From the IMG/VR virus record IMGVR_UViG_3300021964_007043: a DNA stretch of 64,000 nt. One strand, written 5' to 3'. This DNA is from a virus. This document shows, piece after piece, positions 1 through 64,000 of the stretch; position 1 is the stretch's first letter; every line of letters starts with the position of its first letter. A program made the translations under genes and the position numbers. The notes beneath the pieces were generated by a model. The model had not been told where the DNA came from and did not search any database. It worked only from the letters and a program-made list of their open reading frames with translations.

Positions 1-2
1 AT

Positions 3-854
3 TTTAGCAGTAGCAAGTGGTTTGCTGATGCAAAAAAACTAGCAGAAGAATATGATAATCCGGGTTACCTAGGAAATAAAGACAGAGCTATTATTCATGC
101 TGTAGAAGATACAGAAGGATTGCTTTCAAGATTAGATGAGTATCTGCCGCATATACAAGAAATATATTTTGCAGGCGGCGAACCTATGATAATGGAAGAA
201 CATTATCGTATACTTAAAAGATTATCTAAACTAAAACTTTACAATACTTTTATTAGATACAATACAAACTTTTTGCAGTTATATTACAAAGACAAAGATA
301 TTTTAGAGTTATGGAAAGACTTTAATAATGTACATTGTACAATAAGTGTTGATACTTACGGAGAGAGAGCTGAGATACTAAGGCATGATACTGTATGGTC
401 CACAATAGAAGATAATGTAAAACGTGTAAAAGCAGAAGCGCCGCACATTAGATTTAATATCGCACCAACTATACAGATACTTAATGTTTTAACTATTCCA
501 GAACTACACAAGCAATGGTGCCAAAAAGGATGGCTAAAGCCAAATGATTTATTTTTAAACATTTTACATGATCCTAGTTTTTATAATATAAAAGCATTAC
601 CGCAGCATCTAAAAGAACAAGCAAAACAAAAGTTTGAAGAACACATTGATTGGTTATCAAAAACCTATACAGATAACTTGTATAGTGTAAAAAATACAAT
701 AAATAACTCTATAAACTATATGATGAGTGAACAACTAGAAGAAGAAAGACTGTACGAAATGTGCAAACAAACTAAACAGTTAGATATAATAAGAAACCAA
801 AATACACCTGCTACATTTCCTGAACTTGAATACATATGGAGTAACTATGCTTAA
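3..854 (+). CDS. Radical SAM protein, probably N-terminal-twitch family; 5'-truncated by the window edge
   Basis: Frame is open from base 3 (FSSSKWFADAKK...). It has EIYFAGGEP, YNTN and ISVD..GE motifs shared with the complete paralogs at 6431-12471. The CxxxCxxC motif would lie upstream of the window. Confidence 0.8.
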   Translation, partial: FSSSKWFADAKKLAEEYDNPGYLGNKDRAIIHAVEDTEGLLSRLDEYLPHIQEIYFAGGEPMIMEEHYRILKRLSKLKLYNTFIRYNTNFLQLYYKDKDILELWKDFNNVHCTISVDTYGERAEILRHDTVWSTIEDNVKRVKAEAPHIRFNIAPTIQILNVLTIPELHKQWCQKGWLKPNDLFLNILHDPSFYNIKALPQHLKEQAKQKFEEHIDWLSKTYTDNLYSVKNTINNSINYMMSEQLEEERLYEMCKQTKQLDIIRNQNTPATFPELEYIWSNYA

Positions 855-1383
855 ACCGATTAAACTTGATTATGATTTTAGCATCTTCTTAGATGCAGAT
901 TATAGCGTACACGAAGGTAGCTGTATAGCACACCAAGTTCATGAGTTAACAGACATACATGAAGAATATGGTGGTTTTCCAGATAGCTATGAAAGTGAGA
1001 ATACGAAAATAAGACAGTTGTGGTGGAACGAATCACAAGTAGACTTTGAAAAGATAGGTCAGCAACTTGATATGCAAGTTGTAACAGTTAGTTCAATATT
1101 GCAACCTCCAGGAAATACTATTCCTATTCATAGAGATACTTTTTTTCAGATTAACAAACGATATCCTGATGATACTAGATTAAAAGTAAGAGCTAATATG
1201 TATCTTGAAGATTGGAAAGTAGGACATTTTCTACAGTATCAGGATGCAGATAAAGAATGGTATAACAGCACTCATTGGAAACAAGGTGAAGGTTGGATGT
1301 GGGATAGTAAACACTTGCATCTTAGTTCTAACGCAGGAATGAAACCAAAGTATACTTTACAAGTAAGTGGATTTTTAAATTAG
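847..1383 (+). CDS. Fe(II)/2OG-dependent or cupin-fold oxygenase (AspH-like)
   Basis: QPPGNTIPIHRD (HxD) and a distal H in KHLHLSSNAG. ATG at 847 overlaps the upstream stop. Paralog of 16211..16930. Confidence 0.7.
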   Translation: MLKPIKLDYDFSIFLDADYSVHEGSCIAHQVHELTDIHEEYGGFPDSYESENTKIRQLWWNESQVDFEKIGQQLDMQVVTVSSILQPPGNTIPIHRDTFFQINKRYPDDTRLKVRANMYLEDWKVGHFLQYQDADKEWYNSTHWKQGEGWMWDSKHLHLSSNAGMKPKYTLQVSGFLN

Positions 1384-2802
1384 TTTTTTGCCTCTTACTT
1401 TTTTAAGTTCTGTAATCCAAAATCTAGGTGCCCGATTTGCATAATATAGATATAACTCTTGATTGTAGTCAAGTGTATCTTGCATTTCTTCCCACATAGT
1501 ATCACACTCTTGTATAGACATATTGTCTATACGCCTAATAACACGCATGATTTTTTCAATATGTATTTTAACATCACCTTCTTCTGCAAAATCTTCGTTC
1601 CACCAACGATCGAAAGTTTTGAATCCTAGTCGATGTAACTCGTCATATAACCCGGGATTAGCACTTGTAATAAACGGACGTCTAGCAAGTATAGGTTTAC
1701 ATATTTTTTCTGTTATAAACAAATCGTTATGATATGGGCCTTCTCTTTCGTTATATGTTTCACAACTTATATCTATAAACGCTCTAGAATAATGTGTTGG
1801 ATTTGGCAACCAAAACCATTTTAAATGATGATAGTCGATATTTCCTTCTTGTATTTCTTTTGGAAATGTATTAATAGGAAGTTTATGGTATAACTCTATC
1901 ATATTTTCGATATCAGTTCTGTGATAGTGCGACCTTTTGAACAATCTTTGCTGATATGCTTGGTGATATTGCATTATTTCTTTTATTTCTACTTCAGGAT
2001 CAACCATATCAGTGGGTTTTGATATTTTCATCCACAAGTGTTCAGGTTGTACTATTTTTTGTAGTTTTGACAGGTAAGTATATCTAGCAGGACGAAATCT
2101 TCCTGAATAACACAAAAATCTTCCTTTTTTAAACAAGGGCTTTCTTTTAGATAATCTTATTATTTCGTTTATATGCTTTTTAGTCATTGTATAAGATACA
2201 AACTGCATCCAATGACTGCACGAAAGAAATACTAACCAATCTGGAATATTATATACTGAGTTTTCGTATATTGATTTTGTGTTTGCATGAGAATCTAAGA
2301 ACACAAATCTGTTTTCTAGTTTGAATTCTTTACGTTTTACTATTAAACTTGGTATTGTAACAAAGTCTCTGCTACTTACTGCTTTTGCTTCGTGAGCATC
2401 ATGAAAAACTATAGCACAATCTTTATGTTTCTGCAACCATTCTATTGTTTCGTTGGGCAAGTTTCCAAAAGGACAAAGGTTTTTGTAAGTAAAAACTTGG
2501 TCATCGTTTGCAACCAATCTAATAGGAAATATGTTTATATCTTTAGGATCATAGTTTCTAAAATCTTTGTTGATAAATCTTACTTCAGTTTGTGTATAAA
2601 AGTCTACCCAACTATGCCATTCAGGATCTGATCTAAAACTATATCTACCAATCTCGTCTTCGCTTTTGTTATCATCCATTTCTCGTATAGTCTGTAGCAC
2701 ACTCATAGTTTGGAGTTTTTTCCACGGGAAATAGTTTGACAAATGTTTGTCAATATGGGGATTAGGTATATCGGATACGTACCATTGAATAACTTTACTC
2801 AT
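1375..2802 (-). CDS. Putative GT-B glycosyltransferase-like protein (GT10/fucosyltransferase-like C-terminus)
   Basis: C-terminal ISCET...FITEKICKPILARRPF...G...L..LGFKTF..WWNE motif. Start placed at ATG 2802 (MSKVIQW), directly behind an ATAAATA box. Confidence 0.45.
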   Translation of the reverse strand: MSKVIQWYVSDIPNPHIDKHLSNYFPWKKLQTMSVLQTIREMDDNKSEDEIGRYSFRSDPEWHSWVDFYTQTEVRFINKDFRNYDPKDINIFPIRLVANDDQVFTYKNLCPFGNLPNETIEWLQKHKDCAIVFHDAHEAKAVSSRDFVTIPSLIVKRKEFKLENRFVFLDSHANTKSIYENSVYNIPDWLVFLSCSHWMQFVSYTMTKKHINEIIRLSKRKPLFKKGRFLCYSGRFRPARYTYLSKLQKIVQPEHLWMKISKPTDMVDPEVEIKEIMQYHQAYQQRLFKRSHYHRTDIENMIELYHKLPINTFPKEIQEGNIDYHHLKWFWLPNPTHYSRAFIDISCETYNEREGPYHNDLFITEKICKPILARRPFITSANPGLYDELHRLGFKTFDRWWNEDFAEEGDVKIHIEKIMRVIRRIDNMSIQECDTMWEEMQDTLDYNQELYLYYANRAPRFWITELKKVRGKKLI

Positions 2803-2809
2803 GCTTAGA

Positions 2810-2816
2810 TATTTAT
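2810..2816 (-). promoter_or_regulatory. T4-like late promoter box ATAAATA
   Basis: ATAAATA on the minus strand, 7 nt upstream of ATG 2802. Confidence 0.55.
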
Positions 2817-2844
2817 GTGCGTATATAACCATGAATGTTTGCTA

Positions 2845-2873
2845 TTGACAAAACCACCAATAAGTAGTATAAT
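2845..2873 (+). promoter_or_regulatory. Sigma70 consensus promoter, probably leaderless transcript
   Basis: TTGACA (2845-2850), N17, TATAAT (2868-2873). ATG is at 2879 with no SD. Confidence 0.8.
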
Positions 2874-2878
2874 AAGTT

Positions 2879-3553
2879 ATGTTTGATATTGTCTTTATTT
2901 CATACCAAGAACCTAATGCTGACGAGAACTGGAACCGTCTTATTAAACGTTTCCCTACAGCAAAACGTATACACGGTGTAAAAGGTATACACCAAGCACA
3001 CATTGCAGGTGCTAAACAGTGCTGGACTAAAATGTTCTGGATTGTAGATGGTGATGCACATATAGTTGATGATTTTGATTTTAGTTTTAAGCCACACAAA
3101 TGGAACTTAGATACTGTTCATGTATGGCGTAGTCGTAATCCGATTAACGATATGGAATATGGTTACGGAGGTGTAAAACTATTTCCTACACAACTTACTA
3201 TTGACATGGATACTAGCAAGCCTGATATGACAACTAGCATTAGCGACAAGTTTTGTGCAATGCACGATGTAAGTAATATTACAGCATTTAATACTGCACC
3301 TTTTGAAACTTGGAAAAGTGCGTTTAGAGAATGTTGTAAACTGTCTAGCAAAATCATAGACAGACAAAAAGATAATGAAACACAAGAACGGTTACATACT
3401 TGGTGTACAGTTGGCGAAGATAGACCTTTCGGCGATTATGCTATTAAAGGAGCCAAAGCAGGCGCAGCATATGGTGCAAGAAATAAAGAAAATATAGACA
3501 AGCTAAGAGAAATAAACGATTTTGACTGGCTAATGGAGAAGTTTAATGAATAA
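2879..3553 (+). CDS. GT-A fold glycosyltransferase-like protein
   Basis: N-terminal FDIVFISY.EP, DxD motif (VDGDA), YGYGGVKLF. Confidence 0.55.
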   Translation: MFDIVFISYQEPNADENWNRLIKRFPTAKRIHGVKGIHQAHIAGAKQCWTKMFWIVDGDAHIVDDFDFSFKPHKWNLDTVHVWRSRNPINDMEYGYGGVKLFPTQLTIDMDTSKPDMTTSISDKFCAMHDVSNITAFNTAPFETWKSAFRECCKLSSKIIDRQKDNETQERLHTWCTVGEDRPFGDYAIKGAKAGAAYGARNKENIDKLREINDFDWLMEKFNE

Positions 3554-4397
3554 AGAAAATACACTAAACTGGGTTCGAGGACTGTCTTCATTTTTAGAGT
3601 TTGACAACGACTTAGAATCTAAAAAGTTTATCGATTTTTTAGAGAAGTCCATGTATTCCGAAAACAATATTATTGATACAACTAATCAAGCAGGCATGGT
3701 TGAGTTTATTAGTGTGCTTCGTAAGTTTGCTCCTAATCCTATATTCGATATATTCCACAAATATTATAGATCAGGTCAAGATCCAGCAGCATTACAAGAT
3801 GCATTCAGTAGAGGACAAGTATTAAGTAAAATATGGCTTTCGCAAGAGTTAGCTAAAATTGACCAAAAAGATTTTCATACTATTTTTATACTTGCCGGCT
3901 GGTTTGGTCAAACAGTAAAGTATCTTGATAAATCTGGTATATCATATAGTTGTATAAGAAACTTTGATATTGATCCAACTGCTTGTTGGGTTAGTGATAA
4001 GATTTTTAACATAGACAAGATTGAAGGGTTCACTGTAAAAAGTTCCGAAATGGACATCAATGATCTAACTACTCTTCATCAAAATGGATTGGAGTTTTCT
4101 TTAAAAAACTATACTTCCGGAAAAGTTATCGTAGAAAAAAGATTTCCAAGTTTGATTATTAATACTAGTGCAGAGCATTTTAAAGAAGATTGGTATAACA
4201 AGTTTGTAACTAGGACGACAGAAAGTGATCCATTATATATTATTCAGTCAAACAATCTTTTTACTATCAAAGAACATATAAACTGTGTACATAGCCTTGA
4301 TGAAATGTTAAAAAAGTTTCCAATGAGTAGACTATATTATTCCGGAGAAAAAGAACTATACGGATATAAAAGATTTATGTTAATAGGAAGACCATGA
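3546..4397 (+). CDS. Class I SAM-dependent methyltransferase-like protein
   Basis: Rossmann-type IFILAGWFG, acidic FDIDP, and IINTSAEH. Confidence 0.55.
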   Translation: MNKENTLNWVRGLSSFLEFDNDLESKKFIDFLEKSMYSENNIIDTTNQAGMVEFISVLRKFAPNPIFDIFHKYYRSGQDPAALQDAFSRGQVLSKIWLSQELAKIDQKDFHTIFILAGWFGQTVKYLDKSGISYSCIRNFDIDPTACWVSDKIFNIDKIEGFTVKSSEMDINDLTTLHQNGLEFSLKNYTSGKVIVEKRFPSLIINTSAEHFKEDWYNKFVTRTTESDPLYIIQSNNLFTIKEHINCVHSLDEMLKKFPMSRLYYSGEKELYGYKRFMLIGRP

Positions 4398-4621
4398 ACA
4401 TCGACGATCTAACTCTTAGAGAGCTTCAAAAAGAAAGTGCCAGAGCACTGAGTACAATGGAAGCAACAAATAATAACATTTATCAGTTTAATAAACTAGC
4501 ACACCATAACAGTCAAAACTGGTATAAGGCTGTTATAGAATGGTATGTAGAGCAGTATGGAGATTTGCCAAGTCGTATTGGACCTGCTAAAGATATAAAA
4601 CTAGTCTTTGACGAGGAATAG
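4394..4621 (+). CDS. Small hypothetical protein (75 aa)
   Basis: ATGA coupling to the upstream gene; in operon context. Confidence 0.7.
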   Translation: MNIDDLTLRELQKESARALSTMEATNNNIYQFNKLAHHNSQNWYKAVIEWYVEQYGDLPSRIGPAKDIKLVFDEE

Positions 4622-4625
4622 ATAG

Positions 4626-5360
4626 TTGAAAAACGTTTTAATACTCGGGTGCAGTCACTCTAGAGGAAGTTATAGTTTAAGTAATACTATACGAGATAAA
4701 GGTGAAGAATACACTGCCTTTAATCTTGGAGGATGGTGGGCACATTGTGACTATATTAAAGATATGAACAAACGCATATACGCTGGAGGAGGAGTAGGTT
4801 GGTTTTGGTATGCTGAAGTTATATTATCGATATTAGAATCTCAAACTTTAAAATACTATGACATGTGTATAATACAAGAAACTATTGAACCAAGATTTCA
4901 TATTTCTAATCAAACTGAATGCACCAAAGAAAAATATAAAGACTTTAATGCTGAGTTAATAGATTTTAACGTAAGTGTAAACTCTTTCTTTAGTAATCAA
5001 TTTCAAAATATGGATTATATAATAAAAAGTCAGTTTCCTAAAACACACATTAGTAAAGATTTTTATGTAGCTATATCTGGAGAATCAAATACATATAAAA
5101 CTGCAACTTATCTTTCTAAACTTTTTGTTTCTAATCTTATGCAAGAATATCAAATACCTACATATACATTTCAAATGGGAGACAAGGTAGGAACTAGCGA
5201 TTATTTTATAGATCTTGAACTTACAAATATGTACGAAAAGTCTACAATAAAAGAAAGAACATCGGATGCTCACGGCGCCCACTTAAATATACACGGAAAT
5301 AAAATATTAGGAAATAAAATAAGCAACGCACTGAGAAAAAAGCAAAATGTACGAATATAA
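4626..5360 (+). CDS. SGNH/GDSL hydrolase-like protein
   Basis: ILGCSHS block I and C-terminal DAHGAHLN (D..H-like). TTG start. Confidence 0.55.
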   Translation: MKNVLILGCSHSRGSYSLSNTIRDKGEEYTAFNLGGWWAHCDYIKDMNKRIYAGGGVGWFWYAEVILSILESQTLKYYDMCIIQETIEPRFHISNQTECTKEKYKDFNAELIDFNVSVNSFFSNQFQNMDYIIKSQFPKTHISKDFYVAISGESNTYKTATYLSKLFVSNLMQEYQIPTYTFQMGDKVGTSDYFIDLELTNMYEKSTIKERTSDAHGAHLNIHGNKILGNKISNALRKKQNVRI

Positions 5361-6423
5361 AAATATAAAAACAATTCATTTAGAAGTAACACAAAACTGT
5401 CAAGCCAGTTGTCCTATGTGTGATCGAAATATGAACGGCGAAGGCGTTAATCCGCATATTAATCTTGATGAGCTTACACTTGAAGATTGCAAACGTATTT
5501 TTGAACCTGATTTTATTGCTCAACTTAATACAATGTATATGTGCGGTAACTTAGGAGATCCTATTGTTGCACGAGATACATTAGAAATATTCCGTTACTT
5601 TAGAGAACATAACCCTAATATGTGGTTAAGCATGAATACAAATGGAGGAGCAAAAGATGAAGCGTGGTGGAGTGAACTGGCCAAAGTCTTTGGCAGGATG
5701 GGTGCTGTTATTTTCAGTGTGGACGGTCTTAGGGACACTAATCATATATACAGGCAGGGTGTTGTCTGGGACAATGTAGAACGCAACATGAAAACTTTTA
5801 TCAATGCCGGCGGTAGAGCCCGTTGGGACTTTTTAATATTTGAACATAATCAACACCAAGTTGAAGAAGCAGAAGCTCTTGCCAACGAGTGGGGTGTTGA
5901 AAAGTTTATGAAAAAGAAGACTGGAAGATTTATTGACACAAAATCAAACAAAAAAGAAAAGCATCAAGCCAAAGACCGTAAAGGCAAAGATACAGCAGAG
6001 CTTAAAAAGCCAGAAGAAAAATACCAGAATAAAGCTCTTACCAAGCAAGAAACAATACTCAAGAAATACGGCAGTATGGACGCATATTATGATGCAGCTC
6101 CTATCATTTGTAAAGTTAAAAAAGAAAACAGTTTGTTCATCACAGCAGAAGGACTAGCATTGCCTTGTTGCTGGACTGCTGGACGTATGTATAAATGGTG
6201 GAATGAAAATCCTTACCAAGAACAAATATGGAGATTCATTGATTTATCGGGTGGTAAAGAAAAACTTGATGCACGTAAAGGATTAAAAAATGTATTCGGT
6301 ACTGGAATTTTTAATCGAATAGAAAAAAGTTGGAATATAAATAGTTGTAGTTCAGGTAAACTAAAAGTATGTGCTATGAAGTGTGGTGCCGAGTTTGACC
6401 CCTTTGCAGAGCAGTTTAAATAA
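5347..6423 (+). CDS. Radical SAM protein with C-terminal Cys-containing (SPASM/twitch-like) region
   Basis: CQASCPMC, CGNLGDP, and C-terminal C...PCC...C...C. Confidence 0.85.
   Translation: MYEYKNIKTIHLEVTQNCQASCPMCDRNMNGEGVNPHINLDELTLEDCKRIFEPDFIAQLNTMYMCGNLGDPIVARDTLEIFRYFREHNPNMWLSMNTNGGAKDEAWWSELAKVFGRMGAVIFSVDGLRDTNHIYRQGVVWDNVERNMKTFINAGGRARWDFLIFEHNQHQVEEAEALANEWGVEKFMKKKTGRFIDTKSNKKEKHQAKDRKGKDTAELKKPEEKYQNKALTKQETILKKYGSMDAYYDAAPIICKVKKENSLFITAEGLALPCCWTAGRMYKWWNENPYQEQIWRFIDLSGGKEKLDARKGLKNVFGTGIFNRIEKSWNINSCSSGKLKVCAMKCGAEFDPFAEQFK
6417..6422 (+). promoter_or_regulatory. T4-like late promoter box TAAATA
   Basis: TAAATA overlapping the upstream stop, 8 nt before ATG 6431. Confidence 0.5.
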
Positions 6424-6430
6424 GTACAGT

Positions 6431-7834
6431 ATGACTAAGAATATATCCCCAACATTTTGTGCTCTACCTTGGATGCATTTAAGTAGTAGACCAGACGGTA
6501 AAATGCGTACCTGCTGTACGTCAAATGCAAGTTCAGTACAAGATCCAGATAGCAACAAAAAAATAGGTGGCGGCGAAGTCGGCATTGTAAAAAATGATGA
6601 CGGTATCCCCGCTAACTTTAACCATACAACATTAGAAGATGCATGGAATAGTTCATATATGCGTAATGTGCGTAAAATGATGTTGCGCGGCGAAAAACCT
6701 GCAAGTTGCTTAAAGTGCTATAAAGAAGAAGAAGCAGGACACCTTAGTAAAAGAAACTGGGAAACAGAATACTGGGGTCATAGATATGACTTACAGCAAC
6801 TAGTTGATGAAACTAAGGAAGATGGCAGTATTCCTCCTAAGATACGCTACATAGACCTTAGAATGGGTACAAAGTGCCAACTAGCATGTGTTATGTGTAG
6901 CCCGCACGATAGTTCAGGATGGATTAAAGAATGGCAAGACATCTATCCACAGATGCAAAATGAAAAACTTAAAAATACAAGTGCATGGGAAAATAAAGGA
7001 CGTAATCACGGCGCAAGTTATAACTGGCACAAAAATAATCCAAGATTTTGGAAGGAACTTATGGAACAAGTTCCACATATGTATCAGCTATATTTTGCTG
7101 GTGGAGAAAGTTTAATCATTGATGAACATTACGATTTACTAGAAGAATGTATTCGTCAAGGATACGCAAAGAACATTGAACTACGTTATAACTCAAATGC
7201 AGTCGAATGGAGAGATGATTTGTTTGACCTTTGGGCAGAGTTTAAGAGAGTACGGTTTCATTATAGTATAGATGCGTTTGGCGAACAAAATGATTATATT
7301 CGTTATCCTAGTAAATGGGATCATCAAGTTGAGCAAATGTGGAAGCTAGACGCCACAGGTGACAACGTCGAACTAACTTCAGCAACTACTATTATGGCAC
7401 TTAATGTTGCTTACATTCCTGAGTTTGTAAAATGGAAAACACAAGCAGGATTTAAAAAATGGAATAAATGGCCTTTAGGAGCAGGAGGCATTAACATGCA
7501 TTTTGCATATTGGCCTCCGCAACTTAACTTGAAAGTTTTACCACAAAATGTGAAGCAAAAGATTACAGAAAAATATGAAAAAGAGTTTTATCCTTGGATA
7601 GAAGAAAATTGGGATCAGTTTACCGGAGTAAAGGAAGCAGGAATCGACAAAGAAACATTCCTAACTGCTAACTATGGATTAAAAAGATTTAAAGGTATTA
7701 TTAACTTTATGAATGCTGAAGACTGGAGCGCAAGGCTTCCAGAAACTAAAGAATATTTAACCCTTGTAAATAAACAAAGAAACTGGGAAAATAAATTTTT
7801 AGAAGTATTTCCGATATTTGAGGACATTATGTAA
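6431..7834 (+). CDS. N-terminal twitch-domain radical SAM protein
   Basis: FCALPWMHL...RTCC, CLKC, DLRMGTKCQLACVMC, YFAGGE. Start at ATG 6431. Confidence 0.9.
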   Translation: MTKNISPTFCALPWMHLSSRPDGKMRTCCTSNASSVQDPDSNKKIGGGEVGIVKNDDGIPANFNHTTLEDAWNSSYMRNVRKMMLRGEKPASCLKCYKEEEAGHLSKRNWETEYWGHRYDLQQLVDETKEDGSIPPKIRYIDLRMGTKCQLACVMCSPHDSSGWIKEWQDIYPQMQNEKLKNTSAWENKGRNHGASYNWHKNNPRFWKELMEQVPHMYQLYFAGGESLIIDEHYDLLEECIRQGYAKNIELRYNSNAVEWRDDLFDLWAEFKRVRFHYSIDAFGEQNDYIRYPSKWDHQVEQMWKLDATGDNVELTSATTIMALNVAYIPEFVKWKTQAGFKKWNKWPLGAGGINMHFAYWPPQLNLKVLPQNVKQKITEKYEKEFYPWIEENWDQFTGVKEAGIDKETFLTANYGLKRFKGIINFMNAEDWSARLPETKEYLTLVNKQRNWENKFLEVFPIFEDIM

Positions 7835-8805
7835 TGGAAAAAATAAATCAGATTGATTATTTAGACAATCGATTAAAAAACCATCTTTTATTTGATATAA
7901 ATTTAGGAAATCTATGTGTTTGGGCTTGTAGCTATTGTCCTGCTGGTTCACATGACGGAACAATGCCTTGGATCCCAGCAGATGATTTAACCAAGTTTCT
8001 TAAAAAAGCAATGAGGTTTTATACTGAATCTCTAGGTAAAGATGTTTTTATTTTTAACTTTTTAGGAGGAGAAACATCTTTATATAAAGACTTTAGTACT
8101 ATATGTGCAGCAATAAAAGAAGAAGCTGAAATATTAAATGTTAATACACAAGTTGAGTTTATAACAAATGCATATAGAAAGATAGACTATTGGAAGAAAA
8201 ATGCTCCATATTTTGATGTGGTAAAAGTTACTCATCATGCTGAAAATGCTAAAGCAGAGCATAGTACCGAAGTTTGCGATACATTAATCGAACATGGTTG
8301 CCATGCTAATATATCTATTCCTATGATACCTGACTTATGGGATAAATGCATAAGTGATATTGAAATAATGAAACAAAGTCGGAATAACTTCCATATAGAA
8401 GCTAAAGTTTTGCTTAAAGATTTTGATACAGATCCTTATGACTATACTCCTGAGCAGTTAACTATATTTCAAAAACCTGTTAGAGCAGGAAGTGCTAATC
8501 CTAAAGATAGATATTATAGGATTTCGAGTATTAATAACGAAACTAAAAAAACTGCTCCTGGAACTATTATGTCAAACGGATTAAACTATTTTAAAGGTTT
8601 CGAATGTTGGGCTGGTGTTGATATTTTAAAAATTAATAATAATGGATCTTTAGCATTAGGGGGTAAATGTCCTGTAAAAACTAAAGGATTAACAGACAAA
8701 ACAATATACGACGAGGATATTAGTTTTTTGACTCAGCCGATAGTTTGTACGGTTGATAGATGTACATGTCTTCCTGATATCAATACAAGGAAGCGTCGGT
8801 TATGA
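7834..8805 (+). CDS. Radical SAM protein with C-terminal twitch-like Cys cluster
   Basis: CVWACSYC, FLGGE, C-terminal CWAG...CP...C..DRCTC. Confidence 0.85.
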   Translation: MEKINQIDYLDNRLKNHLLFDINLGNLCVWACSYCPAGSHDGTMPWIPADDLTKFLKKAMRFYTESLGKDVFIFNFLGGETSLYKDFSTICAAIKEEAEILNVNTQVEFITNAYRKIDYWKKNAPYFDVVKVTHHAENAKAEHSTEVCDTLIEHGCHANISIPMIPDLWDKCISDIEIMKQSRNNFHIEAKVLLKDFDTDPYDYTPEQLTIFQKPVRAGSANPKDRYYRISSINNETKKTAPGTIMSNGLNYFKGFECWAGVDILKINNNGSLALGGKCPVKTKGLTDKTIYDEDISFLTQPIVCTVDRCTCLPDINTRKRRL

Positions 8806-10088
8806 CTAAAAAACATGTAGAACAAGCAAAAAATAGCAAAACATTTTGTCTTCTACCATTTACACACATGGCAACTAAAACAGATGGCGATTTAAAGTTA
8901 TGTTGTAGAAGTTGGCCTATTGGAAATATTAAAGATATTTCGATTAAAGAGTTATGGAATAGTGAAAAATATAAAGAAGTTAGGGAAAAGTTATTAAAAG
9001 GAGAAAAACCTCAGGAATGTCATGCATGCTGGCGCCACGAAGAAATTGGTGTTCGAAGTATGCGACAAAGATATAATAAAACCCGAACAGAAAGATTTAT
9101 TAATAATCTAGAAAGTTTAGATGACGAATACAATATGCCATTTAAAATTCCTGTTATTGAAGCAAAGTTAAGTAACTTTTGTAATTTAAAATGTAGAATG
9201 TGTCATCCTTTAGATTCTACTAGTTGGAGTAAGGATTGGAAAAGTATTGAACATTTGATGGAAAATGCAAATGGTAGTACATACAGAAAAGTTAAAGAAT
9301 ATGATCTAACTTCTAAACCTTATATAAGTGCATTTGATGATAATAAGGGATTCTGGGAAGAGTTTGAACTATTAGCACCTTTTATAGAAAGAATCGAATT
9401 TGCAGGCGGCGAACCTTTAATAGATCCTATACACTATAAGATTCTTCATATTTTAAAACCTTACGGAGAGAATATAGGTATAAAATACAGCACAAACTTA
9501 ACTAAACTAAACTATAAAAAAGATAGTATTGAAGAACTTTGGAATCATTTTCAGTCTGTAAATGTTATGATTAGTATCGACGGCACATACGATGTATACG
9601 ATTATATTAGACAACTTGGTGATTATTCTGAAGTTAAAAAAAATATTATAAAGATTGGAAATCATCCTAAGATTACATTTTTAGGAGCAGCATGTACGTT
9701 ACAGATTTACAATAGTTTTCATATACCTGAAATATTTGACGAGTTTACTGAAGAACTTAATATCGAAATACACACACATCGTGTAAACTATCCTATGTTC
9801 TTAGATAGCAGAGTAATACCTTCTAATCTTAGAAAAAATATAGTAAAAGATTTAGAAAAATACTTAGAATCTATTCCTACTAAAACCCATAAAAACTGGA
9901 CTCATAATAGAAAGCGTAATGCAATGCAACACATGCAAGATGCTATAAACATGTTAAATGGCGGTGATATGAGCGACCAAATTCCTTATTTTATAGAATA
10001 TAGTGATAAACTAGATCAGGTACAAAATGTTAAAAAAACTTGGAGAGAGTTACTTCCGGAGTTAGCAAAAGAGGTAGATAATGTCTAA
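8802..10088 (+). CDS. N-terminal twitch-domain radical SAM protein
   Basis: FCLLPFTH...KLCC, CHAC, CNLKCRMC, FAGGEP. Confidence 0.9.
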   Translation: MTKKHVEQAKNSKTFCLLPFTHMATKTDGDLKLCCRSWPIGNIKDISIKELWNSEKYKEVREKLLKGEKPQECHACWRHEEIGVRSMRQRYNKTRTERFINNLESLDDEYNMPFKIPVIEAKLSNFCNLKCRMCHPLDSTSWSKDWKSIEHLMENANGSTYRKVKEYDLTSKPYISAFDDNKGFWEEFELLAPFIERIEFAGGEPLIDPIHYKILHILKPYGENIGIKYSTNLTKLNYKKDSIEELWNHFQSVNVMISIDGTYDVYDYIRQLGDYSEVKKNIIKIGNHPKITFLGAACTLQIYNSFHIPEIFDEFTEELNIEIHTHRVNYPMFLDSRVIPSNLRKNIVKDLEKYLESIPTKTHKNWTHNRKRNAMQHMQDAINMLNGGDMSDQIPYFIEYSDKLDQVQNVKKTWRELLPELAKEVDNV

Positions 10089-11301
10089 TACTTATTGCCC
10101 TTTACCTTGGATGCATATGTCTGCAAAAACAAATGGCGTTGCAAGAGCATGCTGTTTAGCAAAATCGCTACAAAAAGAAGACGGATCTAACTACCGCTTT
10201 GGCACAGATAGTTTAGAAAGTATTTACAACTCTCCGCATATGAAAAAAATAAGAAAAGAAATGCTTTCAAATAAAAAACCTGATGCATGCTCTTTGTGTT
10301 GGAAAAATGAAGAAGAAGCTAAAGTAAGTAGACGGACTAAAATACTTAACGATATACAAAATCCTTTACTTGATATAAAAACAGCTATGTCCTATACTGA
10401 AGAAGACGGAACATCAAAGTTTAAACCTACTTTTTTTGATTTAAGATTTGGAAATGTTTGCAATCTAAAATGTACTATGTGTCATCCGTCTAGTAGTAAC
10501 TTTTGGTATTCTGATTATGTTCAGTTAAATAACCGGATGTCATATTTTGATGAAGGCGTTGAGATTAAACTTAAAAAGCAAGGTAAAAAATATATAGATA
10601 CTACAAACTCATACAAGTGGTATGAGGATGAAGGGTTTTGGAAAGATTTAGAATCTTATTCGGCTAATATAGATACATTGTATTTTGTAGGCGGCGAACC
10701 AATGCTTATTGAAAGACATTTTAAATATTTAGAATATTTTGTAGAAAAGGGATTAAGCCATAATATTACAATACAATATGATACAAATCTAACAATGCTT
10801 TACGAAAAATACATTAATATCTGGAAAAACTTTAAAAAAGTAGAACTTACTGCAAGTATAGATAGTTTAGAAGACAGAAATAACTACATAAGATTTCCTA
10901 GCGACTGGAATAAAATTGTTAAAAATATTTCAAAAGTAAAACAAATAGAAAATATACGTGTAGCTATTTCTTATACTTGGCAAATACTAAATGCTTATAA
11001 TGTTATAGATATGCTTGACTGGGCAACTGAACAAAAAGTTAAAGTTAGTTTTAGAATACTCAGAGTACCCGAAATGTATGAAGTAAAAATACTTCCTATT
11101 AAGAATAAAAAAGAGTTAGTAAAAATGTATAGTTCAAGTGTTTATAAACAAAAACTTTTACATTTGATAAACTATTTAGAATCAAATATGGATTATGAAA
11201 ACAAAGAATCTTTAGATTTGTGTTTTGAAACTTTATCTAAACTTGATAATATCCGTAACACTGATTATAAAAAAACCTTTCCTGAACTTAAAGGACTATA
11301 A
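10081..11301 (+). CDS. N-terminal twitch-domain radical SAM protein
   Basis: YCPLPWMH...RACC, CSLC, DLRFGNVCNLKCTMC, FVGGEP. Confidence 0.9.
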   Translation: MSNTYCPLPWMHMSAKTNGVARACCLAKSLQKEDGSNYRFGTDSLESIYNSPHMKKIRKEMLSNKKPDACSLCWKNEEEAKVSRRTKILNDIQNPLLDIKTAMSYTEEDGTSKFKPTFFDLRFGNVCNLKCTMCHPSSSNFWYSDYVQLNNRMSYFDEGVEIKLKKQGKKYIDTTNSYKWYEDEGFWKDLESYSANIDTLYFVGGEPMLIERHFKYLEYFVEKGLSHNITIQYDTNLTMLYEKYINIWKNFKKVELTASIDSLEDRNNYIRFPSDWNKIVKNISKVKQIENIRVAISYTWQILNAYNVIDMLDWATEQKVKVSFRILRVPEMYEVKILPIKNKKELVKMYSSSVYKQKLLHLINYLESNMDYENKESLDLCFETLSKLDNIRNTDYKKTFPELKGL

Positions 11302-12471
11302 ATGGCTGACACATTTTGTATATTACCCTGGATGCATCTTGCTACAAATGCTGGAGGAACTCTTCGTGTTTGTTGTAATAGCACTCCTGGTAAAAACTTT
11401 ATTGCAAAATCAGATGGCAAACCTTATAAACTACAAAGAGATGACTTAGTAGAAGCATGGAACAGTGAAACATATAAAAAAATAAGAACACAAATGCTTA
11501 ACGGCGAGCGTCCTGAAATGTGTACACGGTGTTTTCGCGAGGAAGATGTAGGTATTAAAAGTTCTAGGCAAGCATGGAATGAAAAATGGAAAGAGGATAT
11601 TAAGTATACAGTAGATGCACCTTTTGACATTAAATATGTGGACTTACGTTTAGGTAACTTGTGTAATCTAAAATGTCGTATGTGCAATCCTTATTCGAGT
11701 AATCAATGGGTTAAAGAATGGCACCTAGTTGAAGAAAAGTTAAACAACGAAGAAGTAAAATGGTTGTCGAATATGGAATGGCCAGAACATCCAAAGACAT
11801 GGGAAAATCTTTTTAGCATTGCTGATACTGTTGAAGAAATCTATTTAACAGGCGGCGAGCCTACTATTATTAAAGAACAACATAAACTTCTAGACTATTT
11901 TATAGATAACGATTCTGCAAAAAATATAAAGTTAAAATACAATACAAATCTTACTAATATTCCTAGACACTTATTAGACAAATGGAAAAAGTTTAAATCT
12001 ATCCAACTAAACTGTAGTATAGATGCCATCGGCGAGTTAGATAGATATATACGATATCCAAGTGATTGGAAAACGATAGAGAAAAACTTTGAAATCATTA
12101 GAAGTTTAGATAATGCAAATATAGAAATACACTGTACAGTTCAGATGTATAATATATTAAGATTGCATGAGTTAATAGAATGGGCTAAACCATATAACCA
12201 TAGGATTTATTTTAATATTTTAAATCATCCTGAATATTTAAATATTAGATGTTTGCCTGATAGATTAAAAAAACAAGCAAAGGAAAAACTAAACTCATAT
12301 TTAGAAATTCCTAAAGTGCAAGGAATAATAGATTACATGTTTGCTGAAGATTGGTCTAGTAAGTTAAAAGATTTTGTGCATTACACTACTGAACTAGATA
12401 AAAGTAGATCTCAATCAATATTAAATATTATTCCAGAGTTTGAAGATACTATAAAAGGAGAATCAACATGA
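11302..12471 (+). CDS. N-terminal twitch-domain radical SAM protein
   Basis: FCILPWMHL...RVCC, CTRC, DLRLGNLCNLKCRMC, YLTGGEP. Confidence 0.9.
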   Translation: MADTFCILPWMHLATNAGGTLRVCCNSTPGKNFIAKSDGKPYKLQRDDLVEAWNSETYKKIRTQMLNGERPEMCTRCFREEDVGIKSSRQAWNEKWKEDIKYTVDAPFDIKYVDLRLGNLCNLKCRMCNPYSSNQWVKEWHLVEEKLNNEEVKWLSNMEWPEHPKTWENLFSIADTVEEIYLTGGEPTIIKEQHKLLDYFIDNDSAKNIKLKYNTNLTNIPRHLLDKWKKFKSIQLNCSIDAIGELDRYIRYPSDWKTIEKNFEIIRSLDNANIEIHCTVQMYNILRLHELIEWAKPYNHRIYFNILNHPEYLNIRCLPDRLKKQAKEKLNSYLEIPKVQGIIDYMFAEDWSSKLKDFVHYTTELDKSRSQSILNIIPEFEDTIKGEST

Positions 12472-14375
12472 AACTAGGTGTTGCTGTCTGGAACACAAAA
12501 AGTTTAAAAAACCTAAATAGTTTAAGTGATGACATGTTTAGAGTTACTCACTTAGCAGCTTCTCATATTACTAGCGAAATTTATAAAACAACTAATACAC
12601 GATCTGAGTTACTTGAAAGCACTAATATAAATGATATGATATCAGACGTTGTAAAGTTAAACTTAGATTATGTTGTAGTATTTGCAAGTGGCACAATAGT
12701 AAAAAGTGCACCAGAGATTGCTAGAGAAATTGTTAAGTATTGCAAATCTGTTAAAATAGATGTTGCTGGACATATTGTAGATATTGGTAGGAAAAATAAA
12801 GACATAATAGATCTTCAAAACTTATATGGCTTGCACGAACAGTTTTTTATTTTAGGACGCCATTTTTGCATGAATGCTTATCGAAGATTTAAAGTAAAAG
12901 AATCTTTCAAATACCAATCAAACAGATTTCCTGTTTGTGCAAGAAGTTCTGAAGATATACATGACGATTATACTCCTCTTTGGATTAAAAAAGGTAAAAA
13001 AAGAAAAAGAACTATAGTTAAAAAAGATTTTAATTTTTGTGTATTACATGACTTAATACAGTTTGCAGTTAACGAACAGTGTGTTATAAGGAATATTCCA
13101 AAAGAAATAAGAAATCAAAAGTTTTACTCTTATCATTTAGAAGATAGTGAAAACAGTTTCCAAGAAAAGTTAAGAGGTAATAAAGATAGTTGTCATGCTG
13201 GACAACTAGACTTTTTTGAAAACTTTTCTCTTATGAGTAAGAGACAAGTATACATTTGTAATACAGAGCACATAGATACTTTACCAACAGGAAAAGATTT
13301 AATAGTTTCAGTTGCAAGTGGACAGTTGCCCTTAGAACTAATATACGAAAATCGAAAAACCTTAAAAAAATATATTTTTGTAGATATTAATAATGAATCA
13401 GTAAACTTCTATAAACATATTATAAAAAATTGTAAAGATTATAACAGTTGGAAAGACTTAGTTGAAGATTTTTCTGACGAAGTTAAAAAAAGTAAAATTA
13501 GTGTTATAACAGATGAACATAATCTCATTCTCCAAAAAATAAAAGAAGTTGATTTATCTAAAATACAGTTTTCGTATTATAATGAGAATATTATTTACTT
13601 AAACAAAACTATTAAAAAAGAACTAACAAACAGTAAAAATCCTTATGTTTGGTTTTCTAATGTTTTTTCCTATTTGCCTGAGTATAAACAACTAAACGAT
13701 ATTGATAATCAAATATGTAATCTTTTAACAGAAATATTAAAATCAAACTATTCGACAGATTGGTTTGGATCAGGACCGCGGGGCCATATTGATAGTTTAC
13801 AAAATATACCAAAAGACGGATATAACTATTTTAGTGAAAATCCTTGGAGATTTCCTGTTGAAGTATTTCTAGAAGAAATAAAAAACTTAGAAGAACGTAA
13901 TCTGTTCACACCTCATAGGGATAGCGAAAGCCATAAAGGTTGGAGTAGTTTTGTATTACACGGAATAGGTTACAATAAAACTTTAAGCTATGATCAATAT
14001 GGGTATGCTAATGATGCTGAAACACCTTATAAATGGACAGATGAAGCTATCGAAAATGTTCCTTCTATTGTTAGGTATTTTAAAGAAAGAAAAATAAAGA
14101 AAAAGTATTTTCGTGTTAGAATAATGAAACTAGATCCTGGAGGATTTATTGGTGTTCATTGTGACAATAAAAAATCTGATGTTTGGGCAACTAATATAAG
14201 TATTAATAATCCAAAAGGGTGTGAAATGCACTTTTGGACAAAGAACTTTGCTTACGCTGGCAAAGTTCCTTGGAAAGATAATATAAGTTATAACATACGC
14301 ATAGGTGATTATCATTGTGTATTTAATAATAGTGATCAAGTAAGATATCACATGATAGTTCATGGGGAAGATTAA
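12468..14375 (+). CDS. Multidomain protein with C-terminal AspH-like Fe(II)/2OG oxygenase domain
   Basis: C-terminal RVRIMKLDPGGFIGVHCD...YHCVFN..DQVRYHMIVHG. The N-terminal and central domains are unassigned (possibly GT-A-like and methyltransferase-like). Confidence 0.65.
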   Translation: MKLGVAVWNTKSLKNLNSLSDDMFRVTHLAASHITSEIYKTTNTRSELLESTNINDMISDVVKLNLDYVVVFASGTIVKSAPEIAREIVKYCKSVKIDVAGHIVDIGRKNKDIIDLQNLYGLHEQFFILGRHFCMNAYRRFKVKESFKYQSNRFPVCARSSEDIHDDYTPLWIKKGKKRKRTIVKKDFNFCVLHDLIQFAVNEQCVIRNIPKEIRNQKFYSYHLEDSENSFQEKLRGNKDSCHAGQLDFFENFSLMSKRQVYICNTEHIDTLPTGKDLIVSVASGQLPLELIYENRKTLKKYIFVDINNESVNFYKHIIKNCKDYNSWKDLVEDFSDEVKKSKISVITDEHNLILQKIKEVDLSKIQFSYYNENIIYLNKTIKKELTNSKNPYVWFSNVFSYLPEYKQLNDIDNQICNLLTEILKSNYSTDWFGSGPRGHIDSLQNIPKDGYNYFSENPWRFPVEVFLEEIKNLEERNLFTPHRDSESHKGWSSFVLHGIGYNKTLSYDQYGYANDAETPYKWTDEAIENVPSIVRYFKERKIKKKYFRVRIMKLDPGGFIGVHCDNKKSDVWATNISINNPKGCEMHFWTKNFAYAGKVPWKDNISYNIRIGDYHCVFNNSDQVRYHMIVHGED

Positions 14376-15073
14376 TGGGTTTAGTAGGAAAAAATATTGA
14401 TTATGATTATGATATAGATTTTTTAAATGATTCTATACTAACTTTTGGTTGTAGTTTCACATCGGGACCGTTTTTGTGTGCCACTGAAAATATACCGTGT
14501 TGGCCATTACATTTATCAAATATGGTAGATTGTAATGTAATAAACTTTGCTCAAGGCGGATCTTGTTTACTATACTCTATTCAACAACTTGAATGGGTTC
14601 TGAACTCTGGTATAAAACCTAAGTTTGTCTTTTTTCAAATGACAAAATCACCTCGGGTGTCAATTATTCCTAAGCCAGAGCCACATTGCATAATAAAAAA
14701 GTTTCCTAACTATTATCAAACAGGGACAGCTGATTTACTAACTAGTAATCCTAGTACTCTTAGAGATGGCCATTTTAAAGAATACTGGAAGCATTTTATT
14801 ATAAACAACACTCCTTTGTATGAAACAAATCTTAGAGCACAAGTAAGCTATTTAAAACAGCTAATGTCAAAAGTTAATGGTTTAATATTTTCTCAGATTC
14901 CTGATGATTTTTATAAAGGGGTTGCGGAGTTTGACGTGCAAAATAGAATATTTAAAGGCAAACCCGCATATCAATCACACTGCATCGATGATGGAGGTCA
15001 TTTGTCGTCGGGTGGGTTATTAAAGCAAGCTCGATTCTTAAAAATGAAACTTGACAAAAGAATAAAGTTGTAG
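14375..15073 (+). CDS. SGNH/GDSL hydrolase-like protein
   Basis: TFGCSFT, NFAQGG and DGGHL motifs. Confidence 0.6.
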   Translation: MGLVGKNIDYDYDIDFLNDSILTFGCSFTSGPFLCATENIPCWPLHLSNMVDCNVINFAQGGSCLLYSIQQLEWVLNSGIKPKFVFFQMTKSPRVSIIPKPEPHCIIKKFPNYYQTGTADLLTSNPSTLRDGHFKEYWKHFIINNTPLYETNLRAQVSYLKQLMSKVNGLIFSQIPDDFYKGVAEFDVQNRIFKGKPAYQSHCIDDGGHLSSGGLLKQARFLKMKLDKRIKL

Positions 15074-15079
15074 TACAAT
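15051..15079 (+). promoter_or_regulatory. Sigma70-type promoter, probably leaderless
   Basis: TTGACA (15051-56), N17, TACAAT (15074-79). ATG at 15085. Confidence 0.7.
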
Positions 15080-15084
15080 ATATT

Positions 15085-16200
15085 ATGAATGAAGATTTAA
15101 AATGGTCAAACTATGACTTTACCGAAATACCTTTTGACGACATTGTTCAAGTTGGACAACGTACTCTTCTTTATAGAGATTTGTTTACTGTTAGTTGGCT
15201 ACTTGGTAGGTTTTGCAATTATCGTTGCAGCTATTGTTGGCCATACGCCCGTTCAGACAAAAAAGATCACAGACCAACAGAGCTTTGTTTACGAACGATT
15301 GATGAAATAAAAAGACAAGCTCGTGATAATGGATTTAACAGTTTTCACTTTAGTCTTAGTGGCGGCGAACCTACTTTCCATCCAGGCTACTTAGATATTT
15401 TACAATACCTTGCCGAAGACGTACCAAATACTAACTATACTAGTGTTCATATGACATCAAACTGCTCACGCCCAATGAAGTGGTTTGAGCAATATGTAGA
15501 AAGTGTAAAACCATTTCATAGAGCAAGTATTACAGCAAGTCTGCACACAGAACACTTAAATACTAGTGATAAGTTACAAGACTTTGCAGACAAACTAATA
15601 CTATGTCAGGAGCATGATGTACAGGTTACAATTAATCAAGTTATGGTTCCAGAATGGTTTGAGCGTGATTGGGAAAACGCTCTTTTCTTCCATGAGCAAG
15701 GAATCAATGTCACTCTCAAGCCTCAATCGGATCCGACTGCGTCAAGAGTGGTTGATGGATACACTGGGGATATGCTTGAGCGACTCTGGAACGGTATGCC
15801 ACAAAGAGCATACACGGAAAGTAAACGAAAATGGCAGGACCGCCCTAAGCCGAGCTTCCAAGTACCTAAAGGAATAATGGGTAAAAACGATGCTAGTGTC
15901 CCGTGGCACATGCAAGTTGAACTAAAAGACTCTAAAGGTAAAAGCTGGTATATGGACCAAGCAGAACGCTTTAATGCCTTTAATTTCAACAATTTCGAAG
16001 GCTGGCGGTGTAACGCCGGTTTTAGCGGAATAATAATACGGGAGCCTGACGGTTCGGTAAAAAGGAGTTATTCTTGCCATGATGCACCCCTTGGTAACAT
16101 CGAAACAGGGTTTACCTTGTTTAAAGAGCCAAAAACGTGTATTACAAAAAGTTGTGTAAGTTCAGCAGATTCAAAAATACCTAAAAGGAAAGTTATTTAA
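15085..16200 (+). CDS. Radical SAM protein with C-terminal twitch-like domain
   Basis: CNYRCSYC, LSGGEP, C-terminal CNAG...SC...C...CVSSAD. Confidence 0.9.
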   Translation: MNEDLKWSNYDFTEIPFDDIVQVGQRTLLYRDLFTVSWLLGRFCNYRCSYCWPYARSDKKDHRPTELCLRTIDEIKRQARDNGFNSFHFSLSGGEPTFHPGYLDILQYLAEDVPNTNYTSVHMTSNCSRPMKWFEQYVESVKPFHRASITASLHTEHLNTSDKLQDFADKLILCQEHDVQVTINQVMVPEWFERDWENALFFHEQGINVTLKPQSDPTASRVVDGYTGDMLERLWNGMPQRAYTESKRKWQDRPKPSFQVPKGIMGKNDASVPWHMQVELKDSKGKSWYMDQAERFNAFNFNNFEGWRCNAGFSGIIIREPDGSVKRSYSCHDAPLGNIETGFTLFKEPKTCITKSCVSSADSKIPKRKVI

Positions 16201-16210
16201 AGAGAAAGTA

Positions 16211-16930
16211 ATGGATTTATTAAGCAAATATGAACTAAGTTTTTTTGATAATCAAAAATGGTATAATAACTATAACAAGATTATAAACAAGCAGTTAGAT
16301 GAAGTCTTTTCAGAATACACATATACAGATTGTTTAATACTTCGCGAAGTTTTTAATATTAATGTTAACCCTACAGTAGATAAAACAAAACAGGACGAAG
16401 ATTTTGAAATACATTTTGATTATATAAAGCGTAGCATTAAAGAAAATACAAATACATACACATTTATAAAAAACTACAGTTTAGATTTATCTAAAGATAC
16501 AGAAAAAGCATTAGAATATATTGATATTGAACTAGATAAAAATAGACACCAAGATGCATTTATAAGTGATACGTTATATATTCAAAGTACAAGAACAACT
16601 AAAAACTTAGACTTGAAAGATTTCCCTACATTCGCTGAAATAGTTGACGATTTAAAAATACAAGAAGCTAAAGTAAGATTCATGGTCCAGCCTCCCGGAC
16701 ATTTAGTTCCTACACACATTGATAACTTAAATCATAAAACTAATCATAAACGATTCGGAATAGCATGTAATGATTGGGAATACGGACAGTTTTGGCATTT
16801 TGGAAATACTATATGGGCAAACTGGAAATCTGGAGACTGTATTCAATGGCACAATCTTACACCACACGGAACAGGTAATGTAGGTCATAGTGACAGATAT
16901 ACGTTACAGATTACCGGAGTTCCTTCTTAG
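16211..16930 (+). CDS. Fe(II)/2OG-dependent or cupin-fold oxygenase
   Basis: QPPGHLVPTHID and PHGTGN...RYTLQITG. Paralog of 847..1383. Confidence 0.7.
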   Translation: MDLLSKYELSFFDNQKWYNNYNKIINKQLDEVFSEYTYTDCLILREVFNINVNPTVDKTKQDEDFEIHFDYIKRSIKENTNTYTFIKNYSLDLSKDTEKALEYIDIELDKNRHQDAFISDTLYIQSTRTTKNLDLKDFPTFAEIVDDLKIQEAKVRFMVQPPGHLVPTHIDNLNHKTNHKRFGIACNDWEYGQFWHFGNTIWANWKSGDCIQWHNLTPHGTGNVGHSDRYTLQITGVPS

Positions 16931-18939
16931 TCTACTATATCGAGTTTATAGTTCATTAACTTTCTATTTTTTCCATAAACAAGACACATTGCATAATAAT
17001 ATCTATCCATTTTAACATTTAACTTTTTAAAATGTCGAATGTATGTGTTATTAAACTTTATTGTGTATTTTTTTGGTTTTGCAGAAATATAGTTTTTATC
17101 TTTTATTAACTTTTTCCAGTTATAGTTATATGTTTTTTGGAAATCTTCTACAGTGTCATATCCAACAATGTAATCCATGCTGAACTCAAAAAGTTCAGGT
17201 ATCATATCAAAATAGCCGAACTCGTCTTGTATTATTTTCGGCCATTTTTTTGATATATGTTCTTTATGTTCTGCTATCCAGCTTTGTATTACAACACTCA
17301 TATCAAACCCTATAGTATCGTTGTATCCTGTTATAGTCACTTCAGCATATTCTTTTTCTTTCATGCTAAACTTTAAAGTTTGATTAAAAATATCGTGATA
17401 TATTTCTGCAAAAAGTGGATCTTTTTCTACTAAAAGTTCAAGAAATCTGTGTATGAATGTTTTATATGAAACACCGTTTTCATTATAAAAATCGCTTAAA
17501 AACTTAAAAATACCTAGCTCAACTAATCCATTAAATATGTTTAACCAACTAAACATATTTGCCCATTCTCTTTCATCAAAACTATACGAACCTATAACCA
17601 GTTCGCTTTTGTCTTCCGTTTCACTCCATAAAGTATCAGCATATGCACTTTGATCATCGTGATCCATACCGTTGCAGGTAGCTAGATCGTAGCCGTTATA
17701 GCCTTGACCTGTTGTAATGTCTCTGCATATAACACCACTATATGCAGATGTAGTTTTAAACTGCATTTCTTTTCTGTATTTTGGATCTGCTGCTGGTGCA
17801 TTTGGAAATAAACCTAAAATAAAGTTTTCAACCTCATAGCTAACTCCCATTTCATAAAGGTAAGTTACACTATCTTTTAATGTTTTTATAGTGTCGCCTG
17901 GCAATCCTATAATAAGTTGACTTTTTACAGGAACACCTCTTTCATGTAACATCTCTGCAATCTTTTTTTGGCGTTCTGCTGGTAAGTTACTTCTTTTAAC
18001 ATTAGCAAGCACAGTTTCATCTGTGCTTTGCATACTCATCATATGTCCACTGCTAACTGTTCCTTTATAAAAAATATCAGCAATTTCTACGATCTGTTCT
18101 GTTTGATTTTTAGCAGTCTGATATAACACTCCTCTAGGATATCCGTATTCCTTTTTAGTATCGACAATAATCTTTGCTACTTCTATATCTCTTTTAAGTA
18201 TTCCAAAGTTTGCGTCAGTAATAAAATATTTCCAGATTTTATTTTGACCAGACCATTCAATCTCTTTTTGTAAAATATCTACAGGACGTTGCCTGATTTT
18301 TGTATGTATACCTCCGCCCCAGTCGCAATATGTACAGCTATAAGGACAGCCTCTAGTAGTTTCAAACTGAAGTAGTGTTTTTAATCCTAACGATGCGTTT
18401 TCTTCTACTACTTCAGACATATATTCTTTGTGGTCTAATAAAGGACTGTATTCCCAATCTCTGATCCACGGCAACGGAGGAGTTTTTATAACTTTATCCT
18501 TGCCACGGTACACTATACCTCCAACGTCTCTCCAATCTTGATTTTTTACAAATCTATCTAATAACGCACTGAATGTTGCTTCCCCTTCTATCGGAACATA
18601 TAAGTCAATAAGTTTTCCAAAGTTCTTTTTATTAGTTGTGTCAAACTCAGGACCGCCACATATTACAAAACAGTTAGGATTTCTTTTTTTAATTTCTTCT
18701 GTAAGATATGTATTAATCTTACTATTCCACATATAGTTGCTTAAACCTAAAACATCAACTTTTACGTTTGACTTTAAAAAGTTTTCAATATCTACACTGT
18801 TTTTTAAAGGAGGTAACCAGTTTATTTTTTCTGGATATTTTCCTTTATGATCATGATAACTTTTAAGACAAGCCCACACTAAAGGTAAGTACCTCATTCC
18901 ACTTAAAGGAAAGGTAGGAACACTAATAAGAACATTCAT
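16927..18939 (-). CDS. Cobalamin-binding (class B) radical SAM protein
   Basis: B12-domain motifs DVLGLSNYMWN and CGGP; ETTRGCPYSCTYCDWG; DANFG. Confidence 0.9.
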   Translation of the reverse strand: MNVLISVPTFPLSGMRYLPLVWACLKSYHDHKGKYPEKINWLPPLKNSVDIENFLKSNVKVDVLGLSNYMWNSKINTYLTEEIKKRNPNCFVICGGPEFDTTNKKNFGKLIDLYVPIEGEATFSALLDRFVKNQDWRDVGGIVYRGKDKVIKTPPLPWIRDWEYSPLLDHKEYMSEVVEENASLGLKTLLQFETTRGCPYSCTYCDWGGGIHTKIRQRPVDILQKEIEWSGQNKIWKYFITDANFGILKRDIEVAKIIVDTKKEYGYPRGVLYQTAKNQTEQIVEIADIFYKGTVSSGHMMSMQSTDETVLANVKRSNLPAERQKKIAEMLHERGVPVKSQLIIGLPGDTIKTLKDSVTYLYEMGVSYEVENFILGLFPNAPAADPKYRKEMQFKTTSAYSGVICRDITTGQGYNGYDLATCNGMDHDDQSAYADTLWSETEDKSELVIGSYSFDEREWANMFSWLNIFNGLVELGIFKFLSDFYNENGVSYKTFIHRFLELLVEKDPLFAEIYHDIFNQTLKFSMKEKEYAEVTITGYNDTIGFDMSVVIQSWIAEHKEHISKKWPKIIQDEFGYFDMIPELFEFSMDYIVGYDTVEDFQKTYNYNWKKLIKDKNYISAKPKKYTIKFNNTYIRHFKKLNVKMDRYYYAMCLVYGKNRKLMNYKLDIVD

Positions 18940-18944
18940 GTTTG

Positions 18945-18973
18945 TATTTATTGATACAAAAACTATGTAAATA
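18945..18973. promoter_or_regulatory. Divergent pair of late-promoter boxes
   Basis: ATAAATA on minus (18951-18945) and TAAATA on plus (18968-18973), each 5 nt before its ATG. Confidence 0.55.
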
Positions 18974-18978
18974 TAACT

Positions 18979-21048
18979 ATGAGCGTAAATGTATTGATCT
19001 CCCAGCCAAACCTTTATGACTCAAAAGTGTTTATGCCTTTGGTATTCCTCTGCCTTAAAACATATACTGATCTACAAGATGATATTGAACCGGTAAACTG
19101 GTTAGATCCTTTATTCCGGAATACTGATGTAGATACTATGTTAAATGGAGTAGACATTGAGTCGATAGATGTGCTAGGACTAAGTTGTTATGATTGGAAC
19201 TGGAGTCTTAACTTACAAATAGCAAAAAGGGTAAAGGATGCTAACCCTGGATGTTTAGTTGTAGCTGGAGGACCTCATCCCGATTGGAAAGATCAAAGTA
19301 TATTTTTAAAGCATCCTCAAATAGATGCTATTGTTTATAATGACGGCGAAAAACCGTTTGCAGATGTAATAAGATGTGTACAACAAGGAAAGTCATTAGA
19401 TACTGTAAATAATTTAATACTGCCTCATACAAAAACTCCTGCGAGTTCTTTATTTAAAGATTTTGAAGTTAGTCCTTGGCTACAAAATAAAGAATGGATC
19501 TTAAAGTTTAAAGAAAAATACATAGACAATGGCCTTAACAAACAGTTTACATTATTATGGGAAACTGATAGGGGATGTCCTTTTAAATGTAGTTTTTGTG
19601 ATTGGGGGAGTGCTACTAACAGTAAAGTAAGAAGATTTCCAGATGATAGAATAGCACAAGAAATAGATTTTTTTACAAACGATCTTAACGTCGATGTGTT
19701 GTATCACGTCGGAGCAAATCTAGGAATACTTCCTAGAGATTTAGATTTTGTTAGACATATATGTGAAAAGAAAAAAGAAACAGGGTATCCAAAAAGTTTT
19801 CAGTATAGTACAAGTAAAAATACACCCGAACGTACAGTTGAAATAGCAAAGTTACTATATGACGCAAAACTTTTAAAGAAGCATGTAGTTAGTTTACAGC
19901 ATACAGTACAAGATGTTTTAGATTGTATTGATCGTTATAATATCCCAGTTAAAAGACAGATACCGATGATACAAGAACTAAACAAAAATAAAATGCCTTG
20001 TATTAGTCAAATGATAATGGGAATGCCTGGCGATAGATATGAACTATGGATTAAAGCTCTTACAGATACTTTAGAATGGGGAATACATTATGAATGTAGG
20101 ATATATGATTTTCAGTTGTTACCTAACTCTCCAGCAGCACAACCTGATTATATGGAAAAATGGAATATAGGAACTAGAACCAGATACCATTTTATAAATG
20201 GATATCATAAAATGCTTGAACAATCGCATGCATTAGATCCCCATTCGACAGAGTTTATAGTTAGCACAAGTACATATACATTAGATGACTGGCTGGAAAT
20301 GAAAGTCTTTGGAAAAATTTTTATGGCTTTACATGGAGGAAGCATTTCGAAATGGGCAAGTATGTTTTGTAGAAATACCCTTGGAGTTTCTTACTACGAT
20401 TTTTATAAAGATATTTATGAAAACTTTTTTAAAAATAAAAAATACAAGTGTGCCTATTCTATTTTTGAAGAAGGATATTTACATTTTAAAAACTTTCTAC
20501 ACGATGACAGTGCAACAGATGAAATAAAAATACCTGCATTAAAGAATGGAAGATATTATCAACTAGAAGAATATGTTTTATGGAATTGTTTATACAACGA
20601 GGAATATAACTTGAATCAAGATTTTTGGAATGAGTTTGAAACATATATTTTAGAAACATATGAAGATCCGTTGTTAAAAGATTTAATAAACTTTAACAAA
20701 AATATGTTGCTTACATTAGACTATAACCATAGAAAAGGAAAAGAAATACTTTGCACTCACGATTGGTTTGAGTATTTAGAATATTGTACATGGAACTGTG
20801 CAGATAATACTGAAGAAGATTTTAATATTGAAGAAACACTAATACCAAAACCAAAAGAGTTTGATAGTCCTAAAGTCTGGCTTACAAAAGATTGTAAACT
20901 AGGTGCATTTCCAATGGGCCCAAATCAGGACACTACATGGTCAAATAAAGAAGGCGAAGAAAAAATAACAATGTTTGTAAACAGCATATTGGCACCAACA
21001 TATATGAGAGGAACAAGAACAGTGTTTAACAGGGGAAGCTATGTTTAA
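18979..21048 (+). CDS. Cobalamin-binding (class B) radical SAM protein
   Basis: DVLGLSCYDWN, AGGPH, ETDRGCPFKCSFCDWG. Confidence 0.9.
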   Translation: MSVNVLISQPNLYDSKVFMPLVFLCLKTYTDLQDDIEPVNWLDPLFRNTDVDTMLNGVDIESIDVLGLSCYDWNWSLNLQIAKRVKDANPGCLVVAGGPHPDWKDQSIFLKHPQIDAIVYNDGEKPFADVIRCVQQGKSLDTVNNLILPHTKTPASSLFKDFEVSPWLQNKEWILKFKEKYIDNGLNKQFTLLWETDRGCPFKCSFCDWGSATNSKVRRFPDDRIAQEIDFFTNDLNVDVLYHVGANLGILPRDLDFVRHICEKKKETGYPKSFQYSTSKNTPERTVEIAKLLYDAKLLKKHVVSLQHTVQDVLDCIDRYNIPVKRQIPMIQELNKNKMPCISQMIMGMPGDRYELWIKALTDTLEWGIHYECRIYDFQLLPNSPAAQPDYMEKWNIGTRTRYHFINGYHKMLEQSHALDPHSTEFIVSTSTYTLDDWLEMKVFGKIFMALHGGSISKWASMFCRNTLGVSYYDFYKDIYENFFKNKKYKCAYSIFEEGYLHFKNFLHDDSATDEIKIPALKNGRYYQLEEYVLWNCLYNEEYNLNQDFWNEFETYILETYEDPLLKDLINFNKNMLLTLDYNHRKGKEILCTHDWFEYLEYCTWNCADNTEEDFNIEETLIPKPKEFDSPKVWLTKDCKLGAFPMGPNQDTTWSNKEGEEKITMFVNSILAPTYMRGTRTVFNRGSYV

Positions 21049-21697
21049 TTGGAACAACTGCATTTTTTATAAAGAACCATTTAACTACATTGTCTGTGAT
21101 AACTTTTTACAAGATTATTCAGATGACTTGTTTCCTAATACAAAATGGACAGAAAAATACCTTAGTAAAAGAGAAAATGAAGTTACTAAAGGTATAAGTG
21201 CTATACACAGTCTAGACATTATAGAAGGAAAAACAAAAGATCTTCTAGAGTCTATTTTAAGTCAACAGTTTTTTGATCAAGTTTGCAAACTTTTAAAAAT
21301 ACCTTTATTAGGAGAAACTACAAATGTAAGAAGATCAAACGGTGAATATAGAATAGCAAGAGAAGCAATGTTTGTCGAAAACTACAAAACTAACGAAAAT
21401 ATCTTAGAACCTCACTACGATAGCGAAGTCACTATATGGACAGGATTGTTATATTTCGTAGATAGCCAATATGGAACCTTTAATATACACGATAGTAATA
21501 AAGACATTGTAAAAACTATAAATGTCAAACGTAACAGATTAATATTAACGGAAAATAGTAATAAGTCTTGGCACAGTGTAAGCCAATGGTTAGAAAACTA
21601 TCCTAGAAGAAGTATATATACTACAGCAGAATTTAAAAACTTTGGTAGAGACAAGGATAGAAAGCCTATAGGAGCAACAGAAACATGGATAAAGTAG
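21041..21697 (+). CDS. 2OG-Fe(II) oxygenase (prolyl-hydroxylase-like)
   Basis: EPHYD (HxD), WHSV, and the 2OG-binding R in PRRS. Confidence 0.75.
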   Translation: MFNWNNCIFYKEPFNYIVCDNFLQDYSDDLFPNTKWTEKYLSKRENEVTKGISAIHSLDIIEGKTKDLLESILSQQFFDQVCKLLKIPLLGETTNVRRSNGEYRIAREAMFVENYKTNENILEPHYDSEVTIWTGLLYFVDSQYGTFNIHDSNKDIVKTINVKRNRLILTENSNKSWHSVSQWLENYPRRSIYTTAEFKNFGRDKDRKPIGATETWIK

Positions 21698-22389
21698 CAG
21701 AATACGGACTTTACGATTATGAAAAATATTCATTTGACGATTTAATACAAAAATACGATATTGGTATTGATTGTCAAAGAATGGTAAAAGACTTTAATAT
21801 GTTACTACCTGAAATGGATAAGATGGGTTGGTGGTCTGTAGGCAAGCAAAAGCATCAAGCACAGTTTGCAATACAATGTAGACCATATTCTGATAATCCT
21901 TACTATGAAAGTTGCGGGCCTCAACCAGATCTTGCAAAAGACCATTTAGGAAACCCTTTGACTGAAGGAAGTTATAATCAAATAAATGAACTTTTCAAAG
22001 GATCTTATTTTGAAGAAATAATAAAAATGTTTCCATTTGAGGTAACACGAGTAAGATTTGTGCGTCTTAGCTCTAAAGCATGTTATAGATTTCATAGAGA
22101 TATGACGTTTAAGTTTCATATACCTATTCTCACAAATCCTAGTAATATAATGATCTGGCCAGAACAAAGTCATAGATTGATTGTACATATGCCTGCTGAT
22201 GGACACATATATTTTACTGAAACAGCAATACCACATACAGCATTAAATGGAGGCGCTGATTATAGATATCATATTGTGTTAAGTTCTATAGTTGATAGGA
22301 CTTCTCTTTTTAACAGTTTATCAAATTATAAAAAAGATTTTGATTCTAGTAACTTTCCTAGTCTAGATCCGGAGGGTAAATGGAAGTAG
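21685..22389 (+). CDS. AspH-like Fe(II)/2OG oxygenase
   Basis: RVRFVRL...YRFHRD...FHIPILTN...HTALNGG..YRYHIV. Confidence 0.75.
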   Translation: MDKVAEYGLYDYEKYSFDDLIQKYDIGIDCQRMVKDFNMLLPEMDKMGWWSVGKQKHQAQFAIQCRPYSDNPYYESCGPQPDLAKDHLGNPLTEGSYNQINELFKGSYFEEIIKMFPFEVTRVRFVRLSSKACYRFHRDMTFKFHIPILTNPSNIMIWPEQSHRLIVHMPADGHIYFTETAIPHTALNGGADYRYHIVLSSIVDRTSLFNSLSNYKKDFDSSNFPSLDPEGKWK

Positions 22390-23849
22390 TTATACTTTCT
22401 GATGTCTATGCTGAAGGTTGGATTAGAGCAGCAGGAGCATACAGACTTGCCACTGAGCTTAGAAAGCACGGTTATTCTACACAAGTGATCGATTTTTGTA
22501 GCAGATTAACTGAAAATGAAGCACGAAAAGTTTTTGACAAGTTTATTACTAGCGAAACAAAACTAGTAGGTGTAAGTAATACATTTATGCACAATGAAGG
22601 ACACAAGATATTTGACCAAGATTGGATGTTTAGTCTTTTACAAGAGTACAAAGACAAGTACAATGTAAAGTTTGCTATAGGAGGTAATAGAGGCGGTATT
22701 GGACATTATAGCAAAGCAGCAAAATCATTGTTTGATATTTTAGTTGCTGGATTTGCTGACAAAGCAATCATAGAAATAGCTGAAGCGTGTCGTAAAGATG
22801 ATTTAACTTTGTTGAAATCAAAAAAGTTTAACGATAAACAGATACTAGTAGATTGCAAGTTTGAATATGTATACGATGATTTTCAAAACAGTCAAATTAT
22901 TTGGGAAAAACAAGATTGTATTTTTCCAGGCGAAGCATTACCAATAGAAACTGCAAGAGGATGTATTTTTAGATGTAGCTTTTGTTTCTTTCCTGGTAAT
23001 GGAAAACGTGGCACAAACGATTACATGAAAAATAAAGATATACTCCGGCAAGAACTTCTGCGTAACTATGAAATGTTTGGAACTACAGTCTACGATATAA
23101 TGGATGATTTGTTAAATGATAGTCCAGAAAAATGTGAGTTTGTTCATGATGTTTTTACAAGTCTTCCTTTCAAAATAAAATACGGAGCGTATGCAAGAGC
23201 AGATCTTTTAATAAGCCAGCCACAAACTTTGTCGTTACTAGAAGAAAGTGGTTGTATTGGAATGCAGTTTGGTATAGAAACATTAAACAAACAATCAGGC
23301 GCAGCAATCGGAAAGGGTATGGGCCGACAGAAAACTATTGAAGGTTTACATTGGGTTAAAGAAAATGCAGATATAAGTTTGGGAAGCGGATTTATTATGG
23401 GACTGCCTTTTGAAAGTTTAGAAAGCATGAGAGAAACAATTGAATGGTTAGATAGCCCTACATGTCCATTAGATAATAAAGAAGTATATGCACTAAGTAT
23501 TCCTAGTTTGAAAAGTCATTTTGATCACAGTAAACTAATGGTAGATCCGGTTAAATATGGATACAAGGATTTAGAACCTGATAATGAACATAAAATGATT
23601 TGGGATAACGGATATATAAACTGGTATCAAGCTGAAGAACTTAAAAAAGAATGTTTAGAAAGATTTAGAAAACACAATCATTTTAATGCACATCAGTTAG
23701 CACGGGTTTACAATACTGGATCAAGTATGGATTATATTTTAAAAACTCCGGCTGCAATGTTTAGAAAAGAAAATCCTAGTATTAAACCAGGAAGTGATAA
23801 ACTTAAAAGTTTAAAAGAAAAATATTTAGAGATGCTATATGAGTTATAA
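22380..23849 (+). CDS. Cobalamin-binding radical SAM protein
   Basis: GAYRLATELRKHG, IGG, ETARGCIFRCSFC, FGIETL, GFIMGLP. Confidence 0.85.
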   Translation: MEVVILSDVYAEGWIRAAGAYRLATELRKHGYSTQVIDFCSRLTENEARKVFDKFITSETKLVGVSNTFMHNEGHKIFDQDWMFSLLQEYKDKYNVKFAIGGNRGGIGHYSKAAKSLFDILVAGFADKAIIEIAEACRKDDLTLLKSKKFNDKQILVDCKFEYVYDDFQNSQIIWEKQDCIFPGEALPIETARGCIFRCSFCFFPGNGKRGTNDYMKNKDILRQELLRNYEMFGTTVYDIMDDLLNDSPEKCEFVHDVFTSLPFKIKYGAYARADLLISQPQTLSLLEESGCIGMQFGIETLNKQSGAAIGKGMGRQKTIEGLHWVKENADISLGSGFIMGLPFESLESMRETIEWLDSPTCPLDNKEVYALSIPSLKSHFDHSKLMVDPVKYGYKDLEPDNEHKMIWDNGYINWYQAEELKKECLERFRKHNHFNAHQLARVYNTGSSMDYILKTPAAMFRKENPSIKPGSDKLKSLKEKYLEMLYEL

Positions 23850-25404
23850 AGTTACACATATACCTAAAAATCAAGATATAGTAATAGCTACTGTTCCTAG
23901 CATTGAGTTACGACCTCCTATTGGACCTGCACGTATAAAAGCATATCTTAATACAGTAAACTTAAAATGTTATAATATTGACCTAAACCTCGACTTGTGG
24001 CACAGGCTTCAAAAAGACAAAGAGTTTTTTCAAAGTGACGAAGACCGATTTTGGGAAGGCAGCGACAAATGGCAGTTATGGCAAGATAAAATGATGTTTG
24101 ATGATTTTTATGAAGTTACTCTTGGTAATATTGTAGAAGAATGGACTGATATTATTGTTGAAGCAAACCCAAAGTTTTTTGGTATTAGTGTACACTTTTT
24201 ACGAAGCCAGATGACAGCAAAAAGATTACTAGAAAGTTTGAAACGTAAAGCTCCTCATATACAAACTGTATTAGGTGGTAGCGCCGCAGAACATTTTGGC
24301 CTTGAACTTGGTTGGGATATTTTAGATTGGATTATTGTTGGAGAAGGCGAACGTGGCGTAGAAATGCTTATAAACAATGATATTAATCTTATACCTAACG
24401 GAGTATATAATAAACATACATATGACCCTAACTGGCAACTAGAAGCCCCCCGCACACCTAAAGTAGATATTACGGCAGTACCTTATCCAGACTATAGCGA
24501 TTTTATTTTTAATGCTTATCCTAAAGATGCATATGAAGTAGCAGAAGATACAATGGGAGTTGCTAGTTTGTTTATTGAAGGAACACGTAGTTGTGTTTTT
24601 GATTGTAAGTTTTGTAATGTAAGAGGTGAGTTTGGTGTATATAGAGCAAGAGACGGAAAAGCTATTGCTACAGAAATGATATATTATTATGAACAATACG
24701 GTGTATTAGATTTTGTATTTGTTGATAATATATTAAATGGTGTATTAAAAAATCTAAATGAAATGGTAGATGTATTACTAGAATACCAAAATATCCATAA
24801 TATAAAGTTTGCATGGACTGCTTATTTTGCTATTAGAGCTAAAAAACAAATGCCGCCGGAGATGTGGGATAAACTTAGAGCCAGCGGTTTACATCATATT
24901 AAACTAGGTATCGAAAGTGGTAGTACTGCTACGCTAAAAGAAATGGATAAAAAATATACCAAAGAAGATTTGTTGTATTGTATGGAGCAATGTCATAGAG
25001 TTGGTATTACTACAAGAAGTATGTATTTTGTAGGCTATCCTACAGAAAGCGAAGAAGAGTTTCAAGATACATTAGATACTATTGAAAAACTAAAACCTTA
25101 TGATGATATTTTAAAGCCGTTATATATAGGTGTATTGATGCGTGTTAAGCCTAATACAAGAGCCAAAGATGAATATGTTTCAAAAGGATATCTTAAAAAG
25201 GATCAAAGATTCCCCAAAGGTTGGCCTTTTAGAATGTATTGGATTTATGATGATGGTAAAGTTTATAATGATTTAGAAGTTCGTGTAAGAAGACACAAGC
25301 AACTTGCTTCGAGATGTAAAGAGTTAGGTTTTAAGTATTTCGACGATCCTATGCAGTTTGAACTACCAAAACTAGAAAAAGAAATAAAAACTTATATAAA
25401 ATGA
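23839..25404 (+). CDS. Cobalamin-binding radical SAM protein
   Basis: PPIGPARIKAYL, VLGG, EGTRSCVFDCKFC, GIESGS, FVGYPTE. Confidence 0.85.
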   Translation: MSYKVTHIPKNQDIVIATVPSIELRPPIGPARIKAYLNTVNLKCYNIDLNLDLWHRLQKDKEFFQSDEDRFWEGSDKWQLWQDKMMFDDFYEVTLGNIVEEWTDIIVEANPKFFGISVHFLRSQMTAKRLLESLKRKAPHIQTVLGGSAAEHFGLELGWDILDWIIVGEGERGVEMLINNDINLIPNGVYNKHTYDPNWQLEAPRTPKVDITAVPYPDYSDFIFNAYPKDAYEVAEDTMGVASLFIEGTRSCVFDCKFCNVRGEFGVYRARDGKAIATEMIYYYEQYGVLDFVFVDNILNGVLKNLNEMVDVLLEYQNIHNIKFAWTAYFAIRAKKQMPPEMWDKLRASGLHHIKLGIESGSTATLKEMDKKYTKEDLLYCMEQCHRVGITTRSMYFVGYPTESEEEFQDTLDTIEKLKPYDDILKPLYIGVLMRVKPNTRAKDEYVSKGYLKKDQRFPKGWPFRMYWIYDDGKVYNDLEVRVRRHKQLASRCKELGFKYFDDPMQFELPKLEKEIKTYIK

Positions 25405-25940
25405 TCTTTAAAGATTTCTAAAGCTCTGTCCCATTCTAATCTTTTATCTTTTCCTTTTTCTTTCATAAAGAATGCAAAAGTGTGTCGATCTGCAGGACTA
25501 TATACACTATGGATTATTCCAGTGTTAACAAGAACACCACTTTTTACATGTGCATGATCTATTACTCTAACTTTGTCTTTATTATATGAACGAACAGTTT
25601 CATTATTTTCGCTTACATAAAAATCAAAGTTATCCGGATCATTAGGATCTTTTAACTCGTACCAGGACATAATACTTCCAACGCCGTCAAAAATAAAGTT
25701 TAATCTGACATAGTTATTAGGATAATCCATAACATCTATATGTAACGGCAGTTCAAATCCTTTAGGTATGTAAAAATAACGAGAATATTTTATTTCTAGA
25801 TTAAACTGTTCAAGCCACTTTTTTAAATCTTCGTTATGTAGCTCTTTCGGAACCTTAAGTTCTCGGTAGGTGCTTCCGGTAAATCTTTCCCAAGGAGGCT
25901 CAAAGTTAAAAGGTATTCTCAGTTGCTTGTAAGTTTTCAT
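25392..25940 (-). CDS. Cupin-fold / 2OG-type oxygenase-like protein
   Basis: LPLHID and LVNTGIIHSV...RHTF. Confidence 0.55.
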   Translation of the reverse strand: MKTYKQLRIPFNFEPPWERFTGSTYRELKVPKELHNEDLKKWLEQFNLEIKYSRYFYIPKGFELPLHIDVMDYPNNYVRLNFIFDGVGSIMSWYELKDPNDPDNFDFYVSENNETVRSYNKDKVRVIDHAHVKSGVLVNTGIIHSVYSPADRHTFAFFMKEKGKDKRLEWDRALEIFKDHFI

Positions 25941-25948
25941 TGTAAAAA

Positions 25949-25956
25949 TATTTATA
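25949..25956 (-). promoter_or_regulatory. T4 late promoter consensus TATAAATA
   Basis: Exact TATAAATA overlapping the upstream stop, 8 nt before ATG 25940. Confidence 0.65.
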
Positions 25957-26569
25957 AAAAGTACGGGTTAAAATAACTAGTTACATCGTTCCAATCGAGG
26001 AACTTTAAGTCAAATCTAAAACTTAAACTCAATCTAAAGTTATCTTTCATAAAAACAGTATGAGGAATATCAGTTCTTACCAATGTAGGTGTAGTTCCTA
26101 TGGTACATCTTTCTCCTGCTTCGGTTAAAGTTTCAATAGGCCATTCGGCATATGCACTGCCAATCATACTATATTCAACTTGTTCTCTCCAATTTTCTGG
26201 AAGATTATACCAAGTCATTTCACTTTTATCTTCAGGGTCAATAGTCCAGTTTACTGCATAAATTCTATCATTATCTCCTGTGCTGTCGTTCAAATCTATA
26301 TGAGCACCCCAGTGTTGATAGTTTTCTTCTCGATAAAAAAATATTAAACTTCTAGGTTCTAACCCTATATCTTTCATGTATTGTAACCATTCTTTTGATA
26401 TAAGATCATTTTCTTTTTTAAGGTTATAAGGATATAAAGTAGGCTCTATAAACTCTCGTGTTTTTATTTTATGTAAAAACGAATCAAAATCAAAACTATC
26501 TTTAAAACAGTTTGTATCTAAATTTAATCTATAAAAGTTTTTAATCAATGCATTAGTTCCTTCAACCAC
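25952..26569 (-). CDS. Cupin-fold / 2OG-type oxygenase-like protein
   Basis: GAHID and LVRTDIPHTV...RLSL. Tandem paralog of 25392..25940. Confidence 0.55.
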   Translation of the reverse strand: MVEGTNALIKNFYRLNLDTNCFKDSFDFDSFLHKIKTREFIEPTLYPYNLKKENDLISKEWLQYMKDIGLEPRSLIFFYREENYQHWGAHIDLNDSTGDNDRIYAVNWTIDPEDKSEMTWYNLPENWREQVEYSMIGSAYAEWPIETLTEAGERCTIGTTPTLVRTDIPHTVFMKDNFRLSLSFRFDLKFLDWNDVTSYFNPYFL

Positions 26570-26952
26570 TCAAATCTTCCATCTGTAGGTTTGCCGTTTT
26601 CAAATCTCCAGTTATGGTTATTTGACATTTTTCTTAGTTTGCCTTGATTAAACCAACAGCTTAAAAACGTTGCTAGACTTTCTTGATCCCATCTAACAGT
26701 ATAAGGTTTCGGGCTCCATGCCCTGTAAATAATATCATCCATGATAATATTTTCGCAGTCTTTTAGTTCTTTTACAAAACACCCAAAGAAAACTACTTTA
26801 TAGTCTCCTTTATATTCTTTTGCTTCCTTAGCAGTTAGTACAATACAATCTATATTGTGTTGATAAACACTATTTAAAAATGATTGTTTTGCGCTGTTAC
26901 TTGCTACTACTACTAAGTTCTTAATGCTACACAGTTGGAATGCCAAGTCCAC
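26545..26952 (-). CDS. Hypothetical protein (start uncertain)
   Basis: Fills the operon gap between the PP-loop gene and the cupin gene. Only GTG/TTG starts are available. Confidence 0.55.
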   Translation of the reverse strand: MDLAFQLCSIKNLVVVASNSAKQSFLNSVYQHNIDCIVLTAKEAKEYKGDYKVVFFGCFVKELKDCENIIMDDIIYRAWSPKPYTVRWDQESLATFLSCWFNQGKLRKMSNNHNWRFENGKPTDGRFEWLKELMH

Positions 26953-27913
26953 TTTTTGGATACCTCCATGGAATGTCTGTTAAGTCTTCGTACATTTCTC
27001 TGTACAAGTTTTTCTTTCCTTTGTAGTGGCTGGGCATATTTGTGCAAGCCTCTATAAAGTTATTTTCTGCATAAGGATGCACCCATTTTAGATCATCTTG
27101 TCCATAGTTAAATAATCTATATGCACCTTCATCTTGTAATCTACTAAACATAACTCTGTTTAAAATGTCTGGGTGTCTGTCCCATTGTGCAAATCTTTTT
27201 TTAAAGTGTTCTACACATTCTAAATAAATCTTATTTTCACTTAATGGTTTAACACTGTTTATTCGTCTGTAACTTCCGCATACATTTACATGCCAGTAAG
27301 ATAATGCTACTGGGTCGTACCCCATCATAGCAGTATATTGTAAAGACTGATTAACTTGCATTTCGCCTGTGCCTATTTCACCTGTAAATATAGTGTGGTC
27401 TTCTAGACCTAGTTCTTTTATTGCAAGTACTTTTGCTGTATATGGATTTTCAATCCAATACGGAAACTCTACTTTTGGTATAGTGTCTATTTTTACATAT
27501 TCAACATCAAGTTTCATCTGATCTGCAATTTGTTTTACTATATTACTTTCAGTTGTTGTAGATATATCACTATATAAACTTACAGGTATAAAAGGAACAT
27601 TATTTTTTATAAATGCATGTGCAAGTGCTGTACTATCTTTTCCTCCTGATAGAAATATAACGTTTTTATCAGTTGCGTATTTTTTAATGTTGTCTTCGAG
27701 TATTGCACGTAAAAAACTTGGGGCTATATCATATACTTTTTCTTTGGGTAATATTTTGTCTGAACTTTTTCTTTTAAGACCTGTTAAAGGATGCCGATTG
27801 CTTACAGTCCAGCCGCCTAGAAACTTTCTTTCTTCGTAGAAGTCTTGATTTATCTTATTAGATTCACCAACTTCAAACTCGCAATAAAAATAGTCAATAT
27901 TATTTAGGTTCAT
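26927..27913 (-). CDS. Asparagine-synthetase-like PP-loop ATPase (synthetase domain only)
   Basis: FLSGGKDS PP-loop, FTGE, WVHPY, KK.LY. No recognisable Ntn glutaminase domain. Confidence 0.7.
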   Translation of the reverse strand: MNLNNIDYFYCEFEVGESNKINQDFYEERKFLGGWTVSNRHPLTGLKRKSSDKILPKEKVYDIAPSFLRAILEDNIKKYATDKNVIFLSGGKDSTALAHAFIKNNVPFIPVSLYSDISTTTESNIVKQIADQMKLDVEYVKIDTIPKVEFPYWIENPYTAKVLAIKELGLEDHTIFTGEIGTGEMQVNQSLQYTAMMGYDPVALSYWHVNVCGSYRRINSVKPLSENKIYLECVEHFKKRFAQWDRHPDILNRVMFSRLQDEGAYRLFNYGQDDLKWVHPYAENNFIEACTNMPSHYKGKKNLYREMYEDLTDIPWRYPKSGLGIPTV

Positions 27914-28971
27914 AATTTGAAATCTTTAATGTCTAATACCTTTACAAAATCTTCAATCAGTATACGATATTTTTCTTGGAACTTAGATTGGAAATAAGGT
28001 TGCCAAAATCCCTCTTGTAGATGTGTTACATCATGTTGGACACGATAACATAAACGTTGTTTGGTATCTCCTAATCTTCGATGTAGTGTAATACTGTTAT
28101 CAAAAAACAAAAAGTCTCCTTCATTCTGGTACCAATGATCGTAAACATATTTTTCAACAAAAAGATTTTTATTGATTTCTGCAAACACTTTGTCGCTATC
28201 TTCTTTACTCATACCCTTAATGCTATATACAGTGTTTACACTATAATGCAATCCTTTAATACCACCTGGACTTTGTATTACTAAAGGTATTTCAATATCA
28301 TCTACAGGACACTGACTTGCTTTGCTTATTCTGTCCTGTTCTTCAATATATCCTGGATTAATGGCACCTTTAAGATATCTATGATGTATAATCATGTCGT
28401 CTAGCTCAGATCTAAAACTTTCACTTACGTTTTCATAGTAATCTACAGTTTGAACAAATCCTGTACTTGTTCCTTTAACACCCTCTTTAGCAAAAAGTGC
28501 AATGCCGGGTGTAAAAGCTAATGTTCCTGCTTCGTTACTGTGCCATAATAAATCACCTTCTGCAAACATACCAGTAGGATTTCCGATTTCGTCTTTTTTA
28601 CCGCTCACACGCATCATACTTCCTGATCGTGTAGGCTCTAGAACACGATCAATCGCTGCTAACAAATAATAATCATCTTCGCTAATATTAGGATCTTTTT
28701 CTCTTACTTTTTTCCATAGTTCATCGTAGTTTAAGTTATAGCGTTTAGCCATATCATATCTAACAATATCTCTATTGCCGCCAAACTTTCTAACCCATTT
28801 TTGTTGATCTTGATAATCTAAGTTAGTATTACGTATAATAACAACTAAGTTTTTTATATAAAGATCACCAATCTCCATCCATTCTTCATCTGTAATATGA
28901 TTAAAATCTACACCGTCTACAAATACTCCATAACTTCCTAATCCTGGTATTTTACTTACTTTCATATGCAT
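27910..28971 (-). CDS. TauD/TfdA-family dioxygenase
   Basis: LLWHSNE, TGFV, YDHWYQNEGDFLFFDNSITLHRR. Confidence 0.85.
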   Translation of the reverse strand: MHMKVSKIPGLGSYGVFVDGVDFNHITDEEWMEIGDLYIKNLVVIIRNTNLDYQDQQKWVRKFGGNRDIVRYDMAKRYNLNYDELWKKVREKDPNISEDDYYLLAAIDRVLEPTRSGSMMRVSGKKDEIGNPTGMFAEGDLLWHSNEAGTLAFTPGIALFAKEGVKGTSTGFVQTVDYYENVSESFRSELDDMIIHHRYLKGAINPGYIEEQDRISKASQCPVDDIEIPLVIQSPGGIKGLHYSVNTVYSIKGMSKEDSDKVFAEINKNLFVEKYVYDHWYQNEGDFLFFDNSITLHRRLGDTKQRLCYRVQHDVTHLQEGFWQPYFQSKFQEKYRILIEDFVKVLDIKDFKL

Positions 28972-29444
28972 TCTTCCTTGTGATCTAAATCTTTATAAAC
29001 ATAACAGTTAGGCCCGAACTCCATTCCTTCGTCAAAAAACTCACTAGTTTTTTTAAATCCTACCTTTTCGTATGCCGGCAACGCTTCTTTTCTAGGTATA
29101 CTCCAAATAGCTTTGCATTTTTCTTTTATTGCCTGACCGTGAAGTTCGCAGAACAAAACTCCGCTTACTCCTAGTTTTCTATATCGAGGATCTACCCAGA
29201 TGCCTCTACTCCTGTACAAATCGTCTGTTGTTCTATGACCGCTATTTACACCTACTATTTCTCCGACTACATTATATACTGCAAAAAATGTAGGAGAATA
29301 TTTTTTGTATATTTCCATATCAAATCCACCTTGATACATCATACTACTCATTGGTTTGATTTCACTGGTCCTATTAGGCCATAACTTTTCCTGCCAAAAA
29401 GGCAGTATAGTTTCAAAATCTACAACTCCGCTACGACCTTTCAT
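28962..29444 (-). CDS. GNAT-family acetyltransferase
   Basis: RGIWVDPRYRKLGVS (motif A), A..AYEKVGF (motif B). Start ATG 29444 overlaps the upstream TGA. Confidence 0.85.
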   Translation of the reverse strand: MKGRSGVVDFETILPFWQEKLWPNRTSEIKPMSSMMYQGGFDMEIYKKYSPTFFAVYNVVGEIVGVNSGHRTTDDLYRSRGIWVDPRYRKLGVSGVLFCELHGQAIKEKCKAIWSIPRKEALPAYEKVGFKKTSEFFDEGMEFGPNCYVYKDLDHKEECI

Positions 29445-30097
29445 TTTGCCTCCAGGTGCTTTATTGTACACTTATAGTTATTCTCGGTTAACGGTATGTT
29501 TAATACAAGTTGAACTGAATCGTCTACAAATGAAAACACACTATGTTCTTTTCTTGTGTTTATAAAGTAAGGTCTTCCAGGTTCTAAAGGAATAACACGA
29601 TCTTCGTATATAAACTTAAACTGGCCTTTATTGCAGTTATGACACATTGTAAGTATACGAAAACACGTTGCATTAAGTATTTTTCCGTCTCGATGAGGCG
29701 GGAAAAAACCGCCCTTATTTAGGCGTATAAAGTGTGAACGTCCAAGAGTATCAAATATATCTAAAAGCGGCTGTATGACGCTTATATTGCTTGCAACAGG
29801 TGTTTTTACGTTGATATTAACTTCGTTTATGTTTGTATTATTCTGTTTGTTATACTCGAACAAGCTATCTAAATCTGGAATGCCGCTAAGATTACCATCT
29901 AAACTTGTAACACTTAGTCCTTGTCTATTGTTAGGTTTTCTTGGGTTATATTGCTTCCAATCTTCAGAAAACTGGTTTAGTTCTTCTTTAAGTTTATTAA
30001 CATTAAGACAAAAGTCTAGAGGAACAATGTCCCCTAGACTTGCTAAATGCAATAACAGATTTGAATCTGTATTAGTCAATAGTTTTACCTTCGACAT
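29441..30097 (-). CDS. AspH-like Fe(II)/2OG oxygenase
   Basis: GRSHFIRLNKGGFFPPHRD and YFINTRKEHSVFS. Start placed at ATG 30097. Confidence 0.75.
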   Translation of the reverse strand: MSKVKLLTNTDSNLLLHLASLGDIVPLDFCLNVNKLKEELNQFSEDWKQYNPRKPNNRQGLSVTSLDGNLSGIPDLDSLFEYNKQNNTNINEVNINVKTPVASNISVIQPLLDIFDTLGRSHFIRLNKGGFFPPHRDGKILNATCFRILTMCHNCNKGQFKFIYEDRVIPLEPGRPYFINTRKEHSVFSFVDDSVQLVLNIPLTENNYKCTIKHLEAK

Positions 30098-31097
30098 ATG
30101 TTGCAGTCGACCATTCCATGTTATTCTTAGCAAAATCTGTCAAATATGTTAAGCGTTCTTTAGTAACATATTTGTATAATGAATCCATAATGATATTTGA
30201 CTCGTCACCGAAGTACATAGGATAGTCACCTAGTTTGCTAACAAGATAAGCACGACTTTCGTCATTGGCCATCATGCGTTCAAAAGCATTAATCACTTCT
30301 GCTGTATTAGCACCTGGATGCATAAACAAACCTTTTTGTAAACCATCTCTCCATACTGCTGCAAGAATATATGCTTCAAATACAGGACCCTTTGGCTCTT
30401 TACCAAACTCTTTAGTATATAGATCTACAGCCGTTGGAGTATCAGGCCAGTTGTAGTCTTGTACAAATCCATTGTCTGGTGTAAACATACCGTGATTGAA
30501 TAAACGAACTGCTTCGCCTTCTTCTACCATTGGAGCAGTATTTTTAATATGTCTGCTTGCTGGCTCACGGATATATTTAAAGTCTCCACGCAACCAAGCC
30601 TGTTGTGCTTCACCAGCACTCATTTTGCGAATAAAGTTAATGTTGTCCCAACCCTTTAGCATAGTCCATGCAAGTGTTTCTGGAACACAGCCAGAACAAT
30701 CTGCTAGATTTAAAGTTTCGTTTTTCCAATCCCAATCTGATGCAACTGTTGTTGTGATATTGTATGGTTGTACAAGTACCGGCTCCCAATCTTTGAAACT
30801 CCAGTTTACATCTTCAATCAACCATGCATTGGCATTACCACCATGTGCAAGTAGAATAGTTTTTGGATCGTCTTTGTACTTTGTGTTAAAAGTTTCAAGT
30901 CCTACATTTCCTTTACCGCCTTTGATGTTTTCAACAATAACTCGTTCACCGAGATATTTTTCAAGTTCAGCGGCTACAACATCTCCCCATATAGCGGTAC
31001 CTGTGCCTTTAGGACTTGGTACTACGAGTCTGTAATCAGCCATTGCAGTCCCCACGGTTAAGAAAAGTGTCATAATTGCAGTTAGAATATATTTCAT
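30072..31097 (-). CDS. tctC: Tripartite tricarboxylate transporter substrate-binding protein (TctC/Bug-like)
   Basis: Signal peptide, then LVVP..KGTGT...LEKYLGERVIVENIKGGKG..G. Adjacent to a tctA-like gene. Confidence 0.7.
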   Translation of the reverse strand: MKYILTAIMTLFLTVGTAMADYRLVVPSPKGTGTAIWGDVVAAELEKYLGERVIVENIKGGKGNVGLETFNTKYKDDPKTILLAHGGNANAWLIEDVNWSFKDWEPVLVQPYNITTTVASDWDWKNETLNLADCSGCVPETLAWTMLKGWDNINFIRKMSAGEAQQAWLRGDFKYIREPASRHIKNTAPMVEEGEAVRLFNHGMFTPDNGFVQDYNWPDTPTAVDLYTKEFGKEPKGPVFEAYILAAVWRDGLQKGLFMHPGANTAEVINAFERMMANDESRAYLVSKLGDYPMYFGDESNIIMDSLYKYVTKERLTYLTDFAKNNMEWSTATYVEGKTID

Positions 31098-31114
31098 GTG
31101 TTTTTTTCTCCTTT

Positions 31115-32536
31115 TTATTTTCTAACATATTTTACTCCAGCGTAAGCTATTAAAAGTGTTAGGAGAAACAAACTTAAGAAAATTGGTCTCTCCATTAAAC
31201 TAATAACATTATACAACGAAACCGTCTGTATTGTCAAGGCCTCAATCTTAGAAAATAAGATAAAAGCCAACAGCATCGCTGGTCTGTTTAGTTCAAATCG
31301 TTTGGAAAGTAGGCCAATCGTTGAACATACTGCCAATGTGGCAATATCATAGTATGTATGCGATACTTGATAACAAGCCCAACAAATAAGAACAAGTATC
31401 AAAGGCGCATAAATTTTTGTAGGAATTTTTAGTAGCAGTATAATCGGTTTGCTTAATGCTACGCATAGTAAGCCTACTAGTACAGTGCCACCTAAAAATC
31501 CCGTTGCAAGATATTTATAAAAGTCGGTATCTGACTGTATAGAAACTGAGCCTAAATCAAAGTGTAGCAGATAAAAAATGCTTAGTATTACAGCCGCAAA
31601 TGGTGTACCAGGAATACCAAACACAACAGTAGGTACAAAACTAGCCGCATGTACTGCATTGTTTGCACCCTCAGGACCAACTACTCCTGCAATATTACCA
31701 TATCCAAATTTTCTTTTTTGATAGGTAAATTTTGTTTGAGCATAACTTAACCAATCTGCAACTACACCATGCACTCCGGGAACTGCACCAACTATTGCTC
31801 CTATTATGCCTCCCTGCAAACTTACACGCCAGTATTTTCTCCAAGCACCTATTCCTAGTTTTACTTGTTGCCAACTAGGATTAAGTTTTTGCATTTTTGA
31901 CTTTGAAAAGAACATATAAAAAAGTTCTGGCACTGCAAATATTCCACTTGCAAAAATAAGAACACTGATGCCATCTTTTAGATATTCTGTGCCAAAAGTT
32001 AATCTTGGAGCATTGTTTTCATCTATACCAACATAACCAAAAACAAATCCTATTAGGATACTCACAATACCTAAACCTATCTTTCCTTTTACTAAAAAGA
32101 TCACACAGGTAAGTGCAAGTATGTTAAGCATCAATAGTTCAGGTATGCCAAACACAAGAAGTAATTTGCTATACAATGGCATGAATAGGAATACTATACT
32201 ACCAAACAACAAGCCACTAAATGTACTACTGGTAAAAGCTGCACTCAGAGCCATTGTAGCCTTGCCTTTTTGCGCCAGAGGATATCCGTCTACAATAGTT
32301 GCGGCGCTTGAACTTGACCCAGGTATGCCGAGTAAGATACTACTCCATGTATCACCTGTGGTACAGGCTGCTATCATTGCTGTATAAAATGCAACACCTA
32401 GATAAGGATTGTCATAGAACAATGGAAAGAAAGCATATGATGTTAGAAGTGCTGTGGTAGGACCTGCTGTTGGAATCACACCAAAAACCAATCCCCATAA
32501 TACTCCTAGAACAATAATAAGTAGAACTTCTAACAT
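31115..32536 (-). CDS. tctA: Tripartite tricarboxylate transporter permease TctA
   Basis: G.IP..G, SILLGIPG..SSAATIVDGYPLAQKG, GPEGANNA, P..FGIPG; multiple TM helices. Confidence 0.9.
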   Translation of the reverse strand: MLEVLLIIVLGVLWGLVFGVIPTAGPTTALLTSYAFFPLFYDNPYLGVAFYTAMIAACTTGDTWSSILLGIPGSSSSAATIVDGYPLAQKGKATMALSAAFTSSTFSGLLFGSIVFLFMPLYSKLLLVFGIPELLMLNILALTCVIFLVKGKIGLGIVSILIGFVFGYVGIDENNAPRLTFGTEYLKDGISVLIFASGIFAVPELFYMFFSKSKMQKLNPSWQQVKLGIGAWRKYWRVSLQGGIIGAIVGAVPGVHGVVADWLSYAQTKFTYQKRKFGYGNIAGVVGPEGANNAVHAASFVPTVVFGIPGTPFAAVILSIFYLLHFDLGSVSIQSDTDFYKYLATGFLGGTVLVGLLCVALSKPIILLLKIPTKIYAPLILVLICWACYQVSHTYYDIATLAVCSTIGLLSKRFELNRPAMLLAFILFSKIEALTIQTVSLYNVISLMERPIFLSLFLLTLLIAYAGVKYVRK

Positions 32537-32542
32537 ATTACT

Positions 32543-32571
32543 ATTATACTATAAAACTGAGGAAGTGTCAA
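32543..32571 (-). promoter_or_regulatory. Sigma70 consensus promoter of the tctA operon, probably leaderless
   Basis: TTGACA (32571-66), N17, TATAAT (32548-43). ATG at 32536. Confidence 0.8.
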
Positions 32572-33502
32572 ATATTTTTGTGTAATTAACAAATCCACAA
32601 AATCCATTCTTAACTAAACTAAACAACTCTCGAGGATAATGTTTATACATATTTTCCTCCATTTTATAATAAATTTCTAAATAAAAATCATCTGATGGAT
32701 GAAAATGATCTGTTTTTGATTTGAATATAAGTTCAGGCCATTCGCTGTTTTTTAAAGCAATAGTATTACACACTCCTTTGTTTTGTTTACCATAACTTAG
32801 CAAAGGGTGTGTTGCTTGACTTTTTATTAAAGGTAGGGTGCTATTAAAAAAAGTCCACATACCTTGTTTTCCTGTTTCTTCACCGTATAACCACCAAATC
32901 ATTTCTGTAGGAGGACACGGTATAACTACTTCTTTGTCCCAGTCTTCACCTATACAGTTTTCTATAGTTTTACGATATATCCAGCCATCTTTTTCAAGTT
33001 CGCCTAGTCCTCCTACAATAAACTGCTCATTTGGAATCTTATCAAACATACCCATGCTAATAAGGAACCCTCTACTCATATTACCTAGTTTTACACTGTA
33101 ATATTTCATTCGTTCTAAGCATTCGTCGTAGTCGGCTTCGAACCCAATCCAATCATAACCAAGATCATATGCTAGTTTCATACTTTTTTCTTTATAACTA
33201 GAATCAGCCCAAGGATAGTCTTCGTAATATATAGTAGCCTTTTTTCCGTTAGCATGAGCAGAACGTGCTACTATTTCACTATCACTTCCGCTTACAGGTA
33301 TTGCTAGATGTAGATCTGGAAGAAGAGATGCAGCACTGATGCATTCTTCTCTAAAGGATTTAGATTCAATAGAAATATTATTTAATATTTGATAATCAAA
33401 CTTTTCTAGTTTTTCTGATTTATCTAAAAAACTCTTAAAGTTTGCATATGGAACATTATTAACAGACCACCATATGTGTTCTGGAAGATTTACATATTTC
33501 AT
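32549..33502 (-). CDS. Adenine-nucleotide alpha-hydrolase/PP-loop-like protein (degenerate)
   Basis: LAIPVSGSDSEIVA resembles SGGxDS; IVGGLGE. Confidence 0.4.
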   Translation of the reverse strand: MKYVNLPEHIWWSVNNVPYANFKSFLDKSEKLEKFDYQILNNISIESKSFREECISAASLLPDLHLAIPVSGSDSEIVARSAHANGKKATIYYEDYPWADSSYKEKSMKLAYDLGYDWIGFEADYDECLERMKYYSVKLGNMSRGFLISMGMFDKIPNEQFIVGGLGELEKDGWIYRKTIENCIGEDWDKEVVIPCPPTEMIWWLYGEETGKQGMWTFFNSTLPLIKSQATHPLLSYGKQNKGVCNTIALKNSEWPELIFKSKTDHFHPSDDFYLEIYYKMEENMYKHYPRELFSLVKNGFCGFVNYTKIFDTSSVL

Positions 33503-33511
33503 TAAAATACT

Positions 33512-33517
33512 TATTTA
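33512..33517 (-). promoter_or_regulatory. Late promoter box TAAATA
   Basis: 9 nt upstream of ATG 33502. Confidence 0.45.
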
Positions 33518-33521
33518 AGTA

Positions 33522-34742
33522 TTAGGACATTGCGTTCCAAGCTGAACCGTCGTAATAAACAACATAACTTCCGCCCGAACCTTTTGCAGCAGGATCCCAA
33601 GTTGCTCTATCAGCAACAGCAATCATTCCTTCTGCAACGTCTGTTGGTTCTGCATCTAAAGGAGTTAACATTAACTGTGAAGCAGACCATGTGCCGTATT
33701 TGTTACCTTCATATGTAATACCGGCAGTTGCTGTGGCGTTTGGAACTTGAAGTTGAACTTTAGCTGGTATTAAACTATTTGCTGCTGAACCATCTGCAAT
33801 AAATTTAATAAATCCGCCGTCTGAAATGGTTGAACCATCGTAGCCTGAAGCTACAAACTCTAGTAATCTGTCACCGTTTTGATATGTTGCAGGAGCACTA
33901 GTTGTTCCTCTATATTTAACACTTCTAAAATCAGCAACATTATCACTTTCGTGATATGTTTCTATACTAAAAGCAATGCCACTAGTTCCATTTCTAGCTA
34001 TGCTTAAAGTATTATTTTTGAATGTTCCGTCGTAGTCTGTTCCGCCAATCTGTACAGTATTTCCGTCATTTGCAACAATACCCAAAGTATCACCTTGTAG
34101 GTGTAATCTAGATGCTCCTGCATCTATTTTACGAGAATTTATAAATCCTGTTGGTCCATCTACGATTAAACTTGAATCATCGCCGAATACAGACCCCGAA
34201 AGTTCTCCAAATACTGTACCATTAACATTACCTGAAAGATCTCCGTCTACATTACCAATATGTTGTCCGACTGTAGTGCCTTCGAGTCTTCCGAAGAATC
34301 GAGCAGATACTGCATCTACCATTATAGTAGAATCGTCTGCAAATACACTACCTACTAAATCACCGCTAAAGGTAGTATCTCCACCTCCTACATTGTTTGC
34401 AGGAACCCAAGAAGTAGTTGCTGCATCAAATGCAAGAACTTGTCCGTCTAGTACTCCGCTAACTTCTACGTCTGATAAATCACCTAATGGAAGCTCACCT
34501 GCTACCCAATCGCCTGTTGCACTATCGTAAACTAGAACGTCACCGTCTTGCGGTAATGCGGCATCAACGTCATCTAGTTGATTAAGTGTATCAACAACTT
34601 CTCCTGATATTCTAATACCACCTAATGTGGTTCCATCACCTACATATAGTTCTGTGGTGTCTGTAACATAGATTAACTCGCCCTCGCTCGGCGTTATAAG
34701 TTGTCGTTGTGCGTCTGTACCGCGTCTTAGACGTAAAGCCAT
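33522..34742 (-). CDS. Tail fibre / receptor-binding-like virion protein
   Basis: N-terminal MALRLRRGT...GEL.Y.TDT.ELYVGDG (Mtd_N/hyaluronidase-N-like). Tandem L..L.DV...DG.VL..D..T..W repeats and GSVF.DDS repeats. AGGAG RBS and late box upstream. Confidence 0.75.
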   Translation of the reverse strand: MALRLRRGTDAQRQLITPSEGELIYVTDTTELYVGDGTTLGGIRISGEVVDTLNQLDDVDAALPQDGDVLVYDSATGDWVAGELPLGDLSDVEVSGVLDGQVLAFDAATTSWVPANNVGGGDTTFSGDLVGSVFADDSTIMVDAVSARFFGRLEGTTVGQHIGNVDGDLSGNVNGTVFGELSGSVFGDDSSLIVDGPTGFINSRKIDAGASRLHLQGDTLGIVANDGNTVQIGGTDYDGTFKNNTLSIARNGTSGIAFSIETYHESDNVADFRSVKYRGTTSAPATYQNGDRLLEFVASGYDGSTISDGGFIKFIADGSAANSLIPAKVQLQVPNATATAGITYEGNKYGTWSASQLMLTPLDAEPTDVAEGMIAVADRATWDPAAKGSGGSYVVYYDGSAWNAMS

Positions 34743-34772
34743 TATAATACTCCTAGAATATTCTCTTATATA

Positions 34773-34779
34773 TATTTAT
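34773..34779 (-). promoter_or_regulatory. Late promoter box ATAAATA for the tail-fibre-like gene
   Basis: ATAAATA followed by SD AGGAG (34753-34749). A second TAAATA lies at 34796-34791. Confidence 0.6.
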
Positions 34780-34789
34780 CTCATATTGA

Positions 34790-35101
34790 CTATTTACGTT
34801 TTTTCATAAATAGTCTAGTACGTTCTTTAACATCTTTGATGACTTTTTGGGTGTCCAAGCGAAAGTCAATATTGGAAATAGACTCGCTATATTCGTCAAA
34901 AAACGATGTTAAACTGTCTTCTACAGTTTCATCGCCTGTTAACTTAGTGCGATCTAAATCTATTTCCCATATTTTACCGTCATTAAATTCCACACGTATA
35001 GACACTAGATATTGTACAGGAATAGTCTGTATTTCAACATCACTAAATATTTCAGGCCAGTGTCTTACTACGTCGGGAGGTAGTTTACCATTACTGGACA
35101 C
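34790..35101 (-). CDS. Hypothetical phage protein
   Basis: 103-aa ORF in the minus-strand operon. Confidence 0.7.
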   Translation of the reverse strand: MSSNGKLPPDVVRHWPEIFSDVEIQTIPVQYLVSIRVEFNDGKIWEIDLDRTKLTGDETVEDSLTSFFDEYSESISNIDFRLDTQKVIKDVKERTRLFMKKRK

Positions 35102-35705
35102 TTTCTTCGGTCTTCTTTTTTCTCTTAGTAGGAACGAGTTCTTCTGCTTGTTCTCTTAGAGCCTTTGCTTCTTTAAATAAAGCATCAGCTTGTGACCGAT
35201 ATTGTGCCGCTAGTTGTTCGTCAGTAAGTACGCCATCTGTAGCAGGTGCTGGTGTAGCCTCTGTTGTATACTGTGCAACAGGATCTACTTCTGTTTCTAC
35301 AGGAGTATCAGTTGCTGGTGTTGTACGCATTGCAAGATCGCCTACCGTGACACCTTTTTGCTCTGCAATCATCTTGTTAAGCTCTGCAAGATTAATTGTA
35401 GTGTTACCGTTTGGTGTCATTTCAATGTCTGCTGACGGTACTTTGCGCATCTTTCCTGTAGTATGGAATCCAGCAAGCATATTACGCCCGTCTGGAAGAT
35501 ATGCACGAGCCATTGCTACCGCAAACTCTTCTGCTTCTTGTCCAGCAGCTGATTCGACTGCTTTAATAAGTGCATCATGCTCGTCTGCAGAAAGGTTTTC
35601 TGTTTGTACAACAACACAGTTTTCTGGTTCATCCGGAACTACTCTGTATGCTACAACAACCTTTCTTCTGTTTGAGGCAATTCTGCCTACATGTTTAAAT
35701 GCCAT
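35091..35705 (-). CDS. Hypothetical phage protein
   Basis: 204-aa ORF with AGGAG RBS and an acidic/Pro-Thr linker. Confidence 0.75.
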   Translation of the reverse strand: MAFKHVGRIASNRRKVVVAYRVVPDEPENCVVVQTENLSADEHDALIKAVESAAGQEAEEFAVAMARAYLPDGRNMLAGFHTTGKMRKVPSADIEMTPNGNTTINLAELNKMIAEQKGVTVGDLAMRTTPATDTPVETEVDPVAQYTTEATPAPATDGVLTDEQLAAQYRSQADALFKEAKALREQAEELVPTKRKKKTEESVQ

Positions 35706-35706
35706 T

Positions 35707-35955
35707 TTATGCTCCTTGTTGTGGTTGTGCCTTAGATACTGCTTCTAAGAACATTTCTAGTTTTGAATATGTCTGACCAACTGTCATCATTTCATTTGGC
35801 TTAAATGCGCCGCGCTGACTTGCAACATCGATAATACTTTTAAGATTTTGCAAATCTTGTACAGTTAAATCTGGACCTTGTTGTTGCGGTACCGCAGGTG
35901 CTTCTGTTGCCGCTTCTGGCGCAGTTGTTTCAGAAACTTTCTTTTCGTCGCTCAT
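35707..35955 (-). CDS. Hypothetical phage protein
   Basis: 82 aa, AGGAG RBS, TAAATA upstream at 35995-35990. Confidence 0.75.
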   Translation of the reverse strand: MSDEKKVSETTAPEAATEAPAVPQQQGPDLTVQDLQNLKSIIDVASQRGAFKPNEMMTVGQTYSKLEMFLEAVSKAQPQQGA

Positions 35956-35992
35956 ATTTTTAACTCCTTACTAATATATATGCGTACTTTAT

Positions 35993-36274
35993 TTAATTAT
36001 ATTTCAAATGTGGACAAGCCAACATGAAATAACTCATGTCTTTGTTTTGTTCAAACCCTACAGTAAGAACATTTACCATCTTTCTTTCATTGTCTAATAC
36101 AATATTTTTACCTAAATAGAATCTGTGTTTGCAGTTCTTTTTAATCCATTTAGCTAGACTTTCTTCTAAGTTGTATTTTTGTGGTAGGTTTATATAGTCA
36201 AAGTGAGGCGGAGCAGACTTTACTTGCCTCACTTTGAATACATTTAAAGGATTTGGTTCTTTCTTATGCAACAT
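35993..36274 (-). CDS. Hypothetical phage protein
   Basis: 93-aa ORF coupled to the VWA gene. Confidence 0.7.
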   Translation of the reverse strand: MLHKKEPNPLNVFKVRQVKSAPPHFDYINLPQKYNLEESLAKWIKKNCKHRFYLGKNIVLDNERKMVNVLTVGFEQNKDMSYFMLACPHLKYN

Positions 36275-37565
36275 TTTCTTCGTAGTGTGCAGTTATACCA
36301 AATGGTGCCTGTACATTTTTGTCATGGTGTGAGTGAATAACAAAGATTGTTTCACAGTAATCATCTTCACCCCAACTATCCCAAGCATAGCCGTCTGTGA
36401 ACATAATGAACTTTTTAGGAACAATATCGTTTTCTTTCATGTAGTGCCAGTTAGCCATAAAGTCGGTGCCGCCACCGCCCATGATTTCGTAGTCCATAAG
36501 ATCTTCACCGCCGTCTGCACTAAAGTCTTGCTCGTTATAAACTTTAGTATCAAAACACCAAATCTTGATATTGTAGTCTTTAAACTCGTCCATAATGCCT
36601 TTGATTTCACCTAAGAAGTCAGCAGCCTGCGGGTTACCAATACTACCACTCATATCAAGTGCAACACAAATATCAATAGTTGTGTCAAAGTTCATACCAG
36701 GCAAAATAGCACCAGTGTGCCAGCCTTTGCGTGATGGACGACTAAATGTAAAGTCGTTACGGATTGTTGATTGGATTTGTTGACGTAGTATTTCACGCCA
36801 GTTCATTTTAGGTTCTGTAAGCTCTTTAATCATGCGCTCAACACCTGCAGGAACGTTACCTGCGCCTGCCGATTGTGCGGCACTAAGCATACTTTCTTTT
36901 ACTTCATCGCGAATCTTGCGTAAATCTTCTTTAGAATAACTAGGACGCTTCTTGCTAGTTTTGTTACCGTTTGAATCTTCGCCTTCTTGGCCTTCGCTAC
37001 CGCCTTCGTTACCATCACCATCATCACCCCAGTCAAGATGCTCATCAAGCAGTTCGCCTAGTTGTTTAAGTTGTTCTTCATCATATTTTTTAAAGATGTC
37101 ATCGTAAACTTCTTCTGAAGTCCAACCTTCGTATTTAAAGTCTTGGAAACAATTTACTAGTTTGGGCATTTCGCCAATACGATCACGTACTAGTGTGTTG
37201 TTTACAATATAGTCTGCACTAATGTTGAAGATCATAGGATCACGGTCTTCTCTACGATCTAAGTGGTCAAATACGCAGTGCAGGATTTCGTGTGCAATAA
37301 CAAACTCGATTTCTTTGTTTGACATTGCATTAAAAAACTGTGTGTTGAAATAAAGGTTACGTCCGTCTACAGCGGCAGTAGGGCACCAGTCGTCTGCAGA
37401 TAAAATACGCAGTCGTGTTGCCATGTTACCGAAGAAAGGATGACGTAGTAGCAAACCTACTCGTGCAACAATAATGCGGTCAAGTACTTCTACACGCATT
37501 TCGTCAAGTTGTTCAGGAGTAATGTTGGGGTCTGGAGTCCAACTTGTTTTACTCATATCGCTCAT
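36264..37565 (-). CDS. DUF2201-type metallopeptidase-like plus VWA domain protein
   Basis: HExxH (AHEILH), MIDAS-like DMSGS and GGGGTDF. Adjacent to a MoxR ATPase. Confidence 0.85.
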   Translation of the reverse strand: MSDMSKTSWTPDPNITPEQLDEMRVEVLDRIIVARVGLLLRHPFFGNMATRLRILSADDWCPTAAVDGRNLYFNTQFFNAMSNKEIEFVIAHEILHCVFDHLDRREDRDPMIFNISADYIVNNTLVRDRIGEMPKLVNCFQDFKYEGWTSEEVYDDIFKKYDEEQLKQLGELLDEHLDWGDDGDGNEGGSEGQEGEDSNGNKTSKKRPSYSKEDLRKIRDEVKESMLSAAQSAGAGNVPAGVERMIKELTEPKMNWREILRQQIQSTIRNDFTFSRPSRKGWHTGAILPGMNFDTTIDICVALDMSGSIGNPQAADFLGEIKGIMDEFKDYNIKIWCFDTKVYNEQDFSADGGEDLMDYEIMGGGGTDFMANWHYMKENDIVPKKFIMFTDGYAWDSWGEDDYCETIFVIHSHHDKNVQAPFGITAHYEENVA

Positions 37566-37598
37566 TGTGCTATGTCCTCTATCTTACTTTATACTTAT

Positions 37599-37626
37599 AT
37601 TATACATTATTTACAGGATTTGTCAA
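37599..37626 (-). promoter_or_regulatory. Sigma70-type early promoter
   Basis: TTGACA (37626-21), N16, TATAAT (37604-599). Confidence 0.65.
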
Positions 37627-37630
37627 CCAT

Positions 37631-37667
37631 AAAAAAAAAGAGTGGGCTCAAAAGAACCCACTCTTTT
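37631..37667 (-). terminator. Rho-independent terminator after the MoxR gene
   Basis: GAGTGGG...CCCACTC stem followed by a T9 run on the minus strand. Confidence 0.85.
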
Positions 37668-37672
37668 GTACA

Positions 37673-38758
37673 TTATACTGATTGAGCAGCCTTAATGTAT
37701 TTGCCAAAACGATCGTGGAACTCATCAAAGCATTCCACTTCGTCTGGATCAATGGGCAATGCATACTGTGTTAGTGCGAGTTTAATACCCATAACAACTA
37801 ACTCAGTATCAAAGTTATCCATTGCAAAGCGCAGGAAGTTGTTGACTTTGTCATCAAACTTTTTGTCATTTTTGTCTGATGCTTCTTTCAACTCATAGCA
37901 AAGAGAAACAGTAAGGGAATACATAGCACTGATTTCTTTGTTCTGTAGCTCTTTGACCTTACCTGCCAAAATATCAGTTGGGTTGGGCATCTTTGACGCA
38001 ACTTTACGGTGCGCCATGAACTTGACAGCCAAACCTTCACCAACTGAACCTGATACAAGATCTGTTGTTGTTTCTTCATCGCCTTCGTCGTCAAGTAAGT
38101 CTGATACAAACGACCAAGAACGAGGTGTTGCAAAAGAACGGCTCGGTGACTTAGGATCAAAGTCATACAAGTCCTTCTTAGCAAACGTCAAGTAACCAAC
38201 AACATCCTTGTGAATATCGTTGTTAACAGCCCACTGGAACCAGTCGTCAAAGTCAACTGCCATTTCCAAGTGAACAAAACGGTTTGCCAACGGAGCAGGC
38301 ATACGATATGTAACACCTTTATCTGCTTCGCGGTTACCTGCCGCAACAATAAGAACATTGTCTGGCAGTACATATTGTCCTACTTTACGATTCAAAATCA
38401 ACTGGTATGCTGCCGCTTGTACTGCTGGCGCTGCCGAGTTCATTTCGTCTAAGAACAAAATAACGTATTTGTGTTTTGCAGCCAGTTCTGCGTCTGGCAG
38501 TTCTGACGGAGCTGCCCACACCATTTTGTTATCGTTAGCCGCATAATAAGGAATACCCTTAATATCTGTTGGCTCCCAAAGTGACAAACGAATGTCAATA
38601 ACGTGAGCATCCATATAATCACCAATCTGGTGAATAATATCTGATTTGCCAATGCCTGGAGGTCCCCAAAGGAAGATAGGACGCTTTTTAGCAAAAGCTC
38701 GTTGGATTGATTTCTTAGCCTTGTTAGGCGTTACAGTGCGTAGTGCTGAGTTTTCCAT
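37673..38758 (-). CDS. MoxR-like AAA+ ATPase
   Basis: Walker A GPPGIGKS, Walker B LFLDEMN, AAGNR, LANRF. Confidence 0.9.
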   Translation of the reverse strand: MENSALRTVTPNKAKKSIQRAFAKKRPIFLWGPPGIGKSDIIHQIGDYMDAHVIDIRLSLWEPTDIKGIPYYAANDNKMVWAAPSELPDAELAAKHKYVILFLDEMNSAAPAVQAAAYQLILNRKVGQYVLPDNVLIVAAGNREADKGVTYRMPAPLANRFVHLEMAVDFDDWFQWAVNNDIHKDVVGYLTFAKKDLYDFDPKSPSRSFATPRSWSFVSDLLDDEGDEETTTDLVSGSVGEGLAVKFMAHRKVASKMPNPTDILAGKVKELQNKEISAMYSLTVSLCYELKEASDKNDKKFDDKVNNFLRFAMDNFDTELVVMGIKLALTQYALPIDPDEVECFDEFHDRFGKYIKAAQSV

Positions 38759-38794
38759 TTGTATTACCCTTCTTAGTCATCAGTGCTTATTTCT

Positions 38795-38812
38795 AACTAT
38801 ACATATAGTATA
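38795..38812. repeat. 18-nt direct repeat, copy 1 (AACTATACATATAGTATA)
   Basis: Identical to 39728-39745. Contains the ACTATA-CA-TATAGT palindrome. Confidence 0.9.
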
Positions 38813-38834
38813 GCATCATTAGATTGTTTGTCAA
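38807..38834 (-). promoter_or_regulatory. Sigma70-type early promoter with extended -10
   Basis: TTGACA (38834-29), N16, TGn-TATACT (38812-07). Confidence 0.65.
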
Positions 38835-38837
38835 CCC

Positions 38838-39704
38838 CTAAATGCTAACATTTACATATCCATCTGCAATCGCTTGTGTATCGTTACCGCGACGCATTAC
38901 AGGACTAAATTTTAAGTTTAAATCGTCTATATTTGACGGATCTGCAATGTTTACAACTTTACGATTTTCTTGGTTAATGTAAATAATGTTATTCCAGCCA
39001 TCAACTTTTTGGTATTCGCGAAGCGCAAACTTGCCAACTGCTGTATTAAACTTTACTGGATCTTTATATGCGCCGCTAATAACTTCTTTTGCTAGTTCTT
39101 TTATATCACAATCTACATATAACTCTTTGAAGTAATCTTCGTATAGTTCTGGATTGTGAACTGCGCTCTGGTGCTCTCCAAATAGCTTCTTTGACTTTTT
39201 ACCAGGTACTGTACCGCTCCAATACTTTTTGTTTAAAGTGTCTACCAATCCCTTTTTAGTAAGTCCGGTCTTAACAGGCTTTAAACTTGCACCATCTTTT
39301 TTGATTTCAACTTTTTTGTCGCTATCAAATACACCGTCTGAATCATTTGAAAACCGATAGTTTGCTAAAATCAAAGGAAGAGCAAGTTCACCAGCACCTA
39401 CACCTTTACCGTTGTTATCCATTAACACAGTAAAAAGTTCCATAAAAACTTTATCGTTTCGTAGTGCTGGAGATATAAGGTCGTCTAATGTACAACGAAA
39501 GTTTTTATTAAGTATGGAACTATCTGTAAGATTGCTATCATCTTCTAAAAGATCAATAGTGTTTTCTGCATTACCTAAACCAGTTGCATCATAATAGACA
39601 AGATATGCTTTGAAGTCTTTTACAAACCGATCCGCGGCTGTATGTCCGGTAATACCGCGTTTCTCTAATAGAGCTTCTGCTCTTGTTAGGATGGTTGTAT
39701 ACAT
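38838..39704 (-). CDS. Putative PD-(D/E)xK nuclease-like protein
   Basis: GKGVGAGE...DSDG...VEIK resembles a type II restriction-enzyme core. Has its own promoter. Confidence 0.4.
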   Translation of the reverse strand: MYTTILTRAEALLEKRGITGHTAADRFVKDFKAYLVYYDATGLGNAENTIDLLEDDSNLTDSSILNKNFRCTLDDLISPALRNDKVFMELFTVLMDNNGKGVGAGELALPLILANYRFSNDSDGVFDSDKKVEIKKDGASLKPVKTGLTKKGLVDTLNKKYWSGTVPGKKSKKLFGEHQSAVHNPELYEDYFKELYVDCDIKELAKEVISGAYKDPVKFNTAVGKFALREYQKVDGWNNIIYINQENRKVVNIADPSNIDDLNLKFSPVMRRGNDTQAIADGYVNVSI

Positions 39705-39727
39705 TTTTGATTCCCTCTTGCATTTTC

Positions 39728-39745
39728 AACTATACATATAGTATA
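39728..39745. repeat. 18-nt direct repeat, copy 2
   Basis: Identical to 38795-38812. Confidence 0.9.
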
Positions 39746-39767
39746 ACACAACTACGGTATAAGTCAA
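39740..39767 (-). promoter_or_regulatory. Sigma70-type early promoter with extended -10
   Basis: TTGACT (39767-62), N16, TGn-TATACT (39745-40). Confidence 0.6.
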
Positions 39768-40147
39768 CCTTTTTTAGATCTGCTCATTGCTTTTGTTAGC
39801 CCATATTTACGTAAATCACCGCTAAAAAGAGTAAGCTCAACTGCTTTCCTTTCATTAGTTACTGTAATACTTCTGTTTGTAAGATAGTATGGACAATCAA
39901 TAAACTGATCTAAAAATATTATAACTTGTGTTGTAAGTGGCATATCCTTTGGGTAAGGGATATCATATGTAGCAAGTTCTATTTGCTGTAGCACTTCGTA
40001 TCCCCGATCTGTAAGTCGAAGACCGCCTGTTTCTTTGTTTCTAGTGTTTTGCCACCATAATGGCATATACTCTTTTACATTGGCATCTGTTGTACTTTTG
40101 CCAAGTTCTTTTAAAAATACCTTAGTATATGTTTCTTTCCAGTTCAT
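39764..40147 (-). CDS. Hypothetical phage protein
   Basis: 127-aa ORF, ATGA-coupled. Confidence 0.75.
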   Translation of the reverse strand: MNWKETYTKVFLKELGKSTTDANVKEYMPLWWQNTRNKETGGLRLTDRGYEVLQQIELATYDIPYPKDMPLTTQVIIFLDQFIDCPYYLTNRSITVTNERKAVELTLFSGDLRKYGLTKAMSRSKKG

Positions 40148-40437
40148 TCTTCTTCAACAACTAACTCGCCCTCAGTTAGTTTTACCACAGTAAAATCCTG
40201 TGAGTTAAACATCTTGTTTAGTTTTTCTGCAAGATTAAAAGCATGACCTGGATTGGAAAAGGAAGTCTTTTTATATTTAGGTCCGGGGTAGTTTGTAAGT
40301 GCGTTTGAGCTTTTTAAGTTAAACGGCTTGTTCTGATGAAACACTGCCCATATGGCATCTGCTTCAAGAACTTGTTCAGACCGATAGGTTTTATTATCTA
40401 CATACTCTAAAAGTACATTGGGCTTTGGTCTACTCAT
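40144..40437 (-). CDS. Hypothetical phage protein, probably late-expressed
   Basis: 97 aa. The RBS and start lie in an 11-bp hairpin preceded by a late box. Confidence 0.75.
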   Translation of the reverse strand: MSRPKPNVLLEYVDNKTYRSEQVLEADAIWAVFHQNKPFNLKSSNALTNYPGPKYKKTSFSNPGHAFNLAEKLNKMFNSQDFTVVKLTEGELVVEEE

Positions 40438-40473
40438 ATATACGTAATCCTTATTAACTACGTATATATTTAT
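40436..40473 (-). promoter_or_regulatory. RBS-sequestering hairpin with overlapping late promoter
   Basis: Perfect 11-bp inverted repeat, 40436-46 with 40459-69. The loop holds SD AAGGA. ATAAATA at 40473-40467. Confidence 0.7.
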
Positions 40474-40489
40474 CTCTTTAACAGACTAT

Positions 40490-40720
40490 TTAACCCCAGC
40501 CAGATCCTTGATCGAGTTTTATTTCGATTGTTTGATTATCTTCTTGTGATACTACTAGTTTTTCTAAGTCTCCGTGTAGACGACTCATTACAATACCTAG
40601 TGTGTACGCAAGGTTCTTTGCATTTTGTATATCAATACGAAGTTCTTTTGCACGACTGTTTTCAGCATTTTTTACTGCTGATATAAAGCGTTCTATTTCA
40701 CTTGTGTTAAGAGGATCCAT
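40490..40720 (-). CDS. Hypothetical phage protein
   Basis: 76-aa ORF in operon. Confidence 0.7.
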   Translation of the reverse strand: MDPLNTSEIERFISAVKNAENSRAKELRIDIQNAKNLAYTLGIVMSRLHGDLEKLVVSQEDNQTIEIKLDQGSGWG

Positions 40721-41189
40721 TTGCTTTACTCAATGCTTGTTTCATTTCTATATCAGTTTTAAATGGACCTTGGCTTTCATAACGTTCGATTGTGATTAGT
40801 TTAGGACAAAAACTTTTAACCCATCCTTTGTCGAAATGAATGATATAATAACCTGCACAATAAAGGCTTTTAGATTTTTCACTTTTAGTAAACAACGGTA
40901 ACTTATGTTTAACATCATACATACTATTGTACGGACAAACACTAGTAGGAAATCCGTGAACTTCTTTATCAGGTGTAACAGATTCGATATTTGTTGTTGC
41001 ATCACCCCATTCGATATCAATGCCAAACTTACGTTTCATTTGTCTTGTATTATCAAAGAAGCATGTTTCGGCAGCACTACTAAACATATAACGCTGTTCT
41101 TCGTTATATGACATAGTTCCTACACGTTCGCCATTTTGTTCTACAATCCAGAACTTATCTTTTAAAACAGGTTTAGCTTTTAATGTCAT
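40707..41189 (-). CDS. Hypothetical phage protein
   Basis: 160-aa ORF, ATGA-coupled to the exonuclease gene. Confidence 0.75.
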   Translation of the reverse strand: MTLKAKPVLKDKFWIVEQNGERVGTMSYNEEQRYMFSSAAETCFFDNTRQMKRKFGIDIEWGDATTNIESVTPDKEVHGFPTSVCPYNSMYDVKHKLPLFTKSEKSKSLYCAGYYIIHFDKGWVKSFCPKLITIERYESQGPFKTDIEMKQALSKANGSS

Positions 41190-42169
41190 TTAGGATACCT
41201 CGCTTGTAATGGTTCTGCAAAAGATGCTGCTTGATCTGCAATACGTTGCATATCCCACTTAGCACAGAACTTCATAAGACGCATACCAACTTGTGTAATG
41301 TCTTTAGGTTCTACTTCTGCAATGGTATTATTAATTATCTCTTTTATGTCAGCTGGCTGTGCAGTTAAGTCACAAAGTGTAACATTGCGATTGTAGTCAT
41401 CTAGCACACGATGTTCAACACCTTCATGATCTACCCAACGTTGTAGCATCATGTTATTCCAGTTATAGCCTTTTGTAGTCTTGTCTGCAAATGCTTCAAT
41501 AAGTCCGACTTTGTTCTTTGTGCCTTTCTTGCGTACACCAGGATAAGCACTAAACACATTATCACTAGTATCGCCACGCATACACTTTTCAAACAGCATA
41601 AAGTCAGGCTCAGGCGCAGGCTTTGCTTCTTTAGTTTTCTTATCTACTACAGGCGCACCTTTATCGTCAAAGTAACCTTCGTGTGTAATAGTAACGTTTT
41701 GTATACCGTTGTATTGACGTACATTAGGTGCAATCAGTTGTGCAAAATCACCGTCAGTGCTAATAATAACATGATTGTCATTAGGGTGTGATTGTACCCA
41801 GCCTGCAATCAAATCATCTGCTTCTAGTTGCGAATGACGCATAACAGTACAGTTAGTCTTTGTACTTACAAAGTCTTTAAACTCGTCAAAGATTTCCCAA
41901 AACACAGTATCTTCTTCTTGCTGTGCAGGAGTCATCGCATCACGAGTTTCTTGCCTATTACGCTTGTAAGGTTCGTAATAATCCTTGCGCCAGCTACGAC
42001 CTTCTAGGCAGAACACAACATGATCTGCATCGAAGTCACGCCATGCTTTCTTAACGCCACTAAGTGTAATATGTAGGGCCATGCCTACTTTTGTATCTAA
42101 GTCACCACGTACAACGTGCCGAGCTCTAAAGAAAGTGTTTGCTGTATCAACTAGTATATAAGTTGCCAT
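41186..42169 (-). CDS. 5'-3' exonuclease / T4 RNase H-like flap endonuclease
   Basis: ILVDTAN, YK.NR, EADDLIA, STDGDF.QL, GDTSDNV motifs. Confidence 0.9.
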   Translation of the reverse strand: MATYILVDTANTFFRARHVVRGDLDTKVGMALHITLSGVKKAWRDFDADHVVFCLEGRSWRKDYYEPYKRNRQETRDAMTPAQQEEDTVFWEIFDEFKDFVSTKTNCTVMRHSQLEADDLIAGWVQSHPNDNHVIISTDGDFAQLIAPNVRQYNGIQNVTITHEGYFDDKGAPVVDKKTKEAKPAPEPDFMLFEKCMRGDTSDNVFSAYPGVRKKGTKNKVGLIEAFADKTTKGYNWNNMMLQRWVDHEGVEHRVLDDYNRNVTLCDLTAQPADIKEIINNTIAEVEPKDITQVGMRLMKFCAKWDMQRIADQAASFAEPLQARYPK

Positions 42170-42563
42170 TTAGTTCTTCTTCCACATATCGTTTCAGTTC
42201 ATGATCACCGATGTTGTCGGGAATCTCATTCTTATAGAAAAGTCTATAGCTATCACTACCGTACTTCCCAATGCCATATAACATTGTAGCATCATTTCCG
42301 TCCCATGTCAAGTAATCTTTTGACATTTGGCGAAGACGCTTCTCTCGGACATTTAACATGCCCAAAGGTTGTATAATCATTTTGATTGTGTCTGGAGCAG
42401 TATTTATTAAGTGTACAGGTGTAGGACAAATGCCTAACAGCATAGGAAGAACACGCTTTACTTGTTTACGGTTTGTTTGATTCAAACAAATAACACCTAC
42501 CATGTGTTGCCACACAGTAGACACTTGCTGTTGTACCATTAAATCATCACGCATCATGATCAA
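42147..42563 (-). CDS. MBD4-like HhH-GPD DNA glycosylase
   Basis: W..MV..I.LNQT.RKQV, LG....R..RL, GIGKYGSDSYRLF...DH.L. Confidence 0.8.
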   Translation of the reverse strand: MIMMRDDLMVQQQVSTVWQHMVGVICLNQTNRKQVKRVLPMLLGICPTPVHLINTAPDTIKMIIQPLGMLNVREKRLRQMSKDYLTWDGNDATMLYGIGKYGSDSYRLFYKNEIPDNIGDHELKRYVEEELNGNLYTS

Positions 42564-42792
42564 ACTCTTGGTTATCTAGCCAACGATTTATTACATTTGT
42601 AAATCCACAGTACATAACACTATATTCGTTCATTTCTCTGTAAAACATTTCAAGTTCTTCAAACTGTGAAGGAGATAACAACTCAACTTCACTTACTTCG
42701 TAAAACTCACATACATATTCTTCTACACGATCGATAACATCTCTTTCTATATTTTCTTCGTGCTTATACATTCTATCCCAACTAAAAGACAT
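42547..42792 (-). CDS. Hypothetical acidic protein
   Basis: 81-aa coupled ORF. Confidence 0.65.
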   Translation of the reverse strand: MSFSWDRMYKHEENIERDVIDRVEEYVCEFYEVSEVELLSPSQFEELEMFYREMNEYSVMYCGFTNVINRWLDNQEFDHDA

Positions 42793-43178
42793 TATGATAC
42801 CTCCGAGCGGCCTTTATCAATCGGAACAACATTAATGTGTCCCATACCTCGGTCAGTTGACTGACCGTCTTCTTCAAGCATTTGAATAACAATAGTTTTA
42901 AACCAAGCATCAACAATCTGTTCGTTTGTTTCACCTTTATAACCTGCATCAAGCAGTTGTTCAATAAACTCATTATTCCAATCTAGTTCAAAGAAACCAT
43001 TACGAATGTTTTCAGGATTAACTTGGGTATCTAGTACAGCAACCCAAGGTTCGCCTTTTGCAGTAGCCGCTTCTTTTTCTGCTTCTAGTGCTTCACGACG
43101 TAGTTCTTCAGAAGTCTTTACTTCTTCTGTAGCCTGCTCTTTCTTTTTGTCTCTTACGAGTTTGTTCCACCAACCCAT
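42792..43178 (-). CDS. Hypothetical phage protein
   Basis: 128-aa coupled ORF. Confidence 0.75.
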   Translation of the reverse strand: MGWWNKLVRDKKKEQATEEVKTSEELRREALEAEKEAATAKGEPWVAVLDTQVNPENIRNGFFELDWNNEFIEQLLDAGYKGETNEQIVDAWFKTIVIQMLEEDGQSTDRGMGHINVVPIDKGRSEVS

Positions 43179-43378
43179 TATTTTTCATCCTTTAAGTATT
43201 CCACGCTTTGTGTCATACGTGTTATTGAAAAGTACTTAGGATCGTTATAGGTATGTGTACCTTCTGCTCTTAGATCAATATACATACCTTCCTTTTGCAA
43301 TGTAGCCCAAAGAGTGTTTAAGTCTTTCAACTGCTTTTTAAACTCATTAACAAGTTTTGTTACTTTTGGATCTTTCAT
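43178..43378 (-). CDS. Hypothetical protein
   Basis: 66-aa coupled ORF. Confidence 0.65.
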   Translation of the reverse strand: MKDPKVTKLVNEFKKQLKDLNTLWATLQKEGMYIDLRAEGTHTYNDPKYFSITRMTQSVEYLKDEK

Positions 43379-43536
43379 AGTCCTGCCTCCCTAGCACGTT
43401 TTTCTAAATCTACATCATATTCTTTTTCTTTACGATTTACTGCATCGTAAGAAGGATAACCTTTTTCGAATACCGGTGCTTCAAATGCTTGTTCGTGTTT
43501 CTTTGCTTTTTCCAATGTCTTAGGTCCCCCATGCAT
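43375..43536 (-). CDS. Small hypothetical protein (53 aa, MHGGPKTLEK...)
   Basis: 3' part of track ORF 43375..43938. ATG 43536 overlaps the end of queE. Confidence 0.5.
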   Translation of the reverse strand: MHGGPKTLEKAKKHEQAFEAPVFEKGYPSYDAVNRKEKEYDVDLEKRAREAGL

Positions 43537-44413
43537 TTCCGAATAGGCTGATGTGTAGTCGGGGGCTGAACCTCCAACCTCGCTCCATACATGCTTCGGC
43601 GACTTCTTTAACATTGAGGTTGTATTCTTCGCTACGTCCTCCAAGCGGCATAAGATATACCGGACACTCGACCCCGGCGCTACGATACTCTTCGACAGCT
43701 CTTGTAACTTCTTCGAAATCGTCAGCAGTAGCGACAACAAACTTGAGATACATGTCACTGCCGTCAACAAGGCTATACTCGCGAGCGACAGCAGGCAGTA
43801 TAGCAGTATCCCAAGGTTCTCCGCTAACACTAAGTTTTGGGGAACAAGACCACGTGACCGCAAATCTGTCTTGGTCTGTGAGATAGTTGAAGAAATCGTC
43901 GTGTAAATGTTGTGTAGTGTTTGTTTCAAATGTGACATTTTTTAAATCCTGCATACGTGGATGTTCGAACAAATCAATGTAGAGCTTTTGCCACGCTAAC
44001 AAAGGCTCTCCACCGGTCATAATCAAATGAATGTCTTGACCATTGTCCTGTGTCCACTTACCTTCTGGAGTAAGTGACAGCAAATGTTCAACTACTTCAT
44101 CAACTTCTGCTAGTTTGTTGAAGTCTTTAAACTCTGGATAGATACTTGCATATGTGTCACAGCCTGTGTGAATGATAGGCAAGTCATTAAACTCTTTTGT
44201 AGTCTTATGAACACCAGCATCGATAAGAGCTTTAACTTCATCGTTATACTTCTTACCTTCTTTGTGCAGTGTCCATCGATCTTTTGTTTCGCCTGTGCCA
44301 AAGTTCATGCAACGAAAGTTACAACCAAATGTTCTTAAGAACACACTAGGGACTCCAACAAACTTGCCTTCGCCCTGTACACTATAAAATGCTTCTGAAT
44401 ATCTTAACTTCAT
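43520..44413 (-). CDS. queE: 7-carboxy-7-deazaguanine synthase (radical SAM)
   Basis: EAFYSVQGEG.FVG.PSVFLRTFGCNFRC...CDT, TGGEPL, ETN, SPK, PRLH. Confidence 0.9.
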   Translation of the reverse strand: MKLRYSEAFYSVQGEGKFVGVPSVFLRTFGCNFRCMNFGTGETKDRWTLHKEGKKYNDEVKALIDAGVHKTTKEFNDLPIIHTGCDTYASIYPEFKDFNKLAEVDEVVEHLLSLTPEGKWTQDNGQDIHLIMTGGEPLLAWQKLYIDLFEHPRMQDLKNVTFETNTTQHLHDDFFNYLTDQDRFAVTWSCSPKLSVSGEPWDTAILPAVAREYSLVDGSDMYLKFVVATADDFEEVTRAVEEYRSAGVECPVYLMPLGGRSEEYNLNVKEVAEACMERGWRFSPRLHISLFGNAWGT

Positions 44414-45099
44414 CGTGGTGCAAACTCCTGTTGTAGTTTAATGTTGTCAAAGAACTCTTTCTTTGCACCTGGATCGTGTTTAAAACTACCTTCAAGTACA
44501 GTTGTCTGTGTAAGTGAACTATGTGCCATAATGCCACGATTTTCACAGCAACCGTGTGTTGCTTGAATGTATACACCTAAGTTTTGAGCACCAGTTGCAG
44601 CCTTAATCTCACGTGCAATATCGTTTGCAAGTTCTTCTTGCAGTGTACCACGTCTAGCACACCATTGTGCAATACGTGTGTACTTGCTAAGTCCGATAAG
44701 TTTGTCTGCGGCAATAATACCAATGTACGCTACACCAGTAACTGGCTGGTGATGATGTGAACATATACTTTTTAGTTCTGAACGTACAACTAGCATACCT
44801 TCATAACGGTCATCGCTATCATTTGGAAATGCTGTTGCGTCGGGTTTAGGATCATAGCGTCCTGCCATAATCTCATTAAAGTACATTTTTGCAAGACGTC
44901 TTGCTGTACCTTGCGAGTTAGGATCGTTATAGCGATCAATAACTAGTGCATCTAGTACTTGATTAAATGCTAGTGTGGCATCTTCAATAAGTGCTTCTTT
45001 GTCACCTGCTTGTAGGACTTCTGAGATGTTGTCACCTGCCCAATAGCGGATGCCAGCATCTTCTAGTTTTGCTTTTATTTGTTCTGCTTTGCTCATCAA
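44410..45099 (-). CDS. folE: GTP cyclohydrolase I
   Basis: SICSHHHQP, IGLSK..R, R...QEEL, A.HGC...RG, F..D...K.EF. Confidence 0.95.
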   Translation of the reverse strand: MMSKAEQIKAKLEDAGIRYWAGDNISEVLQAGDKEALIEDATLAFNQVLDALVIDRYNDPNSQGTARRLAKMYFNEIMAGRYDPKPDATAFPNDSDDRYEGMLVVRSELKSICSHHHQPVTGVAYIGIIAADKLIGLSKYTRIAQWCARRGTLQEELANDIAREIKAATGAQNLGVYIQATHGCCENRGIMAHSSLTQTTVLEGSFKHDPGAKKEFFDNIKLQQEFAPR

Positions 45100-45141
45100 T
45101 TTTTATACTCCGAGTTAAAGACGAGGATGTCTTATTGTTTT

Positions 45142-45170
45142 ATTATATGATATATTTAGGTTTTTGTCAA
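45142..45170 (-). promoter_or_regulatory. Composite sigma70 plus late promoter for folE-queE
   Basis: TTGACA, N17, TATAAT, with TAAATA (45158-53) inside the spacer. Confidence 0.7.
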
Positions 45171-45982
45171 TAGTTTTTTTCAATATACGGCAAGTAGTGT
45201 TCTGCTATTGCACTATGTACATCATATGTATAATGTTCTTTGTCTACTACGACCATTTTAGATATCTTCATTCGATGTCTTTCAAACAAGAAATCTTCGG
45301 CAGAAGTATATACAAACCTAACATTGTCAAAATCTTTGTATAAGTTTGTATTCTTAGGCAAATGTATTCTATTATTAATAGTCCAAACATAAACAGGAAT
45401 ATTTGTTTTTCTTACCATATGATCTATTACAGTAAAATCCATAAGGTATTCACGTAGTTGTAGATACGTTAGTGCTTCGTGCCAAAGTTTTGTATAGCGG
45501 TATTGGTTTTCTAATATTTCAAACTCTCCTTTTGGATTGTCTAAACTTCCTTTAAAACCTTTAAACTTGTCCCAGTATTCTTCATACTGTCCCATTAGAT
45601 TTTCAAATCTATTACCTGCATATTTTTTATCAGTATATCTATGGACTAAACCGTTTTTACTATCTTCACTTCTTTCTAAAAAAGTATCGTTTTTGTAACT
45701 TTCGCCTAAGTCTAAACTAGGATCATTCGCAACAAGATATCTATTCCAGTGTGTGCTTTGTATAAATATTTTTGAAATATCATACCTATCTAGCATACAA
45801 CTTAGCCATATAGGAAACTTTCTATTACAGCCTCCCGCTTGTGCGTAAATAACACTTGGTGTACTATTTTTTTCAGCGTATATTTCTGCATAGTTATTTT
45901 CAGTCCAGTATAGAGGTATACCTTCTTTGTTAATGGTATACCCTGCACTGTGACTGTCGCCTAAAAAAAGTGTAATAGACAT
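45167..45982 (-). CDS. SGNH/GDSL hydrolase-like protein
   Basis: FLGDSHS, AQAGG.N, C-terminal DKEH. Confidence 0.55.
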   Translation of the reverse strand: MSITLFLGDSHSAGYTINKEGIPLYWTENNYAEIYAEKNSTPSVIYAQAGGCNRKFPIWLSCMLDRYDISKIFIQSTHWNRYLVANDPSLDLGESYKNDTFLERSEDSKNGLVHRYTDKKYAGNRFENLMGQYEEYWDKFKGFKGSLDNPKGEFEILENQYRYTKLWHEALTYLQLREYLMDFTVIDHMVRKTNIPVYVWTINNRIHLPKNTNLYKDFDNVRFVYTSAEDFLFERHRMKISKMVVVDKEHYTYDVHSAIAEHYLPYIEKNY

Positions 45983-46185
45983 TATGCTGAGAAATACTTA
46001 TCTAGCATCTCAATACGATCTGTTGCAGAAGCCATTTTATCAAGTTCTTCTTGAATAGCTTCAACAATATCGCTGTGTTCACCAATACCTACACTTTGAT
46101 TCATATAAACTAGGATGTTTGTTTTTGCACGTTCTAGTTCACCTTCGGCGTGCATACGTGCTGCTTTGACTAGTTGTTCTTTCAT
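45982..46185 (-). CDS. Hypothetical phage protein
   Basis: 67 aa with AGGAG RBS. Confidence 0.75.
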   Translation of the reverse strand: MKEQLVKAARMHAEGELERAKTNILVYMNQSVGIGEHSDIVEAIQEELDKMASATDRIEMLDKYFSA

Positions 46186-46319
46186 TCTTTTGACTCCTTT
46201 AATCTTTTTTGTAGTTGTTTTTCTTCGTATTCTGCAAGTTTTTGACGATACTCGTCTTCACTTAGTTTATGCCAACCTATGCATTTTCCGGTTGGCGATC
46301 TTCCGCATCCACATGCCAT
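46182..46319 (-). CDS. CDGSH-like iron-sulfur mini-protein (45 aa; absent from the ORF track)
   Basis: Manual translation gives MACGCGRSPTGKCIGWHKLSEDEYRQKLAEYEEKQLQKRLKESKE, with C-x-C-x2-S-x4-C-x-G-x-H. Its TGA overlaps the next ATG. Confidence 0.7.
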   Translation of the reverse strand: MACGCGRSPTGKCIGWHKLSEDEYRQKLAEYEEKQLQKRLKESKE

Positions 46320-46663
46320 AGTCTATAGTTTCCTTTCTCTGGTATAACGTGACGCACCCCGCCACGAGGATCATCCATATCACCTTTACGGCGTGGAATC
46401 AAATGTACATGAGGCCACATAACAGTTTGTCCTGCTTCTTCGCCTACATTTTGTCCGATGTTGTAACTATCACAATAACCCTTTTGAACCCAGTCATAGC
46501 CCCAAGCATAAGCTGCTTTATAGCATTTAGCCAAGTGATCCCAATCTTCCACCTTAGGCACAAAAAGAACATGGCCTTCGGTAACTGGAAAACCATCTTT
46601 AAAAACTGTATATTCTCTTGTATCAACTAAAACGTCCTTCCAAGGTATTTCATTAAATGTCAT
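46277..46663 (-). CDS. HIT-family nucleotide hydrolase
   Basis: D.FPVT.GH.LFVP, NIG.N.G..AGQTV..PHVHLIPRR.GD. Confidence 0.95.
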   Translation of the reverse strand: MTFNEIPWKDVLVDTREYTVFKDGFPVTEGHVLFVPKVEDWDHLAKCYKAAYAWGYDWVQKGYCDSYNIGQNVGEEAGQTVMWPHVHLIPRRKGDMDDPRGGVRHVIPEKGNYRLWHVDAEDRQPENA

Positions 46664-46839
46664 TTTCTTTTGCCTTGCATTTCTTTTTTAGCTCTTGCAA
46701 GTGTTTTTTGCTTTCTTGTGATTTCTTCTCGAAAGTTAATACATGCTTGCATCTTTACTCCGTCTTTATACATTTGCTCAAGTTCAGCTTTTTTACGAGC
46801 TATAGTTTTTTCTAAAGCTTCAATATATTCTTTGTTCAT
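46660..46839 (-). CDS. Small hypothetical coiled-coil protein
   Basis: Start MNKEY at 46839, ATGA-coupled to the PRTase gene. Confidence 0.6.
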   Translation of the reverse strand: MNKEYIEALEKTIARKKAELEQMYKDGVKMQACINFREEITRKQKTLARAKKEMQGKRK

Positions 46840-47396
46840 TGTCCTACATTCTCCCATGGGTAAACTAACCATACATCTTCTTCTGCTTTGTTTACTTCGT
46901 GTGTAGTGTAGTCTACTTTACCGTTAAACTCGCTTGACAAGTTATCTGTAATAGTAGCAAACCGAACGTTACGATGCCAAACACTTTCCCAAGCCTTATC
47001 TTCATTTGGCAAGCATGTACTGCGCCAATCTTCTTTGATCCAGTTAAATGTAGCACCAGTGTCGTTAATGTCATCTACAACGAGAATGTTTTTACGTTTA
47101 CTAATATCCCAACGAGTTTTAAACAAGTCTCGTTGTTCTTCGTCAACATAACCAAATGCATCTTCGCTCATCCAACAGTTAGATTCACTTTCACCGCCTT
47201 GATTGTCCCTTAAACTTACTTTAAGGGCATCGCCACGTACACCTAACATATTGCTAAGGATAGTAGCTGGTACATTGCCGCCACGTGTAATACCTACAAT
47301 GTAGTCAGGACGCCAGTTATCTTTATACATTTGCAATGCAATGTTTAGGCAAGCACGTTCAATGTCTTGCCACGAATAATAATGTTTCTTAATCAT
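46836..47396 (-). CDS. Type I phosphoribosyltransferase (purine/XGPRT-like)
   Basis: IVGITRGG.VPA, PRPP-binding ILVVDDINDTGAT, WLVYPWE. Confidence 0.9.
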   Translation of the reverse strand: MIKKHYYSWQDIERACLNIALQMYKDNWRPDYIVGITRGGNVPATILSNMLGVRGDALKVSLRDNQGGESESNCWMSEDAFGYVDEEQRDLFKTRWDISKRKNILVVDDINDTGATFNWIKEDWRSTCLPNEDKAWESVWHRNVRFATITDNLSSEFNGKVDYTTHEVNKAEEDVWLVYPWENVGQ

Positions 47397-47830
47397 TGTT
47401 CATATTTCTCTTTTAGATATTGTTCATTTTGAACCCACTCGCCTTTGCGAATGAATCCCCATTCTCTTATTTTAGGACCTGGTATAAAGAGTGTCCAAGC
47501 ATCAACACCAGGCTCAAGCTCAATCCGATGCAAACTACTTGGAGTACTAATTCTGATGTGTCCCGGTGCTCTCCAAAAGCGTCCTCGGGGAGTATGCTCC
47601 CAATACCCGCCACGCAAAATGATAGTAAGATAAGGCCAAGGGTGATCGTGTAAATCATCTAAATCTCCTTTGTGAAAATTGTGTAGAAACACGTTAAACG
47701 GAAACCATTTACGGTTTTTTAAGAAAAGATAATAGCGAGTTAAGTACGGCTCGTTTTCATAACGGTCCATAATTACTCGCTTGCGTCCTAGCTTGTCTAA
47801 CCAGGATAAAAATTTAGAACGGAATGTCAT
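47393..47830 (-). CDS. Cupin-fold hypothetical protein
   Basis: LHNFH..D..LHDHPW...GGY.E...LHRIEL. Confidence 0.55.
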   Translation of the reverse strand: MTFRSKFLSWLDKLGRKRVIMDRYENEPYLTRYYLFLKNRKWFPFNVFLHNFHKGDLDDLHDHPWPYLTIILRGGYWEHTPRGRFWRAPGHIRISTPSSLHRIELEPGVDAWTLFIPGPKIREWGFIRKGEWVQNEQYLKEKYEQ

Positions 47831-48194
47831 CGTCTAAGCCTCTTTCTTTTAGTTTGCCTTTGTAGTCTTGTTCAGTCATTTTGTATATTGTTTTGAAGTT
47901 TTCGTATGCCTTTGCAAGTGCAGGATATTCTTCGCACATATTATTAACACGATCTAAACTAGGCATAGTATCTACAAATGGAACACTACCAAATGTAATG
48001 TTACTGATATCAAAAGTATCATCACTTACATAATCGTTTATGTCAATAGTAACTGTATCTGCAGGATCACTGATAGTAAATGTATCTGCTGTTGTTATCA
48101 TAGTGTCGAATGTAATATTAGGGGATTCATTAGAATGCCAAATAGTATCACCAACACTAATAGTAAAGGTATCATCTTTCTTTGATTGCGTCAT
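47814..48194 (-). CDS. Hypothetical phage protein
   Basis: 126 aa, Thr/Asp-rich N-terminus. Confidence 0.7.
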   Translation of the reverse strand: MTQSKKDDTFTISVGDTIWHSNESPNITFDTMITTADTFTISDPADTVTIDINDYVSDDTFDISNITFGSVPFVDTMPSLDRVNNMCEEYPALAKAYENFKTIYKMTEQDYKGKLKERGLDDDIPF

Positions 48195-49230
48195 ACAATG
48201 CTGCTCCTGAAAAAAATTCTTTGTTTAGTTTAGTACGTTGCTTCTCAAGGCTTACTAAGAAATCGTCATAGTTTTCCATGTACTCACGTATTTGTGCAAC
48301 TACTTTATTTCTATGCTGTCTGTAACTTGTAAAGTCTTCAGTCCACACACTTGGATACTTAAACTCGGGTAGTGCCATCTCTGAATAACTTAATCTATCA
48401 GGAACCATAGGAATAGCATTTACAAGAGCACCTTCATACCAACTAATGCCCAGTGTCTCTTGTAGGTTAGCACTAAACACAAGTTTTGCTTCACCTAACA
48501 AGTTATGGTATTCATTTTTAGTAAGTTCACGTTCTTGACAGATAACAAACTCGTACTCAGGAAGTTGCTCTGCTAGATCACGGAAAATATCAACTTGTTT
48601 TTCAGGAGCAACACGATGCGGAAAGAGAATAAGATCTCGTTTTTCCATACCTTTATAGCTATCTAAACTGTTCTTTAGATACTCCATGGGCCAACCTACA
48701 CGATGTATTCTATTCCAGTCAACTGCATAATCTTCGTCAAATACATCTGTAAACATATCAATATGGAAATCACTTGCAAAGAAGTTGTCATCGTAACATT
48801 CAAACATTGACATCTCAGCATGTCTGACCCAAGGTTTGCTACCTATTAGTCTGCCCAAGAAATCTTGTGGGTCATAACTACCAGCATGCCAGAGGCCACC
48901 AATGCTAACATTAACACCAAGTAACTCTGCCATGTAGCGTAGTTGTATAACTGTAGGATTCCAGGCATCGGTATACAAAAAATAATCGCCGTTCTTAACT
49001 TCACCATTGCAGAACATTTCTCCAATCTGTTCTAGTTGTTTTGACTTATAAACATTTGTACCACCGAAGTTAAGAAAAGCCCCAGGCGTAGTAGCCTGAG
49101 GCGTTTCTCCTCCACTAATAACTACAACTTCTTTATTCGTAGCCCGTTGCAGTTGCTTTGGAAGATAGTCCTTCCATTGTTTAGTGTAACGTGTATCAAC
49201 TGCTTCGATGTCTACGATATAGATAGTCAT
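48172..49230 (-). CDS. GT-B (GT4-like) glycosyltransferase, resembling the DUF3524/GTDC1 (QTMAN) type
   Basis: FPHR.APEKQ, EY..LL..A.LVFSA..QET.GI...EG, P.VPDRLSYSEM. Confidence 0.8.
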   Translation of the reverse strand: MTIYIVDIEAVDTRYTKQWKDYLPKQLQRATNKEVVVISGGETPQATTPGAFLNFGGTNVYKSKQLEQIGEMFCNGEVKNGDYFLYTDAWNPTVIQLRYMAELLGVNVSIGGLWHAGSYDPQDFLGRLIGSKPWVRHAEMSMFECYDDNFFASDFHIDMFTDVFDEDYAVDWNRIHRVGWPMEYLKNSLDSYKGMEKRDLILFPHRVAPEKQVDIFRDLAEQLPEYEFVICQERELTKNEYHNLLGEAKLVFSANLQETLGISWYEGALVNAIPMVPDRLSYSEMALPEFKYPSVWTEDFTSYRQHRNKVVAQIREYMENYDDFLVSLEKQRTKLNKEFFSGAALYDAIKER

Positions 49231-49443
49231 TTAGTTTCTCCGATTGTTAAATTTCCTTCCGGCAGTTCGAGCTTTTGCTCGTAGCCAACCTTGGTACTTT
49301 TGATAGGCTTGCCATCTTGGCGAATCCTTTTTAAAAAGGTCTGCTTCATCAAAGACCTTACCTTCAAAGCGACAGTAGTCGCGGTACTTATCCAAGTCGT
49401 TAAAGACTTTATTATATGCTTCTCGATTAAACTCGATTGCCAT
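49231..49443 (-). CDS. Hypothetical phage protein
   Basis: Start MAIEF at 49443 after a GAGG RBS. Confidence 0.7.
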   Translation of the reverse strand: MAIEFNREAYNKVFNDLDKYRDYCRFEGKVFDEADLFKKDSPRWQAYQKYQGWLRAKARTAGRKFNNRRN

Positions 49444-49459
49444 TTTAGGTTCCTCTGCA

Positions 49460-49930
49460 TTAAAGTTGCGGTTTAGGATAAAAGATTGAACAGCCATTTT
49501 CGCCATCTTCGGCTACATCAATTTCAACAAAGCGGCCGGGATACTTTGCAGAAATAGCTTCATAGAGATCATCTGCGATCATCTCACATGATTTATGATT
49601 AAGTTCTAGTACACCTTCTACATCATAAAGACGCTCCATCCAACGTTTAAACTGAATAAACTCAATGTCACGATCATTATGAAATACCTGAATACGTACT
49701 TTGAAGTGAAAGATATGACGATGTGGAATGCCAAGGAATGATACATCATCCCAATCGCCTGTTGCTAGTTTAGGATCTTTGTCAGCACCTGGATACATAT
49801 GCACACCTTCTTTGCGGAAGGTTACCCAAATACTACGATCTGCTTTACTCATTACATTGTCTTGAGCCATTTTAAAATCTTCTTCTTTCATTCTACGTTT
49901 CATATAAGTTTCGTAACGTTCTTGTTCCAT
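49460..49930 (-). CDS. queD: 6-carboxy-tetrahydropterin synthase-like (QueD/PTPS T-fold) protein
   Basis: EG.H.YP, HRHIFHFKV, DIEF, SCEMIA, V.EDGENG. Near folE, queE and dpdA. Confidence 0.7.
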   Translation of the reverse strand: MEQERYETYMKRRMKEEDFKMAQDNVMSKADRSIWVTFRKEGVHMYPGADKDPKLATGDWDDVSFLGIPHRHIFHFKVRIQVFHNDRDIEFIQFKRWMERLYDVEGVLELNHKSCEMIADDLYEAISAKYPGRFVEIDVAEDGENGCSIFYPKPQL

Positions 49931-49939
49931 TGTTTTTAT

Positions 49940-49968
49940 AGTATACTTTCATTCAATAACTTTGTCAA
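49940..49968 (-). promoter_or_regulatory. Sigma70-type promoter for queD and the glycosyltransferase
   Basis: TTGACA (49968-63), N17, TATACT (49945-40). ATG lies 9 nt downstream. Confidence 0.7.
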
Positions 49969-50482
49969 GCCCATATTTGCCCCAATCTGTAAACTTTTCT
50001 CTGTCCATTAGATCGTGTAAACTATGACACCAAACACCAGGATTAGTTGCCTTAAAGTCTTTATCATCAATCTTCAACATTGTGTTGTAGTTCCACAGTT
50101 TTGCATAAGGCAATGGAATGCGTAGTTGTGGGATAAAGTTGTCGTATTCGATCAATGGTGATTCTAAAAATGCTTCTGCAAGTGAAATGGGAATATCTAA
50201 ACTACACAGTTTGCCTGCTGTTAAAAATGCTTTGATCATATTGTCCCAAGGATCCCATTGATCATTATCTTCTGGAAAGTTTACACCTGGATTAAAACTA
50301 TGATTAGCACCAAAGAAGATATGTTCGCATTGTTCTTCATCGTAATGTTTTTGAATAACATCACAAGGTTGTACACCTGTAACAAATAATGTTTTTAATC
50401 CAAATGCAGGAGTCTTTTCTACTTCTACGCCTATGAAGAAAACTGCATCATCTGCTACACCAGTTTCATAATCACGCTTCAT
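49949..50482 (-). CDS. Hypothetical protein in the deazaguanine gene neighbourhood
   Basis: 177-aa intact ORF; function not recognised. Confidence 0.75.
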   Translation of the reverse strand: MKRDYETGVADDAVFFIGVEVEKTPAFGLKTLFVTGVQPCDVIQKHYDEEQCEHIFFGANHSFNPGVNFPEDNDQWDPWDNMIKAFLTAGKLCSLDIPISLAEAFLESPLIEYDNFIPQLRIPLPYAKLWNYNTMLKIDDKDFKATNPGVWCHSLHDLMDREKFTDWGKYGLDKVIE

Positions 50483-51074
50483 ACTGTGCCTCTACAAAAA
50501 ACATTTTTGTTCGATTAAGGTTTGCAATGTTTTCCATTTCATTCATATACTTGTCAGTAATACGGAACTGATAGGAACCATTTTCTTGTAGTTCTAAATA
50601 AGCCCACATACCTTCTCCTCTAATATAAGAAAAGTCATGTCCGGAGTTCTGCACAAGAACATTTCGACAATGGCTCCATGCTTCTTTAAGTTTCGTTTGG
50701 ATTGTATCGTCAGTAAAGTCATGTACTTTCGCACTTACAACAATGTTATCGCCTGTAAGTTCGTTTACTTTATGTTTAACTCTGTACTGACGTTGTACTT
50801 TGTCAAACATATTATTACCAGCTTGCCAATCTTCTTGAACAATGTCTTGTGGTAACATTGCACCTACTGTATGTCCGCTTCCGCTATCAACTTTACGAGT
50901 TTTGACTTCAATACCTAACTTTTGCAAATCAATACCTTTGCCTCTGTTAACAGAGTATCCGTTATCTTCAAGCTGATCTTCAACCCATCGGCCGATATTA
51001 CCACCGCATTCTTTTAGAGGAATCACAGTTCCGACTTCGATTGCTTTGTTTAGTTTAACTACATTTAATGTCAT
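50472..51074 (-). CDS. Putative PD-(D/E)xK restriction-like endonuclease (MutH/Sau3AI/NaeI-like core)
   Basis: IGRWVE..L...G...N.G.GIDL...GIEVKT. Confidence 0.5.
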   Translation of the reverse strand: MTLNVVKLNKAIEVGTVIPLKECGGNIGRWVEDQLEDNGYSVNRGKGIDLQKLGIEVKTRKVDSGSGHTVGAMLPQDIVQEDWQAGNNMFDKVQRQYRVKHKVNELTGDNIVVSAKVHDFTDDTIQTKLKEAWSHCRNVLVQNSGHDFSYIRGEGMWAYLELQENGSYQFRITDKYMNEMENIANLNRTKMFFVEAQYEA

Positions 51075-51274
51075 CCTAGTGCCTTTAGTTCTGTTTCTAA
51101 TCTGTGTATTTCATCTTTGAGCCATAGCTTTTGAGTTTTCTTACGGTTAATAGCACCGTCATCTGCAAACTTAGTATACATGTCTTTTACTTCTTCGTCA
51201 AGTGCTCTGTGCTTGCGATAAAGTTCTTGCAGGTGTGTAGCAAGTTTATTGTGTTTCTCCGTGAAGTTGCTCAT
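51071..51274 (-). CDS. DUF465 (YdcH-like) small protein
   Basis: L..L..KH..LD.EV...K..KL.LKDEI..L. Confidence 0.75.
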   Translation of the reverse strand: MSNFTEKHNKLATHLQELYRKHRALDEEVKDMYTKFADDGAINRKKTQKLWLKDEIHRLETELKALG

Positions 51275-52796
51275 CTTCTAGTTCCTCAAGTTTTTGTATT
51301 TGTGCTTCAGTAAACTCTTCCGAATCTACTTCTACTTCTTCTACATCAAATAGTTCAGCAAACTTAGGTCTAGCACTAACAATCTTTTTGCCAGTATAAC
51401 CGCGTGTGCCTCTGATACTCATAAAGAACTTTTCGTGTTCTTTAATAACTGCAAGTGAATCTTCTAGCGTAGTCTTTGAGAATATTTCTTCCACAACATC
51501 TCTAAATAGAACCCTGTCAAATCGCTCTTGTACAAGCATTTTCGGAATAACTCCATTGTCGTATTGTCTGTTCGCTTCTTGAACTGCATTAATGTGACTC
51601 CACACGTTATGACCCATTTGGATCGCATATGAAAAACTATCCCATGATGTTTTTCCTTCTTTACCTATTTTATTTAGATCTCCGGGAGCATATGTACAAA
51701 CGTCTGATACTTTGAGTTCGGCAGTGATGGGACTGTCTTCAAAGTTTTTAAATACCCCATCTGATACAGTAGCATCTCTAAACAGACGGGTGTCTGTAGC
51801 ATATTTTTTATCGTCAACTGACGGCACCATTCGATATGTCCATTTCGACCTGTCCGTAGTTTCATTCTGTATGTATACCTGTCCGTTTGCGGTTGCAAGG
51901 AAAGGACTAGCACAGTCAAAAGTGATAGTGAAGTTTTCATTATAATACTTCCTTACTGCTCGTTGAATGTCTGTTAACAACAATGCCCATTCGAGTTTTG
52001 AAGTACCCAAGAAGTGCATTACATCGTGTACACCTTTTTGTAGCAAGCCGTCGTAGTGTAGTGTTACAATACGTCTTAGTGCAAGCTCTAGGTCACACAT
52101 GTTTTGTCCACCCATTGACCAGCCATTAAAATGATTATCGGGATACTTAACTGGATCACAAAAGTCTTTCATCTGCTCGTACCAGTCATCTGCTTCCACA
52201 TGGTTTTCGCCTTGTAGTACGTTTAAGAACTTACAAGCACCAGTACGATGTTTCATAAAGTATTCATTGTTAATACGTGTTGCTTCTACTGCTTCTTGGT
52301 ATGTTGAAATGCCTGTTGCTTTTGCGCCTTCTGGGCTACGTGCAACCCATGCTGGAATATCAAGGATCATACCATAGTCCATATAAGCATCCATCCAACG
52401 TAACACACCATCACGTTTCTTTTGTGCTTTTGGACAGTTAAGATCCTTCCAATCACCTTCCCAAACGCCTTTACCAATCTGGAAGCCGCCTGAGTCGCCT
52501 AGTAGCCAAGTGTTCTCTCTATCTCTGTTACGCACCATATCTTCTTTTGGAACAAACTTAGTTGTGTCTAAGTCAGCGTGTCCTGCAGAGTATAGAGTCC
52601 ATTTGTAAGTAAATGCACCTTCTTGTGCATTAAGATAGTTTAAACTCTCAACACCATTAGCAAAGTTGCTTGGAATACGATTTTTGTCTACGTATTCATC
52701 ATGACGCTGTTTACCAACGTAAGTGGCATAGAAGCCACTTAACGCTGGAAGAAAAACAGCATAGTCATTTTGTGTTGCAGTTAAATCTCTGTTCAT
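51246..52796 (-). CDS. dpdA: TGT-family DNA 7-deazaguanine transglycosylase (DpdA-like)
   Basis: GDSGGFQ, ILDIP, NVLQG, W.MGG, HFLG, TFDCAS and HN catalytic motifs. folE, queD and queE are in the same region. Confidence 0.8.
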   Translation of the reverse strand: MNRDLTATQNDYAVFLPALSGFYATYVGKQRHDEYVDKNRIPSNFANGVESLNYLNAQEGAFTYKWTLYSAGHADLDTTKFVPKEDMVRNRDRENTWLLGDSGGFQIGKGVWEGDWKDLNCPKAQKKRDGVLRWMDAYMDYGMILDIPAWVARSPEGAKATGISTYQEAVEATRINNEYFMKHRTGACKFLNVLQGENHVEADDWYEQMKDFCDPVKYPDNHFNGWSMGGQNMCDLELALRRIVTLHYDGLLQKGVHDVMHFLGTSKLEWALLLTDIQRAVRKYYNENFTITFDCASPFLATANGQVYIQNETTDRSKWTYRMVPSVDDKKYATDTRLFRDATVSDGVFKNFEDSPITAELKVSDVCTYAPGDLNKIGKEGKTSWDSFSYAIQMGHNVWSHINAVQEANRQYDNGVIPKMLVQERFDRVLFRDVVEEIFSKTTLEDSLAVIKEHEKFFMSIRGTRGYTGKKIVSARPKFAELFDVEEVEVDSEEFTEAQIQKLEELEDEQLHGETQ

Positions 52797-53536
52797 TACT
52801 TGCTCTGTGCTGGTAGAATGTAGTCGTACTTTACTAGTCCTGAATCAACAGTGATCTGCATAGCACCTTGATCTGAAATACTCATTGTAACATCACCGTC
52901 CAAGTTAAGAATTGCTTGAACTTGCGCTACCGGCCAACTCCAAGTATGTGTAAGTGTACCTTCTACATTTGTTTCAAATACAAACTTACCTGCGTGTGTG
53001 CTTGCATCACCAAAGCTAAACACTAGATCGTTAACACCGCCAGTTTCAGCAGTAGTAACATTAAATGTAGGCTCTTCTGAATGTGCTGCCGCTTGCAACT
53101 TCAAACGTCCAATAGCACCAATGCTAGGTTGCAGTTTTACATTCCATGCTGCACCTTTAAACTTAACTGTTTTAAGTTTTTCTTCGATAATCGCTTTGTT
53201 CATAAAACGATAGTCGTTTTGGAAATCACCAGCATCATTTTCAAAGTGAATGTGTGTTGGAACAGTTTCGCCATTACGCTCTGCTTCAACTACATTAATC
53301 TTTGCATCTTTTTGATACTCCGGATTCTTTAAGTGTAACGCTAACTTGTCTAAGTTAGGCATACCAAATGTGCCTTTAAACTCAGCAACAGGTGCATGTG
53401 CAGTTGCGCTCAAAATAACTGAACGATCTTCTGCCATAGCATCAATCTGTGTGCCTTCGTCGTTGCTTACTTTTACTAAGCTAAGGAAGCCAAGTGCGTG
53501 TGTGTGAGCAACTACGTCTTGTAAGATATCTTTCAT
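52796..53536 (-). CDS. Putative DNA polymerase sliding clamp
   Basis: 246 aa with a two-domain beta-rich pattern ending in YDYILPA; in a replication module. Confidence 0.5.
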   Translation of the reverse strand: MKDILQDVVAHTHALGFLSLVKVSNDEGTQIDAMAEDRSVILSATAHAPVAEFKGTFGMPNLDKLALHLKNPEYQKDAKINVVEAERNGETVPTHIHFENDAGDFQNDYRFMNKAIIEEKLKTVKFKGAAWNVKLQPSIGAIGRLKLQAAAHSEEPTFNVTTAETGGVNDLVFSFGDASTHAGKFVFETNVEGTLTHTWSWPVAQVQAILNLDGDVTMSISDQGAMQITVDSGLVKYDYILPAQSK

Positions 53537-54297
53537 ACTGTTTCTCCATTGAATAAGTTTATTATATTATCTTTGCCTTTGTTTGTCAAGAAGTTTTCTA
53601 CTGAGTATTTAGGTTTAAAGCCTAGTGCTTTCATTTTTTCTATGTTAGCACAAGTCCAACTTCTCTCTCCTGGGGTATTTAGACGGACAGGTAAGTCCGG
53701 CGCCAAGTCTTGGATCTTTACAGGATTGCCTGTTCCGATATCAACTACACCCTTGACATGTGTAGCGTTGATTAGTATTTCTATTGCATCTAGTATGTCG
53801 TTTAGATGTATAAAATCTCTATAGTGCCTAGTTACATATTCTAGTTTACCATTTAATAGTTTGTTAAAGAACATATTTTCTCTGGGACATTTTTCTGAAT
53901 ACACTGTATGGAAACGCATACCCAGTGTATTTGGATAACGTTCTGCAAGTTCTTCCAAACAAAACTTACTAGCCGCATAAGGATTTAGATCGGGTTCGTA
54001 TGCGCTCGAACTACTCGCATATAGTATGCGTGTATCTGCATAACGTTCAAATAGTTTACGACTTGCTTCTACATTATTAAACCAATAAGAACTAGGATCA
54101 CTTAGGCTTTCACGTACACCGCTTTTACCTGCAAGATGAATAACAAGATCTACTTCACGCCATCGATCAAATGTAAGTAAATCTTGTCCGTCTTTTAAGT
54201 CTATACCGTGTACCGCTTGTACATCGTTACGTAAACTCAATCTATCGTATAAAGCACTTCCTACGAAGCCTTTATTTCCCGTAATCAGTATATGCAC
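53533..54297 (-). CDS. NAD-dependent epimerase/dehydratase (extended SDR)
   Basis: ILITGNKGFVG, IHLAG, ASSSS, YAASK, RF.TVY, RDFIH. Confidence 0.9.
   Translation of the reverse strand: MHILITGNKGFVGSALYDRLSLRNDVQAVHGIDLKDGQDLLTFDRWREVDLVIHLAGKSGVRESLSDPSSYWFNNVEASRKLFERYADTRILYASSSSAYEPDLNPYAASKFCLEELAERYPNTLGMRFHTVYSEKCPRENMFFNKLLNGKLEYVTRHYRDFIHLNDILDAIEILINATHVKGVVDIGTGNPVKIQDLAPDLPVRLNTPGERSWTCANIEKMKALGFKPKYSVENFLTNKGKDNIINLFNGETV
53561..53589 (-). promoter_or_regulatory. Internal sigma70 promoter for the clamp-dpdA operon
   Basis: TTGACA (53589-84), N17, TATAAT (53566-61), GGAG RBS. Confidence 0.75.
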
Positions 54298-54979
54298 GTA
54301 GTCTCTCCCAGGTATCCATCCAATCTTTCACATGATAGGCCATGCCGTATTTGATAATACTTCCTAAAGGATAGTCGTTTCCAGCTGGATCCATTCTATC
54401 ACCAAAAAAGTTTATCCATTCATATTTTGTAAAGTCATTGATTATTTGACTTTTATTTGCACCTTCGGGTGCAATATCTATTCCTGTTTCGCCACCAGGC
54501 CTTGCTTCTAGTTCTTTAAATAGTTTATTAAAGTTATGTGAAATAACTTCTCGTTCGTTATGCTCTGTATCCCATTCAACATATAGCTTACGTTCGCCTA
54601 GTGTAGCGTTACGTCCTACTATACTAAAGTTTACTAATCCGGGCCTATGTTCAAAGTGTAACCCAGTACGCAACGGAAATGCACTTGCAGTTAGTTGTTC
54701 ACTTAACCATTCGTGTGCATCTTCTGGCAGTGTCCATTCATTTGTGCGAACATTTACACCTTTTTCCCAAACATCATTGCCTGAACAGTTATAGATGCGC
54801 TTTACTTTGTTGCATATTTCGGGACCTAACTGCTCAAGAGTTTTTGCGTAGTCGCTACCAGTTACAAGATATACAGCATGTTCGTCACAAAAGTGTTTAA
54901 AGTACTCTCTAAACTGAGGAACTATTTCTTGTCTACTTGGCGTTAGTGTGCCGTCTACATCAAATATAAAGTTATCCAT
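54272..54979 (-). CDS. HAD-IIB phosphomannomutase-like (eukaryote-type PMM) protein
   Basis: FDVDGTLT, VTGSD, E.R.G..NFS..GR, GG..GIDI.P.G..K, FFGD.....GNDY. Start ATG 54979. Confidence 0.8.
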   Translation of the reverse strand: MDNFIFDVDGTLTPSRQEIVPQFREYFKHFCDEHAVYLVTGSDYAKTLEQLGPEICNKVKRIYNCSGNDVWEKGVNVRTNEWTLPEDAHEWLSEQLTASAFPLRTGLHFEHRPGLVNFSIVGRNATLGERKLYVEWDTEHNEREVISHNFNKLFKELEARPGGETGIDIAPEGANKSQIINDFTKYEWINFFGDRMDPAGNDYPLGSIIKYGMAYHVKDWMDTWERLRAYTDYGK

Positions 54980-55136
54980 TTGATTCCTTGCAATACGCAA
55001 TTTCATTTTGCGTAAACTTTTCGGTTAGGTTATACCATTCGACATAACACTCATGCTTAGTGTCAAACTCTGCATAGCGTGTTACTTTAGGTTCTTCTAA
55101 TCCAACAACTGTGCTAATAACAAATAATGCCCACAT
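54972..55136 (-). CDS. Small hypothetical protein
   Basis: MWALFVI... start at 55136, TAATG-coupled. Confidence 0.6.
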   Translation of the reverse strand: MWALFVISTVVGLEEPKVTRYAEFDTKHECYVEWYNLTEKFTQNEIAYCKESNG

Positions 55137-55285
55137 TATGGATTCTCCTTGATCCAAACACATTCTGAAATATCTTCTGGTGTTGTATACATACGCTTAC
55201 ATTCTTCATAAGGGTGTGTAAGTGTTACTAGTAAACCACCTAATACAAACCCTGCTAAGAATGTTATCGTTAATGTAAGTTTCAT
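55136..55285 (-). CDS. Small membrane protein (49 aa; absent from the ORF track)
   Basis: MKLTLTITFLAGFVLGGLLVTL...; AGGAG RBS; coupled at both ends. Confidence 0.6.
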   Translation of the reverse strand: MKLTLTITFLAGFVLGGLLVTLTHPYEECKRMYTTPEDISECVWIKENP

Positions 55286-55452
55286 ACATTACTCTCCTTT
55301 TTTGGTCTGCCAGCCTTTTTCTTTTTGCCCCAAAGGGACCTAATCTCGTTTGCGTCTGTGCGAGCATTTGGTGCTAACACTGTGACTTTGTTCTTGCTTA
55401 ACCATTCGTCGATTAACCTTTGATCTTCTGCTGTTCTTTCGGGTCTAGCCAT
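55282..55452 (-). CDS. Small basic protein (56 aa; absent from the ORF track)
   Basis: MARPERTAEDQRLIDEWLSKNKVT...; AGGAG RBS. Confidence 0.6.
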   Translation of the reverse strand: MARPERTAEDQRLIDEWLSKNKVTVLAPNARTDANEIRSLWGKKKKAGRPKKESNV

Positions 55453-55579
55453 TTTCTTTCTCCTTAATAATAAAGTGTACTTTAGCTACATTGCCTTTTT
55501 CTTTCTTGATGTAAAACTCTAAACCAGCATCAATAAAGATTCTTCTAAGTTCGTTAATAGTAGGATCTTGGTTAAGCAC
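55445..55579 (-). CDS. Small hypothetical protein (44 aa; absent from the ORF track)
   Basis: GTG start; NQDPTINELRRIFIDAGLEFYIKKE...; fills the operon gap. Confidence 0.5.
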   Translation of the reverse strand: MLNQDPTINELRRIFIDAGLEFYIKKEKGNVAKVHFIIKEKENG

Positions 55580-55991
55580 TATTTTGTCTTTCTGCTACAC
55601 GCTTCCTCAACCCACTTGAGCTAAAGCGATGGTCTCGTTTATTGAAGTATAGATCAATATCACGTCTACGGCAAATATCTTTGCCTGTGAAGTCTTTATC
55701 TCTATACTCCTCTCCCAGTATTCTAACATCAATATGATACATTGTTAAAATATCTTCTAGATCCTGTTCTGTACCATATGGAACTATCTCGTCTACATAA
55801 CCTACTGCTTTTAGTTGTGTATAACGTTCAACAATAGTTTGTATAGGAGCGTTTTTTTCTGCTCTATCTTGACTAGGGTCTACTTGTAGTCCGCAGATCA
55901 AATATTCACACTGCTCTTTTGCTTCACGTAACATTTGTACGTGCCCTGCATGCAATAAATCAAATGTTGAACAGGTAAAACCTACTTTCAT
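55572..55991 (-). CDS. Cytidylyltransferase (TagD/glycerol-3-phosphate CTase-like)
   Basis: FDLLHAGH (HxGH), L.CGL, ER...L.A..YVDE, G.EY, SSS..R. Confidence 0.9.
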   Translation of the reverse strand: MKVGFTCSTFDLLHAGHVQMLREAKEQCEYLICGLQVDPSQDRAEKNAPIQTIVERYTQLKAVGYVDEIVPYGTEQDLEDILTMYHIDVRILGEEYRDKDFTGKDICRRRDIDLYFNKRDHRFSSSGLRKRVAERQNSA

Positions 55992-56010
55992 TCTCTATAC
56001 TCCTAATATT

Positions 56011-56039
56011 ATAATACAGTATTTAGGTTAGTTTGTCAA
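56011..56039 (-). promoter_or_regulatory. Composite sigma70 plus late promoter
   Basis: TTGACA (56039-34), N17, TATTAT (56016-11), with TAAATA at 56025-20. Confidence 0.55.
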
Positions 56040-56053
56040 CCGATAAATACTTT

Positions 56054-56476
56054 ATGAACGATGCTTTTACTAATGCCTTCTTTGGTATAGTTAGAGAAGC
56101 TCAGGAAACATCGGGCTATGAGTTGCCGGTGCATCTTGAGCATTATGTTGTTATGGTACTTGCAGTACACATAGATAAACCTAACTGGCATCCTGAAAAC
56201 TCTTTTGCAGAAGCATATTTAAAAATCAACAATAGATCAAATGCAAAAGAACTTGGTGATACTTGCCTTTTTGTTTCTGGTGTGTTTCCGTCTTTTGGAT
56301 CTAACAAAGGACTTCCTAGATCATATTTCCAAAACATAGGTAAAACCTCTTACAGCCAAGTTACAGGTGAGCTTTTTAACGACCTATCAAACCATTTCGA
56401 GTTTCTTAGTGATTTTATTAATATCAGTTTACATTCAAAAAAGATAACTAATCTCCAAAGTCAAACAAACTGTTAA
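56054..56476 (+). CDS. Hypothetical protein, lone plus-strand gene
   Basis: ATAAATA at 56043-49, then ATG 56054. Motif LGD.CLF.SG.FP...YF..IG..SY. Confidence 0.7.
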   Translation: MNDAFTNAFFGIVREAQETSGYELPVHLEHYVVMVLAVHIDKPNWHPENSFAEAYLKINNRSNAKELGDTCLFVSGVFPSFGSNKGLPRSYFQNIGKTSYSQVTGELFNDLSNHFEFLSDFINISLHSKKITNLQSQTNC

Positions 56477-59117
56477 ATGTATTATGTTGTTTTGTATCCT
56501 CTAATGGATAGTCAAGCACACCGATTAAGTTGTCTAACTTATTATCAATAATAGTTTCAGCCATAGCTGCATCGTCAAATGGCAGTTCTTTAAACCACTC
56601 TGGCAACCGCAACTCATCTGTCGGATATGCAACACTTGTATAGCCCAGCGGATTCTGCTTGAGCTTGCAAACAATAACTTTCATACCGTCTACAATCTCT
56701 TGCGAGTACTTGTCACCATTCATACGTTTTAGTGTGTTCCAGTTAATGCTTGCTCTTACATGTCCAGGCATATTTGCTTTACCTTGTTTCTGCTCAAGAC
56801 GCTGATAGTGTCCAATCTTGTTTGCACGTTTAGGCGAACCTTTTTCATGTCCTGGACGTTCTTCAAACTCTTTACGGAACTCTGTAATACGTTCTAATAC
56901 TTGTTCTTGAGGCTTGTCAGTAAGAACCATAAGTAATAGTTCACTTAGAAACTCTTGCATGAACACAGGTGTGTCTGATCTACGCAAGTCCAAGCCCATT
57001 GCTTTTACTTTGCCTGGCTTGCCATCTGTGTCTGCTCTAAAGCCTTCTAAGTCGATAACAAGAGCCGCATAACGCTTCTTAGTAATATACAAACCTGACT
57101 GTGCAACAATCTCTCTACCTGCCGCAATAACATCTGAACGACTCTTTGGACAGTGAAATGCTTTTGCCATAAAGTCTGTAAATGTTGTATTTGCTTGTTC
57201 TGCTACTTGGTCATAAAGTGTAATACACTTGTCAATGTTCCAATCAAGACGTCCTGCTTCTACATCATCTTTAAGCACAGGCCACGCACTAAAGTACACA
57301 GAGTCAGTGTCGCCATAGATAACACTTTTACCTACGTGATCATATTCGCCTGTGATAACTTTGTTTACTTCTGCACTCATATGCTTAACAATCTGTCTAC
57401 CAGTAAGTGTAGTTGACTGTCCTATACGTTTGTCAAAAAATCTGCAACCAGGATTAAGAATGGCCCCATAAAGAGAGTTAAGATTAATCTTTTTAACAAG
57501 TTGTCGTTTGTCCCAAAATGCAATCTCCGCTTCATTGCCAGCGTCTTTTGCCTTCTTGAGCATCTTCTGTAGATCTTTTCGTTCTGCATACCACCTCTTT
57601 AGAATACCAGGAATAACTCCTTCAAACTCTGTTGTAAATATTGTGCCGTTTGCACTTAGCATCCATGGCATATTACTGTCGAATATAAGTTGATGAATCT
57701 CTGCACCACTTAGTACATCTGAACGTCCATCTTCCCAGTCGATAGTTAGTGCAACGTCTTTGCGCTTTTCCATAACCATATCGTATTCTTCAACATTGAA
57801 ACGTCCTTCCCAACTGCCTGCAAAGCTCTTTTTCTTCAGCGTCATATCTTCGTGTACACGGGCATCTGAAATCTCAGGACGAAGTTGTCCTACAATAGTT
57901 TCTGGAGCCATGTTGAGCGCACGAATCACCGACGGATACAGTGAGTTCAAGTCCATTGAACCAATATACTTGTGTAAGCCTTTTTTCGGAAATGCAACAT
58001 AAGCACCTGCGGCTTGTGTATTTTCGTCATCACGTCTTGGACGATTAGGAACTTGTAGTCCTCTATGATGTGCTTCGTTAATAATAGCTTGCTCTGTAAC
58101 AGCAACAGCACCCATAGTGGTCTGTAGCAAAACCGTATTTGCATGAGCCAGCTCATTACTTAGGTCAATAAATCTTAGTTTTTTGTCCAGCTTGTCCAGT
58201 AGTGCGGTATCTTGTATGTTGTATTCGATGAACTTTCTAAAGTCATTGTTGTACAACTGGTCCAAAGTGCCTTCATAAGGAACTTTATTCTCCCCAACTT
58301 CGATTTCGCCAATGGCATCAAGTCTATATGTATGTCTTTCTTCATATGTGTATTTACGATATAATTCCAAACTATCTAAATGCACTCTGCCTATTAGGTC
58401 AAAGGTAACAGCTGATTTGCCATACTTTTCATATTCACGTTTCTTAGGAAGTTGTCCCCACAAACAAAAACGTCTTGTGTCATCTTTGCTTAGTACACGA
58501 CTTGTTCTATTTACAGTATACGGAATATCATAACCTTCACTGTTCCAACCTGATAGTATATCAGCATCTTCAATCAGTGTCAAGAAAGTGTCAATCATGT
58601 CACTTTCTTTTTCAAACAGCATTACATTTTCAATGCCTTCAAGTTCTTTTTTAGCTTCGTCCATTGTAAGTGTCTTAGGTGGAACTGCTAAACAAATCAT
58701 TGTCTCCATCCATTGCAAGTATACCGAGATACTTGTAATAGGCATAAAGGGATCTGCTGGATCAGCAAATCCACGTTCTGGATCAAAGTCTGTTTCAATA
58801 TCGAAGAACGCAATGTTTAGTTTAGGTGCGTCTTGATTGAGATAGTTTTCACTTAGACATTGGAATATTGGATTGATATCGCTTTCAAACAAGTTTTTGC
58901 CTTTGTTAATAGCAACTTCTTTGCGAAAGTCTTTTGTGTTTTTACATACGACACGAGTCAAAGGATCTCCGTACACACTTTTGTACTTGCCTCTCGGGTC
59001 TTCGTAGTAAAACGTATATTTTGCTTGGTATTCGTGGAAATGTCGCTTTCCATCTCTGCGTTCGACTACTCGAATAATATCTTGATCACGATCAAAGAAT
59101 GCGTCTACGTAACTCAA
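56448..59117 (-). CDS. polB: Family B DNA polymerase
   Basis: Exo motifs FFDIET, GWNSEGYD and YNIQD; pol motifs DLNSLYPS, K..LNSLYG and YGDTDS. TTG start with AGGAG RBS. Confidence 0.97.
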   Translation of the reverse strand: MSYVDAFFDRDQDIIRVVERRDGKRHFHEYQAKYTFYYEDPRGKYKSVYGDPLTRVVCKNTKDFRKEVAINKGKNLFESDINPIFQCLSENYLNQDAPKLNIAFFDIETDFDPERGFADPADPFMPITSISVYLQWMETMICLAVPPKTLTMDEAKKELEGIENVMLFEKESDMIDTFLTLIEDADILSGWNSEGYDIPYTVNRTSRVLSKDDTRRFCLWGQLPKKREYEKYGKSAVTFDLIGRVHLDSLELYRKYTYEERHTYRLDAIGEIEVGENKVPYEGTLDQLYNNDFRKFIEYNIQDTALLDKLDKKLRFIDLSNELAHANTVLLQTTMGAVAVTEQAIINEAHHRGLQVPNRPRRDDENTQAAGAYVAFPKKGLHKYIGSMDLNSLYPSVIRALNMAPETIVGQLRPEISDARVHEDMTLKKKSFAGSWEGRFNVEEYDMVMEKRKDVALTIDWEDGRSDVLSGAEIHQLIFDSNMPWMLSANGTIFTTEFEGVIPGILKRWYAERKDLQKMLKKAKDAGNEAEIAFWDKRQLVKKINLNSLYGAILNPGCRFFDKRIGQSTTLTGRQIVKHMSAEVNKVITGEYDHVGKSVIYGDTDSVYFSAWPVLKDDVEAGRLDWNIDKCITLYDQVAEQANTTFTDFMAKAFHCPKSRSDVIAAGREIVAQSGLYITKKRYAALVIDLEGFRADTDGKPGKVKAMGLDLRRSDTPVFMQEFLSELLLMVLTDKPQEQVLERITEFRKEFEERPGHEKGSPKRANKIGHYQRLEQKQGKANMPGHVRASINWNTLKRMNGDKYSQEIVDGMKVIVCKLKQNPLGYTSVAYPTDELRLPEWFKELPFDDAAMAETIIDNKLDNLIGVLDYPLEDTKQHNTFNSLFDFGD

Positions 59118-59180
59118 ATGTTTCTCCTACGTTGCTTGTGGCCAACTTAACCTTCTACATGCCTATGCGGCGTTATTATT

Positions 59181-59209
59181 AATATAACATCATTTGTTAA
59201 TAATGTCAA
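59181..59209 (-). promoter_or_regulatory. Sigma70-type promoter of the DNA polymerase gene
   Basis: TTGACA (59209-04), N17, TGn-TATATT (59186-81). Confidence 0.6.
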
Positions 59210-59765
59210 GTATTTGTTTATATACAATCTGGTTGCCTTGTTCTGTGTAATGATTTACTGTGCCTTTGTGTTGTTGCCAAACAGTACTAAAACTAATATT
59301 ATTATGTTCTATTGCATACTTTGTACTTATTGGCAGATGTGTTATGCTAATGTATTTAGATTTTCCAAGTATTTTTCTTATCTCTTTACGGATAAGCAAG
59401 TAAATATCTGTTTGATAATCTTCGTCATAATGATATTTGAACCAATCTTTAGCACCACGTAAACTAGGATTAAACCAACTGTTTCTATCAACAATATCAT
59501 TGTATATCAAGTCACAGTCTGCGTGTAGTCCGCTTTCGTGTATTGGATGTTTACGTGTATGTACTCTTGTTGGACTAGTGTGGCTTACAATAATCTTATC
59601 AAAATCGTCAAGATTAGCATTTTGTATTTGTCTAAGTATTTTGTATTCGCTTATACCTGCTTGGGCTACGTTTTTTACAGTGTGTTGTTGTGCGAGAAGT
59701 TCTGGCCAACCGCCAGCTTCTGGCCACTTTGCTGCAAAACTGTCGCCAGCAAGTAGTATATTCAA
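59190..59765 (-). CDS. SGNH/GDSL hydrolase-like protein
   Basis: LAGDSFAA, NVAQAG.S, C-terminal NHY..QGN. Start TTG 59765 overlaps the upstream TGA. Confidence 0.6.
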   Translation of the reverse strand: MNILLAGDSFAAKWPEAGGWPELLAQQHTVKNVAQAGISEYKILRQIQNANLDDFDKIIVSHTSPTRVHTRKHPIHESGLHADCDLIYNDIVDRNSWFNPSLRGAKDWFKYHYDEDYQTDIYLLIRKEIRKILGKSKYISITHLPISTKYAIEHNNISFSTVWQQHKGTVNHYTEQGNQIVYKQILDIINK

Positions 59766-59980
59766 AATAACAGCCCTGCTACATAGATTACAGTTAGTCC
59801 AGCATTCATTACAATAAGACTTTTTTCTTTCCACAGAATACCTACAAGTATCCATAGACTATTACTAATAATGAATGCCCAAATGTACAAAGGGTAAACA
59901 TTAAATGCGGCTAAAGTGGCCGCTGTTAACAAACATGCTGTACTAAGCCATGCTAACCATTGATAGGGTTTTACCACCAT
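59762..59980 (-). CDS. Small 3-TM membrane protein
   Basis: Start MVVKPYQW at 59980; three hydrophobic segments. Confidence 0.7.
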   Translation of the reverse strand: MVVKPYQWLAWLSTACLLTAATLAAFNVYPLYIWAFIISNSLWILVGILWKEKSLIVMNAGLTVIYVAGLLF

Positions 59981-60252
59981 CCTGCTGCCACTCCAAATCC
60001 GAATACATTTATACAAGCAAAATATGATGTGAGGAGCATAATCCATGCTGCTCCTCTACGCCAACTTGCATATACTTGTGTTACACTTCCTACAAAGAAT
60101 CCTGGATAAACAACAAGCATATTTGGATCATCTGCATTTATAGCAAGAGTCATGCTTGCGCCTACAGTAAATATAAAACTGATTAGTTCAAAACAAAATG
60201 CAGTTTTATCACTACGATAGCTGTTTACCCAAAAGTCTTTTACTTTTTGCAT
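59971..60252 (-). CDS. Small 3-TM membrane protein
   Basis: Three hydrophobic segments; coupled ORF. Confidence 0.7.
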   Translation of the reverse strand: MQKVKDFWVNSYRSDKTAFCFELISFIFTVGASMTLAINADDPNMLVVYPGFFVGSVTQVYASWRRGAAWIMLLTSYFACINVFGFGVAAGWW

Positions 60253-60512
60253 TATTTGTCATAGCCTAGTGTTGCTATAAGTGTTTCTAAATCTTCGTGT
60301 GCGTCAGCGTGTGTGTCCCAATCACGATTCTTTGCGATCTTAATCGCTTTGTTAATAAGTGCTGGTTTAATATCAAGCTCTTCGGCAACTGCTTTTACAG
60401 TTTCTTTAAGACCTGTTTGCAGATCTTCAACTTCCTGCATAACAGTTACACCTTCACGTACTAGACGTTCTAGTTTTGCTTTTTCTTCAGCACCATAGGT
60501 ACGGTCACTCAT
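60252..60512 (-). CDS. dsDNA-binding protein, T4 DsbA/GapR-like
   Basis: KL.RLV.E...EVEDL...LKE.V.....ELDIKP.L.NK.I helical pattern. GGAGG RBS. Confidence 0.6.
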   Translation of the reverse strand: MSDRTYGAEEKAKLERLVREGVTVMQEVEDLQTGLKETVKAVAEELDIKPALINKAIKIAKNRDWDTHADAHEDLETLIATLGYDK

Positions 60513-60537
60513 GTATTACCTCCGTTAAGTTACATTA

Positions 60538-60566
60538 AGTATATGATATATTTAGGTATTTGTCAA
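60538..60566 (-). promoter_or_regulatory. Composite sigma70 plus late promoter
   Basis: TTGACA, N17, TATACT, with internal TAAATA. 26/27 nt identical to 45144-45170. Confidence 0.7.
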
Positions 60567-61201
60567 GTAGAAAATACTTTTTTGTTGTCAAAAGCACGAT
60601 GCCAGCCAAAGAACTGTGCTTTATAGTCCGAATGATCGTCTGAAGAAAGGTTGATCCATTCGTCTTTGCGTTGCCATAAACGCATTGCTCCATCATACCA
60701 ATCTGTTGAATCAATAATGTATTCAAGTTTTGCCTTTGCTTGCTCTGCTTCGTTAATATCATCAAAGTCTTGTTCTATATGTATCACTTCCATAACAATA
60801 TCGTGTGTTACATAATCAAGACTAAAGTCTATACCCCACTTGGGTTTGATATTTAACAGTTTTTGTAAGATTGGTCTGTTTTTTGAAACTTCTATGATTT
60901 GTTCTCTTGCTTCACCTGCGAACGCATAACGTGTTAATAGCATACAATGATCTAGCACAAGCCCGTGTTCACTTTGTTCTACGTCTGTATACCATTCTTG
61001 TACAGGTGCAATATGGTATTGTATTTCTCTATTAAGATTAATATTGTTTGCTTCGTAGTGTAACCACTCTAAAGGAGTCGGAACTTCATATCCGTCCTTA
61101 TCAAAGTCTTTAAATGGAAGATTTTCTACTTGATGTCGTGCTATTGGTTTGCGTAAGTAAGGGTCTGGATTGAACTTAGGATATAAGTCCTGAAGTCTCA
61201 T
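60563..61201 (-). CDS. Hypothetical phage protein
   Basis: 212-aa intact ORF, ATGA-coupled. Confidence 0.75.
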   Translation of the reverse strand: MRLQDLYPKFNPDPYLRKPIARHQVENLPFKDFDKDGYEVPTPLEWLHYEANNINLNREIQYHIAPVQEWYTDVEQSEHGLVLDHCMLLTRYAFAGEAREQIIEVSKNRPILQKLLNIKPKWGIDFSLDYVTHDIVMEVIHIEQDFDDINEAEQAKAKLEYIIDSTDWYDGAMRLWQRKDEWINLSSDDHSDYKAQFFGWHRAFDNKKVFST

Positions 61202-62754
61202 CCTATCTCTTTCGCTCCCATTCGATCTAACGCACGATCTATTTGCACAGCAAGTTTAAAGTCAAGTGTTGTAAGACCTTTTGTGTCGTGTGTGTATACA
61301 ACAAGCTCTGCTTCATTGTAAAAGAACTTAATATTTGCAAAATGATCTAGTTCAATCTGTGGTTTTTCGATAACCATTAAGAAACGTAGTACAGTGTTGT
61401 AGTCGTCAAAGGCTACTTTTTTATAAAGATACTTGCCTTTACGTATTTCCCAGTCTTTGGCATACTGTTTGCGTAGTTCTTCAGCTTCCATACCATCTAC
61501 TTTAGTATAAGATTCGTCCATACCTTCGCCCATACCTACCATTTTTTTAATCTTACTAAATGCTTTTCCTGGTAAATCAAGCACGTTAGAATCTTTTCTT
61601 ATAATATCTGCAAGATCTTTGATTCGTTTACCTTTTGCGCCACCGTACTCAACACCTTTTCTATGTATTTCGTCAGCAAACTTTTCTTTATCAACACGGC
61701 CTCTTACTAACTCAGCCACTTGATCTACATTAGCGTTACCACTTACATATTGTTTATATGTGTAATAAAACTCTCTGTTTTTCATCATGTCGTTAAACGA
61801 CATTTTGCTTTCGTCTATCTTGCCTTTGTGCTTAACTTTGCCCATCTTAGCATCACGCTTTTTGTCTTTGTGCGCACCCATTGCACCACTTCTGCGCAAG
61901 TCATTCATTGCTTGTGCATTTGGATCACGTGGTTTAATCTGTGGCTTTTGCTTGTACGCTTCTAGAGCTTGTAACAGTTGGTCTTTTAGTGTACCTGTAC
62001 CTGCTTCAGCATCATCTAGTGTAAATGTTTTACCATTTACTTTTTGTATTTGTTCTCTACTAATAGCATAAGTTGCACCACGTAGTTGTAGCTGTATCTG
62101 TGGACGACCTTTACCGTCTTTTGTTCCTTTTAAAAGTTTAACAACTGGAACATCTTCTCGTGTTTGTCCTTTTTTGTTTGCGTAAGTGACTAAGTCTCCT
62201 ACTTTTAGTGTATAACCTTCTTTACTTGTAGGCCACGGACTTGGAGTAGGTTTTGGAGTTGGTCCTGGTGTTGGTCCTGGTGCTGGCTTTTCACCTTTTT
62301 TAGGTGGAGTTTTTGGTTCGTCTTTCTTTTTACCATCATCGTCAGTACTAGTACCTAACCACGGATCAACTTTATTATAGTTTTTAAATGCTGCTTTGAA
62401 TCCTTGAGGTTCAAAACCTGTTGAGGTTTCTGCTTCGCCTACAAGTTTATCTTTTAATGGATGCTTTGTACGTCCAGGTTCTGCTTTTGGCATAGGGTCT
62501 TTGCCTTTTGCTTGTCCTGCACTACCCATCTTTTGTTTTTCATCTAGTCTTACACCTGCAAGTGCTGTAAGTCCTGCTAGATCTAAATCAATAGGCATAC
62601 TGCCTTTTGGAACTTCTGTACTTTCTGTTACATAATCTACTTTTGGCGTATCTACAACTGCTCCTTGTGCTTGTGCTATAAGTGCTTGTTTGTCAGCTGC
62701 AAGATCGCTTGGATCTAGTGCAAAAAGTTTATGTTGTAGTGCGTTAAAGTCCAT
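61198..62754 (-). CDS. Internal-head/prohead-core-like multidomain protein with C-terminal pterin-4a-carbinolamine dehydratase-like domain
   Basis: Lys/Glu-rich low-complexity segments, a PGPT linker and xxE boundaries. C-terminus W.....LYK...F..Y.....F...ELDHFA.I...YN......THD..GLT.LD..LA..ID. Confidence 0.6.
   Translation of the reverse strand: MDFNALQHKLFALDPSDLAADKQALIAQAQGAVVDTPKVDYVTESTEVPKGSMPIDLDLAGLTALAGVRLDEKQKMGSAGQAKGKDPMPKAEPGRTKHPLKDKLVGEAETSTGFEPQGFKAAFKNYNKVDPWLGTSTDDDGKKKDEPKTPPKKGEKPAPGPTPGPTPKPTPSPWPTSKEGYTLKVGDLVTYANKKGQTREDVPVVKLLKGTKDGKGRPQIQLQLRGATYAISREQIQKVNGKTFTLDDAEAGTGTLKDQLLQALEAYKQKPQIKPRDPNAQAMNDLRRSGAMGAHKDKKRDAKMGKVKHKGKIDESKMSFNDMMKNREFYYTYKQYVSGNANVDQVAELVRGRVDKEKFADEIHRKGVEYGGAKGKRIKDLADIIRKDSNVLDLPGKAFSKIKKMVGMGEGMDESYTKVDGMEAEELRKQYAKDWEIRKGKYLYKKVAFDDYNTVLRFLMVIEKPQIELDHFANIKFFYNEAELVVYTHDTKGLTTLDFKLAVQIDRALDRMGAKEIG
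62259..62282. repeat. 12-nt tandem repeat x2 (TTGGTCCTGGTG) encoding the Pro-Gly-Thr linker
   Basis: Direct reading; encodes part of PAPGPTPGPTP. Confidence 0.8.
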
Positions 62755-63052
62755 TACTTTTTTTCCTTAACAATAGTGTAAGTTTCTTTTCTAGTTCTTC
62801 TACTTTATCTTCTAGTTTTTTGATTCTGCTAATATGTTCATCGTCATTAGTATCACTGTCTTTATCAACGTTAGTTACATGGCGTAGAAGTGCTGCAAGG
62901 TCGTTTGGAGCATTTGGATACTGTGCCTTAATACGAGTTAATGCTCGCATTGTACGACTGTCAAAGCCTTTTAAATCTCCGTCTTTGTCGTCTTCTTTGC
63001 GTTCTTCTATTTCTGCAATCTTTTGCATAAGTGCTTTAAATGACTCTGACAT
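62744..63052 (-). CDS. Hypothetical charged protein (internal-head-like)
   Basis: 102 aa with a coiled-coil C-terminus. GGAG RBS. Confidence 0.65.
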   Translation of the reverse strand: MSESFKALMQKIAEIEERKEDDKDGDLKGFDSRTMRALTRIKAQYPNAPNDLAALLRHVTNVDKDSDTNDDEHISRIKKLEDKVEELEKKLTLLLRKKSNGL

Positions 63053-63055
63053 GTG

Positions 63056-63805
63056 TTACTCCGTCTTTGCTGTAATCTTTTGAGATTTTATTTTATCTGC
63101 TTTGATTTGTTTTGGTGTAATCTTAGTTGCCTCTTTAGCCATTTTGGTAGCAGTTGCATACATAACTGCTTCTGCATCTTTGCCGTAGCGATCTTTAAAG
63201 TCGCCTTTGGCTTTTTTCATGCCTTTGACGTACTTTTCTTTGTCTTTTTCTTCGCCTTTGGAAAGACTGCGTTCAGCTACCTTTTTTTTTGATTCGAGTT
63301 TTGCTGCTAGTCTATCTGATAAGTCACTGTGGTCACGGAGTTTCTTTTTGCTACGCTTGCCACTTGCTTTTGCTGCATGAATAGCTTTACGTTGTGCATC
63401 TGATTTGAACTTGCCTTCAGCAGTTACTTCTTTAATCATATTGCCACAGCACTCACACTTTTGACCTACTTCGTCTAGTGTGTGCTTACCTTTGCAGTGT
63501 GAACAGCTATTTTCATCGCATCCGCAACTTGCTTCTTTTACTGCGCTTTCACCTAGTTCGCCTGTTGCTTCTTCGTAATCAAGATGGTGATAAACACTGC
63601 CAATGTAATCAGCTGCTTTTGTGATTTTTGATTGTACCCAACCTTCTAGTCCTGCTTCTTCAGGTACTTGCTTGAGCATATCGTGTAACTTGATAGCATA
63701 CTTTGCTAGTTTGTATAGGTCAGCACGAGCCATTTGTACTTCATGGTCTTTTTCTGCTTTATGAGCTAGATCGCCTAAACCTTCTTTTAAATCTTTTTCT
63801 CTCAT
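63056..63805 (-). CDS. Prohead-core/internal-head-like protein with a Cys-rich insert
   Basis: LKE|G... architecture, a helical domain LYKLAKYAIKLHDML...WVQSKIT.A.DY, and a CGC...CSHC...CECC insert. Late box upstream. Confidence 0.55.
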   Translation of the reverse strand: MREKDLKEGLGDLAHKAEKDHEVQMARADLYKLAKYAIKLHDMLKQVPEEAGLEGWVQSKITKAADYIGSVYHHLDYEEATGELGESAVKEASCGCDENSCSHCKGKHTLDEVGQKCECCGNMIKEVTAEGKFKSDAQRKAIHAAKASGKRSKKKLRDHSDLSDRLAAKLESKKKVAERSLSKGEEKDKEKYVKGMKKAKGDFKDRYGKDAEAVMYATATKMAKEATKITPKQIKADKIKSQKITAKTE

Positions 63806-63833
63806 TGATTACTCCGTAATGCGCATTATATAG

Positions 63834-63840
63834 TATTTAT
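63834..63840 (-). promoter_or_regulatory. Late promoter box ATAAATA
   Basis: Overlaps the stop of the upstream ORF; followed by a GGAG RBS. Confidence 0.6.
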
Positions 63841-64000
63841 GCCTTTTTACGCTTCTTTGATTTCTTTTTGCCACCCATTAGATTATCAAAGTCAACGCCG
63901 TTTTTCATAGTGCCATCGTCGTTATACATGTTTCTACTGATAGTTGGGCCTACATTTCCTACTGCTGTAGCAATACTTGCTGCACCCATACCTGTTGCTG
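63837..64000 (-). CDS. 3' end of a hypothetical (internal-head-like) protein, truncated by the window edge
   Basis: Manual translation ...ATGMGAASIATAVGNVGPTISRNMYNDDGTMKNGVDFDNLMGGKKKSKKRKKA*. Confidence 0.6.
   Translation of the reverse strand, partial: ATGMGAASIATAVGNVGPTISRNMYNDDGTMKNGVDFDNLMGGKKKSKKRKKA

Follow-up and report, generated by a model that had tools for sequence, protein, structure and literature searches.

What does a phage make with a dozen radical SAM enzymes? The window analysed here is a 64,000-nucleotide stretch from an uncultured estuarine jumbo phage (IMG/VR record IMGVR_UViG_3300021964_007043), and it opens in an island of tailoring enzymes placed between the phage's tail genes. 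Its polB best matches those of the jumbo phages Phosso (50%), Atu_ph07 (44%) and 121Q-like phages (44%), and identical contigs found in other assemblies and runs show that the sequence is real. A sequence-only reading had proposed a phage-encoded assembly line for a virion glycan or residue, for an extra decoration on DNA that is already modified, or for a small molecule or RiPP. We find that the best reading is a virion decorated with a variable glycan that is edited once the sugars have been transferred; we give it an even chance of being right.

The near-contiguous enzyme island was correctly recognized: 33 genes occupy positions 3..33502, and 99.4% of that span is coding. Its right end does fall at the fibre-like Mtd_N gene, but the true start lies ~5.08 kb to the left of position 1, where three additional glycosyltransferase (GT) genes are found. 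The whole island spans ~39 kb. Its part of the window has a G+C content of 0.329, against 0.384 in the remainder. The coupled genes do not form one operon, because they are divided among six strand blocks with internal promoters, giving several transcription units. Elsewhere in the window, FolE, QueE, QueD-like and TGT-like genes lie 10-19 kb from the island, and epimerase, PMM-like and cytidylyltransferase-like genes lie outside it at 53.5-56 kb.

Table 1. Island features and their positions in the window.
Feature	Position	Strand	Basis
N-terminal-twitch radical SAM, 3' part; 425 aa when whole	3..854	+	full copy in L257, NF033640 375 bits
Fe/2OG-type cupin, 178 aa, HRD...H	847..1383	+	motif-level only
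GT-B glycosyltransferase-like; nearest folds alpha-1,3-fucosyltransferases; likely start 2802 behind TAAATA	1375..2802	-	Z 11.0, model pLDDT 62
Sigma70 consensus promoter TTGACA-N17-TATAAT, 5 nt before ATG, leaderless geometry	2845..2873	+	sequence
Core GT-A-fold glycosyltransferase (predicted), invariant DxD	2879..3553	+	predicted structure, conservation
Core class I methyltransferase-like protein	3546..4397	+	motif-level
Conserved 75-aa protein, end-to-end conservation; absent from Bdellovibrionota loci	4394..4621	+	
SGNH/GDSL-like acyl transferase or esterase	4626..5360	+	
Conserved radical SAM, C-terminal Cys cluster; trio member common to Bdellovibrionota	5347..6423	+	
Conserved N-terminal-twitch radical SAM, trio member; TAAATA 8 nt upstream	6431..7834	+	NF033640 414 bits
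Accessory radical SAM	7834..8805	+	
Three accessory N-terminal-twitch radical SAM paralogs	8802-10088, 10081-11301, 11302-12471	+	profile matches
635-aa fusion: N-terminal part without assignment + Asp_Arg_Hydrox-type Fe/2OG domain	12468..14375	+	Pfam
SGNH/GDSL-like protein	14375..15073	+	
Sigma70 promoter TTGACA-N17-TACAAT, 5 nt before ATG	15051..15079	+	sequence
Most conserved radical SAM	15085..16200	+	85-92% in relatives, 62-67% in Bdellovibrionota
Asp_Arg_Hydrox-type Fe/2OG oxygenase	16211..16930	+	Pfam
B12-binding radical SAM, weak KedN5-like C-methyltransferase match; TAAATA 5 nt upstream	16927..18939	-	
B12-binding radical SAM; TAAATA 5 nt upstream	18979..21048	+	
Fe/2OG oxygenase, 2OG-FeII_Oxy_3	21041-21697	+	Pfam
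Fe/2OG oxygenase, Cpz10-like family	21685-22389	+	family profile
Two B12-type radical SAM enzymes	22380-23849, 23839-25404	+	
Two cupin/Fe-2OG-type proteins; TATAAATA 8 nt before first	25392-25940, 25952-26569	-	HID...H motif only
135-aa orphan	26545..26952	-	
PP-loop (SGGKDS) adenylating enzyme	26927..27913	-	weak QueC/NAD synthase/Asn synthase matches
TauD-family oxygenase, His-x-Asn...His metal motif	27910..28965	-	Pfam
GNAT acetyltransferase	28962..29444	-	
Fe/2OG oxygenase, Cpz10/proline-hydroxylase-like family	29441..30097	-	family profile
TctC-like binding protein	30072-31097	-	weak match, BugD 5.6e-4
TctA	31115-32536	-	2e-92
Sigma70 consensus promoter TTGACA-N17-TATAAT, 6 nt before tctA ATG	32543..32571	-	sequence
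PP-loop, asparagine-synthase-like protein; TAAATA 9 nt upstream	32549..33502	-	weak
Mtd_N fibre gene, right boundary of island	33522..34742	-	

All 12 radical SAM enzymes first counted are present. CxxxCxxC is found in 11 of the 12 genes inside the window, and the gene cut by the window start is a full-motif protein in the identical-strain contig. Five island proteins pass the curated cut-off of 170 bits for NF033640 (N_Twi_rSAM), four within the window (414, 337, 358 and 411 bits) plus the completed first gene. SPASM matches fall at the N-terminus of these proteins, as a twitch domain before the radical SAM core. We know of no function for the NF033640 family, which the island, compared with the NCBIfam entry, carries as diverged paralog arrays adjoining GTs. 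Four further genes (16927, 18979, 22380 and 23839) are B12-type. Twitch and B12 radical SAM enzymes act on sugars in other systems, e.g., BtrN, NeoN, and GenK; no radical SAM profile from the island gave a convincing match to a sugar-acting enzyme.

The estimate of about nine Fe/2OG oxygenases also stands, at nine domains. Four have Pfam matches (the 12468 C-terminus, 16211, 21041 and 27910), two (21685 and 29441) are placed by a family profile that matches Cpz10, their nearest solved structure, at 8e-30, and three (847, 25392 and 25952) are assigned by an HxD...H motif alone. The TauD-like gene has His-x-Asn in place of His-x-Asp. Tet_JBP found no match among island genes or five related records, and the control likewise gave no match. 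Among the other enzymes, the GNAT match is firm, the methyltransferase has motif-level support and an Atlas lead, and the two PP-loop proteins, present as described, match weakly and are Asn-synthase-like; two SGNH proteins were absent from the first inventory. The proposed transporter is firm for TctA and weak for TctC. Compared with a tripartite tricarboxylate transporter (TctA, TctB and TctC), TctB was not found, and the 17-bp gap between the TctC-like and TctA genes leaves no room for it.

A virus-encoded GT cluster anchors the island. Glycosyltransferases had been claimed; the window holds only two, besides the three upstream. Gene 2879 is a predicted glycosyltransferase of the GT-A fold, a fold also common to nucleotidyltransferases (model pLDDT 94; Foldseek E 2e-5 to WrtF; VIA Z 11.6, rmsd 2.7, 135 aligned). 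Its DxD residues, D57 and D59, are invariant, and the PBCV-1 capsid GT is among its fold matches. Gene 1375, with a model pLDDT of only 62, aligns 250 residues to an alpha-1,3-fucosyltransferase (VIA Z 11.0, rmsd 4.1), and GT-B appears in nearly all top fold rows. The core GT-A families have no Pfam matches; an upstream core GT profile matches the GT8 enzyme glycogenin, which glycosylates protein (E 0.0035). In bacteria, other GT-like genes frequently adjoin the homologs of 2879 (read by eye).

Across a clade of aquatic jumbo phages, the island occupies a fixed locus. In all long relatives it holds the same position, with tail genes on one side and a MoxR-vWA-Mtd fibre block on the other. The GT-A-fold gene block lies directly behind the tail/fibre genes in every relative with that end visible, and radical SAM genes, where present, sit behind it. 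This GT core is the invariant part: radical SAM copies range from 0 to ~15 per island, and GT islands with none exist (L165, L166 and L181). For most accessory genes of the window, more than 340 loci contain no relative exceeding 45% identity; order and orientation are scrambled. These features might describe neutral or decaying cargo at a recombination hotspot, but we consider that reading barely credible: CxxxCxxC is kept in 514 of 514 full-length radical SAM family members, the coding density is near complete, genes have promoters of their own, and every island gene is purged of AATT. Moreover, dN/dS is 0.07-0.16 (~0.1) in every enzyme class, mostly measured in relatives, which indicates that all classes are under purifying selection. 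Scattered homologs and catalytic loss had been named as the signs that would undo a functional tailoring locus; homologs instead co-occur at one fixed locus, and selection is not relaxed. A single assembly line, by contrast, is not supported. The evidence points to a small GT core joined by a shuffled accessory set of soluble enzymes (radical SAM, B12-radical SAM, Fe/2OG, methyl- and acetyl-transferring, SGNH), served by two promoter types.

Modification of phage DNA is unlikely because restriction sites are purged and the island dissociates from 7-deazaguanine genes. Hypermodification, e.g., of a 7-deazaguanine or hydroxymethyl base, could draw on the FolE-to-TGT-like genes nearby, and T4 beta-glucosyltransferase is among the GT-B fold matches of gene 1375. 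A genome relieved of restriction pressure at modified-base sites was expected, but AATT has an O/E of 0.18 in the window phage. This is the only site that it purges and is free of G and C, which is compatible with some G modification by other genes. However, 14 of 99 island-bearing loci purge AGCT, CTAG, GTAC or ACGT, sites containing all four bases, to O/E <=0.1. Among controls, the lowest O/E is 0.38 in T4 and 0.34 in phiW-14, SPO1 purges only T-free sites, and unmodified T7 purges GATC. The cultured phage RsoM2USA has the GT core without a TGT-like gene, and isolates with a TGT-like gene lack GT2879. TET/5mYOX-GT systems likewise combine Fe/2OG enzymes with GTs, and DpdA 7-deazaguanine systems (Cui et al. 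10.1101/2023.04.13.536721) have counterparts in the que and TGT-like genes elsewhere in the window, but the island oxygenases belong to other families. We therefore regard the proposed DNA decoration as very improbable.

Promoters link much of the island to virion genes. The late motif TAARTA precedes 27 of 53 island heads versus 21 of 147 coupled genes (p 4e-7), and the same motif precedes 13 of 15 virion-gene heads. Perfect sigma70 promoters stand before three island heads, among them those of the core GT operon and of the most conserved radical SAM, and a sigma70-like promoter also precedes the 15085 ortholog in three relatives (G001, G004 and G005). These host-type promoters suggest early expression of the three heads. 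They would suit a remodelling, over a long infection, of glycans on the host surface (LPS core/O-chain or glycoprotein), excluding rival phages or changing grazing, as would the 270-min latent period of RsoM2USA, the GT8-like core GT, the occurrence of the core in bacterial chromosomes, and desaturase-like membrane proteins in related islands (by eye). A host-glycan role has been proposed for islands of pelagimyophages (PMC7029224). Nevertheless, we found no flippase, polymerase, undecaprenyl-linked transferase or other membrane-embedded glycosylation machinery among island genes, where TctA is the sole multi-pass membrane protein. The late motif stands before roughly half of the heads, and even in distant lineages the locus keeps its place next to virion genes. 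Host remodelling is unlikely, though more probable than the other alternatives.

The host recognition cluster (HRC) of pelagimyophages and cyanomyophages is a close parallel in layout: a large non-syntenic island with fibres and glycosyltransferases in the structural region, whose radical SAM cassettes differ between close genomes (Zaragoza-Solas et al. 2020, PMC7029224). That study favoured host O-chain modification and tested no chemistry. The present island belongs to another lineage, not to SAR11 or cyanobacterial T4-like phages. Its GT-A core is fixed, and radical SAM and Fe/2OG enzymes predominate in it. The HRC lies between VrlC and the neck gene gp14; the flanks seen for the present island are tail/baseplate-like genes with a very large protein on one side and Mtd fibre-vWA-MoxR genes on the other.

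A diffusible product is quite improbable. A nucleoside- or aminosugar-antibiotic-like compound, a signal or a counter-defence molecule would fit the Cpz10-like and proline-hydroxylase-like oxygenases, the PP-loop proteins, the GNAT and the putative TTT transporter, together with halogenase-, AMP-ligase-, SDR- and PanD-like genes in related islands (by eye). The enzyme classes match those of aminoglycoside and nucleoside antibiotic tailoring (Cpz10, BlsE), and viperin and BlsE similarity is weak but present; an identity as prokaryotic viperin was rejected (best NF038283 score 41.5 bits, cut-off 180). Antibiotic pathways are fixed and yield one product, whereas gene content here is too unstable for one pathway, and there is no NRPS, PKS, nucleosidase scaffold enzyme or exporter.

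Direct editing of virion-protein residues (epimerization, C-methylation, or Asp/Asn/Pro hydroxylation), with GTs separate or downstream, is at least as doubtful. SPASM/twitch domains are common in peptide maturases, the best match of the twitch-family profile is SkfB (1e-8), and Asp_Arg_Hydrox-type domains, late motifs and SET-like genes in related islands (by eye) point the same way. On the other side, radical SAM genes follow the GT core wherever the tail end is visible, and no RiPP precursor peptide or RRE gene was found among island ORFs of at least 60 aa, so the RiPP option also finds no support: RiPP clusters pair a leader-core precursor with their maturases. The only conserved small ORF (75 aa) is conserved to the same degree throughout, and bacterial loci that retain the radical SAM trio lack it.

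Virion glycosylation is the best supported of the options first listed, given the fixed locus by tail genes, the GT core and the late motif; a sugar coat built and edited for the particle, rather than DNA modification, is most likely. The core GTs would use host nucleotide sugars in the cytoplasm, adding a short glycan to virion proteins, with Ser/Thr-rich fibre or tail proteins as the probable acceptors. A first standard edit would come from the conserved radical SAM trio and the methyltransferase. Accessory enzymes would then epimerize, oxidize, C-methylate, hydroxylate and acylate the transferred glycan, or else an attached amino-acyl group, and each lineage would therefore show a different decoration. 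In the weakest step, TctA/TctC may import a carboxylate co-substrate. The likely benefit is altered adsorption or particle protection.

Precedents exist in the capsid glycans of Che8 (PMC11256854, citing Freeman 2023), in PBCV-1 (A064R) and in Megavirinae, with clade-specific clusters of 6-33 genes (PMC10117803). In these viruses, as here, soluble virus-encoded GTs are clustered clade-specifically. Their glycans have been shown; that of the island is predicted. Che8 has only a few GTs, while the island also carries 12 radical SAM and nine Fe/2OG enzymes. In Megavirinae, the clusters synthesize nucleotide sugars before transferring them; the 33 island genes in the window include no such synthesis genes, which counts against virion glycosylation, as do the three sigma70 heads, the action of Cpz10 on a nucleoside-antibiotic intermediate (PMC9814697) and the radical SAM profiles, none of which gave a convincing sugar-acting match.

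The core chemistry is not virion-specific, since six core families (two GT-A genes, the methyltransferase and three radical SAM genes) are also chromosomal in Bdellovibrionota, a further point against the virion reading. The core marker occurs in 15 of 301 genomes; the families are 30-67% identical to those of the phages and often adjacent, without the 75-aa gene.

The question is directly testable because a minimal core is present in RsoM2USA (ORFs 354-347), behind ORFs 361, 359 and 356, which its authors assigned to virion bands (PMC8504454). Irrespective of what is modified, the locus offers much candidate radical SAM (NF033640) and Fe/2OG chemistry, and purifying selection maintains up to ~15 oxygen-sensitive iron-sulfur enzymes in each of hundreds of abundant aquatic phages. 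The island has about equal chances of being, or not being, a variable 'surface-antigen' locus of jumbo phages. More tentatively, ordinary sugars might be transferred and then rewritten in place by swappable radical SAM, B12-radical SAM and non-canonical Fe/2OG sets, giving lineage-specific virion glycans. If so, antigenic variation would arise by radical chemistry rather than nucleotide-sugar synthesis, with a core pathway common to predatory Bdellovibrionota. If a virion glycan is indeed what the island makes, glycosylation in phages would be far commoner, and its chemistry richer, than the handful of cases now known suggests, with possible effects on host range and on survival in water.

The window belongs to a jumbo phage whose family B polymerase shares 50% identity with that of Sinorhizobium phage Phosso and 44% with those of Atu_ph07 and 121Q-like phages. 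The best-matching runs are estuary and marine metagenomes; no RNA data set was among those listed, which says nothing about expression. No tRNA genes were found in the window. As first delimited, the tailoring-enzyme island comprises 33 genes, is 99.4% coding and has a G+C content of 32.9%, versus 38.4% in the rest of the window. We confirmed the 12 radical SAM and 9 Fe/2OG domains that the sequence-only reading had counted there, with support graded from protein to protein. Five island radical SAM proteins fall within NF033640, an uncharacterised family, and four are of the B12 type. Ten unassigned island proteins had no match in PHROGs, and TctA is the only island protein with membrane helices by hydropathy. 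Sequence identical to the window is present in other JGI, ENA and Logan assemblies; thus, the island block is not an artefact. The right end proposed by that reading stands, while the left end must be moved: L257, a contig of the identical strain, supplies further genes and therefore places the start 5,081 nt before position 1. In turn, these genes encode a LamG-domain fibre, a 115-aa protein, two GT-A-type glycosyltransferases (GTs), a 195-aa protein, a 2879 paralog of 313 aa and two radical SAM proteins of the twitch type, the latter of which is the first ORF of the window. Counted over its full length, the island contains 13 radical SAM and 5 GT-like genes.

Positions of features in the window and in related contigs and phages
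Feature	Sequence	Position	Remark
Island as first delimited	window	3-33502	
TauD-like gene	window	27910-28965	
tctA	window	31115-32536 (-)	
Gene without family matches	window	38838-39704	missing before MoxR in related locus G005
Gene without family matches	window	50472-51074	
Region with que and TGT-like genes	window	43520-52796	
GT-B gene	window	48172-49230	
SGNH-like gene	window	45167-45982	core region
SGNH-like gene	window	59190-59855	core region
AATT-rich foreign sequence	L257	14300-20675	
AATT-rich foreign sequence	L258	13000-13666	
TauD-like homolog	L089	13778-14872	
TauD-like homolog	L313	15445-16485	
PanD-like gene	G001	78796-79149	
PanD-like gene	G004	24226-24600	
Second CxxxCxxC array	L086 (G002)	111900-123100	
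Clustered radical SAM genes	K566, OZ196521.1 (L176)	160000-171000	

The island occupies a fixed, hypervariable locus. A MoxR gene search of viral contigs recovered at least 588 relatives, and those reaching far enough share a constant order (MoxR, vWA, four small genes, Mtd fibre), beyond which lies phage-specific content; five long contigs have 9 to 15 radical SAM matches each. At the other end, directly after the tail genes, the same block recurs: a small gene, two GT-A genes, a spacer gene and two 2879 paralogs. Complete islands range from ~4 kb, with GTs and without radical SAM genes (L165, L166 and L181), to more than 30 kb. Thus, the GT block is the invariant core of the island. A second tier, consisting of the methyltransferase, a 75-aa gene and radical SAM genes 5347, 6431 and 15085, is frequent and well conserved (72-92% in close relatives). 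The remaining genes are accessory; for most of those in the window, no relative in >340 loci exceeds 45% identity. The only isolate with a 2879 homolog is Ralstonia phage RsoM2USA, where a minimal core lies behind genes for proteins that the authors of that genome assign to virion bands. Scattered homologs would have spoken against the assembly line that had been proposed; instead, locus position is the same across relatives, with the GT core behind the tail genes. Two window genes without family matches look like inserted nucleases.

Contigs L257 and L258 equal the window up to 7410 and 5594, respectively, and then, within conserved radical SAM genes, change over to foreign, AATT-rich sequence carrying other accessory genes, a gene set like that of G005. 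This suggests that cassettes may move by switching inside conserved radical SAM genes, the two contigs being real recombinants or chimeras. We do not accept a strain-level cassette swap as shown: each hybrid radical SAM protein was seen on a single contig, and the sample behind L257 also contains a 28.3-kb window-type contig, which by its length should end near 7.1 kb, so the joints could be assembly chimeras. No joint of this type appeared in a contig-based read layout.

By eye, the accessory pool of L265-L344 includes SDR, QueC-like, desaturase, flavin halogenase, SET-domain, sulfotransferase-like, AMP-ligase and MTA/SAH nucleosidase-like genes. Related islands also contain genes assigned by eye as PanD-like (aspartate decarboxylase-like), which have sigma70-like promoters. 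One related locus, L086, has another array, unrelated to the first, in which nine CxxxCxxC proteins follow two short ORFs that are paralogs (124 and 127 aa) and a very large protein; it is a possible peptide-maturase cluster. In the cultured Vibrio phages K566 and K567, at least four radical SAM genes of the twitch type are clustered, with no 2879 homolog; these phages offer a second testable isolate.

Selection on the island classes equals that on replication genes. Across core GTs, radical SAM (core and accessory), B12 enzymes, oxygenases, SGNH and methyltransferase, median pairwise dN/dS is 0.07-0.16; the values are drawn mostly from relatives, as no close variants are available for the accessory genes of the window itself. 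Catalytic cysteines have not been lost under relaxed selection: CxxxCxxC is present in 514/514 full-length radical SAM family members, genes broken by stops being excluded. That the island is neutral cargo is scarcely credible.

Restriction sites are purged from the window and from some of its island-bearing relatives. AATT has an observed/expected ratio (O/E) of 0.18 in the window, a depletion of about five-fold (71 sites versus ~404 expected) that extends to every island gene (0.20 for the island, 0.13 for core genes) and recurs in only two other phages, L281 and L138. This points to a host that may have an AATT-cutting restriction enzyme. Among 99 island-bearing loci (some near-duplicates), 14 purge AGCT, CTAG, GTAC or ACGT to O/E <=0.1. 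The controls gave the expected results: T4 and phiW-14 have nothing <0.34, SPO1 purges T-free sites only, and unmodified T7 purges GATC. Each of these four sites contains all four bases, and their purging is hard to reconcile with the island making a protective base modification. Furthermore, the TGT-like gene (51246) dissociates from the GT core: the cultured phages PA5oct, Paride and Phosso, as well as Vibrio 2.275.O, carry homologs without the core, and the reverse holds for RsoM2USA, which has the core but no TGT-like gene. Further decoration of modified DNA by the island, as once envisaged, is therefore not supported, and DNA is a very improbable target. A Tet_JBP search, in which no positive control responded, gave no match among the island genes or in five related records. 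Outside the island, one region carries QueE, FolE, QueD-like, TGT-like (516 aa), GT-B, PRT and HIT genes, and no QueC was seen there. Relatives carrying FolE and QueE (L048 and L049) still purge AGCT, so tRNA would be as plausible a target of the que/TGT-like genes as DNA.

Structure models and profiles assign the core to GT folds. Gene 2879 is predicted to have a GT-A domain (pLDDT 94) with an invariant DxD; the weaker model of gene 1375 suggests a GT-B fold nearest to alpha-1,3-fucosyltransferases. The upstream core GT profile matches glycogenin (E 0.0035). Sequence profiles gave no PDB relatives for the GT2879, 1375 and methyltransferase families, and generic matches only for the radical SAM families. 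Two island oxygenases fall in a family closest to Cpz10 and proline hydroxylases. The phage TauD-like family (the window gene and >30 homologs) almost always replaces the His-x-Asp/Glu...His iron triad by His-x-Asn...His, an unusual, conserved metal site. Two further SGNH-like genes lie beyond the island. Homologs of 2879 also occur in small operons of GT-like genes in Photorhabdus (L214, L217, L221), Streptomyces/Kitasatospora (L234-L256) and Pedobacter/Dyadobacter (L228, L232); no known product was found for the Streptomyces and Photorhabdus operons. A small molecule as the island's product is quite unlikely.

At the level of motifs, timing probably differs between island units. The late motif TAAATA lies <=40 nt from 70/83 virion-gene heads (first genes of operons), versus 2/~90 heads of exonuclease, QueE, FolE and similar genes. 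Across six islands, TAARTA stands before 27/53 heads versus 21/147 coupled genes (p 4e-7). At 16 heads the spacing between motif and ATG is 4-10 nt, which is a leaderless geometry absent at virion genes; the window island has six such heads. At three other heads (2879, 15085 and tctA), TTGACA-N17-TA(T/C)AAT immediately precedes the ATG; three relatives also have a sigma70-like promoter ahead of their 15085 ortholog. The coexistence of sigma70-type and late-motif heads suggests a patchwork of core units, probably early, and late accessory units.

The island behaves like the host-recognition islands found in marine T4-like phages (PMC7029224) and like the glycogene clusters of Megavirinae, which are clade-specific (PMC10117803). 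However, it belongs to neither group, because its lineage differs and nucleotide-sugar pathways are missing. A moraphage paper mentions four core GTs, with no link to the window phage lineage established, and our literature search found no paper on the chemistry of the island. We propose that the GTs would attach a glycan in the cytoplasm and that the remaining enzymes would edit it after transfer, which would account for the missing nucleotide-sugar synthases. Position, GT core, enzyme classes, selection, promoter motifs and restriction-site purging are direct observations; the virion as target is the favoured reading, though an evenly balanced proposition. Fibre and tail proteins near the island are Ser/Thr-rich (20-25%), as is common in fibres, and give weak evidence for a virion target. 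The host surface is an unlikely target, and direct tailoring of residues is decidedly unlikely.

The island chemistry has a counterpart in Bdellovibrionota. On chromosomal contigs of this group, the methyltransferase and the conserved radical SAM trio occur together with the two 2879-type GTs, and the 15085 marker was found in 15/301 sampled genomes. The 75-aa gene is absent from these loci, so its protein would be an unlikely peptide substrate of the radical SAM trio. The 15085 family tree could not be rooted, and thus we claim no direction of transfer between phages and bacteria. The joint presence of the six families on bacterial chromosomes shows that the GT, methyltransferase and radical SAM set forms a conserved chemical unit whose occurrence is not confined to virions.

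Follow-up and report, generated by a model that had tools for sequence, protein, structure and literature searches.

Cyanophage PstS is a virus-supplied, high-affinity periplasmic binding protein that raises nutrient uptake during infection. The locus analysed here differs from it in that the phage also brings the permease, which makes the module self-contained, and in that the transporter belongs to a secondary-transporter family and not to the ABC one. On marine viruses, tctA was reported as a putative auxiliary metabolic gene of SUP05 viral contigs (Roux et al. 2014, PMC4164917; in PMC6359870). As here, the TctA domain was carried by uncultured marine viral contigs, and its role was stated to be unknown; the entry reads 'protein domain hit only' and comes with no partner binding protein, remark on TctB, distribution or genomic context.

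TTT systems (TC 2.A.80) are known importers of citrate and dicarboxylates, in which TctA is marked by a duplicated G-Hy3-G-Hy3-G-Hy2-P-G-Hy-G motif in TM1 and TM7, the domain-1 signature P-F-x-A-G-G-x-x-D of TctC holds the waters binding the proximal carboxylate (in some Bug proteins a hydroxyl side chain can stand in) and TctB has no established role (PMC5812351). The phage locus resembles the canonical systems in its full-length Pfam TctA, the duplicated Gly/Pro motif and the adjacent gene for a Bug/TctC-fold protein with a signal peptide. It departs from them in gene order (tctA followed by tctC instead of tctC-B-A), in the lack of TctB, in being encoded by a virus and in a binding protein which is not seen by the Pfam TctC family and lacks the signature Asp. 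Stand-alone archaeal TctA homologues (Winnen et al. 2003, as described in PMC5812351) are likewise devoid of TctB, but in that description also of TctC, whereas the phage TctA was always paired with a TctC-fold protein. The locus probably encodes a working two-component TTT importer, acting without TctB and feeding the tailoring enzymes of the phage island.

Organization of the locus

The window (the whole 64-kb stretch of DNA analysed) comes from an uncultured estuarine giant phage. The phage origin proposed in the first-pass annotation was supported by a T4-type DNA polymerase (phrog_262, E 1.6e-199), 43-50% identical to the polymerases of jumbo myoviruses, its best cultured relatives; no tRNA genes were found in the 64-kb window. 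The TctA and TctC-type pair lies inside a variable enzyme island with an evident iron demand, as at least 10 radical SAM/SPASM enzymes and several Fe(II) oxygenases are encoded there. The following features were recognized, with all elements of the earlier annotation found where it had placed them, on the minus strand:

32549..33502, minus strand, upstream 317-aa protein with no family match, its stop codon lying in the promoter spacer
32543..32571, minus strand, predicted perfect sigma70-type promoter, TTGACA-17 nt-TATAAT, 12/12 consensus matches
31115..32536, minus strand, tctA, 473-aa permease with about 11 hydrophobic segments by hydropathy, PF01970
31208..31237, minus strand, second perfect promoter-like site, ambiguous, within the tctA 3' end, some 110 nt upstream of the tctC ATG
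30072..31097, minus strand, divergent tctC, 341-aa periplasmic solute-binding protein by fold, with a predicted signal peptide and an upstream Shine-Dalgarno sequence
30012..30041, minus strand, 12-bp hairpin with T-rich tail, 30 nt 3' of the tctC stop, inside the oxygenase ORF
29441..30133, minus strand, 2OG/Fe(II) oxygenase of the AspH-like or small beta-hydroxylase kind by family profile, likely start ATG 30097
28962..29471, minus strand, GNAT acetyltransferase, PF13508, PF00583 and PF13673
27910..28971, minus strand, TauD/TfdA-family 2OG oxygenase, PF02668
26927..27913, minus strand, PP-loop ATP pyrophosphatase-like enzyme with an SGGKDS motif
26545..26952, minus strand, 135-aa protein with no family match, present in 8/9 close-clade loci
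25392..26569, minus strand, two proteins of 205 and 182 aa with no family match, at the operon end

The close packing noted earlier was confirmed, the genes overlapping by 4-62 nt or being separated by 11-17 nt; the GNAT gene likely starts at ATG 29444 after GGAGG, giving an ATGA overlap with the oxygenase stop (29444-29441). The operon end is convergent with a radical SAM gene on the plus strand. The 205- and 182-aa proteins had no homologue in related loci, and the 317-aa upstream protein was syntenic in loci L001, L002 and L006.

The gene identities proposed in the first-pass annotation all held, at different levels of similarity. For tctA, the match to PF01970 was full-length (E 2e-92, 310 bits, profile positions 1-423 of 423), and tctC was recovered by fold and a weak profile match despite no match in Pfam or NCBIfam. 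The GNAT protein matched its three Pfam families at E 2e-7 to 2e-6 and the TauD-like protein matched PF02668 at E 1.5e-17, while the PP-loop enzyme gave weak QueC, NAD-synthase and Asn-synthase matches (E 3e-3 to 6e-3). In the AspH-like oxygenase family H135, D137 and H185 were invariant, and its profile matched 'Beta-hydroxylase' chains in the PDB at E 2.7e-16 and proline hydroxylases at 6e-5 to 1e-3. The homologue at L016:3999-4619 matched PF05118 (E 2.6e-4); the window oxygenase alone gave no Pfam match. The two AspH-like proteins of the window did not match each other significantly in pairwise BLAST (E 0.22); the assignment was obtained with the family profile only.

Features of the permease and the binding protein

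Both copies of the Gly/Pro motif were found in TctA. In an alignment of 17 sequences G11, G15, G19, P22 and G25 were invariant in the TM1 copy, which has T-A-G where G-Hy-G is expected, and G242/243, G246, G250, P253, G254 and G257 in the TM7 copy. The TctA clade was 43-47% identical to the TctA of TctB-less pairs in MAG contigs and 28-33% identical to canonical, TctB-adjacent TctA from the same MAG genomes, and by these sequence identities it is distinct from canonical TctA. No solved TctA structure was found.

The 341-aa protein is predicted to be a binding protein of the TctC/Bug fold, based on its modelled structure and on weak profile-level similarity to TTT binding proteins of known structure, with 14-20% identity to solved members. 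The Pfam TctC family (PF03401) matched none of the 18 family members even at E <= 10, and none of eight second-tier relatives; these are probably cellular, and one second-tier cluster is named TctC by JGI. In the ESM Atlas the protein falls into 100% viral clusters located next to bacterial clusters partly annotated with PF03401, which was present on 17% of members in one neighbouring cluster.

Among the features of the PF03401 family, the signal peptide was present. Lys2, a hydrophobic core and Ala-x-Ala before an invariant Asp-Tyr (Asp21-Tyr22 in the window protein) were found in 18/18 sequences, and residues 1-20 had low pLDDT in the structural model. The protein is thus predicted to carry a cleavable signal peptide for export to the periplasm. 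The domain-1 signature was only partly kept, reading P27-S-P-K-G31-T-G33-T-A35 in the window protein and P-Q-K-P-G-G-G-T-S in the distant clade; Pro and the first Gly are invariant and Asp is replaced by Ala or Ser. Because of this replacement the solute may not be a classical carboxylate, and the term carboxylate is used here with caution. Compared with the solved Bug receptors (BugD, BugE, Bug27, AdpC, MatC, TphC, TBP), the phage protein has a changed pincer-loop signature. A Cys-x-x-Cys (C134, C137) that hardly varies in the close clade is taken by homology to sit in the second ligand-binding loop; the distant clade lacks this motif and has an inserted Cys-containing loop.

Absence of TctB

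As had been noted from the sequence, no tctB accompanies the pair. No TctB-like small ORF with at least three hydrophobic segments was found in the window neighbourhood of tctA/tctC, and no conserved small multi-TM ORF near the pair among 111 related loci. The first-pass annotation had suggested looking for tctB elsewhere in the genome; related viruses were searched in its place, and none of five records, one of them a 359-kb relative 94% complete, matched PF07331 (TctB). TctB could be missed because it is poorly conserved, yet no candidate small membrane ORF appeared. One member of the TctA clade is probably cellular, and canonical TctB systems are present at other places in its genome. As a control for the PF07331 search, TctB was found elsewhere in the bacterial genome holding L031, which combines a TctB-less pair with three canonical TctB genes on other contigs.

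A host TctB might be borrowed, making the system tripartite in practice, with phage TctA and TctC re-aiming a host TTT at a new solute. Such co-existence of the pair and canonical TctB genes in the L031 genome and the essential role of the small subunit in the analogous TRAP family (PMC5812351) are in favour of this reading, but it seems unlikely. The 28-33% identity of the TctA clade to TctB-paired canonical TctA is low, the pair is spread over very diverse phages and a foreign TctA fitting many host TctB proteins is improbable because TctB is the least conserved subunit; moreover, the archaeal homologues mentioned above occur without TctB (Winnen et al. 2003, as described in PMC5812351). A two-component importer remains the preferred reading.

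Predicted promoters and a conserved hairpin

The perfect sigma70 promoter previously proposed before tctA stood up to analysis as a predicted host-type site with all 12 consensus positions and 17-nt spacing. The window contained six perfect sigma70 sites compared with 0.10 expected from shuffles, all oriented with their downstream gene, and an 11/12 site was present at the same place in L001 and L002, 5 nt before the tctA ATG. In the window, the -10 box ends 6 nt ahead of the tctA start codon, and the upstream gene runs into the promoter, with its stop codon in the spacer, which suggests that the transcript is leaderless or that tctA is also read through from upstream.

The two hexamers of the second site fall on Leu-Thr and Tyr-Asn codons within a peptide conserved in TctA, so that coding constraint may explain the site. 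It was kept at 11/12 or better in 9/90 unique loci, compared with 2/356 control windows. Its role as a device for over-expressing the binding protein was considered and dropped on account of the conserved-peptide codons and its retention in these nine loci only. The 12-bp hairpin after tctC was kept in seven close-clade loci with one-sided, pair-preserving changes and also encodes a conserved peptide; it is a possible attenuator or mRNA-stability element.

Distribution of the pair and its enzyme neighbours

Relatives of this TctA are encoded on at least 421 contigs of IMG/VR. The TctC-like gene was present in 80/80 examined TctA loci, directly downstream in 77, and tctA and tctC were adjacent in all 25 loci found via TctC. 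Both genes are under purifying selection, with dN/dS of 0.05-0.17 (0.08-0.17 for tctA); in the unsaturated pair L001/L002 the values were 0.13 and 0.095. The genes lie in a phage genome, are conserved among phages and are under purifying selection, as is required of phage auxiliary metabolic genes. A tblastn search with TctA and TctC against 50,697 GenBank phage records gave no true phage relative, the six TctA matches (25-33% identity) being located on host-like or unannotated fragments. Six loci were found in a scan of genome contigs; two of them, binned in 'Rickettsiales' and 'Verrucomicrobiales' MAGs, are uninformative on the host because they are identical to IMG/VR viral records.

The pair was always placed inside enzyme-rich variable islands, the partners of which differed between clades. 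An AspH-like 2OG oxygenase was encoded within 1.5 kb downstream of tctC in 7/8 close-clade and 23/74 distant-clade loci, and anywhere in the locus in 45/82, the loci without it being mostly covered by a 4-kb flank only. The first-pass annotation had named occurrence of tctAC independently of the oxygenase islands as evidence against its reading; no oxygenase was encoded nearby in roughly half of the loci examined, and the recurrent neighbour among the oxygenases was the AspH-like enzyme. The wider enzyme set listed with it was more local: no homologue of the TauD-like protein was found in 90 unique related loci, and GNAT and the PP-loop enzyme accompanied tctAC in 7-8/9 close-clade unique loci (8/9 for the PP-loop enzyme) and in 0/81 distant ones. 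Distant-clade neighbours included a sulfotransferase-like protein, AMP-ligases, a halogenase, a carbamoyltransferase, methyltransferases and radical SAM enzymes. The commonest partner outside the window was the small sulfotransferase-like protein. A partner of about 195 aa directly followed tctC in 37/84 loci and also stood beside tctC in a probably cellular locus; its family gave no match to the PDB in a sequence search and a weak one by Foldseek (E 0.04). Given these differences in enzyme neighbours from clade to clade, one pathway common to all is unlikely, and the recurrence of the pair in hundreds of viral contigs with variable enzyme islands makes it look like a conserved viral uptake module.

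Such a module could be a general, PstS-like auxiliary pair scavenging carbon, nitrogen or sulfur, with the island being simply the cargo-accepting region of the phage. The pair is retained while its neighbours change, it occupies the same backbone position by AAA/DUF2201/Mtd_N genes in either orientation, and it appears to have its own promoters and a conserved hairpin after tctC. However, the overlapping genes suggest that the close-clade pair is translationally coupled to the downstream enzymes, and the placement of the ~195-aa partner directly after tctC speaks for a functional connection with one or more enzymes, so that this explanation was regarded as doubtful compared with an importer serving the island.

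The first-pass annotation had proposed the import of 2-oxoglutarate or citrate, supplying co-substrate for the 2OG oxygenases and carbon for acetyl-CoA use. This part of its importer reading did not survive, whereas the TctA/TctC pair without TctB, the predicted host-type promoter and the enzyme neighbours did. The occurrence of two 2OG oxygenases and GNAT in one operon, the recurrence of AspH-like neighbours, the solutes of known TTT systems and the fusion, in some bacteria, of a PrpF-family (aconitate-isomerase-type) domain with one that is TctC-like and belongs to the wider family (P0300/P0326) are compatible with such supply. Nothing, however, points to either compound: the binding protein lacks the carboxylate-pincer Asp, roughly half of the loci have no such oxygenase in the examined flanks, the TauD-like enzyme is unique to the window and the commonest partner elsewhere is sulfotransferase-like. 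2-Oxoglutarate is, moreover, abundant inside cells and scarce in sea water, and its import, like that of citrate, appears quite improbable. Import of a metal-carboxylate chelate (e.g., iron or another metal with citrate) for the metal-hungry island is very improbable. The iron need of its radical SAM/SPASM enzymes and Fe(II) oxygenases, the near-invariant close-clade Cys-x-x-Cys in the presumed ligand loop and the binding of citrate chelated with Zn or Ni by Bordetella BctC (reported in a 2026 preprint) would agree with it, but the distant clade lacks these cysteines, and they may do no more than form a disulfide.

Proposed function

In the preferred reading, a two-component importer feeding the island, host sigma70 RNA polymerase would transcribe tctA and tctC from the consensus promoters, presumably early in infection. 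The signal peptide would be cleaved and the binding protein exported to the periplasm of a Gram-negative host, where it would bind a small solute from outside the cell, most probably an organic anion, and hand it to TctA, which would carry it inward using an ion gradient, with no need for TctB. The two genes would form the constant core of a hypervariable island, the remainder being tailoring enzymes in varying combinations (oxygenases, an acyltransferase, amidoligase-like PP-loop enzymes and radical SAM enzymes, with a sulfotransferase-like protein, ligases, a halogenase and a carbamoyltransferase added in relatives). The imported molecule would most likely serve as feedstock of these enzymes, and a pathway precursor for the island is our best guess.

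More tentatively, the locus may be the type example of a largely virus-borne, TctB-less TTT branch that acts as the intake port of phage 'import-and-tailor' islands, in which a specific molecule from the surrounding water, or a metal chelate for the iron-rich enzymes, would be imported and modified by interchangeable enzymes (hydroxylases, a sulfotransferase-like protein, acyl- and amido-transferases, radical SAM enzymes), its product serving infection. If true, this would be a new category of phage metabolism, unlike the boosting of host central pathways. A self-contained, binding-protein-dependent importer on hundreds of viral contigs would itself count as an auxiliary function of a new type, with the virus bringing the whole uptake system and not the binding protein alone. 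TTT transporters are poorly understood, and a natural clade kept by purifying selection without TctB in cis offers a direct test of the need for this subunit. As the importer is the one constant gene pair in fast-changing islands, the identity of the solute is probably the shortest route to island function and would help to tell what giant phages of marine and estuarine waters produce or use up with their large radical SAM/oxygenase islands.

Occurrence in metatranscriptomes

Contigs 90-99% identical to tctC and tctA were found in four metatranscriptome libraries from four studies. They span positions 30065-32486 with no flank covered (four runs), many coming from relatives 90-95% identical, and, being assembled contigs, they may stem from DNA carry-over and cannot show absence. 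Each of the four libraries contained contigs bridging the tctA/tctC junction.

A phage-borne operon headed by tctA and tctC

The locus is best seen as a two-gene variant of the tripartite tricarboxylate transporter (TTT) importer that lacks TctB and is carried by a virus. The pair opens an operon with the following features:

32571-32543, minus strand, promoter, exact TTGACA-17 nt-TATAAT
32536-31115, minus strand, tctA (PF01970, E 2e-92, full profile length; unambiguous)
31097-30072, minus strand, secreted 341-aa TctC-like protein (predicted TctC fold, signal peptide)
30133 (or 30097)-29441, minus strand, 2OG oxygenase (family profile against solved chains)
29444-28962, minus strand, GNAT (passes Pfam threshold)
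28971-27910, minus strand, TauD-like oxygenase (passes Pfam threshold)
27913-26927, minus strand, PP-loop enzyme (weak assignment)
down to 25392, minus strand, three proteins without assignment (135, 205 and 182 aa), operon end

Neighbouring genes overlap by 4-62 nt or are separated by 11-17 nt. The oxygenase stop codon and the GNAT start codon have ATGA in common, preceded by GGAGG, and the last gene of the operon runs into the end of a radical SAM gene convergent with it. The first-pass annotation had listed tctA, tctC, an AspH-like oxygenase, GNAT, TauD-like, PP-loop and unknown genes, tightly packed behind a perfect sigma70 promoter and with no tctB. Pfam, fold and profile searches, the junctions and the exact promoter match bore out this description, with the PP-loop assignment being weak.

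The oxygenase alone gave no Pfam match. A profile of this protein and seven homologues matched solved chains named 'Beta-hydroxylase' (E 2.7e-16) and proline hydroxylases (6e-5 and 1e-3), and the His-x-Asp...His triad (H135, D137 and H185) was invariant in the family. A 12-bp hairpin with a T-rich tail (30012-30041, minus strand) starts 30 nt past the tctC stop codon, within the oxygenase ORF and on codons for a conserved peptide. It is kept in seven close-clade loci, with one-sided, pair-preserving changes, and may serve as an attenuator or stabilise the tctAC mRNA.

The gene content identifies the window as phage DNA. Among its products are a T4-type family B DNA polymerase (phrog_262, E 1.6e-199), an exonuclease and a MoxR/CobS-like AAA ATPase, whose gene adjoins that of a DUF2201 metallopeptidase/VWA protein. 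In cultured phages, the nearest matches to the polymerase (43-50% identity) come from jumbo myoviruses with genomes of 350-490 kb (Phosso, Atu_ph07 and PBECO4-like phages). The TctC-like protein of the window itself was recorded on a 343-kb contig in a protein collection, and DNA near-identical to the window came mainly from estuary metagenomes. Genes on the minus strand span 25392 to about 63800, and a plus-strand block occupies 2879-25404. A 406-aa protein, probably a fibre or receptor-binding protein, is encoded two genes upstream of tctA (33522-34742, minus strand); its N-terminal domain matches Mtd_N (major tropism determinant; E 1.5e-10).

The TctC-like protein and its binding pocket

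The 341-aa protein had no Pfam or NCBIfam match, and none of 18 family members matched PF03401, even at E <= 10. The family profile matched solved TTT binding proteins nearly exclusively, weakly and over the N-terminal 90 residues (E 3.5e-4 to 2e-3). The decisive support for its identity is structural and comes from a predicted model. The AlphaFold model, built with 15 homologues, had a mean pLDDT of 89.8 and a pTM of 0.87, and its top 17 Foldseek matches were all TTT binding proteins (E 9e-12 to 6e-8), with MatC, Bug27, BugD, BugE, Polaromonas TctC, the terephthalate binders TBP and TphC, and AdpC among the matches. Together with the gene adjoining tctA, this indicates a protein with the TctC fold next to TctA. 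Its signal peptide is typical and ends in Ala-x-Ala followed by an invariant Asp-Tyr, and no lipobox Cys was found in the protein. Together, these features imply that the protein is soluble in the periplasm and that the host is Gram-negative.

The binding pocket is best described as atypical for TTT binding proteins. The P-F-x-A-G-G-x-x-D motif of the family positions the waters that hold the proximal carboxylate of the ligand (PMC5812351). The corresponding signature reads P-S-P-K-G-T-G-T-A in the window and P-Q-K-P-G-G-G-T-S in the distant clade, so that Pro and the leading Gly are kept throughout and the Asp is lost in both clades. A Cys-x-x-Cys (C134, C137), nearly invariant in the close clade, is replaced in the distant clade by an inserted loop with two other Cys. 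From its position, we take it to be in the putative second pincer (ligand-binding) loop, where the two cysteines could form a disulfide or a metal contact. Given the altered signature and the Cys-x-x-Cys, the ligand may differ from the classical mono- to tricarboxylates. A 768-aa bacterial protein (P0300/P0326 in the representative-protein profile search) combines a PrpF-family (aconitate-isomerase-type) domain (E 1.5e-84) with a TctC-like domain of the wider family; this fusion occurs on 16 contigs, the longest of 453 kb. It is a weak hint at tricarboxylates and could point to the ligand class or to a cytoplasmic use of the binding domain.

Absence of TctB

TTT systems are described as consisting of TctA, TctB and TctC, of which TctB is poorly conserved and has no known role; fusions of TctA and TctB are rare, and archaeal TctA occurs with neither TctB nor TctC (PMC5812351). 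The phage TctA likewise lacks TctB but is paired with a TctC-like protein. No TctA structure was found among the PDB entries searched.

Outside tctA, ORFs of at least 40 aa in the window had at most two hydrophobic segments, bar one shadow ORF that lies 29 kb away and runs opposite a 518-aa gene. Among 111 related loci, 13 had a small ORF with at least three hydrophobic segments, none of them conserved or adjoining the pair. Five related viral records, one of them of 359 kb and rated 94% complete, contained no match to PF07331 (TctB) at E <= 1. The same search of the bacterial genome holding L031, one of the related loci, detected three TctB genes above threshold, on contigs other than that of the TctA/TctC-like pair. 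A TctAB fusion was ruled out, since the phage TctA, with 473 aa, is shorter than the usual ~500. It is 43-47% identical to TctA of TctB-less pairs in MAG contigs and 28-33% identical to the canonical, TctB-adjacent TctA of those same genomes. Taken with the negative searches, these identities mark the lack of TctB as characteristic of a separate TctA/TctC clade and not an accident of the window.

Distribution of the pair

The TctC-like family comprised 50 clusters at 90% identity in a first search, all unnamed. Its profile, run against 1.84 billion representatives, retrieved 1,238 clusters at E <= 1e-3, of which 381 reached E <= 1e-10. In IMG/VR, 25 contigs were found via TctC and 421 via TctA. 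Both genes were present in all of the best 80 of the 421, with tctC directly after tctA in 77, and in the 25 found via TctC the two genes were adjacent wherever the contig extent permitted. The close clade shares 65-83% (TctC) and 64-85% (TctA) identity with the window, the distant clade ~32% and ~45%. The dN/dS values were 0.08-0.17 for tctA and 0.05-0.16 for tctC; the unsaturated pair of related loci L001/L002 gave 0.13 and 0.095. Some loci carry a T4 RegA translational regulator directly upstream of tctA (L075:3528-3938; PF01818, E 4.7e-41), which places the module also in ordinary T4-like phages, besides giant ones.

A search of 185,579 species genomes with the TctC-like profile gave six loci. 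Two of them lie on contigs that are also viral in IMG/VR and were binned into unrelated MAGs. L026 is on the contig of L007 (NZHE01000012.1) and L027 on that of L008 (NYWG01000075.1), in GenBank MAGs labelled 'Rickettsiales' and 'Verrucomicrobiales', with lengths equal to those of the IMG/VR viral contigs and coordinates consistent with them; both are probably phage contigs that ended up in bacterial bins and are therefore not host evidence. Three are on short or low-GC contigs of uncertain nature. L031 (GC 0.49), with YcaO, a nucleotide cyclase and an Fe-S/CCG protein among its neighbours, looks cellular. In the ESM Atlas the binding protein occurred in 100% viral clusters, and bacterial clusters, partly with PF03401, stood lower in the list.

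On SUP05 viral contigs, tctA was reported as a 'protein domain hit only' with its role stated as unknown (PMC4164917), which a review repeats (PMC6359870). In the literature searched, which did not cover subscription journals, we found no other mention of a viral tctA and nothing on the binding protein that accompanies it, on the missing TctB or on an occurrence in hundreds of viral contigs.

Promoters and transcription

Six exact TTGACA-N16-18-TATAAT sites were detected in the window, against 0.10 expected from shuffles:

2845-2873, plus strand
31208-31237, minus strand
32543-32571, minus strand
37599-37626, minus strand
45142-45170, minus strand
53561-53589, minus strand

Given this excess and the orientation of each site toward the gene downstream, strong host-type promoters are a real feature of this phage, and the pair is probably expressed from them. 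The -10 box of the tctA promoter ends 6 nt from the ATG, the spacer contains the stop codon of the gene upstream, and no Shine-Dalgarno sequence was found ahead of tctA. A site matching 11/12 positions is at the same place in L001 and L002, 5 nt ahead of their ATG. The tctA start cannot shift downstream, because the invariant motif of TM1 starts at residue 11 and the match to the Pfam model at residue 5; a transcript from this promoter would thus be leaderless, the alternative being read-through from upstream. The -10 box ends just 5-6 nt from the ATG at two promoters (genes starting at 2879 and 32536), a spacing that suggests leaderless early transcripts in this phage.

The site at 31237-31208 lies within the tctA 3' end, 110 nt upstream of the tctC ATG. 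Its promoter role is ambiguous: the hexamers double as Leu-Thr and Tyr-Asn codons in a conserved stretch of TctA, and a site of at least 11/12 occurred at this position in only 9 of 90 unique loci (2 of 356 control windows).

Contigs 90-99% identical to the tctC-tctA stretch (30065-32486) were present in four metatranscriptome libraries from four studies, each with a contig bridging the tctA/tctC junction (e.g., 1,437 nt covering 30206-31642). These assembled contigs, which show no transcript ends or levels, are compatible with tctAC transcription and also with DNA carry-over.

Genomic context and role of the pair

In the window, L001 and L002, the AAA and DUF2201 genes, two small genes, the Mtd_N fibre-like gene, a 317-aa gene and then the pair follow one another in a single orientation. 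Ten distant-clade loci have these backbone genes as well, there convergent with the pair. At its fixed hypervariable site, the pair has undergone at least one inversion.

Around the unchanging transporter pair, the chemistry varies. In nine unique close-clade loci, the neighbours were PP-loop (8), the 135-aa protein (8), GNAT (7) and the oxygenase (7); the TauD-like gene was confined to the window. GNAT, PP-loop and the 135-aa protein were absent from 81 unique distant-clade loci, mostly with just 4 kb of flank. An AspH-like oxygenase was located within 1.5 kb after tctC in 23 of 74 of these loci and anywhere in the locus in 37. Further distant-clade neighbours were AMP-ligases, a tryptophan-halogenase-like enzyme, a nitroreductase, radical SAM and SPASM enzymes, a carbamoyltransferase and methyltransferases, among others. 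The first-pass interpretation finds support in part.

Because the pair stays constant while the neighbouring chemistry changes, two readings are favoured, namely an intake port for a variable tailoring island or an independent uptake gene parked in a cargo region. The part of the first-pass proposal in which tctAC imports 2-oxoglutarate or citrate as a dedicated supply for the oxygenases and acetyl-CoA use of the island fits less well, as recurring oxygenase neighbours speak for it but the partners vary between clades.

A dense block on the plus strand (5347-25404; one minus-strand gene, 16927-18939) holds at least 10 radical SAM genes. Four paralogues at 6383-12471 have the SPASM domain N-terminal to the radical SAM domain, and four radical SAM enzymes of the block are B12-binding. 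More AspH-like and 2OG oxygenases are encoded there at 12468-14375, 16211-16930 and 21041-21697.

Follow-up and report, generated by a model that had tools for sequence, protein, structure and literature searches.

What does a sugar transferase do amid genes that put 7-deazaguanine into DNA? The question is raised by a viral stretch of 64,000 nucleotides (IMG/VR record IMGVR_UViG_3300021964_007043), here called the window. Everything described below between positions 43520 and 55991 lies on its minus strand. The source of the locus is an uncultured estuarine giant phage.

The glycosyltransferase

The gene in question, at 48172..49230, encodes a QTMAN-related glycosyltransferase of GT4 type and GT-B build (P0001, here GT) with 352 amino acids. 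The sequence-only reading had picked it out by the patterns FPHR.APEK, EY..LL and P.RLSY.EM, and it had both coordinates and motifs right: the ORF contains FPHRVAPEK (residues 203-211), EYHNLLGEAKLVFSANLQETLGISWYEG (residues 240-267, with the EX7E motif at E258..E266) and PDRLSYSEM (residues 277-285). More than 8000 metagenomic relatives are at least 85% identical to it, 1197 clusters formed at 50% identity match it at E <= 1e-3, and the median dN/dS against 37 relatives is 0.09. The ORF is real, not a product of chance, and it is under purifying selection.

GT is predicted with high confidence to fold as a GT-B enzyme of the GT4 kind with intact donor-site motifs. Its AlphaFold2 model, built on a 60-sequence alignment, has the two Rossmann-like domains by which a GT-B fold is recognised (mean pLDDT 96.4, pTM 0.93). 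Compared with solved structures over residues 1-352 (VIA), the model meets GT4 enzymes at Z 20-27, among them sucrose-phosphate synthase (26.7), BshA (25.9) and PglA (23.4), and Foldseek assigns GT4 enzymes a probability of 1.00. The C-terminal domain holds what GT4 enzymes use to bind the donor diphosphate, i.e., an EX7E motif and basic residues (E258-x7-E266, R206 and K211), and the donor-site pair H205-R206 is likewise present. Across 60 diverse relatives, H115, R206, K211, E258, E266 and P277-R-L-S-Y-x-E284 vary little or not at all. No specific acceptor class was singled out by Foldseek against the PDB, by VIA-align wide or in BFVD; these comparisons yielded generic GT4 enzymes and ACP17/BCSR5-like homologues only.

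By sequence, GT is a divergent GT4 member. The Pfam family Glycos_transf_1 (PF00534) scores 11.4 bits (E 0.23) and does not reach its cut-off of 26.4, and the same family matches 35 of 60 GT relatives at E <= 0.01 (best 1.3e-8). In Pfam, PHROGs and NCBIfam, no family is significant for GT itself.

The operon and its DpdL

Upstream of GT lies a gene of 156 codons (49460..49930) that had been taken for queD. It turned out to be a DpdL-type QueD paralogue: neither a Pfam PTPS match nor a CxxxHGH motif is found in it, the latter being replaced by LxxxHRHxF in the form of LGIPHRHIF. It matches phrog_17812 and is 53-64% identical to GT-adjacent genes of the phages Phosso, PA5oct and ACP17; homologues also occur in phage phiST. 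DpdL has been described as a QueD paralogue with LxxxHRHxF and is the proposed CDG decarboxylase (PMC10516641).

From DpdL down to a phosphoribosyltransferase gene at 46836 the genes overlap or abut (4 nt at 49460, 49230 and 47396, 17 at 47830, 23 at 48194), which makes their co-transcription plausible. Just upstream of DpdL, at 49940..49968, a sigma-70-like sequence (TTGACA-17-TATACT) agrees with the consensus at 11/12 positions. Promoter-like sites overall are, however, no commoner than in shuffled sequences (34 versus 35.3), so that this site counts as a consensus match only. The idea that GT sits two genes downstream of queD under a shared promoter thus keeps the overlaps and the 11/12 site on its side, but the promoter is not more than such a match, and the upstream gene is DpdL.

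The remaining members of the row are less readily named. The 77-aa ORF between DpdL and GT (49227..49460), whose ends overlap both neighbours, is kept in 119 related loci and has no family match in Pfam or PHROGs. Downstream, a 126-aa ORF (47814..48194) overlaps the end of the GT gene and belongs to a family of 142 loci, PA5oct among them. A 145-aa ORF with an HDHPW motif (47393..47830) recurs in 100 related loci and is absent from the cultured phages named below. The row ends with a 186-aa purine phosphoribosyltransferase-like protein (46836..47396; PF00156, E 5.5e-13), the best NCBIfam match of which, below cut-off, is xanthine PRTase (E 3.8e-12); its family is shared with PA5oct.

The deazaguanine genes of the window

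Judged by sequence, the locus is a QueC-less 7-deazaguanine DNA set of the phiST/ACP17 type, composed of a DpdA3-like TGT, DpdL, FolE and QueE. The putative DNA 7-deazaguanine transglycosylase is a 516-aa protein of the TGT family (51246..52796). Pfam does not match it at E <= 0.01, but it displays the DSGGFQ-type catalytic motif of such enzymes within LGDSGGFQ, and 32 homologues all retain D101-S-G-G-x-Q106, H261-x-L-G and D294. With gp316 of PA5oct, which adjoins the GT of that phage, it shares 33% identity. GTP cyclohydrolase I (FolE) is encoded at 44410..45099 (PF01227, E 1.9e-37; NCBIfam FolE, E 2.5e-38), and next to it, at 43520..44413, a QueE-like radical SAM enzyme, the presumed 7-carboxy-7-deazaguanine synthase (NCBIfam QueE, E 1e-12 to 1e-8, below the cut-offs; 30% identity to the QueE of PA5oct). 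A canonical QueD motif is found nowhere within the 64-kb window; a 335-kb contig of a relative (GT 77% identical) has a PTPS match 64 kb from GT. A true QueC is equally absent from the window. The PP-loop ORF at 26927-27913 was considered for this role and rejected: QueC matches it at E 0.003, below cut-off, and QueC, NAD synthase and asparagine synthase are equally weak. Between FolE and the row described above lies a HIT-family nucleotide hydrolase/transferase (46277..46663; PF01230, E 2e-10).

Further upstream follow three genes that may serve sugar-nucleotide synthesis: an NAD-dependent epimerase/dehydratase of 254 aa (SDR; 53533..54297; PF01370, E 1.9e-20), a HAD-IIB protein resembling eukaryote-type phosphomannomutase (PMM; 54272..55006) and a cytidylyl/adenylyl-transferase-like nucleotidyltransferase of 139 aa (55572..55991; PF01467, E 1.5e-13). 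The PMM-like gene at 54272 had been recognised from the sequence alone, and its match to PF03332 (E 6.1e-23) bears this out. The best NCBIfam match of the SDR is ADP-glyceromanno-heptose 6-epimerase (E 6e-15, far below cut-off); those of the nucleotidyltransferase, also below the cut-offs, are rfaE_dom_II, a heptose-1-phosphate adenylyltransferase (E 7e-18), and glycerol-3-phosphate cytidylyltransferase (E 5e-17).

The obvious yardstick is Cellulophaga phage phiST, in which DpdL and DpdA3 lead to 2'-deoxy-7-deazaguanosine (dDG) in DNA (Cui, Hutinet et al., NAR 2023, PMC10516641). FolE, QueE, a DpdL with LxxxHRHxF, a divergent TGT-family DpdA and the lack of a nearby QueC are common to phiST and the window. 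In contrast to the window operon, phiST has no GT homologue, and the window adds the sugar-nucleotide genes, the PRTase, the HIT protein and several unassigned ORFs. With GT built into the operon and these extra genes around it, the final base is expected to differ from plain dDG.

Relationship to QTMAN/GTDC1

QTMAN is the tRNA-queuosine alpha-mannosyltransferase. Its function, established for the animal enzyme only, is to move mannose off GDP-mannose and onto queuosine-34 in tRNA-Asp; the sugar thus goes onto a 7-deazaguanine nucleoside within a polynucleotide (PMC11755703). QTMAN/GTDC1 is the sole characterised family related to GT, and sequence comparison supports the DUF3524/QTMAN_N family as its nearest detectable cellular relatives. 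A motif scan over the genomes of 185,579 species returned only true GT-family members and QTMAN_N proteins. In hhalign, the profiles of the two families align over residues 5-320 with a probability of 99.7% (E 2.6e-26), and the C-terminal donor domains by themselves with 99.8% (E 9.6e-29). As hhalign compared just these two families, HMM scores against solved GT4 sequences served as the control: reciprocal scores between GT family and QTMAN are 34-85 bits, those with any solved GT4 at most 28 bits. Both are single-chain GT-B/GT4 proteins of about 350-370 aa, their donor domains have H-R..(E/D)K, (Q/H)E(T/F)xG and VPDRLSYxE in common, and the last of these motifs appears in both consensus sequences.

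The N-terminal acceptor domains tell a fainter story. They align with a probability of 5.4% (P 0.007, 137 columns in register), against P 0.19-0.37 over 15-21 columns for reversed and cross-domain controls. The Pfam family QTMAN_N (PF12038) does not match GT at E <= 10, nor any of 60 GT relatives at E <= 0.01. The homology to QTMAN accordingly says little about the acceptor of GT. A QTMAN/GTDC1-like glycosyltransferase, as GT had been called, is therefore an apt name for the donor half and a doubtful one for the acceptor half. Structural comparison, which had been proposed as a check, brought up generic GT4 enzymes only; sequence searches for QTMAN among solved chains found none. HMM and hhalign scores tie GT to QTMAN_N. 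A tree keeps the DpdA-linked GT family apart from QTMAN_N, each as a clade of its own with 100% support. The best explanation is that the GT family and the DUF3524/QTMAN_N family are sisters, the former occurring mainly in phages and prophage-like islands.

Linkage to DpdA and DpdL

As in the lineage of the window, a member of the GT family is next to DpdA and/or DpdL in Phosso, the PA5oct group, ACP17, X1/BUDD and BCSR5, which are five cultured phage lineages. In Phosso, GT adjoins DpdL, with FolE and QueE downstream; in PA5oct, the order is DpdA3-like, GT, DpdL, then QueE; in the T4-like ACP17, the GT of which is 38% identical to that of the window, it is QueD, FolE, X177 (see below), DpdA, GT, DpdL, QueE. 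In X1, FolE is followed by GT, DpdA, DpdL and QueE, and in BCSR5, DpdL by GT, DpdA, QueE and FolE. Since the order varies among these lineages, the linkage is more than inherited synteny.

Bacterial genomes and MAGs give the same picture. DpdA or DpdL is found within 8 kb of a true GT-family member in 38 of 40 loci, but near a QTMAN_N gene in none of 24 control loci, and 46 of the 48 tree entries of the GT family with known context are linked to DpdA/DpdL. The suggestion that GT is tied to dpdA and deazaguanine genes beyond the window is thereby confirmed. QTMAN_N genes differ in that they reside in housekeeping contexts without DpdA or DpdL; their bacterial representatives have no conserved partner, the commonest neighbour family being present in 7 loci only. 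Many bacterial loci combine GT with DpdA and a YhhQ/Vut_1-like protein and have no DpdL. For this reason, DpdL chemistry cannot underlie the acceptor throughout the family. A distant branch of the GT family (24.5% identity), carried by Xanthomonas phages PhiXhv-12, -15 and -16 and by the Ep026/Ep032 phages, lies beside GlmS and an LmbE-type deacetylase and has no deazaguanine genes around it.

A proposed glycosylated deazaguanine in phage DNA

We consider it slightly better than an even bet (a probability of about 0.55) that GT is an active, retaining-type GT4 enzyme and, as an accessory of the DpdA/DpdL pathway, places a sugar onto deazaguanine in DNA. FolE and QueE, together with a QueD from another part of the genome, would make 7-carboxy-7-deazaguanine. 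DpdL would convert this compound to the base for insertion, and 7-deazaguanine is the published proposal for its product (PMC10516641). The DpdA3-like transglycosylase would then swap guanine in phage DNA for the DpdL product, and GT would move a sugar from an NDP-sugar to the deazaguanine residue; three genes lying 4-7 kb upstream (PMM-like, nucleotidyltransferase and SDR) may help to supply the donor. The bulkier glycosylated base would block restriction and other DNA-sensing defences. The sequences predict, but do not prove, a sugar-bearing purine in DNA; we infer that deazaguanine is the acceptor, that glycosylation takes place on DNA after insertion, and which sugar is used.

One objection is chemical. 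QTMAN glycosylates a hydroxyl of the cyclopentenediol of queuosine, which FolE, QueD, QueE and DpdL are unable to make, and a clear hydroxylase was not found in the core cluster. Neither 7-deazaguanine nor 7-carboxy-7-deazaguanine has a hydroxyl of this kind, which counts against the proposal as regards the acceptor atom. With a decarboxylated base devoid of a hydroxyl, the linkage may be unusual, e.g., a C- or N-glycoside on the pyrrolopyrimidine. The sugar may be manno-configured, either mannose or a manno-heptose, to judge from a donor half like that of QTMAN and from genes resembling PMM, HldE and HldD. That the GT family makes an undescribed and widespread DNA base, glycosylated 7-deazaguanine, perhaps with a manno-configured sugar and perhaps as a C- or N-glycoside, is a tentative idea to which we give somewhat less than even odds. 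The original claim that the phage glycosylates a DpdA-installed deazaguanine thus draws strength from the linkage to DpdA and DpdL and loses some of it to the hydroxyl beyond the reach of the pathway and to the weakly similar acceptor half.

Two observations on cultured phages are pertinent. The DNA of PA5oct resists several restriction enzymes in a pattern that points to a modified G of undescribed structure (PMC12191111). ACP17, named as a DpdL phage, did not yield dDG when its dpdL and dpdA were expressed in E. coli, and the authors suggest that further enzymes may be required (PMC10516641); the ACP17 GT sits exactly between these two genes. As phiST makes dDG with DpdL and DpdA3 and without GT, GT is dispensable for insertion as such.

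The alpha- and beta-glucosyltransferases of T4 (AGT and BGT), which glucosylate 5-hydroxymethylcytosine in DNA, are phage-encoded GT-B enzymes like GT, but their role in DNA hypermodification is known and that of GT only predicted. T4 AGT bound to DNA (1y6f) matches GT at Z 19.1, which is within the generic GT4 range, and neither AGT nor BGT has a specific sequence relationship to it. Their acceptor is a pyrimidine hydroxymethyl group provided by dCMP hydroxymethylase; on the 335-kb contig of the close relative, no ThyA-family hydroxymethylase (PF00303) was found, which argues against a 5-hydroxymethyl-pyrimidine as acceptor of GT.

Alternative roles

The alternative that survives best, although we rate it clearly less probable than glycosylation on DNA, is that GT acts before insertion, on the free base or an intermediate (CDG, 7-deazaguanine or a pterin). 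DpdA would then insert a glycosylated base, or a soluble, protected glycoside would never enter DNA. The failure of ACP17 dpdL and dpdA to produce dDG without GT can be read in this way (PMC10516641). So can the YhhQ/Vut_1-like protein of the bacterial GT/DpdA loci (Vut_1, E 3.4e-5, below the Pfam cut-off), since Vut_1 is a family of queuosine-precursor importers and points to free-base chemistry. The PRTase and the HIT protein of the cluster are both small-molecule nucleotide enzymes, and a pterin glucosyltransferase (5zer) is among the structural matches, at a Z of 20.2 that is not above that of other GT4 enzymes. Yet the pocket of DpdA would have to accept a glycosylated base, and the characterised relative QTMAN/GTDC1 works on a base already in a polynucleotide (PMC11755703). 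Known phage DNA sugar transferases also act post-replication. The alpha- and beta-glucosyltransferases of T4, for instance, modify DNA after it has been replicated. As to the order of the two steps, the present evidence fits both.

It is quite improbable that GT behaves as QTMAN proper does and tunes translation by adding a sugar at position 34 of tRNA from host or phage, be it to queuosine or to some other 7-deazaguanosine, its adjacency to DpdA reflecting shared deazaguanine metabolism. The closest detectable relatives are QTMAN_N-family proteins, to be sure, and some QTMAN_N genes of bacteria have tRNA-related neighbours (aminoacyl-tRNA synthetases, a TsaD-family gene). But the tree parts the DpdA-linked family from QTMAN_N, the acceptor half has become too divergent for Pfam to recognise, and the genes to which GT is linked, DpdA and DpdL, mark DNA modification (PMC10516641). 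Moreover, queA, queG and tgt were not seen in the annotated loci, and the window has no tRNA gene.

An unrelated target (another DNA base, a protein, a host envelope sugar), or an inactive structural partner hitch-hiking in a replication/modification module, is just as improbable: the GlmS/LmbE neighbourhood of the distant branch indicates that the family can be re-used, and the fold matches are generic GT4, but the linkage survives reshuffling of the genes across T4-like phages, jumbo phages and bacterial chromosomes, the catalytic motifs do not vary, and the related 335-kb contig lacks the ThyA-family enzyme.

Implications

The sequence-only reading knew of no DNA hypermodification of this kind, and our literature search, which included the work on DpdL, DpdA3 and PA5oct, likewise found no description of a glycosylated 7-deazaguanine in DNA. 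To our knowledge, all sugar-bearing DNA bases are pyrimidines (glucosyl- and arabinosyl-5hmC, base J and the sugar-bearing hypermodified thymidines), and all 7-deazaguanines known from DNA carry small groups. If glycosylation of deazaguanine in DNA is correct, DNA modification would gain a new chemical class, that of a glycosylated deazapurine, with a bearing on evasion of restriction and CRISPR, on type IV and END-type defences, on sequencing of phage DNA and on enzyme tools. Such a base would account for the modified G of PA5oct and for the failed reconstitution of dDG from ACP17 dpdL and dpdA. Its range would be wide, from abundant jumbo phages of estuaries and the sea to T4-like phages and the therapy-relevant Pseudomonas phage PA5oct. 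GT would link a phage DNA enzyme evolutionarily to the animal tRNA enzyme QTMAN, and would be a DNA-directed offshoot of the lineage from which the latter arose. With the gene present in five cultured phage lineages, the idea is directly testable.

Further observations

In two seawater metatranscriptome runs, contigs of relatives, mostly 85-95% alike, cover DpdL and parts of GT, in small shares for which DNA carry-over is possible. A complex prediction for the DpdA3-like protein with GT scored 0.00 and speaks neither for nor against a complex of the two. Megablast of the region against phage records gave no matches, nor did a locus scan with the distant family member P0256.

Between DpdL and the DpdA3-like gene lie two more ORFs. 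The 200-aa ORF at 50472..51074 is conserved in only 6 loci and matches no family in Pfam, PHROGs or NCBIfam. X177 (49949..50482; 177 aa, AF2 pLDDT 86) is a conserved cluster protein of a family seen in 144 loci, and in ACP17 its homologue stands between FolE and DpdA. Even the best structures matched by its fold reach a Z of about 6 only, which is weak; three of the matches are QueE structures (Z 5-6). A stripped-down QueE was considered and dismissed, as hhalign to QueE was no better than controls, so that this is a weak lead only.

The bacterial Dpd system (DpdA/DpdB/DpdC modification with DpdD-K restriction) is a chromosomal island, the DpdA of which inserts a 7-deazaguanine into the DNA of the bacterium that carries it. 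In alphaproteobacteria, the GT-DpdA loci look like islands of this general kind, but they pair DpdA with GT and the Vut_1/YhhQ-like protein instead of DpdB/DpdC. If the proposal holds, GT, DpdA and the YhhQ-like importer may mark the DNA of the cell itself in these islands. Their further genes encode a histidine kinase, a response regulator, a CoiA-like nuclease and an uncharacterised protein of 585 aa.

The glycosyltransferase gene

The glycosyltransferase under study (GT) has 352 residues and is encoded by the ORF 48172-49230 (-). The motifs that the sequence-only reading had quoted for it are all there: FPHRVAPEK, the EX7E stretch QETLGISWYEG and PDRLSYSEM. Pfam, PHROGs and NCBIfam yielded no significant match to GT; the best one was Glycos_transf_1 with an E value of 0.23, a family that 35 of 60 relatives match independently. 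Despite the absent library match, GT is a genuine gene, and its family is large. Over 8000 metagenomic proteins, on contigs of up to 343 kb, are at least 85% identical to it, and a search of 1.8 billion representatives returned 1197 clusters at E <= 1e-3; its atlas clusters are 95-100% viral. Compared with 37 relatives, GT has a median dN/dS of 0.09, synonymous sites being nearly saturated. AlphaFold2, fed with a 60-sequence alignment (A1), predicts a GT-B fold (pLDDT 96.4). The exact DNA is also contained in estuary and marine metagenomes of several studies.

A terminator-like hairpin lies within the coding region (49079-49102 (-), about 130 nt past the start). Its 9-bp stem has 7 G-C pairs, is followed by TTTTCTT and overlaps the codons of the one lower-confidence loop of GT (residues 41-50). 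It is probably incidental.

The gene cluster

Transcription across the right half of the window is from the minus strand. In downstream order, a family-B DNA polymerase is followed by a PF01467 nucleotidyltransferase, a PMM-like HAD protein with an SDR epimerase, a clamp-like protein (phrog_12062; its counterpart in phage Phosso is annotated as sliding clamp) and a TGT-family protein of 516 residues with the motif LGDSGGFQ. Small ORFs and two unknowns of 200 and 177 residues lead to a 156-aa protein, a 77-aa ORF and GT. Directly after GT come unknowns of 126 and 145 residues, the latter with an HDHPW motif, then a xanthine/guanine-PRTase-like protein, a HIT protein and a 271-aa unknown, and finally FolE and a QueE-like radical SAM enzyme.

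The 156-aa protein had been taken for QueD. It is not a canonical one: it has no PTPS match and reads LGIPHRHIF instead. The signature LxxxHRHxF defines DpdL, a paralogue of QueD for which decarboxylation of 7-carboxy-7-deazaguanine (CDG) to 7-deazaguanine has been proposed, and the QueC-less system of DpdL and DpdA3, a DNA transglycosylase of the TGT family, has been described for Cellulophaga phage phiST and listed for phage ACP17 (Cui, Hutinet and colleagues, PMC10516641). With LGIPHRHIF in this protein and the canonical QueD motif CxxxHGH absent from the whole window, the locus is, as judged from its motifs, a QueC-less DNA deazaguanine system of the DpdL/DpdA3 type. A promoter-like TTGACA-17-TATACT lies immediately 5' of DpdL, and from DpdL through the PRTase the genes overlap or abut, which makes co-transcription of this stretch plausible.

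The 177-aa protein (49949-50482 (-)) belongs to no known family and is conserved inside the deazaguanine cluster; in ACP17 its gene (10236-10721 of that locus, L003) lies between FolE and DpdA. The only fold matches of its AlphaFold2 model (pLDDT 86) are weak (Z about 6); three of them are QueE structures, but a profile comparison with QueE was negative.

Some further features of the region deserve mention. Just 3' of the QueE gene, a short protein (42147-42563 (-)) resembles HhH-GPD DNA glycosylases (E 3e-6), and in Phosso an annotated glycosylase (L001 11017-11550) sits directly 5' of the DpdL-GT pair. A truncated glycosylase fold encoded beside base-modification genes could act against glycosylase- or END-type defences, as a decoy or as an inhibitor. 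In a different frame, a 187-aa ORF (43375-43938 (-)) covers the last 419 nt of the QueE-like gene (43520-44413 (-)); probably one of these ORFs is spurious, unless the QueE-like gene has been called too long. A 518-aa protein (61198-62754 (-)) has pterin-4a-carbinolamine dehydratase (PF01329, E 2e-14) as its last domain; this pterin-related domain shares the genome with GTP cyclohydrolase I chemistry.

Linkage to DpdA and DpdL

The proposed tie between GT and dpdA-type genes was borne out by neighbourhood counts. A set of 185,579 species, each represented by one genome, was scanned with a 15-sequence seed alignment, and the neighbourhoods of the 67 loci returned were annotated by ORF calls and iterated HMMs for DpdA, DpdL, FolE, QueE and QueD. 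DpdA or DpdL lies within 8 kb of GT in 38 of 40 loci with a true family member, often with overlapping stop and start codons, whereas in the 24 loci with a weak C-terminal match alone the HMMs found none of the five genes. The other two of the 40 are contigs of 3.9 and 4.6 kb; one of these has FolE next to GT.

Many of the linked loci are on chromosomes of alphaproteobacterial isolates (Shimia, Sulfitobacter, Ochrobactrum, Pelagibacterium, Devosia, Methylobacterium, Magnetospirillum). Their core consists of DpdA, an overlapping or adjacent GT and a protein of about 180 residues whose match to Vut_1, the family of YhhQ-type importers of queuosine precursors, stays below threshold. Because they keep DpdA and GT, often without DpdL, the primary partner of GT appears to be DpdA. 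Next to such loci (L109 5658-12318; L115, L099, L101, L105, L106, L110) there is frequently a MASE1 histidine kinase, a LuxR-type response regulator, a CoiA-like nuclease or a 585-aa unknown. Islands for Dpd-like self-marking or defence are one possible reading of them, remnants of prophages another. The phage module itself, at 60-76% GT identity, is also found on contigs binned as MAGs of Neomarinimicrobiota, Legionellales, Methanobacteriota and Pacearchaeota (L092, L093, L094, L096). At least L092 (PBPT01000016.1, 335 kb) looks like a jumbo phage genome in a bacterial bin.

In phages, tblastn against 50,697 records detected GT homologues in 22. GT is abutted by DpdL in Phosso, with FolE and QueE a few genes further. 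The order is DpdA3-like, GT, DpdL, QueE in PA5oct; QueD, FolE, the 177-aa protein, DpdA, GT, DpdL, QueE in the T4-like ACP17; FolE, GT, DpdA, DpdL, QueE in X1; and DpdL, GT, DpdA, QueE, FolE in BCSR5. Deazaguanine genes are missing only in the most distant branch (24.5% identity over 64% of the query), which comprises the Xanthomonas phages PhiXhv-12, -15 and -16 and the Ep026/Ep032 phages. There GT adjoins GlmS and an LmbE/BshB-type deacetylase (L086 5669-8903 in PhiXhv-12), an arrangement that points to an acceptor of another kind, modified with an amino sugar. Conversely, DpdL was detected in 28 phage records, and several of its lineages, phiST among them, do without GT; by this distribution GT is an accessory to the deazaguanine pathway, not a requirement.

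Relation to the queuosine mannosyltransferases

In animals, tRNA-Asp receives its mannosyl-queuosine from QTMAN (GTDC1; PMC11755703), whose likeness the sequence-only reading had seen in GT. The Pfam domain QTMAN_N (DUF3524) matches neither GT nor its 60 relatives, and structure searches with GT returned generic GT4 enzymes alone, whereas profile comparison leads to the QTMAN_N family. Of the weak hits of the genome scan, 10 of 10 that were tested proved to be QTMAN_N plus Glycos_transf_1 proteins (E 1e-48 to 3e-58); in NCBI and UniRef such hits go under the names DUF3524 or tRNA-queuosine alpha-mannosyltransferase domain protein. The phage-family HMM scored 50-84 bits on 23 full-length QTMAN_N proteins (best solved chain 26.6 bits), a direction affected by motif-selection bias. 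The reverse direction is free of it: the HMM of those 23 (A3) scored 34-85 bits, with a median of 59, on all 60 phage-family members, and 28.3 bits on the best solved GT4 enzyme. Alignment of the two family profiles by hhalign gave 99.7% and E 2.6e-26 over 275 columns (residues 5-320).

The likeness is unevenly distributed. The C-terminal donor half aligns with E 9.6e-29; the N-terminal half is weak (P 0.007) but in register over 137 columns, reversed and cross-domain controls giving P 0.19-0.37 over about 20 columns. Both family consensus sequences share VPDRLSYxE; the solved GT4 chains compared lack this motif in their aligned segments, and it is not known as a general GT4 motif. In a quick tree, the phage family and QTMAN_N are cleanly split with 100% support on each side. 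We read the GT family as a sister of QTMAN_N whose donor domain is of the QTMAN type and whose acceptor domain has diverged strongly. The C domain of GT-B enzymes holds the NDP-sugar, the N domain the acceptor. Since the likeness sits in the former, the homology informs about donor and common descent more than about the acceptor, which is suggested by gene context. The bacterial QTMAN_N homologues are uncharacterised and, unlike the DpdA/DpdL-linked GT family, lie in housekeeping neighbourhoods.

Proposed pathway

In the best-supported model, FolE, QueD and QueE would make CDG, DpdL would convert it to the base for insertion, DpdA would swap this base into DNA, and GT would add a sugar to the deazaguanine. 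Full-text literature searches turned up neither an account of a glycosylated 7-deazaguanine in DNA nor, beyond Cui et al. 2023 (PMC10516641), any paper on DpdL or DpdA3. Two reports fit the model. PA5oct DNA behaves as if its G were modified, the structure not being established (PMC12191111), and ACP17 dpdL plus dpdA produced no 2'-deoxy-7-deazaguanosine in E. coli (PMC10516641); the ACP17 GT sits between these two genes.

As to the sugar, the best NCBIfam matches of the nucleotidyltransferase are the HldE heptose-1-phosphate adenylyltransferase domain (E 7e-18) and glycerol-3-phosphate cytidylyltransferase (E 5e-17), and for the SDR it is ADP-glyceromanno-heptose 6-epimerase (E 6e-15); none of these comes near its curated cut-off. 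Taken with the PMM-like protein, the matches fit a manno-configured donor, mannose or manno-heptose, but prove nothing. On a 335-kb relative contig, GT is 77% identical and a PTPS (QueD) match lies 64 kb from it; a ManC/GalU-type NTP_transferase, a ThyA-family hydroxymethylase and a true QueC were not found on this contig.

The main gap of the model is the acceptor group: CDG and 7-deazaguanine do not have the kind of hydroxyl used by QTMAN, and the core cluster holds no convincing hydroxylase candidate. A metabolic block about 20 kb from GT (26927-32536 (-)) encodes a generic PP-loop ATP-pyrophosphatase (SGGKDS) with equally weak matches to QueC, NAD synthase and Asn synthase, a GNAT acetyltransferase, a TctA-family transporter (E 2e-92) and a TauD/TfdA-family Fe/2OG dioxygenase (E 1.5e-17). 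The block could be a second modification or an auxiliary metabolic module; an enzyme of the type of its dioxygenase could introduce a hydroxyl as acceptor.
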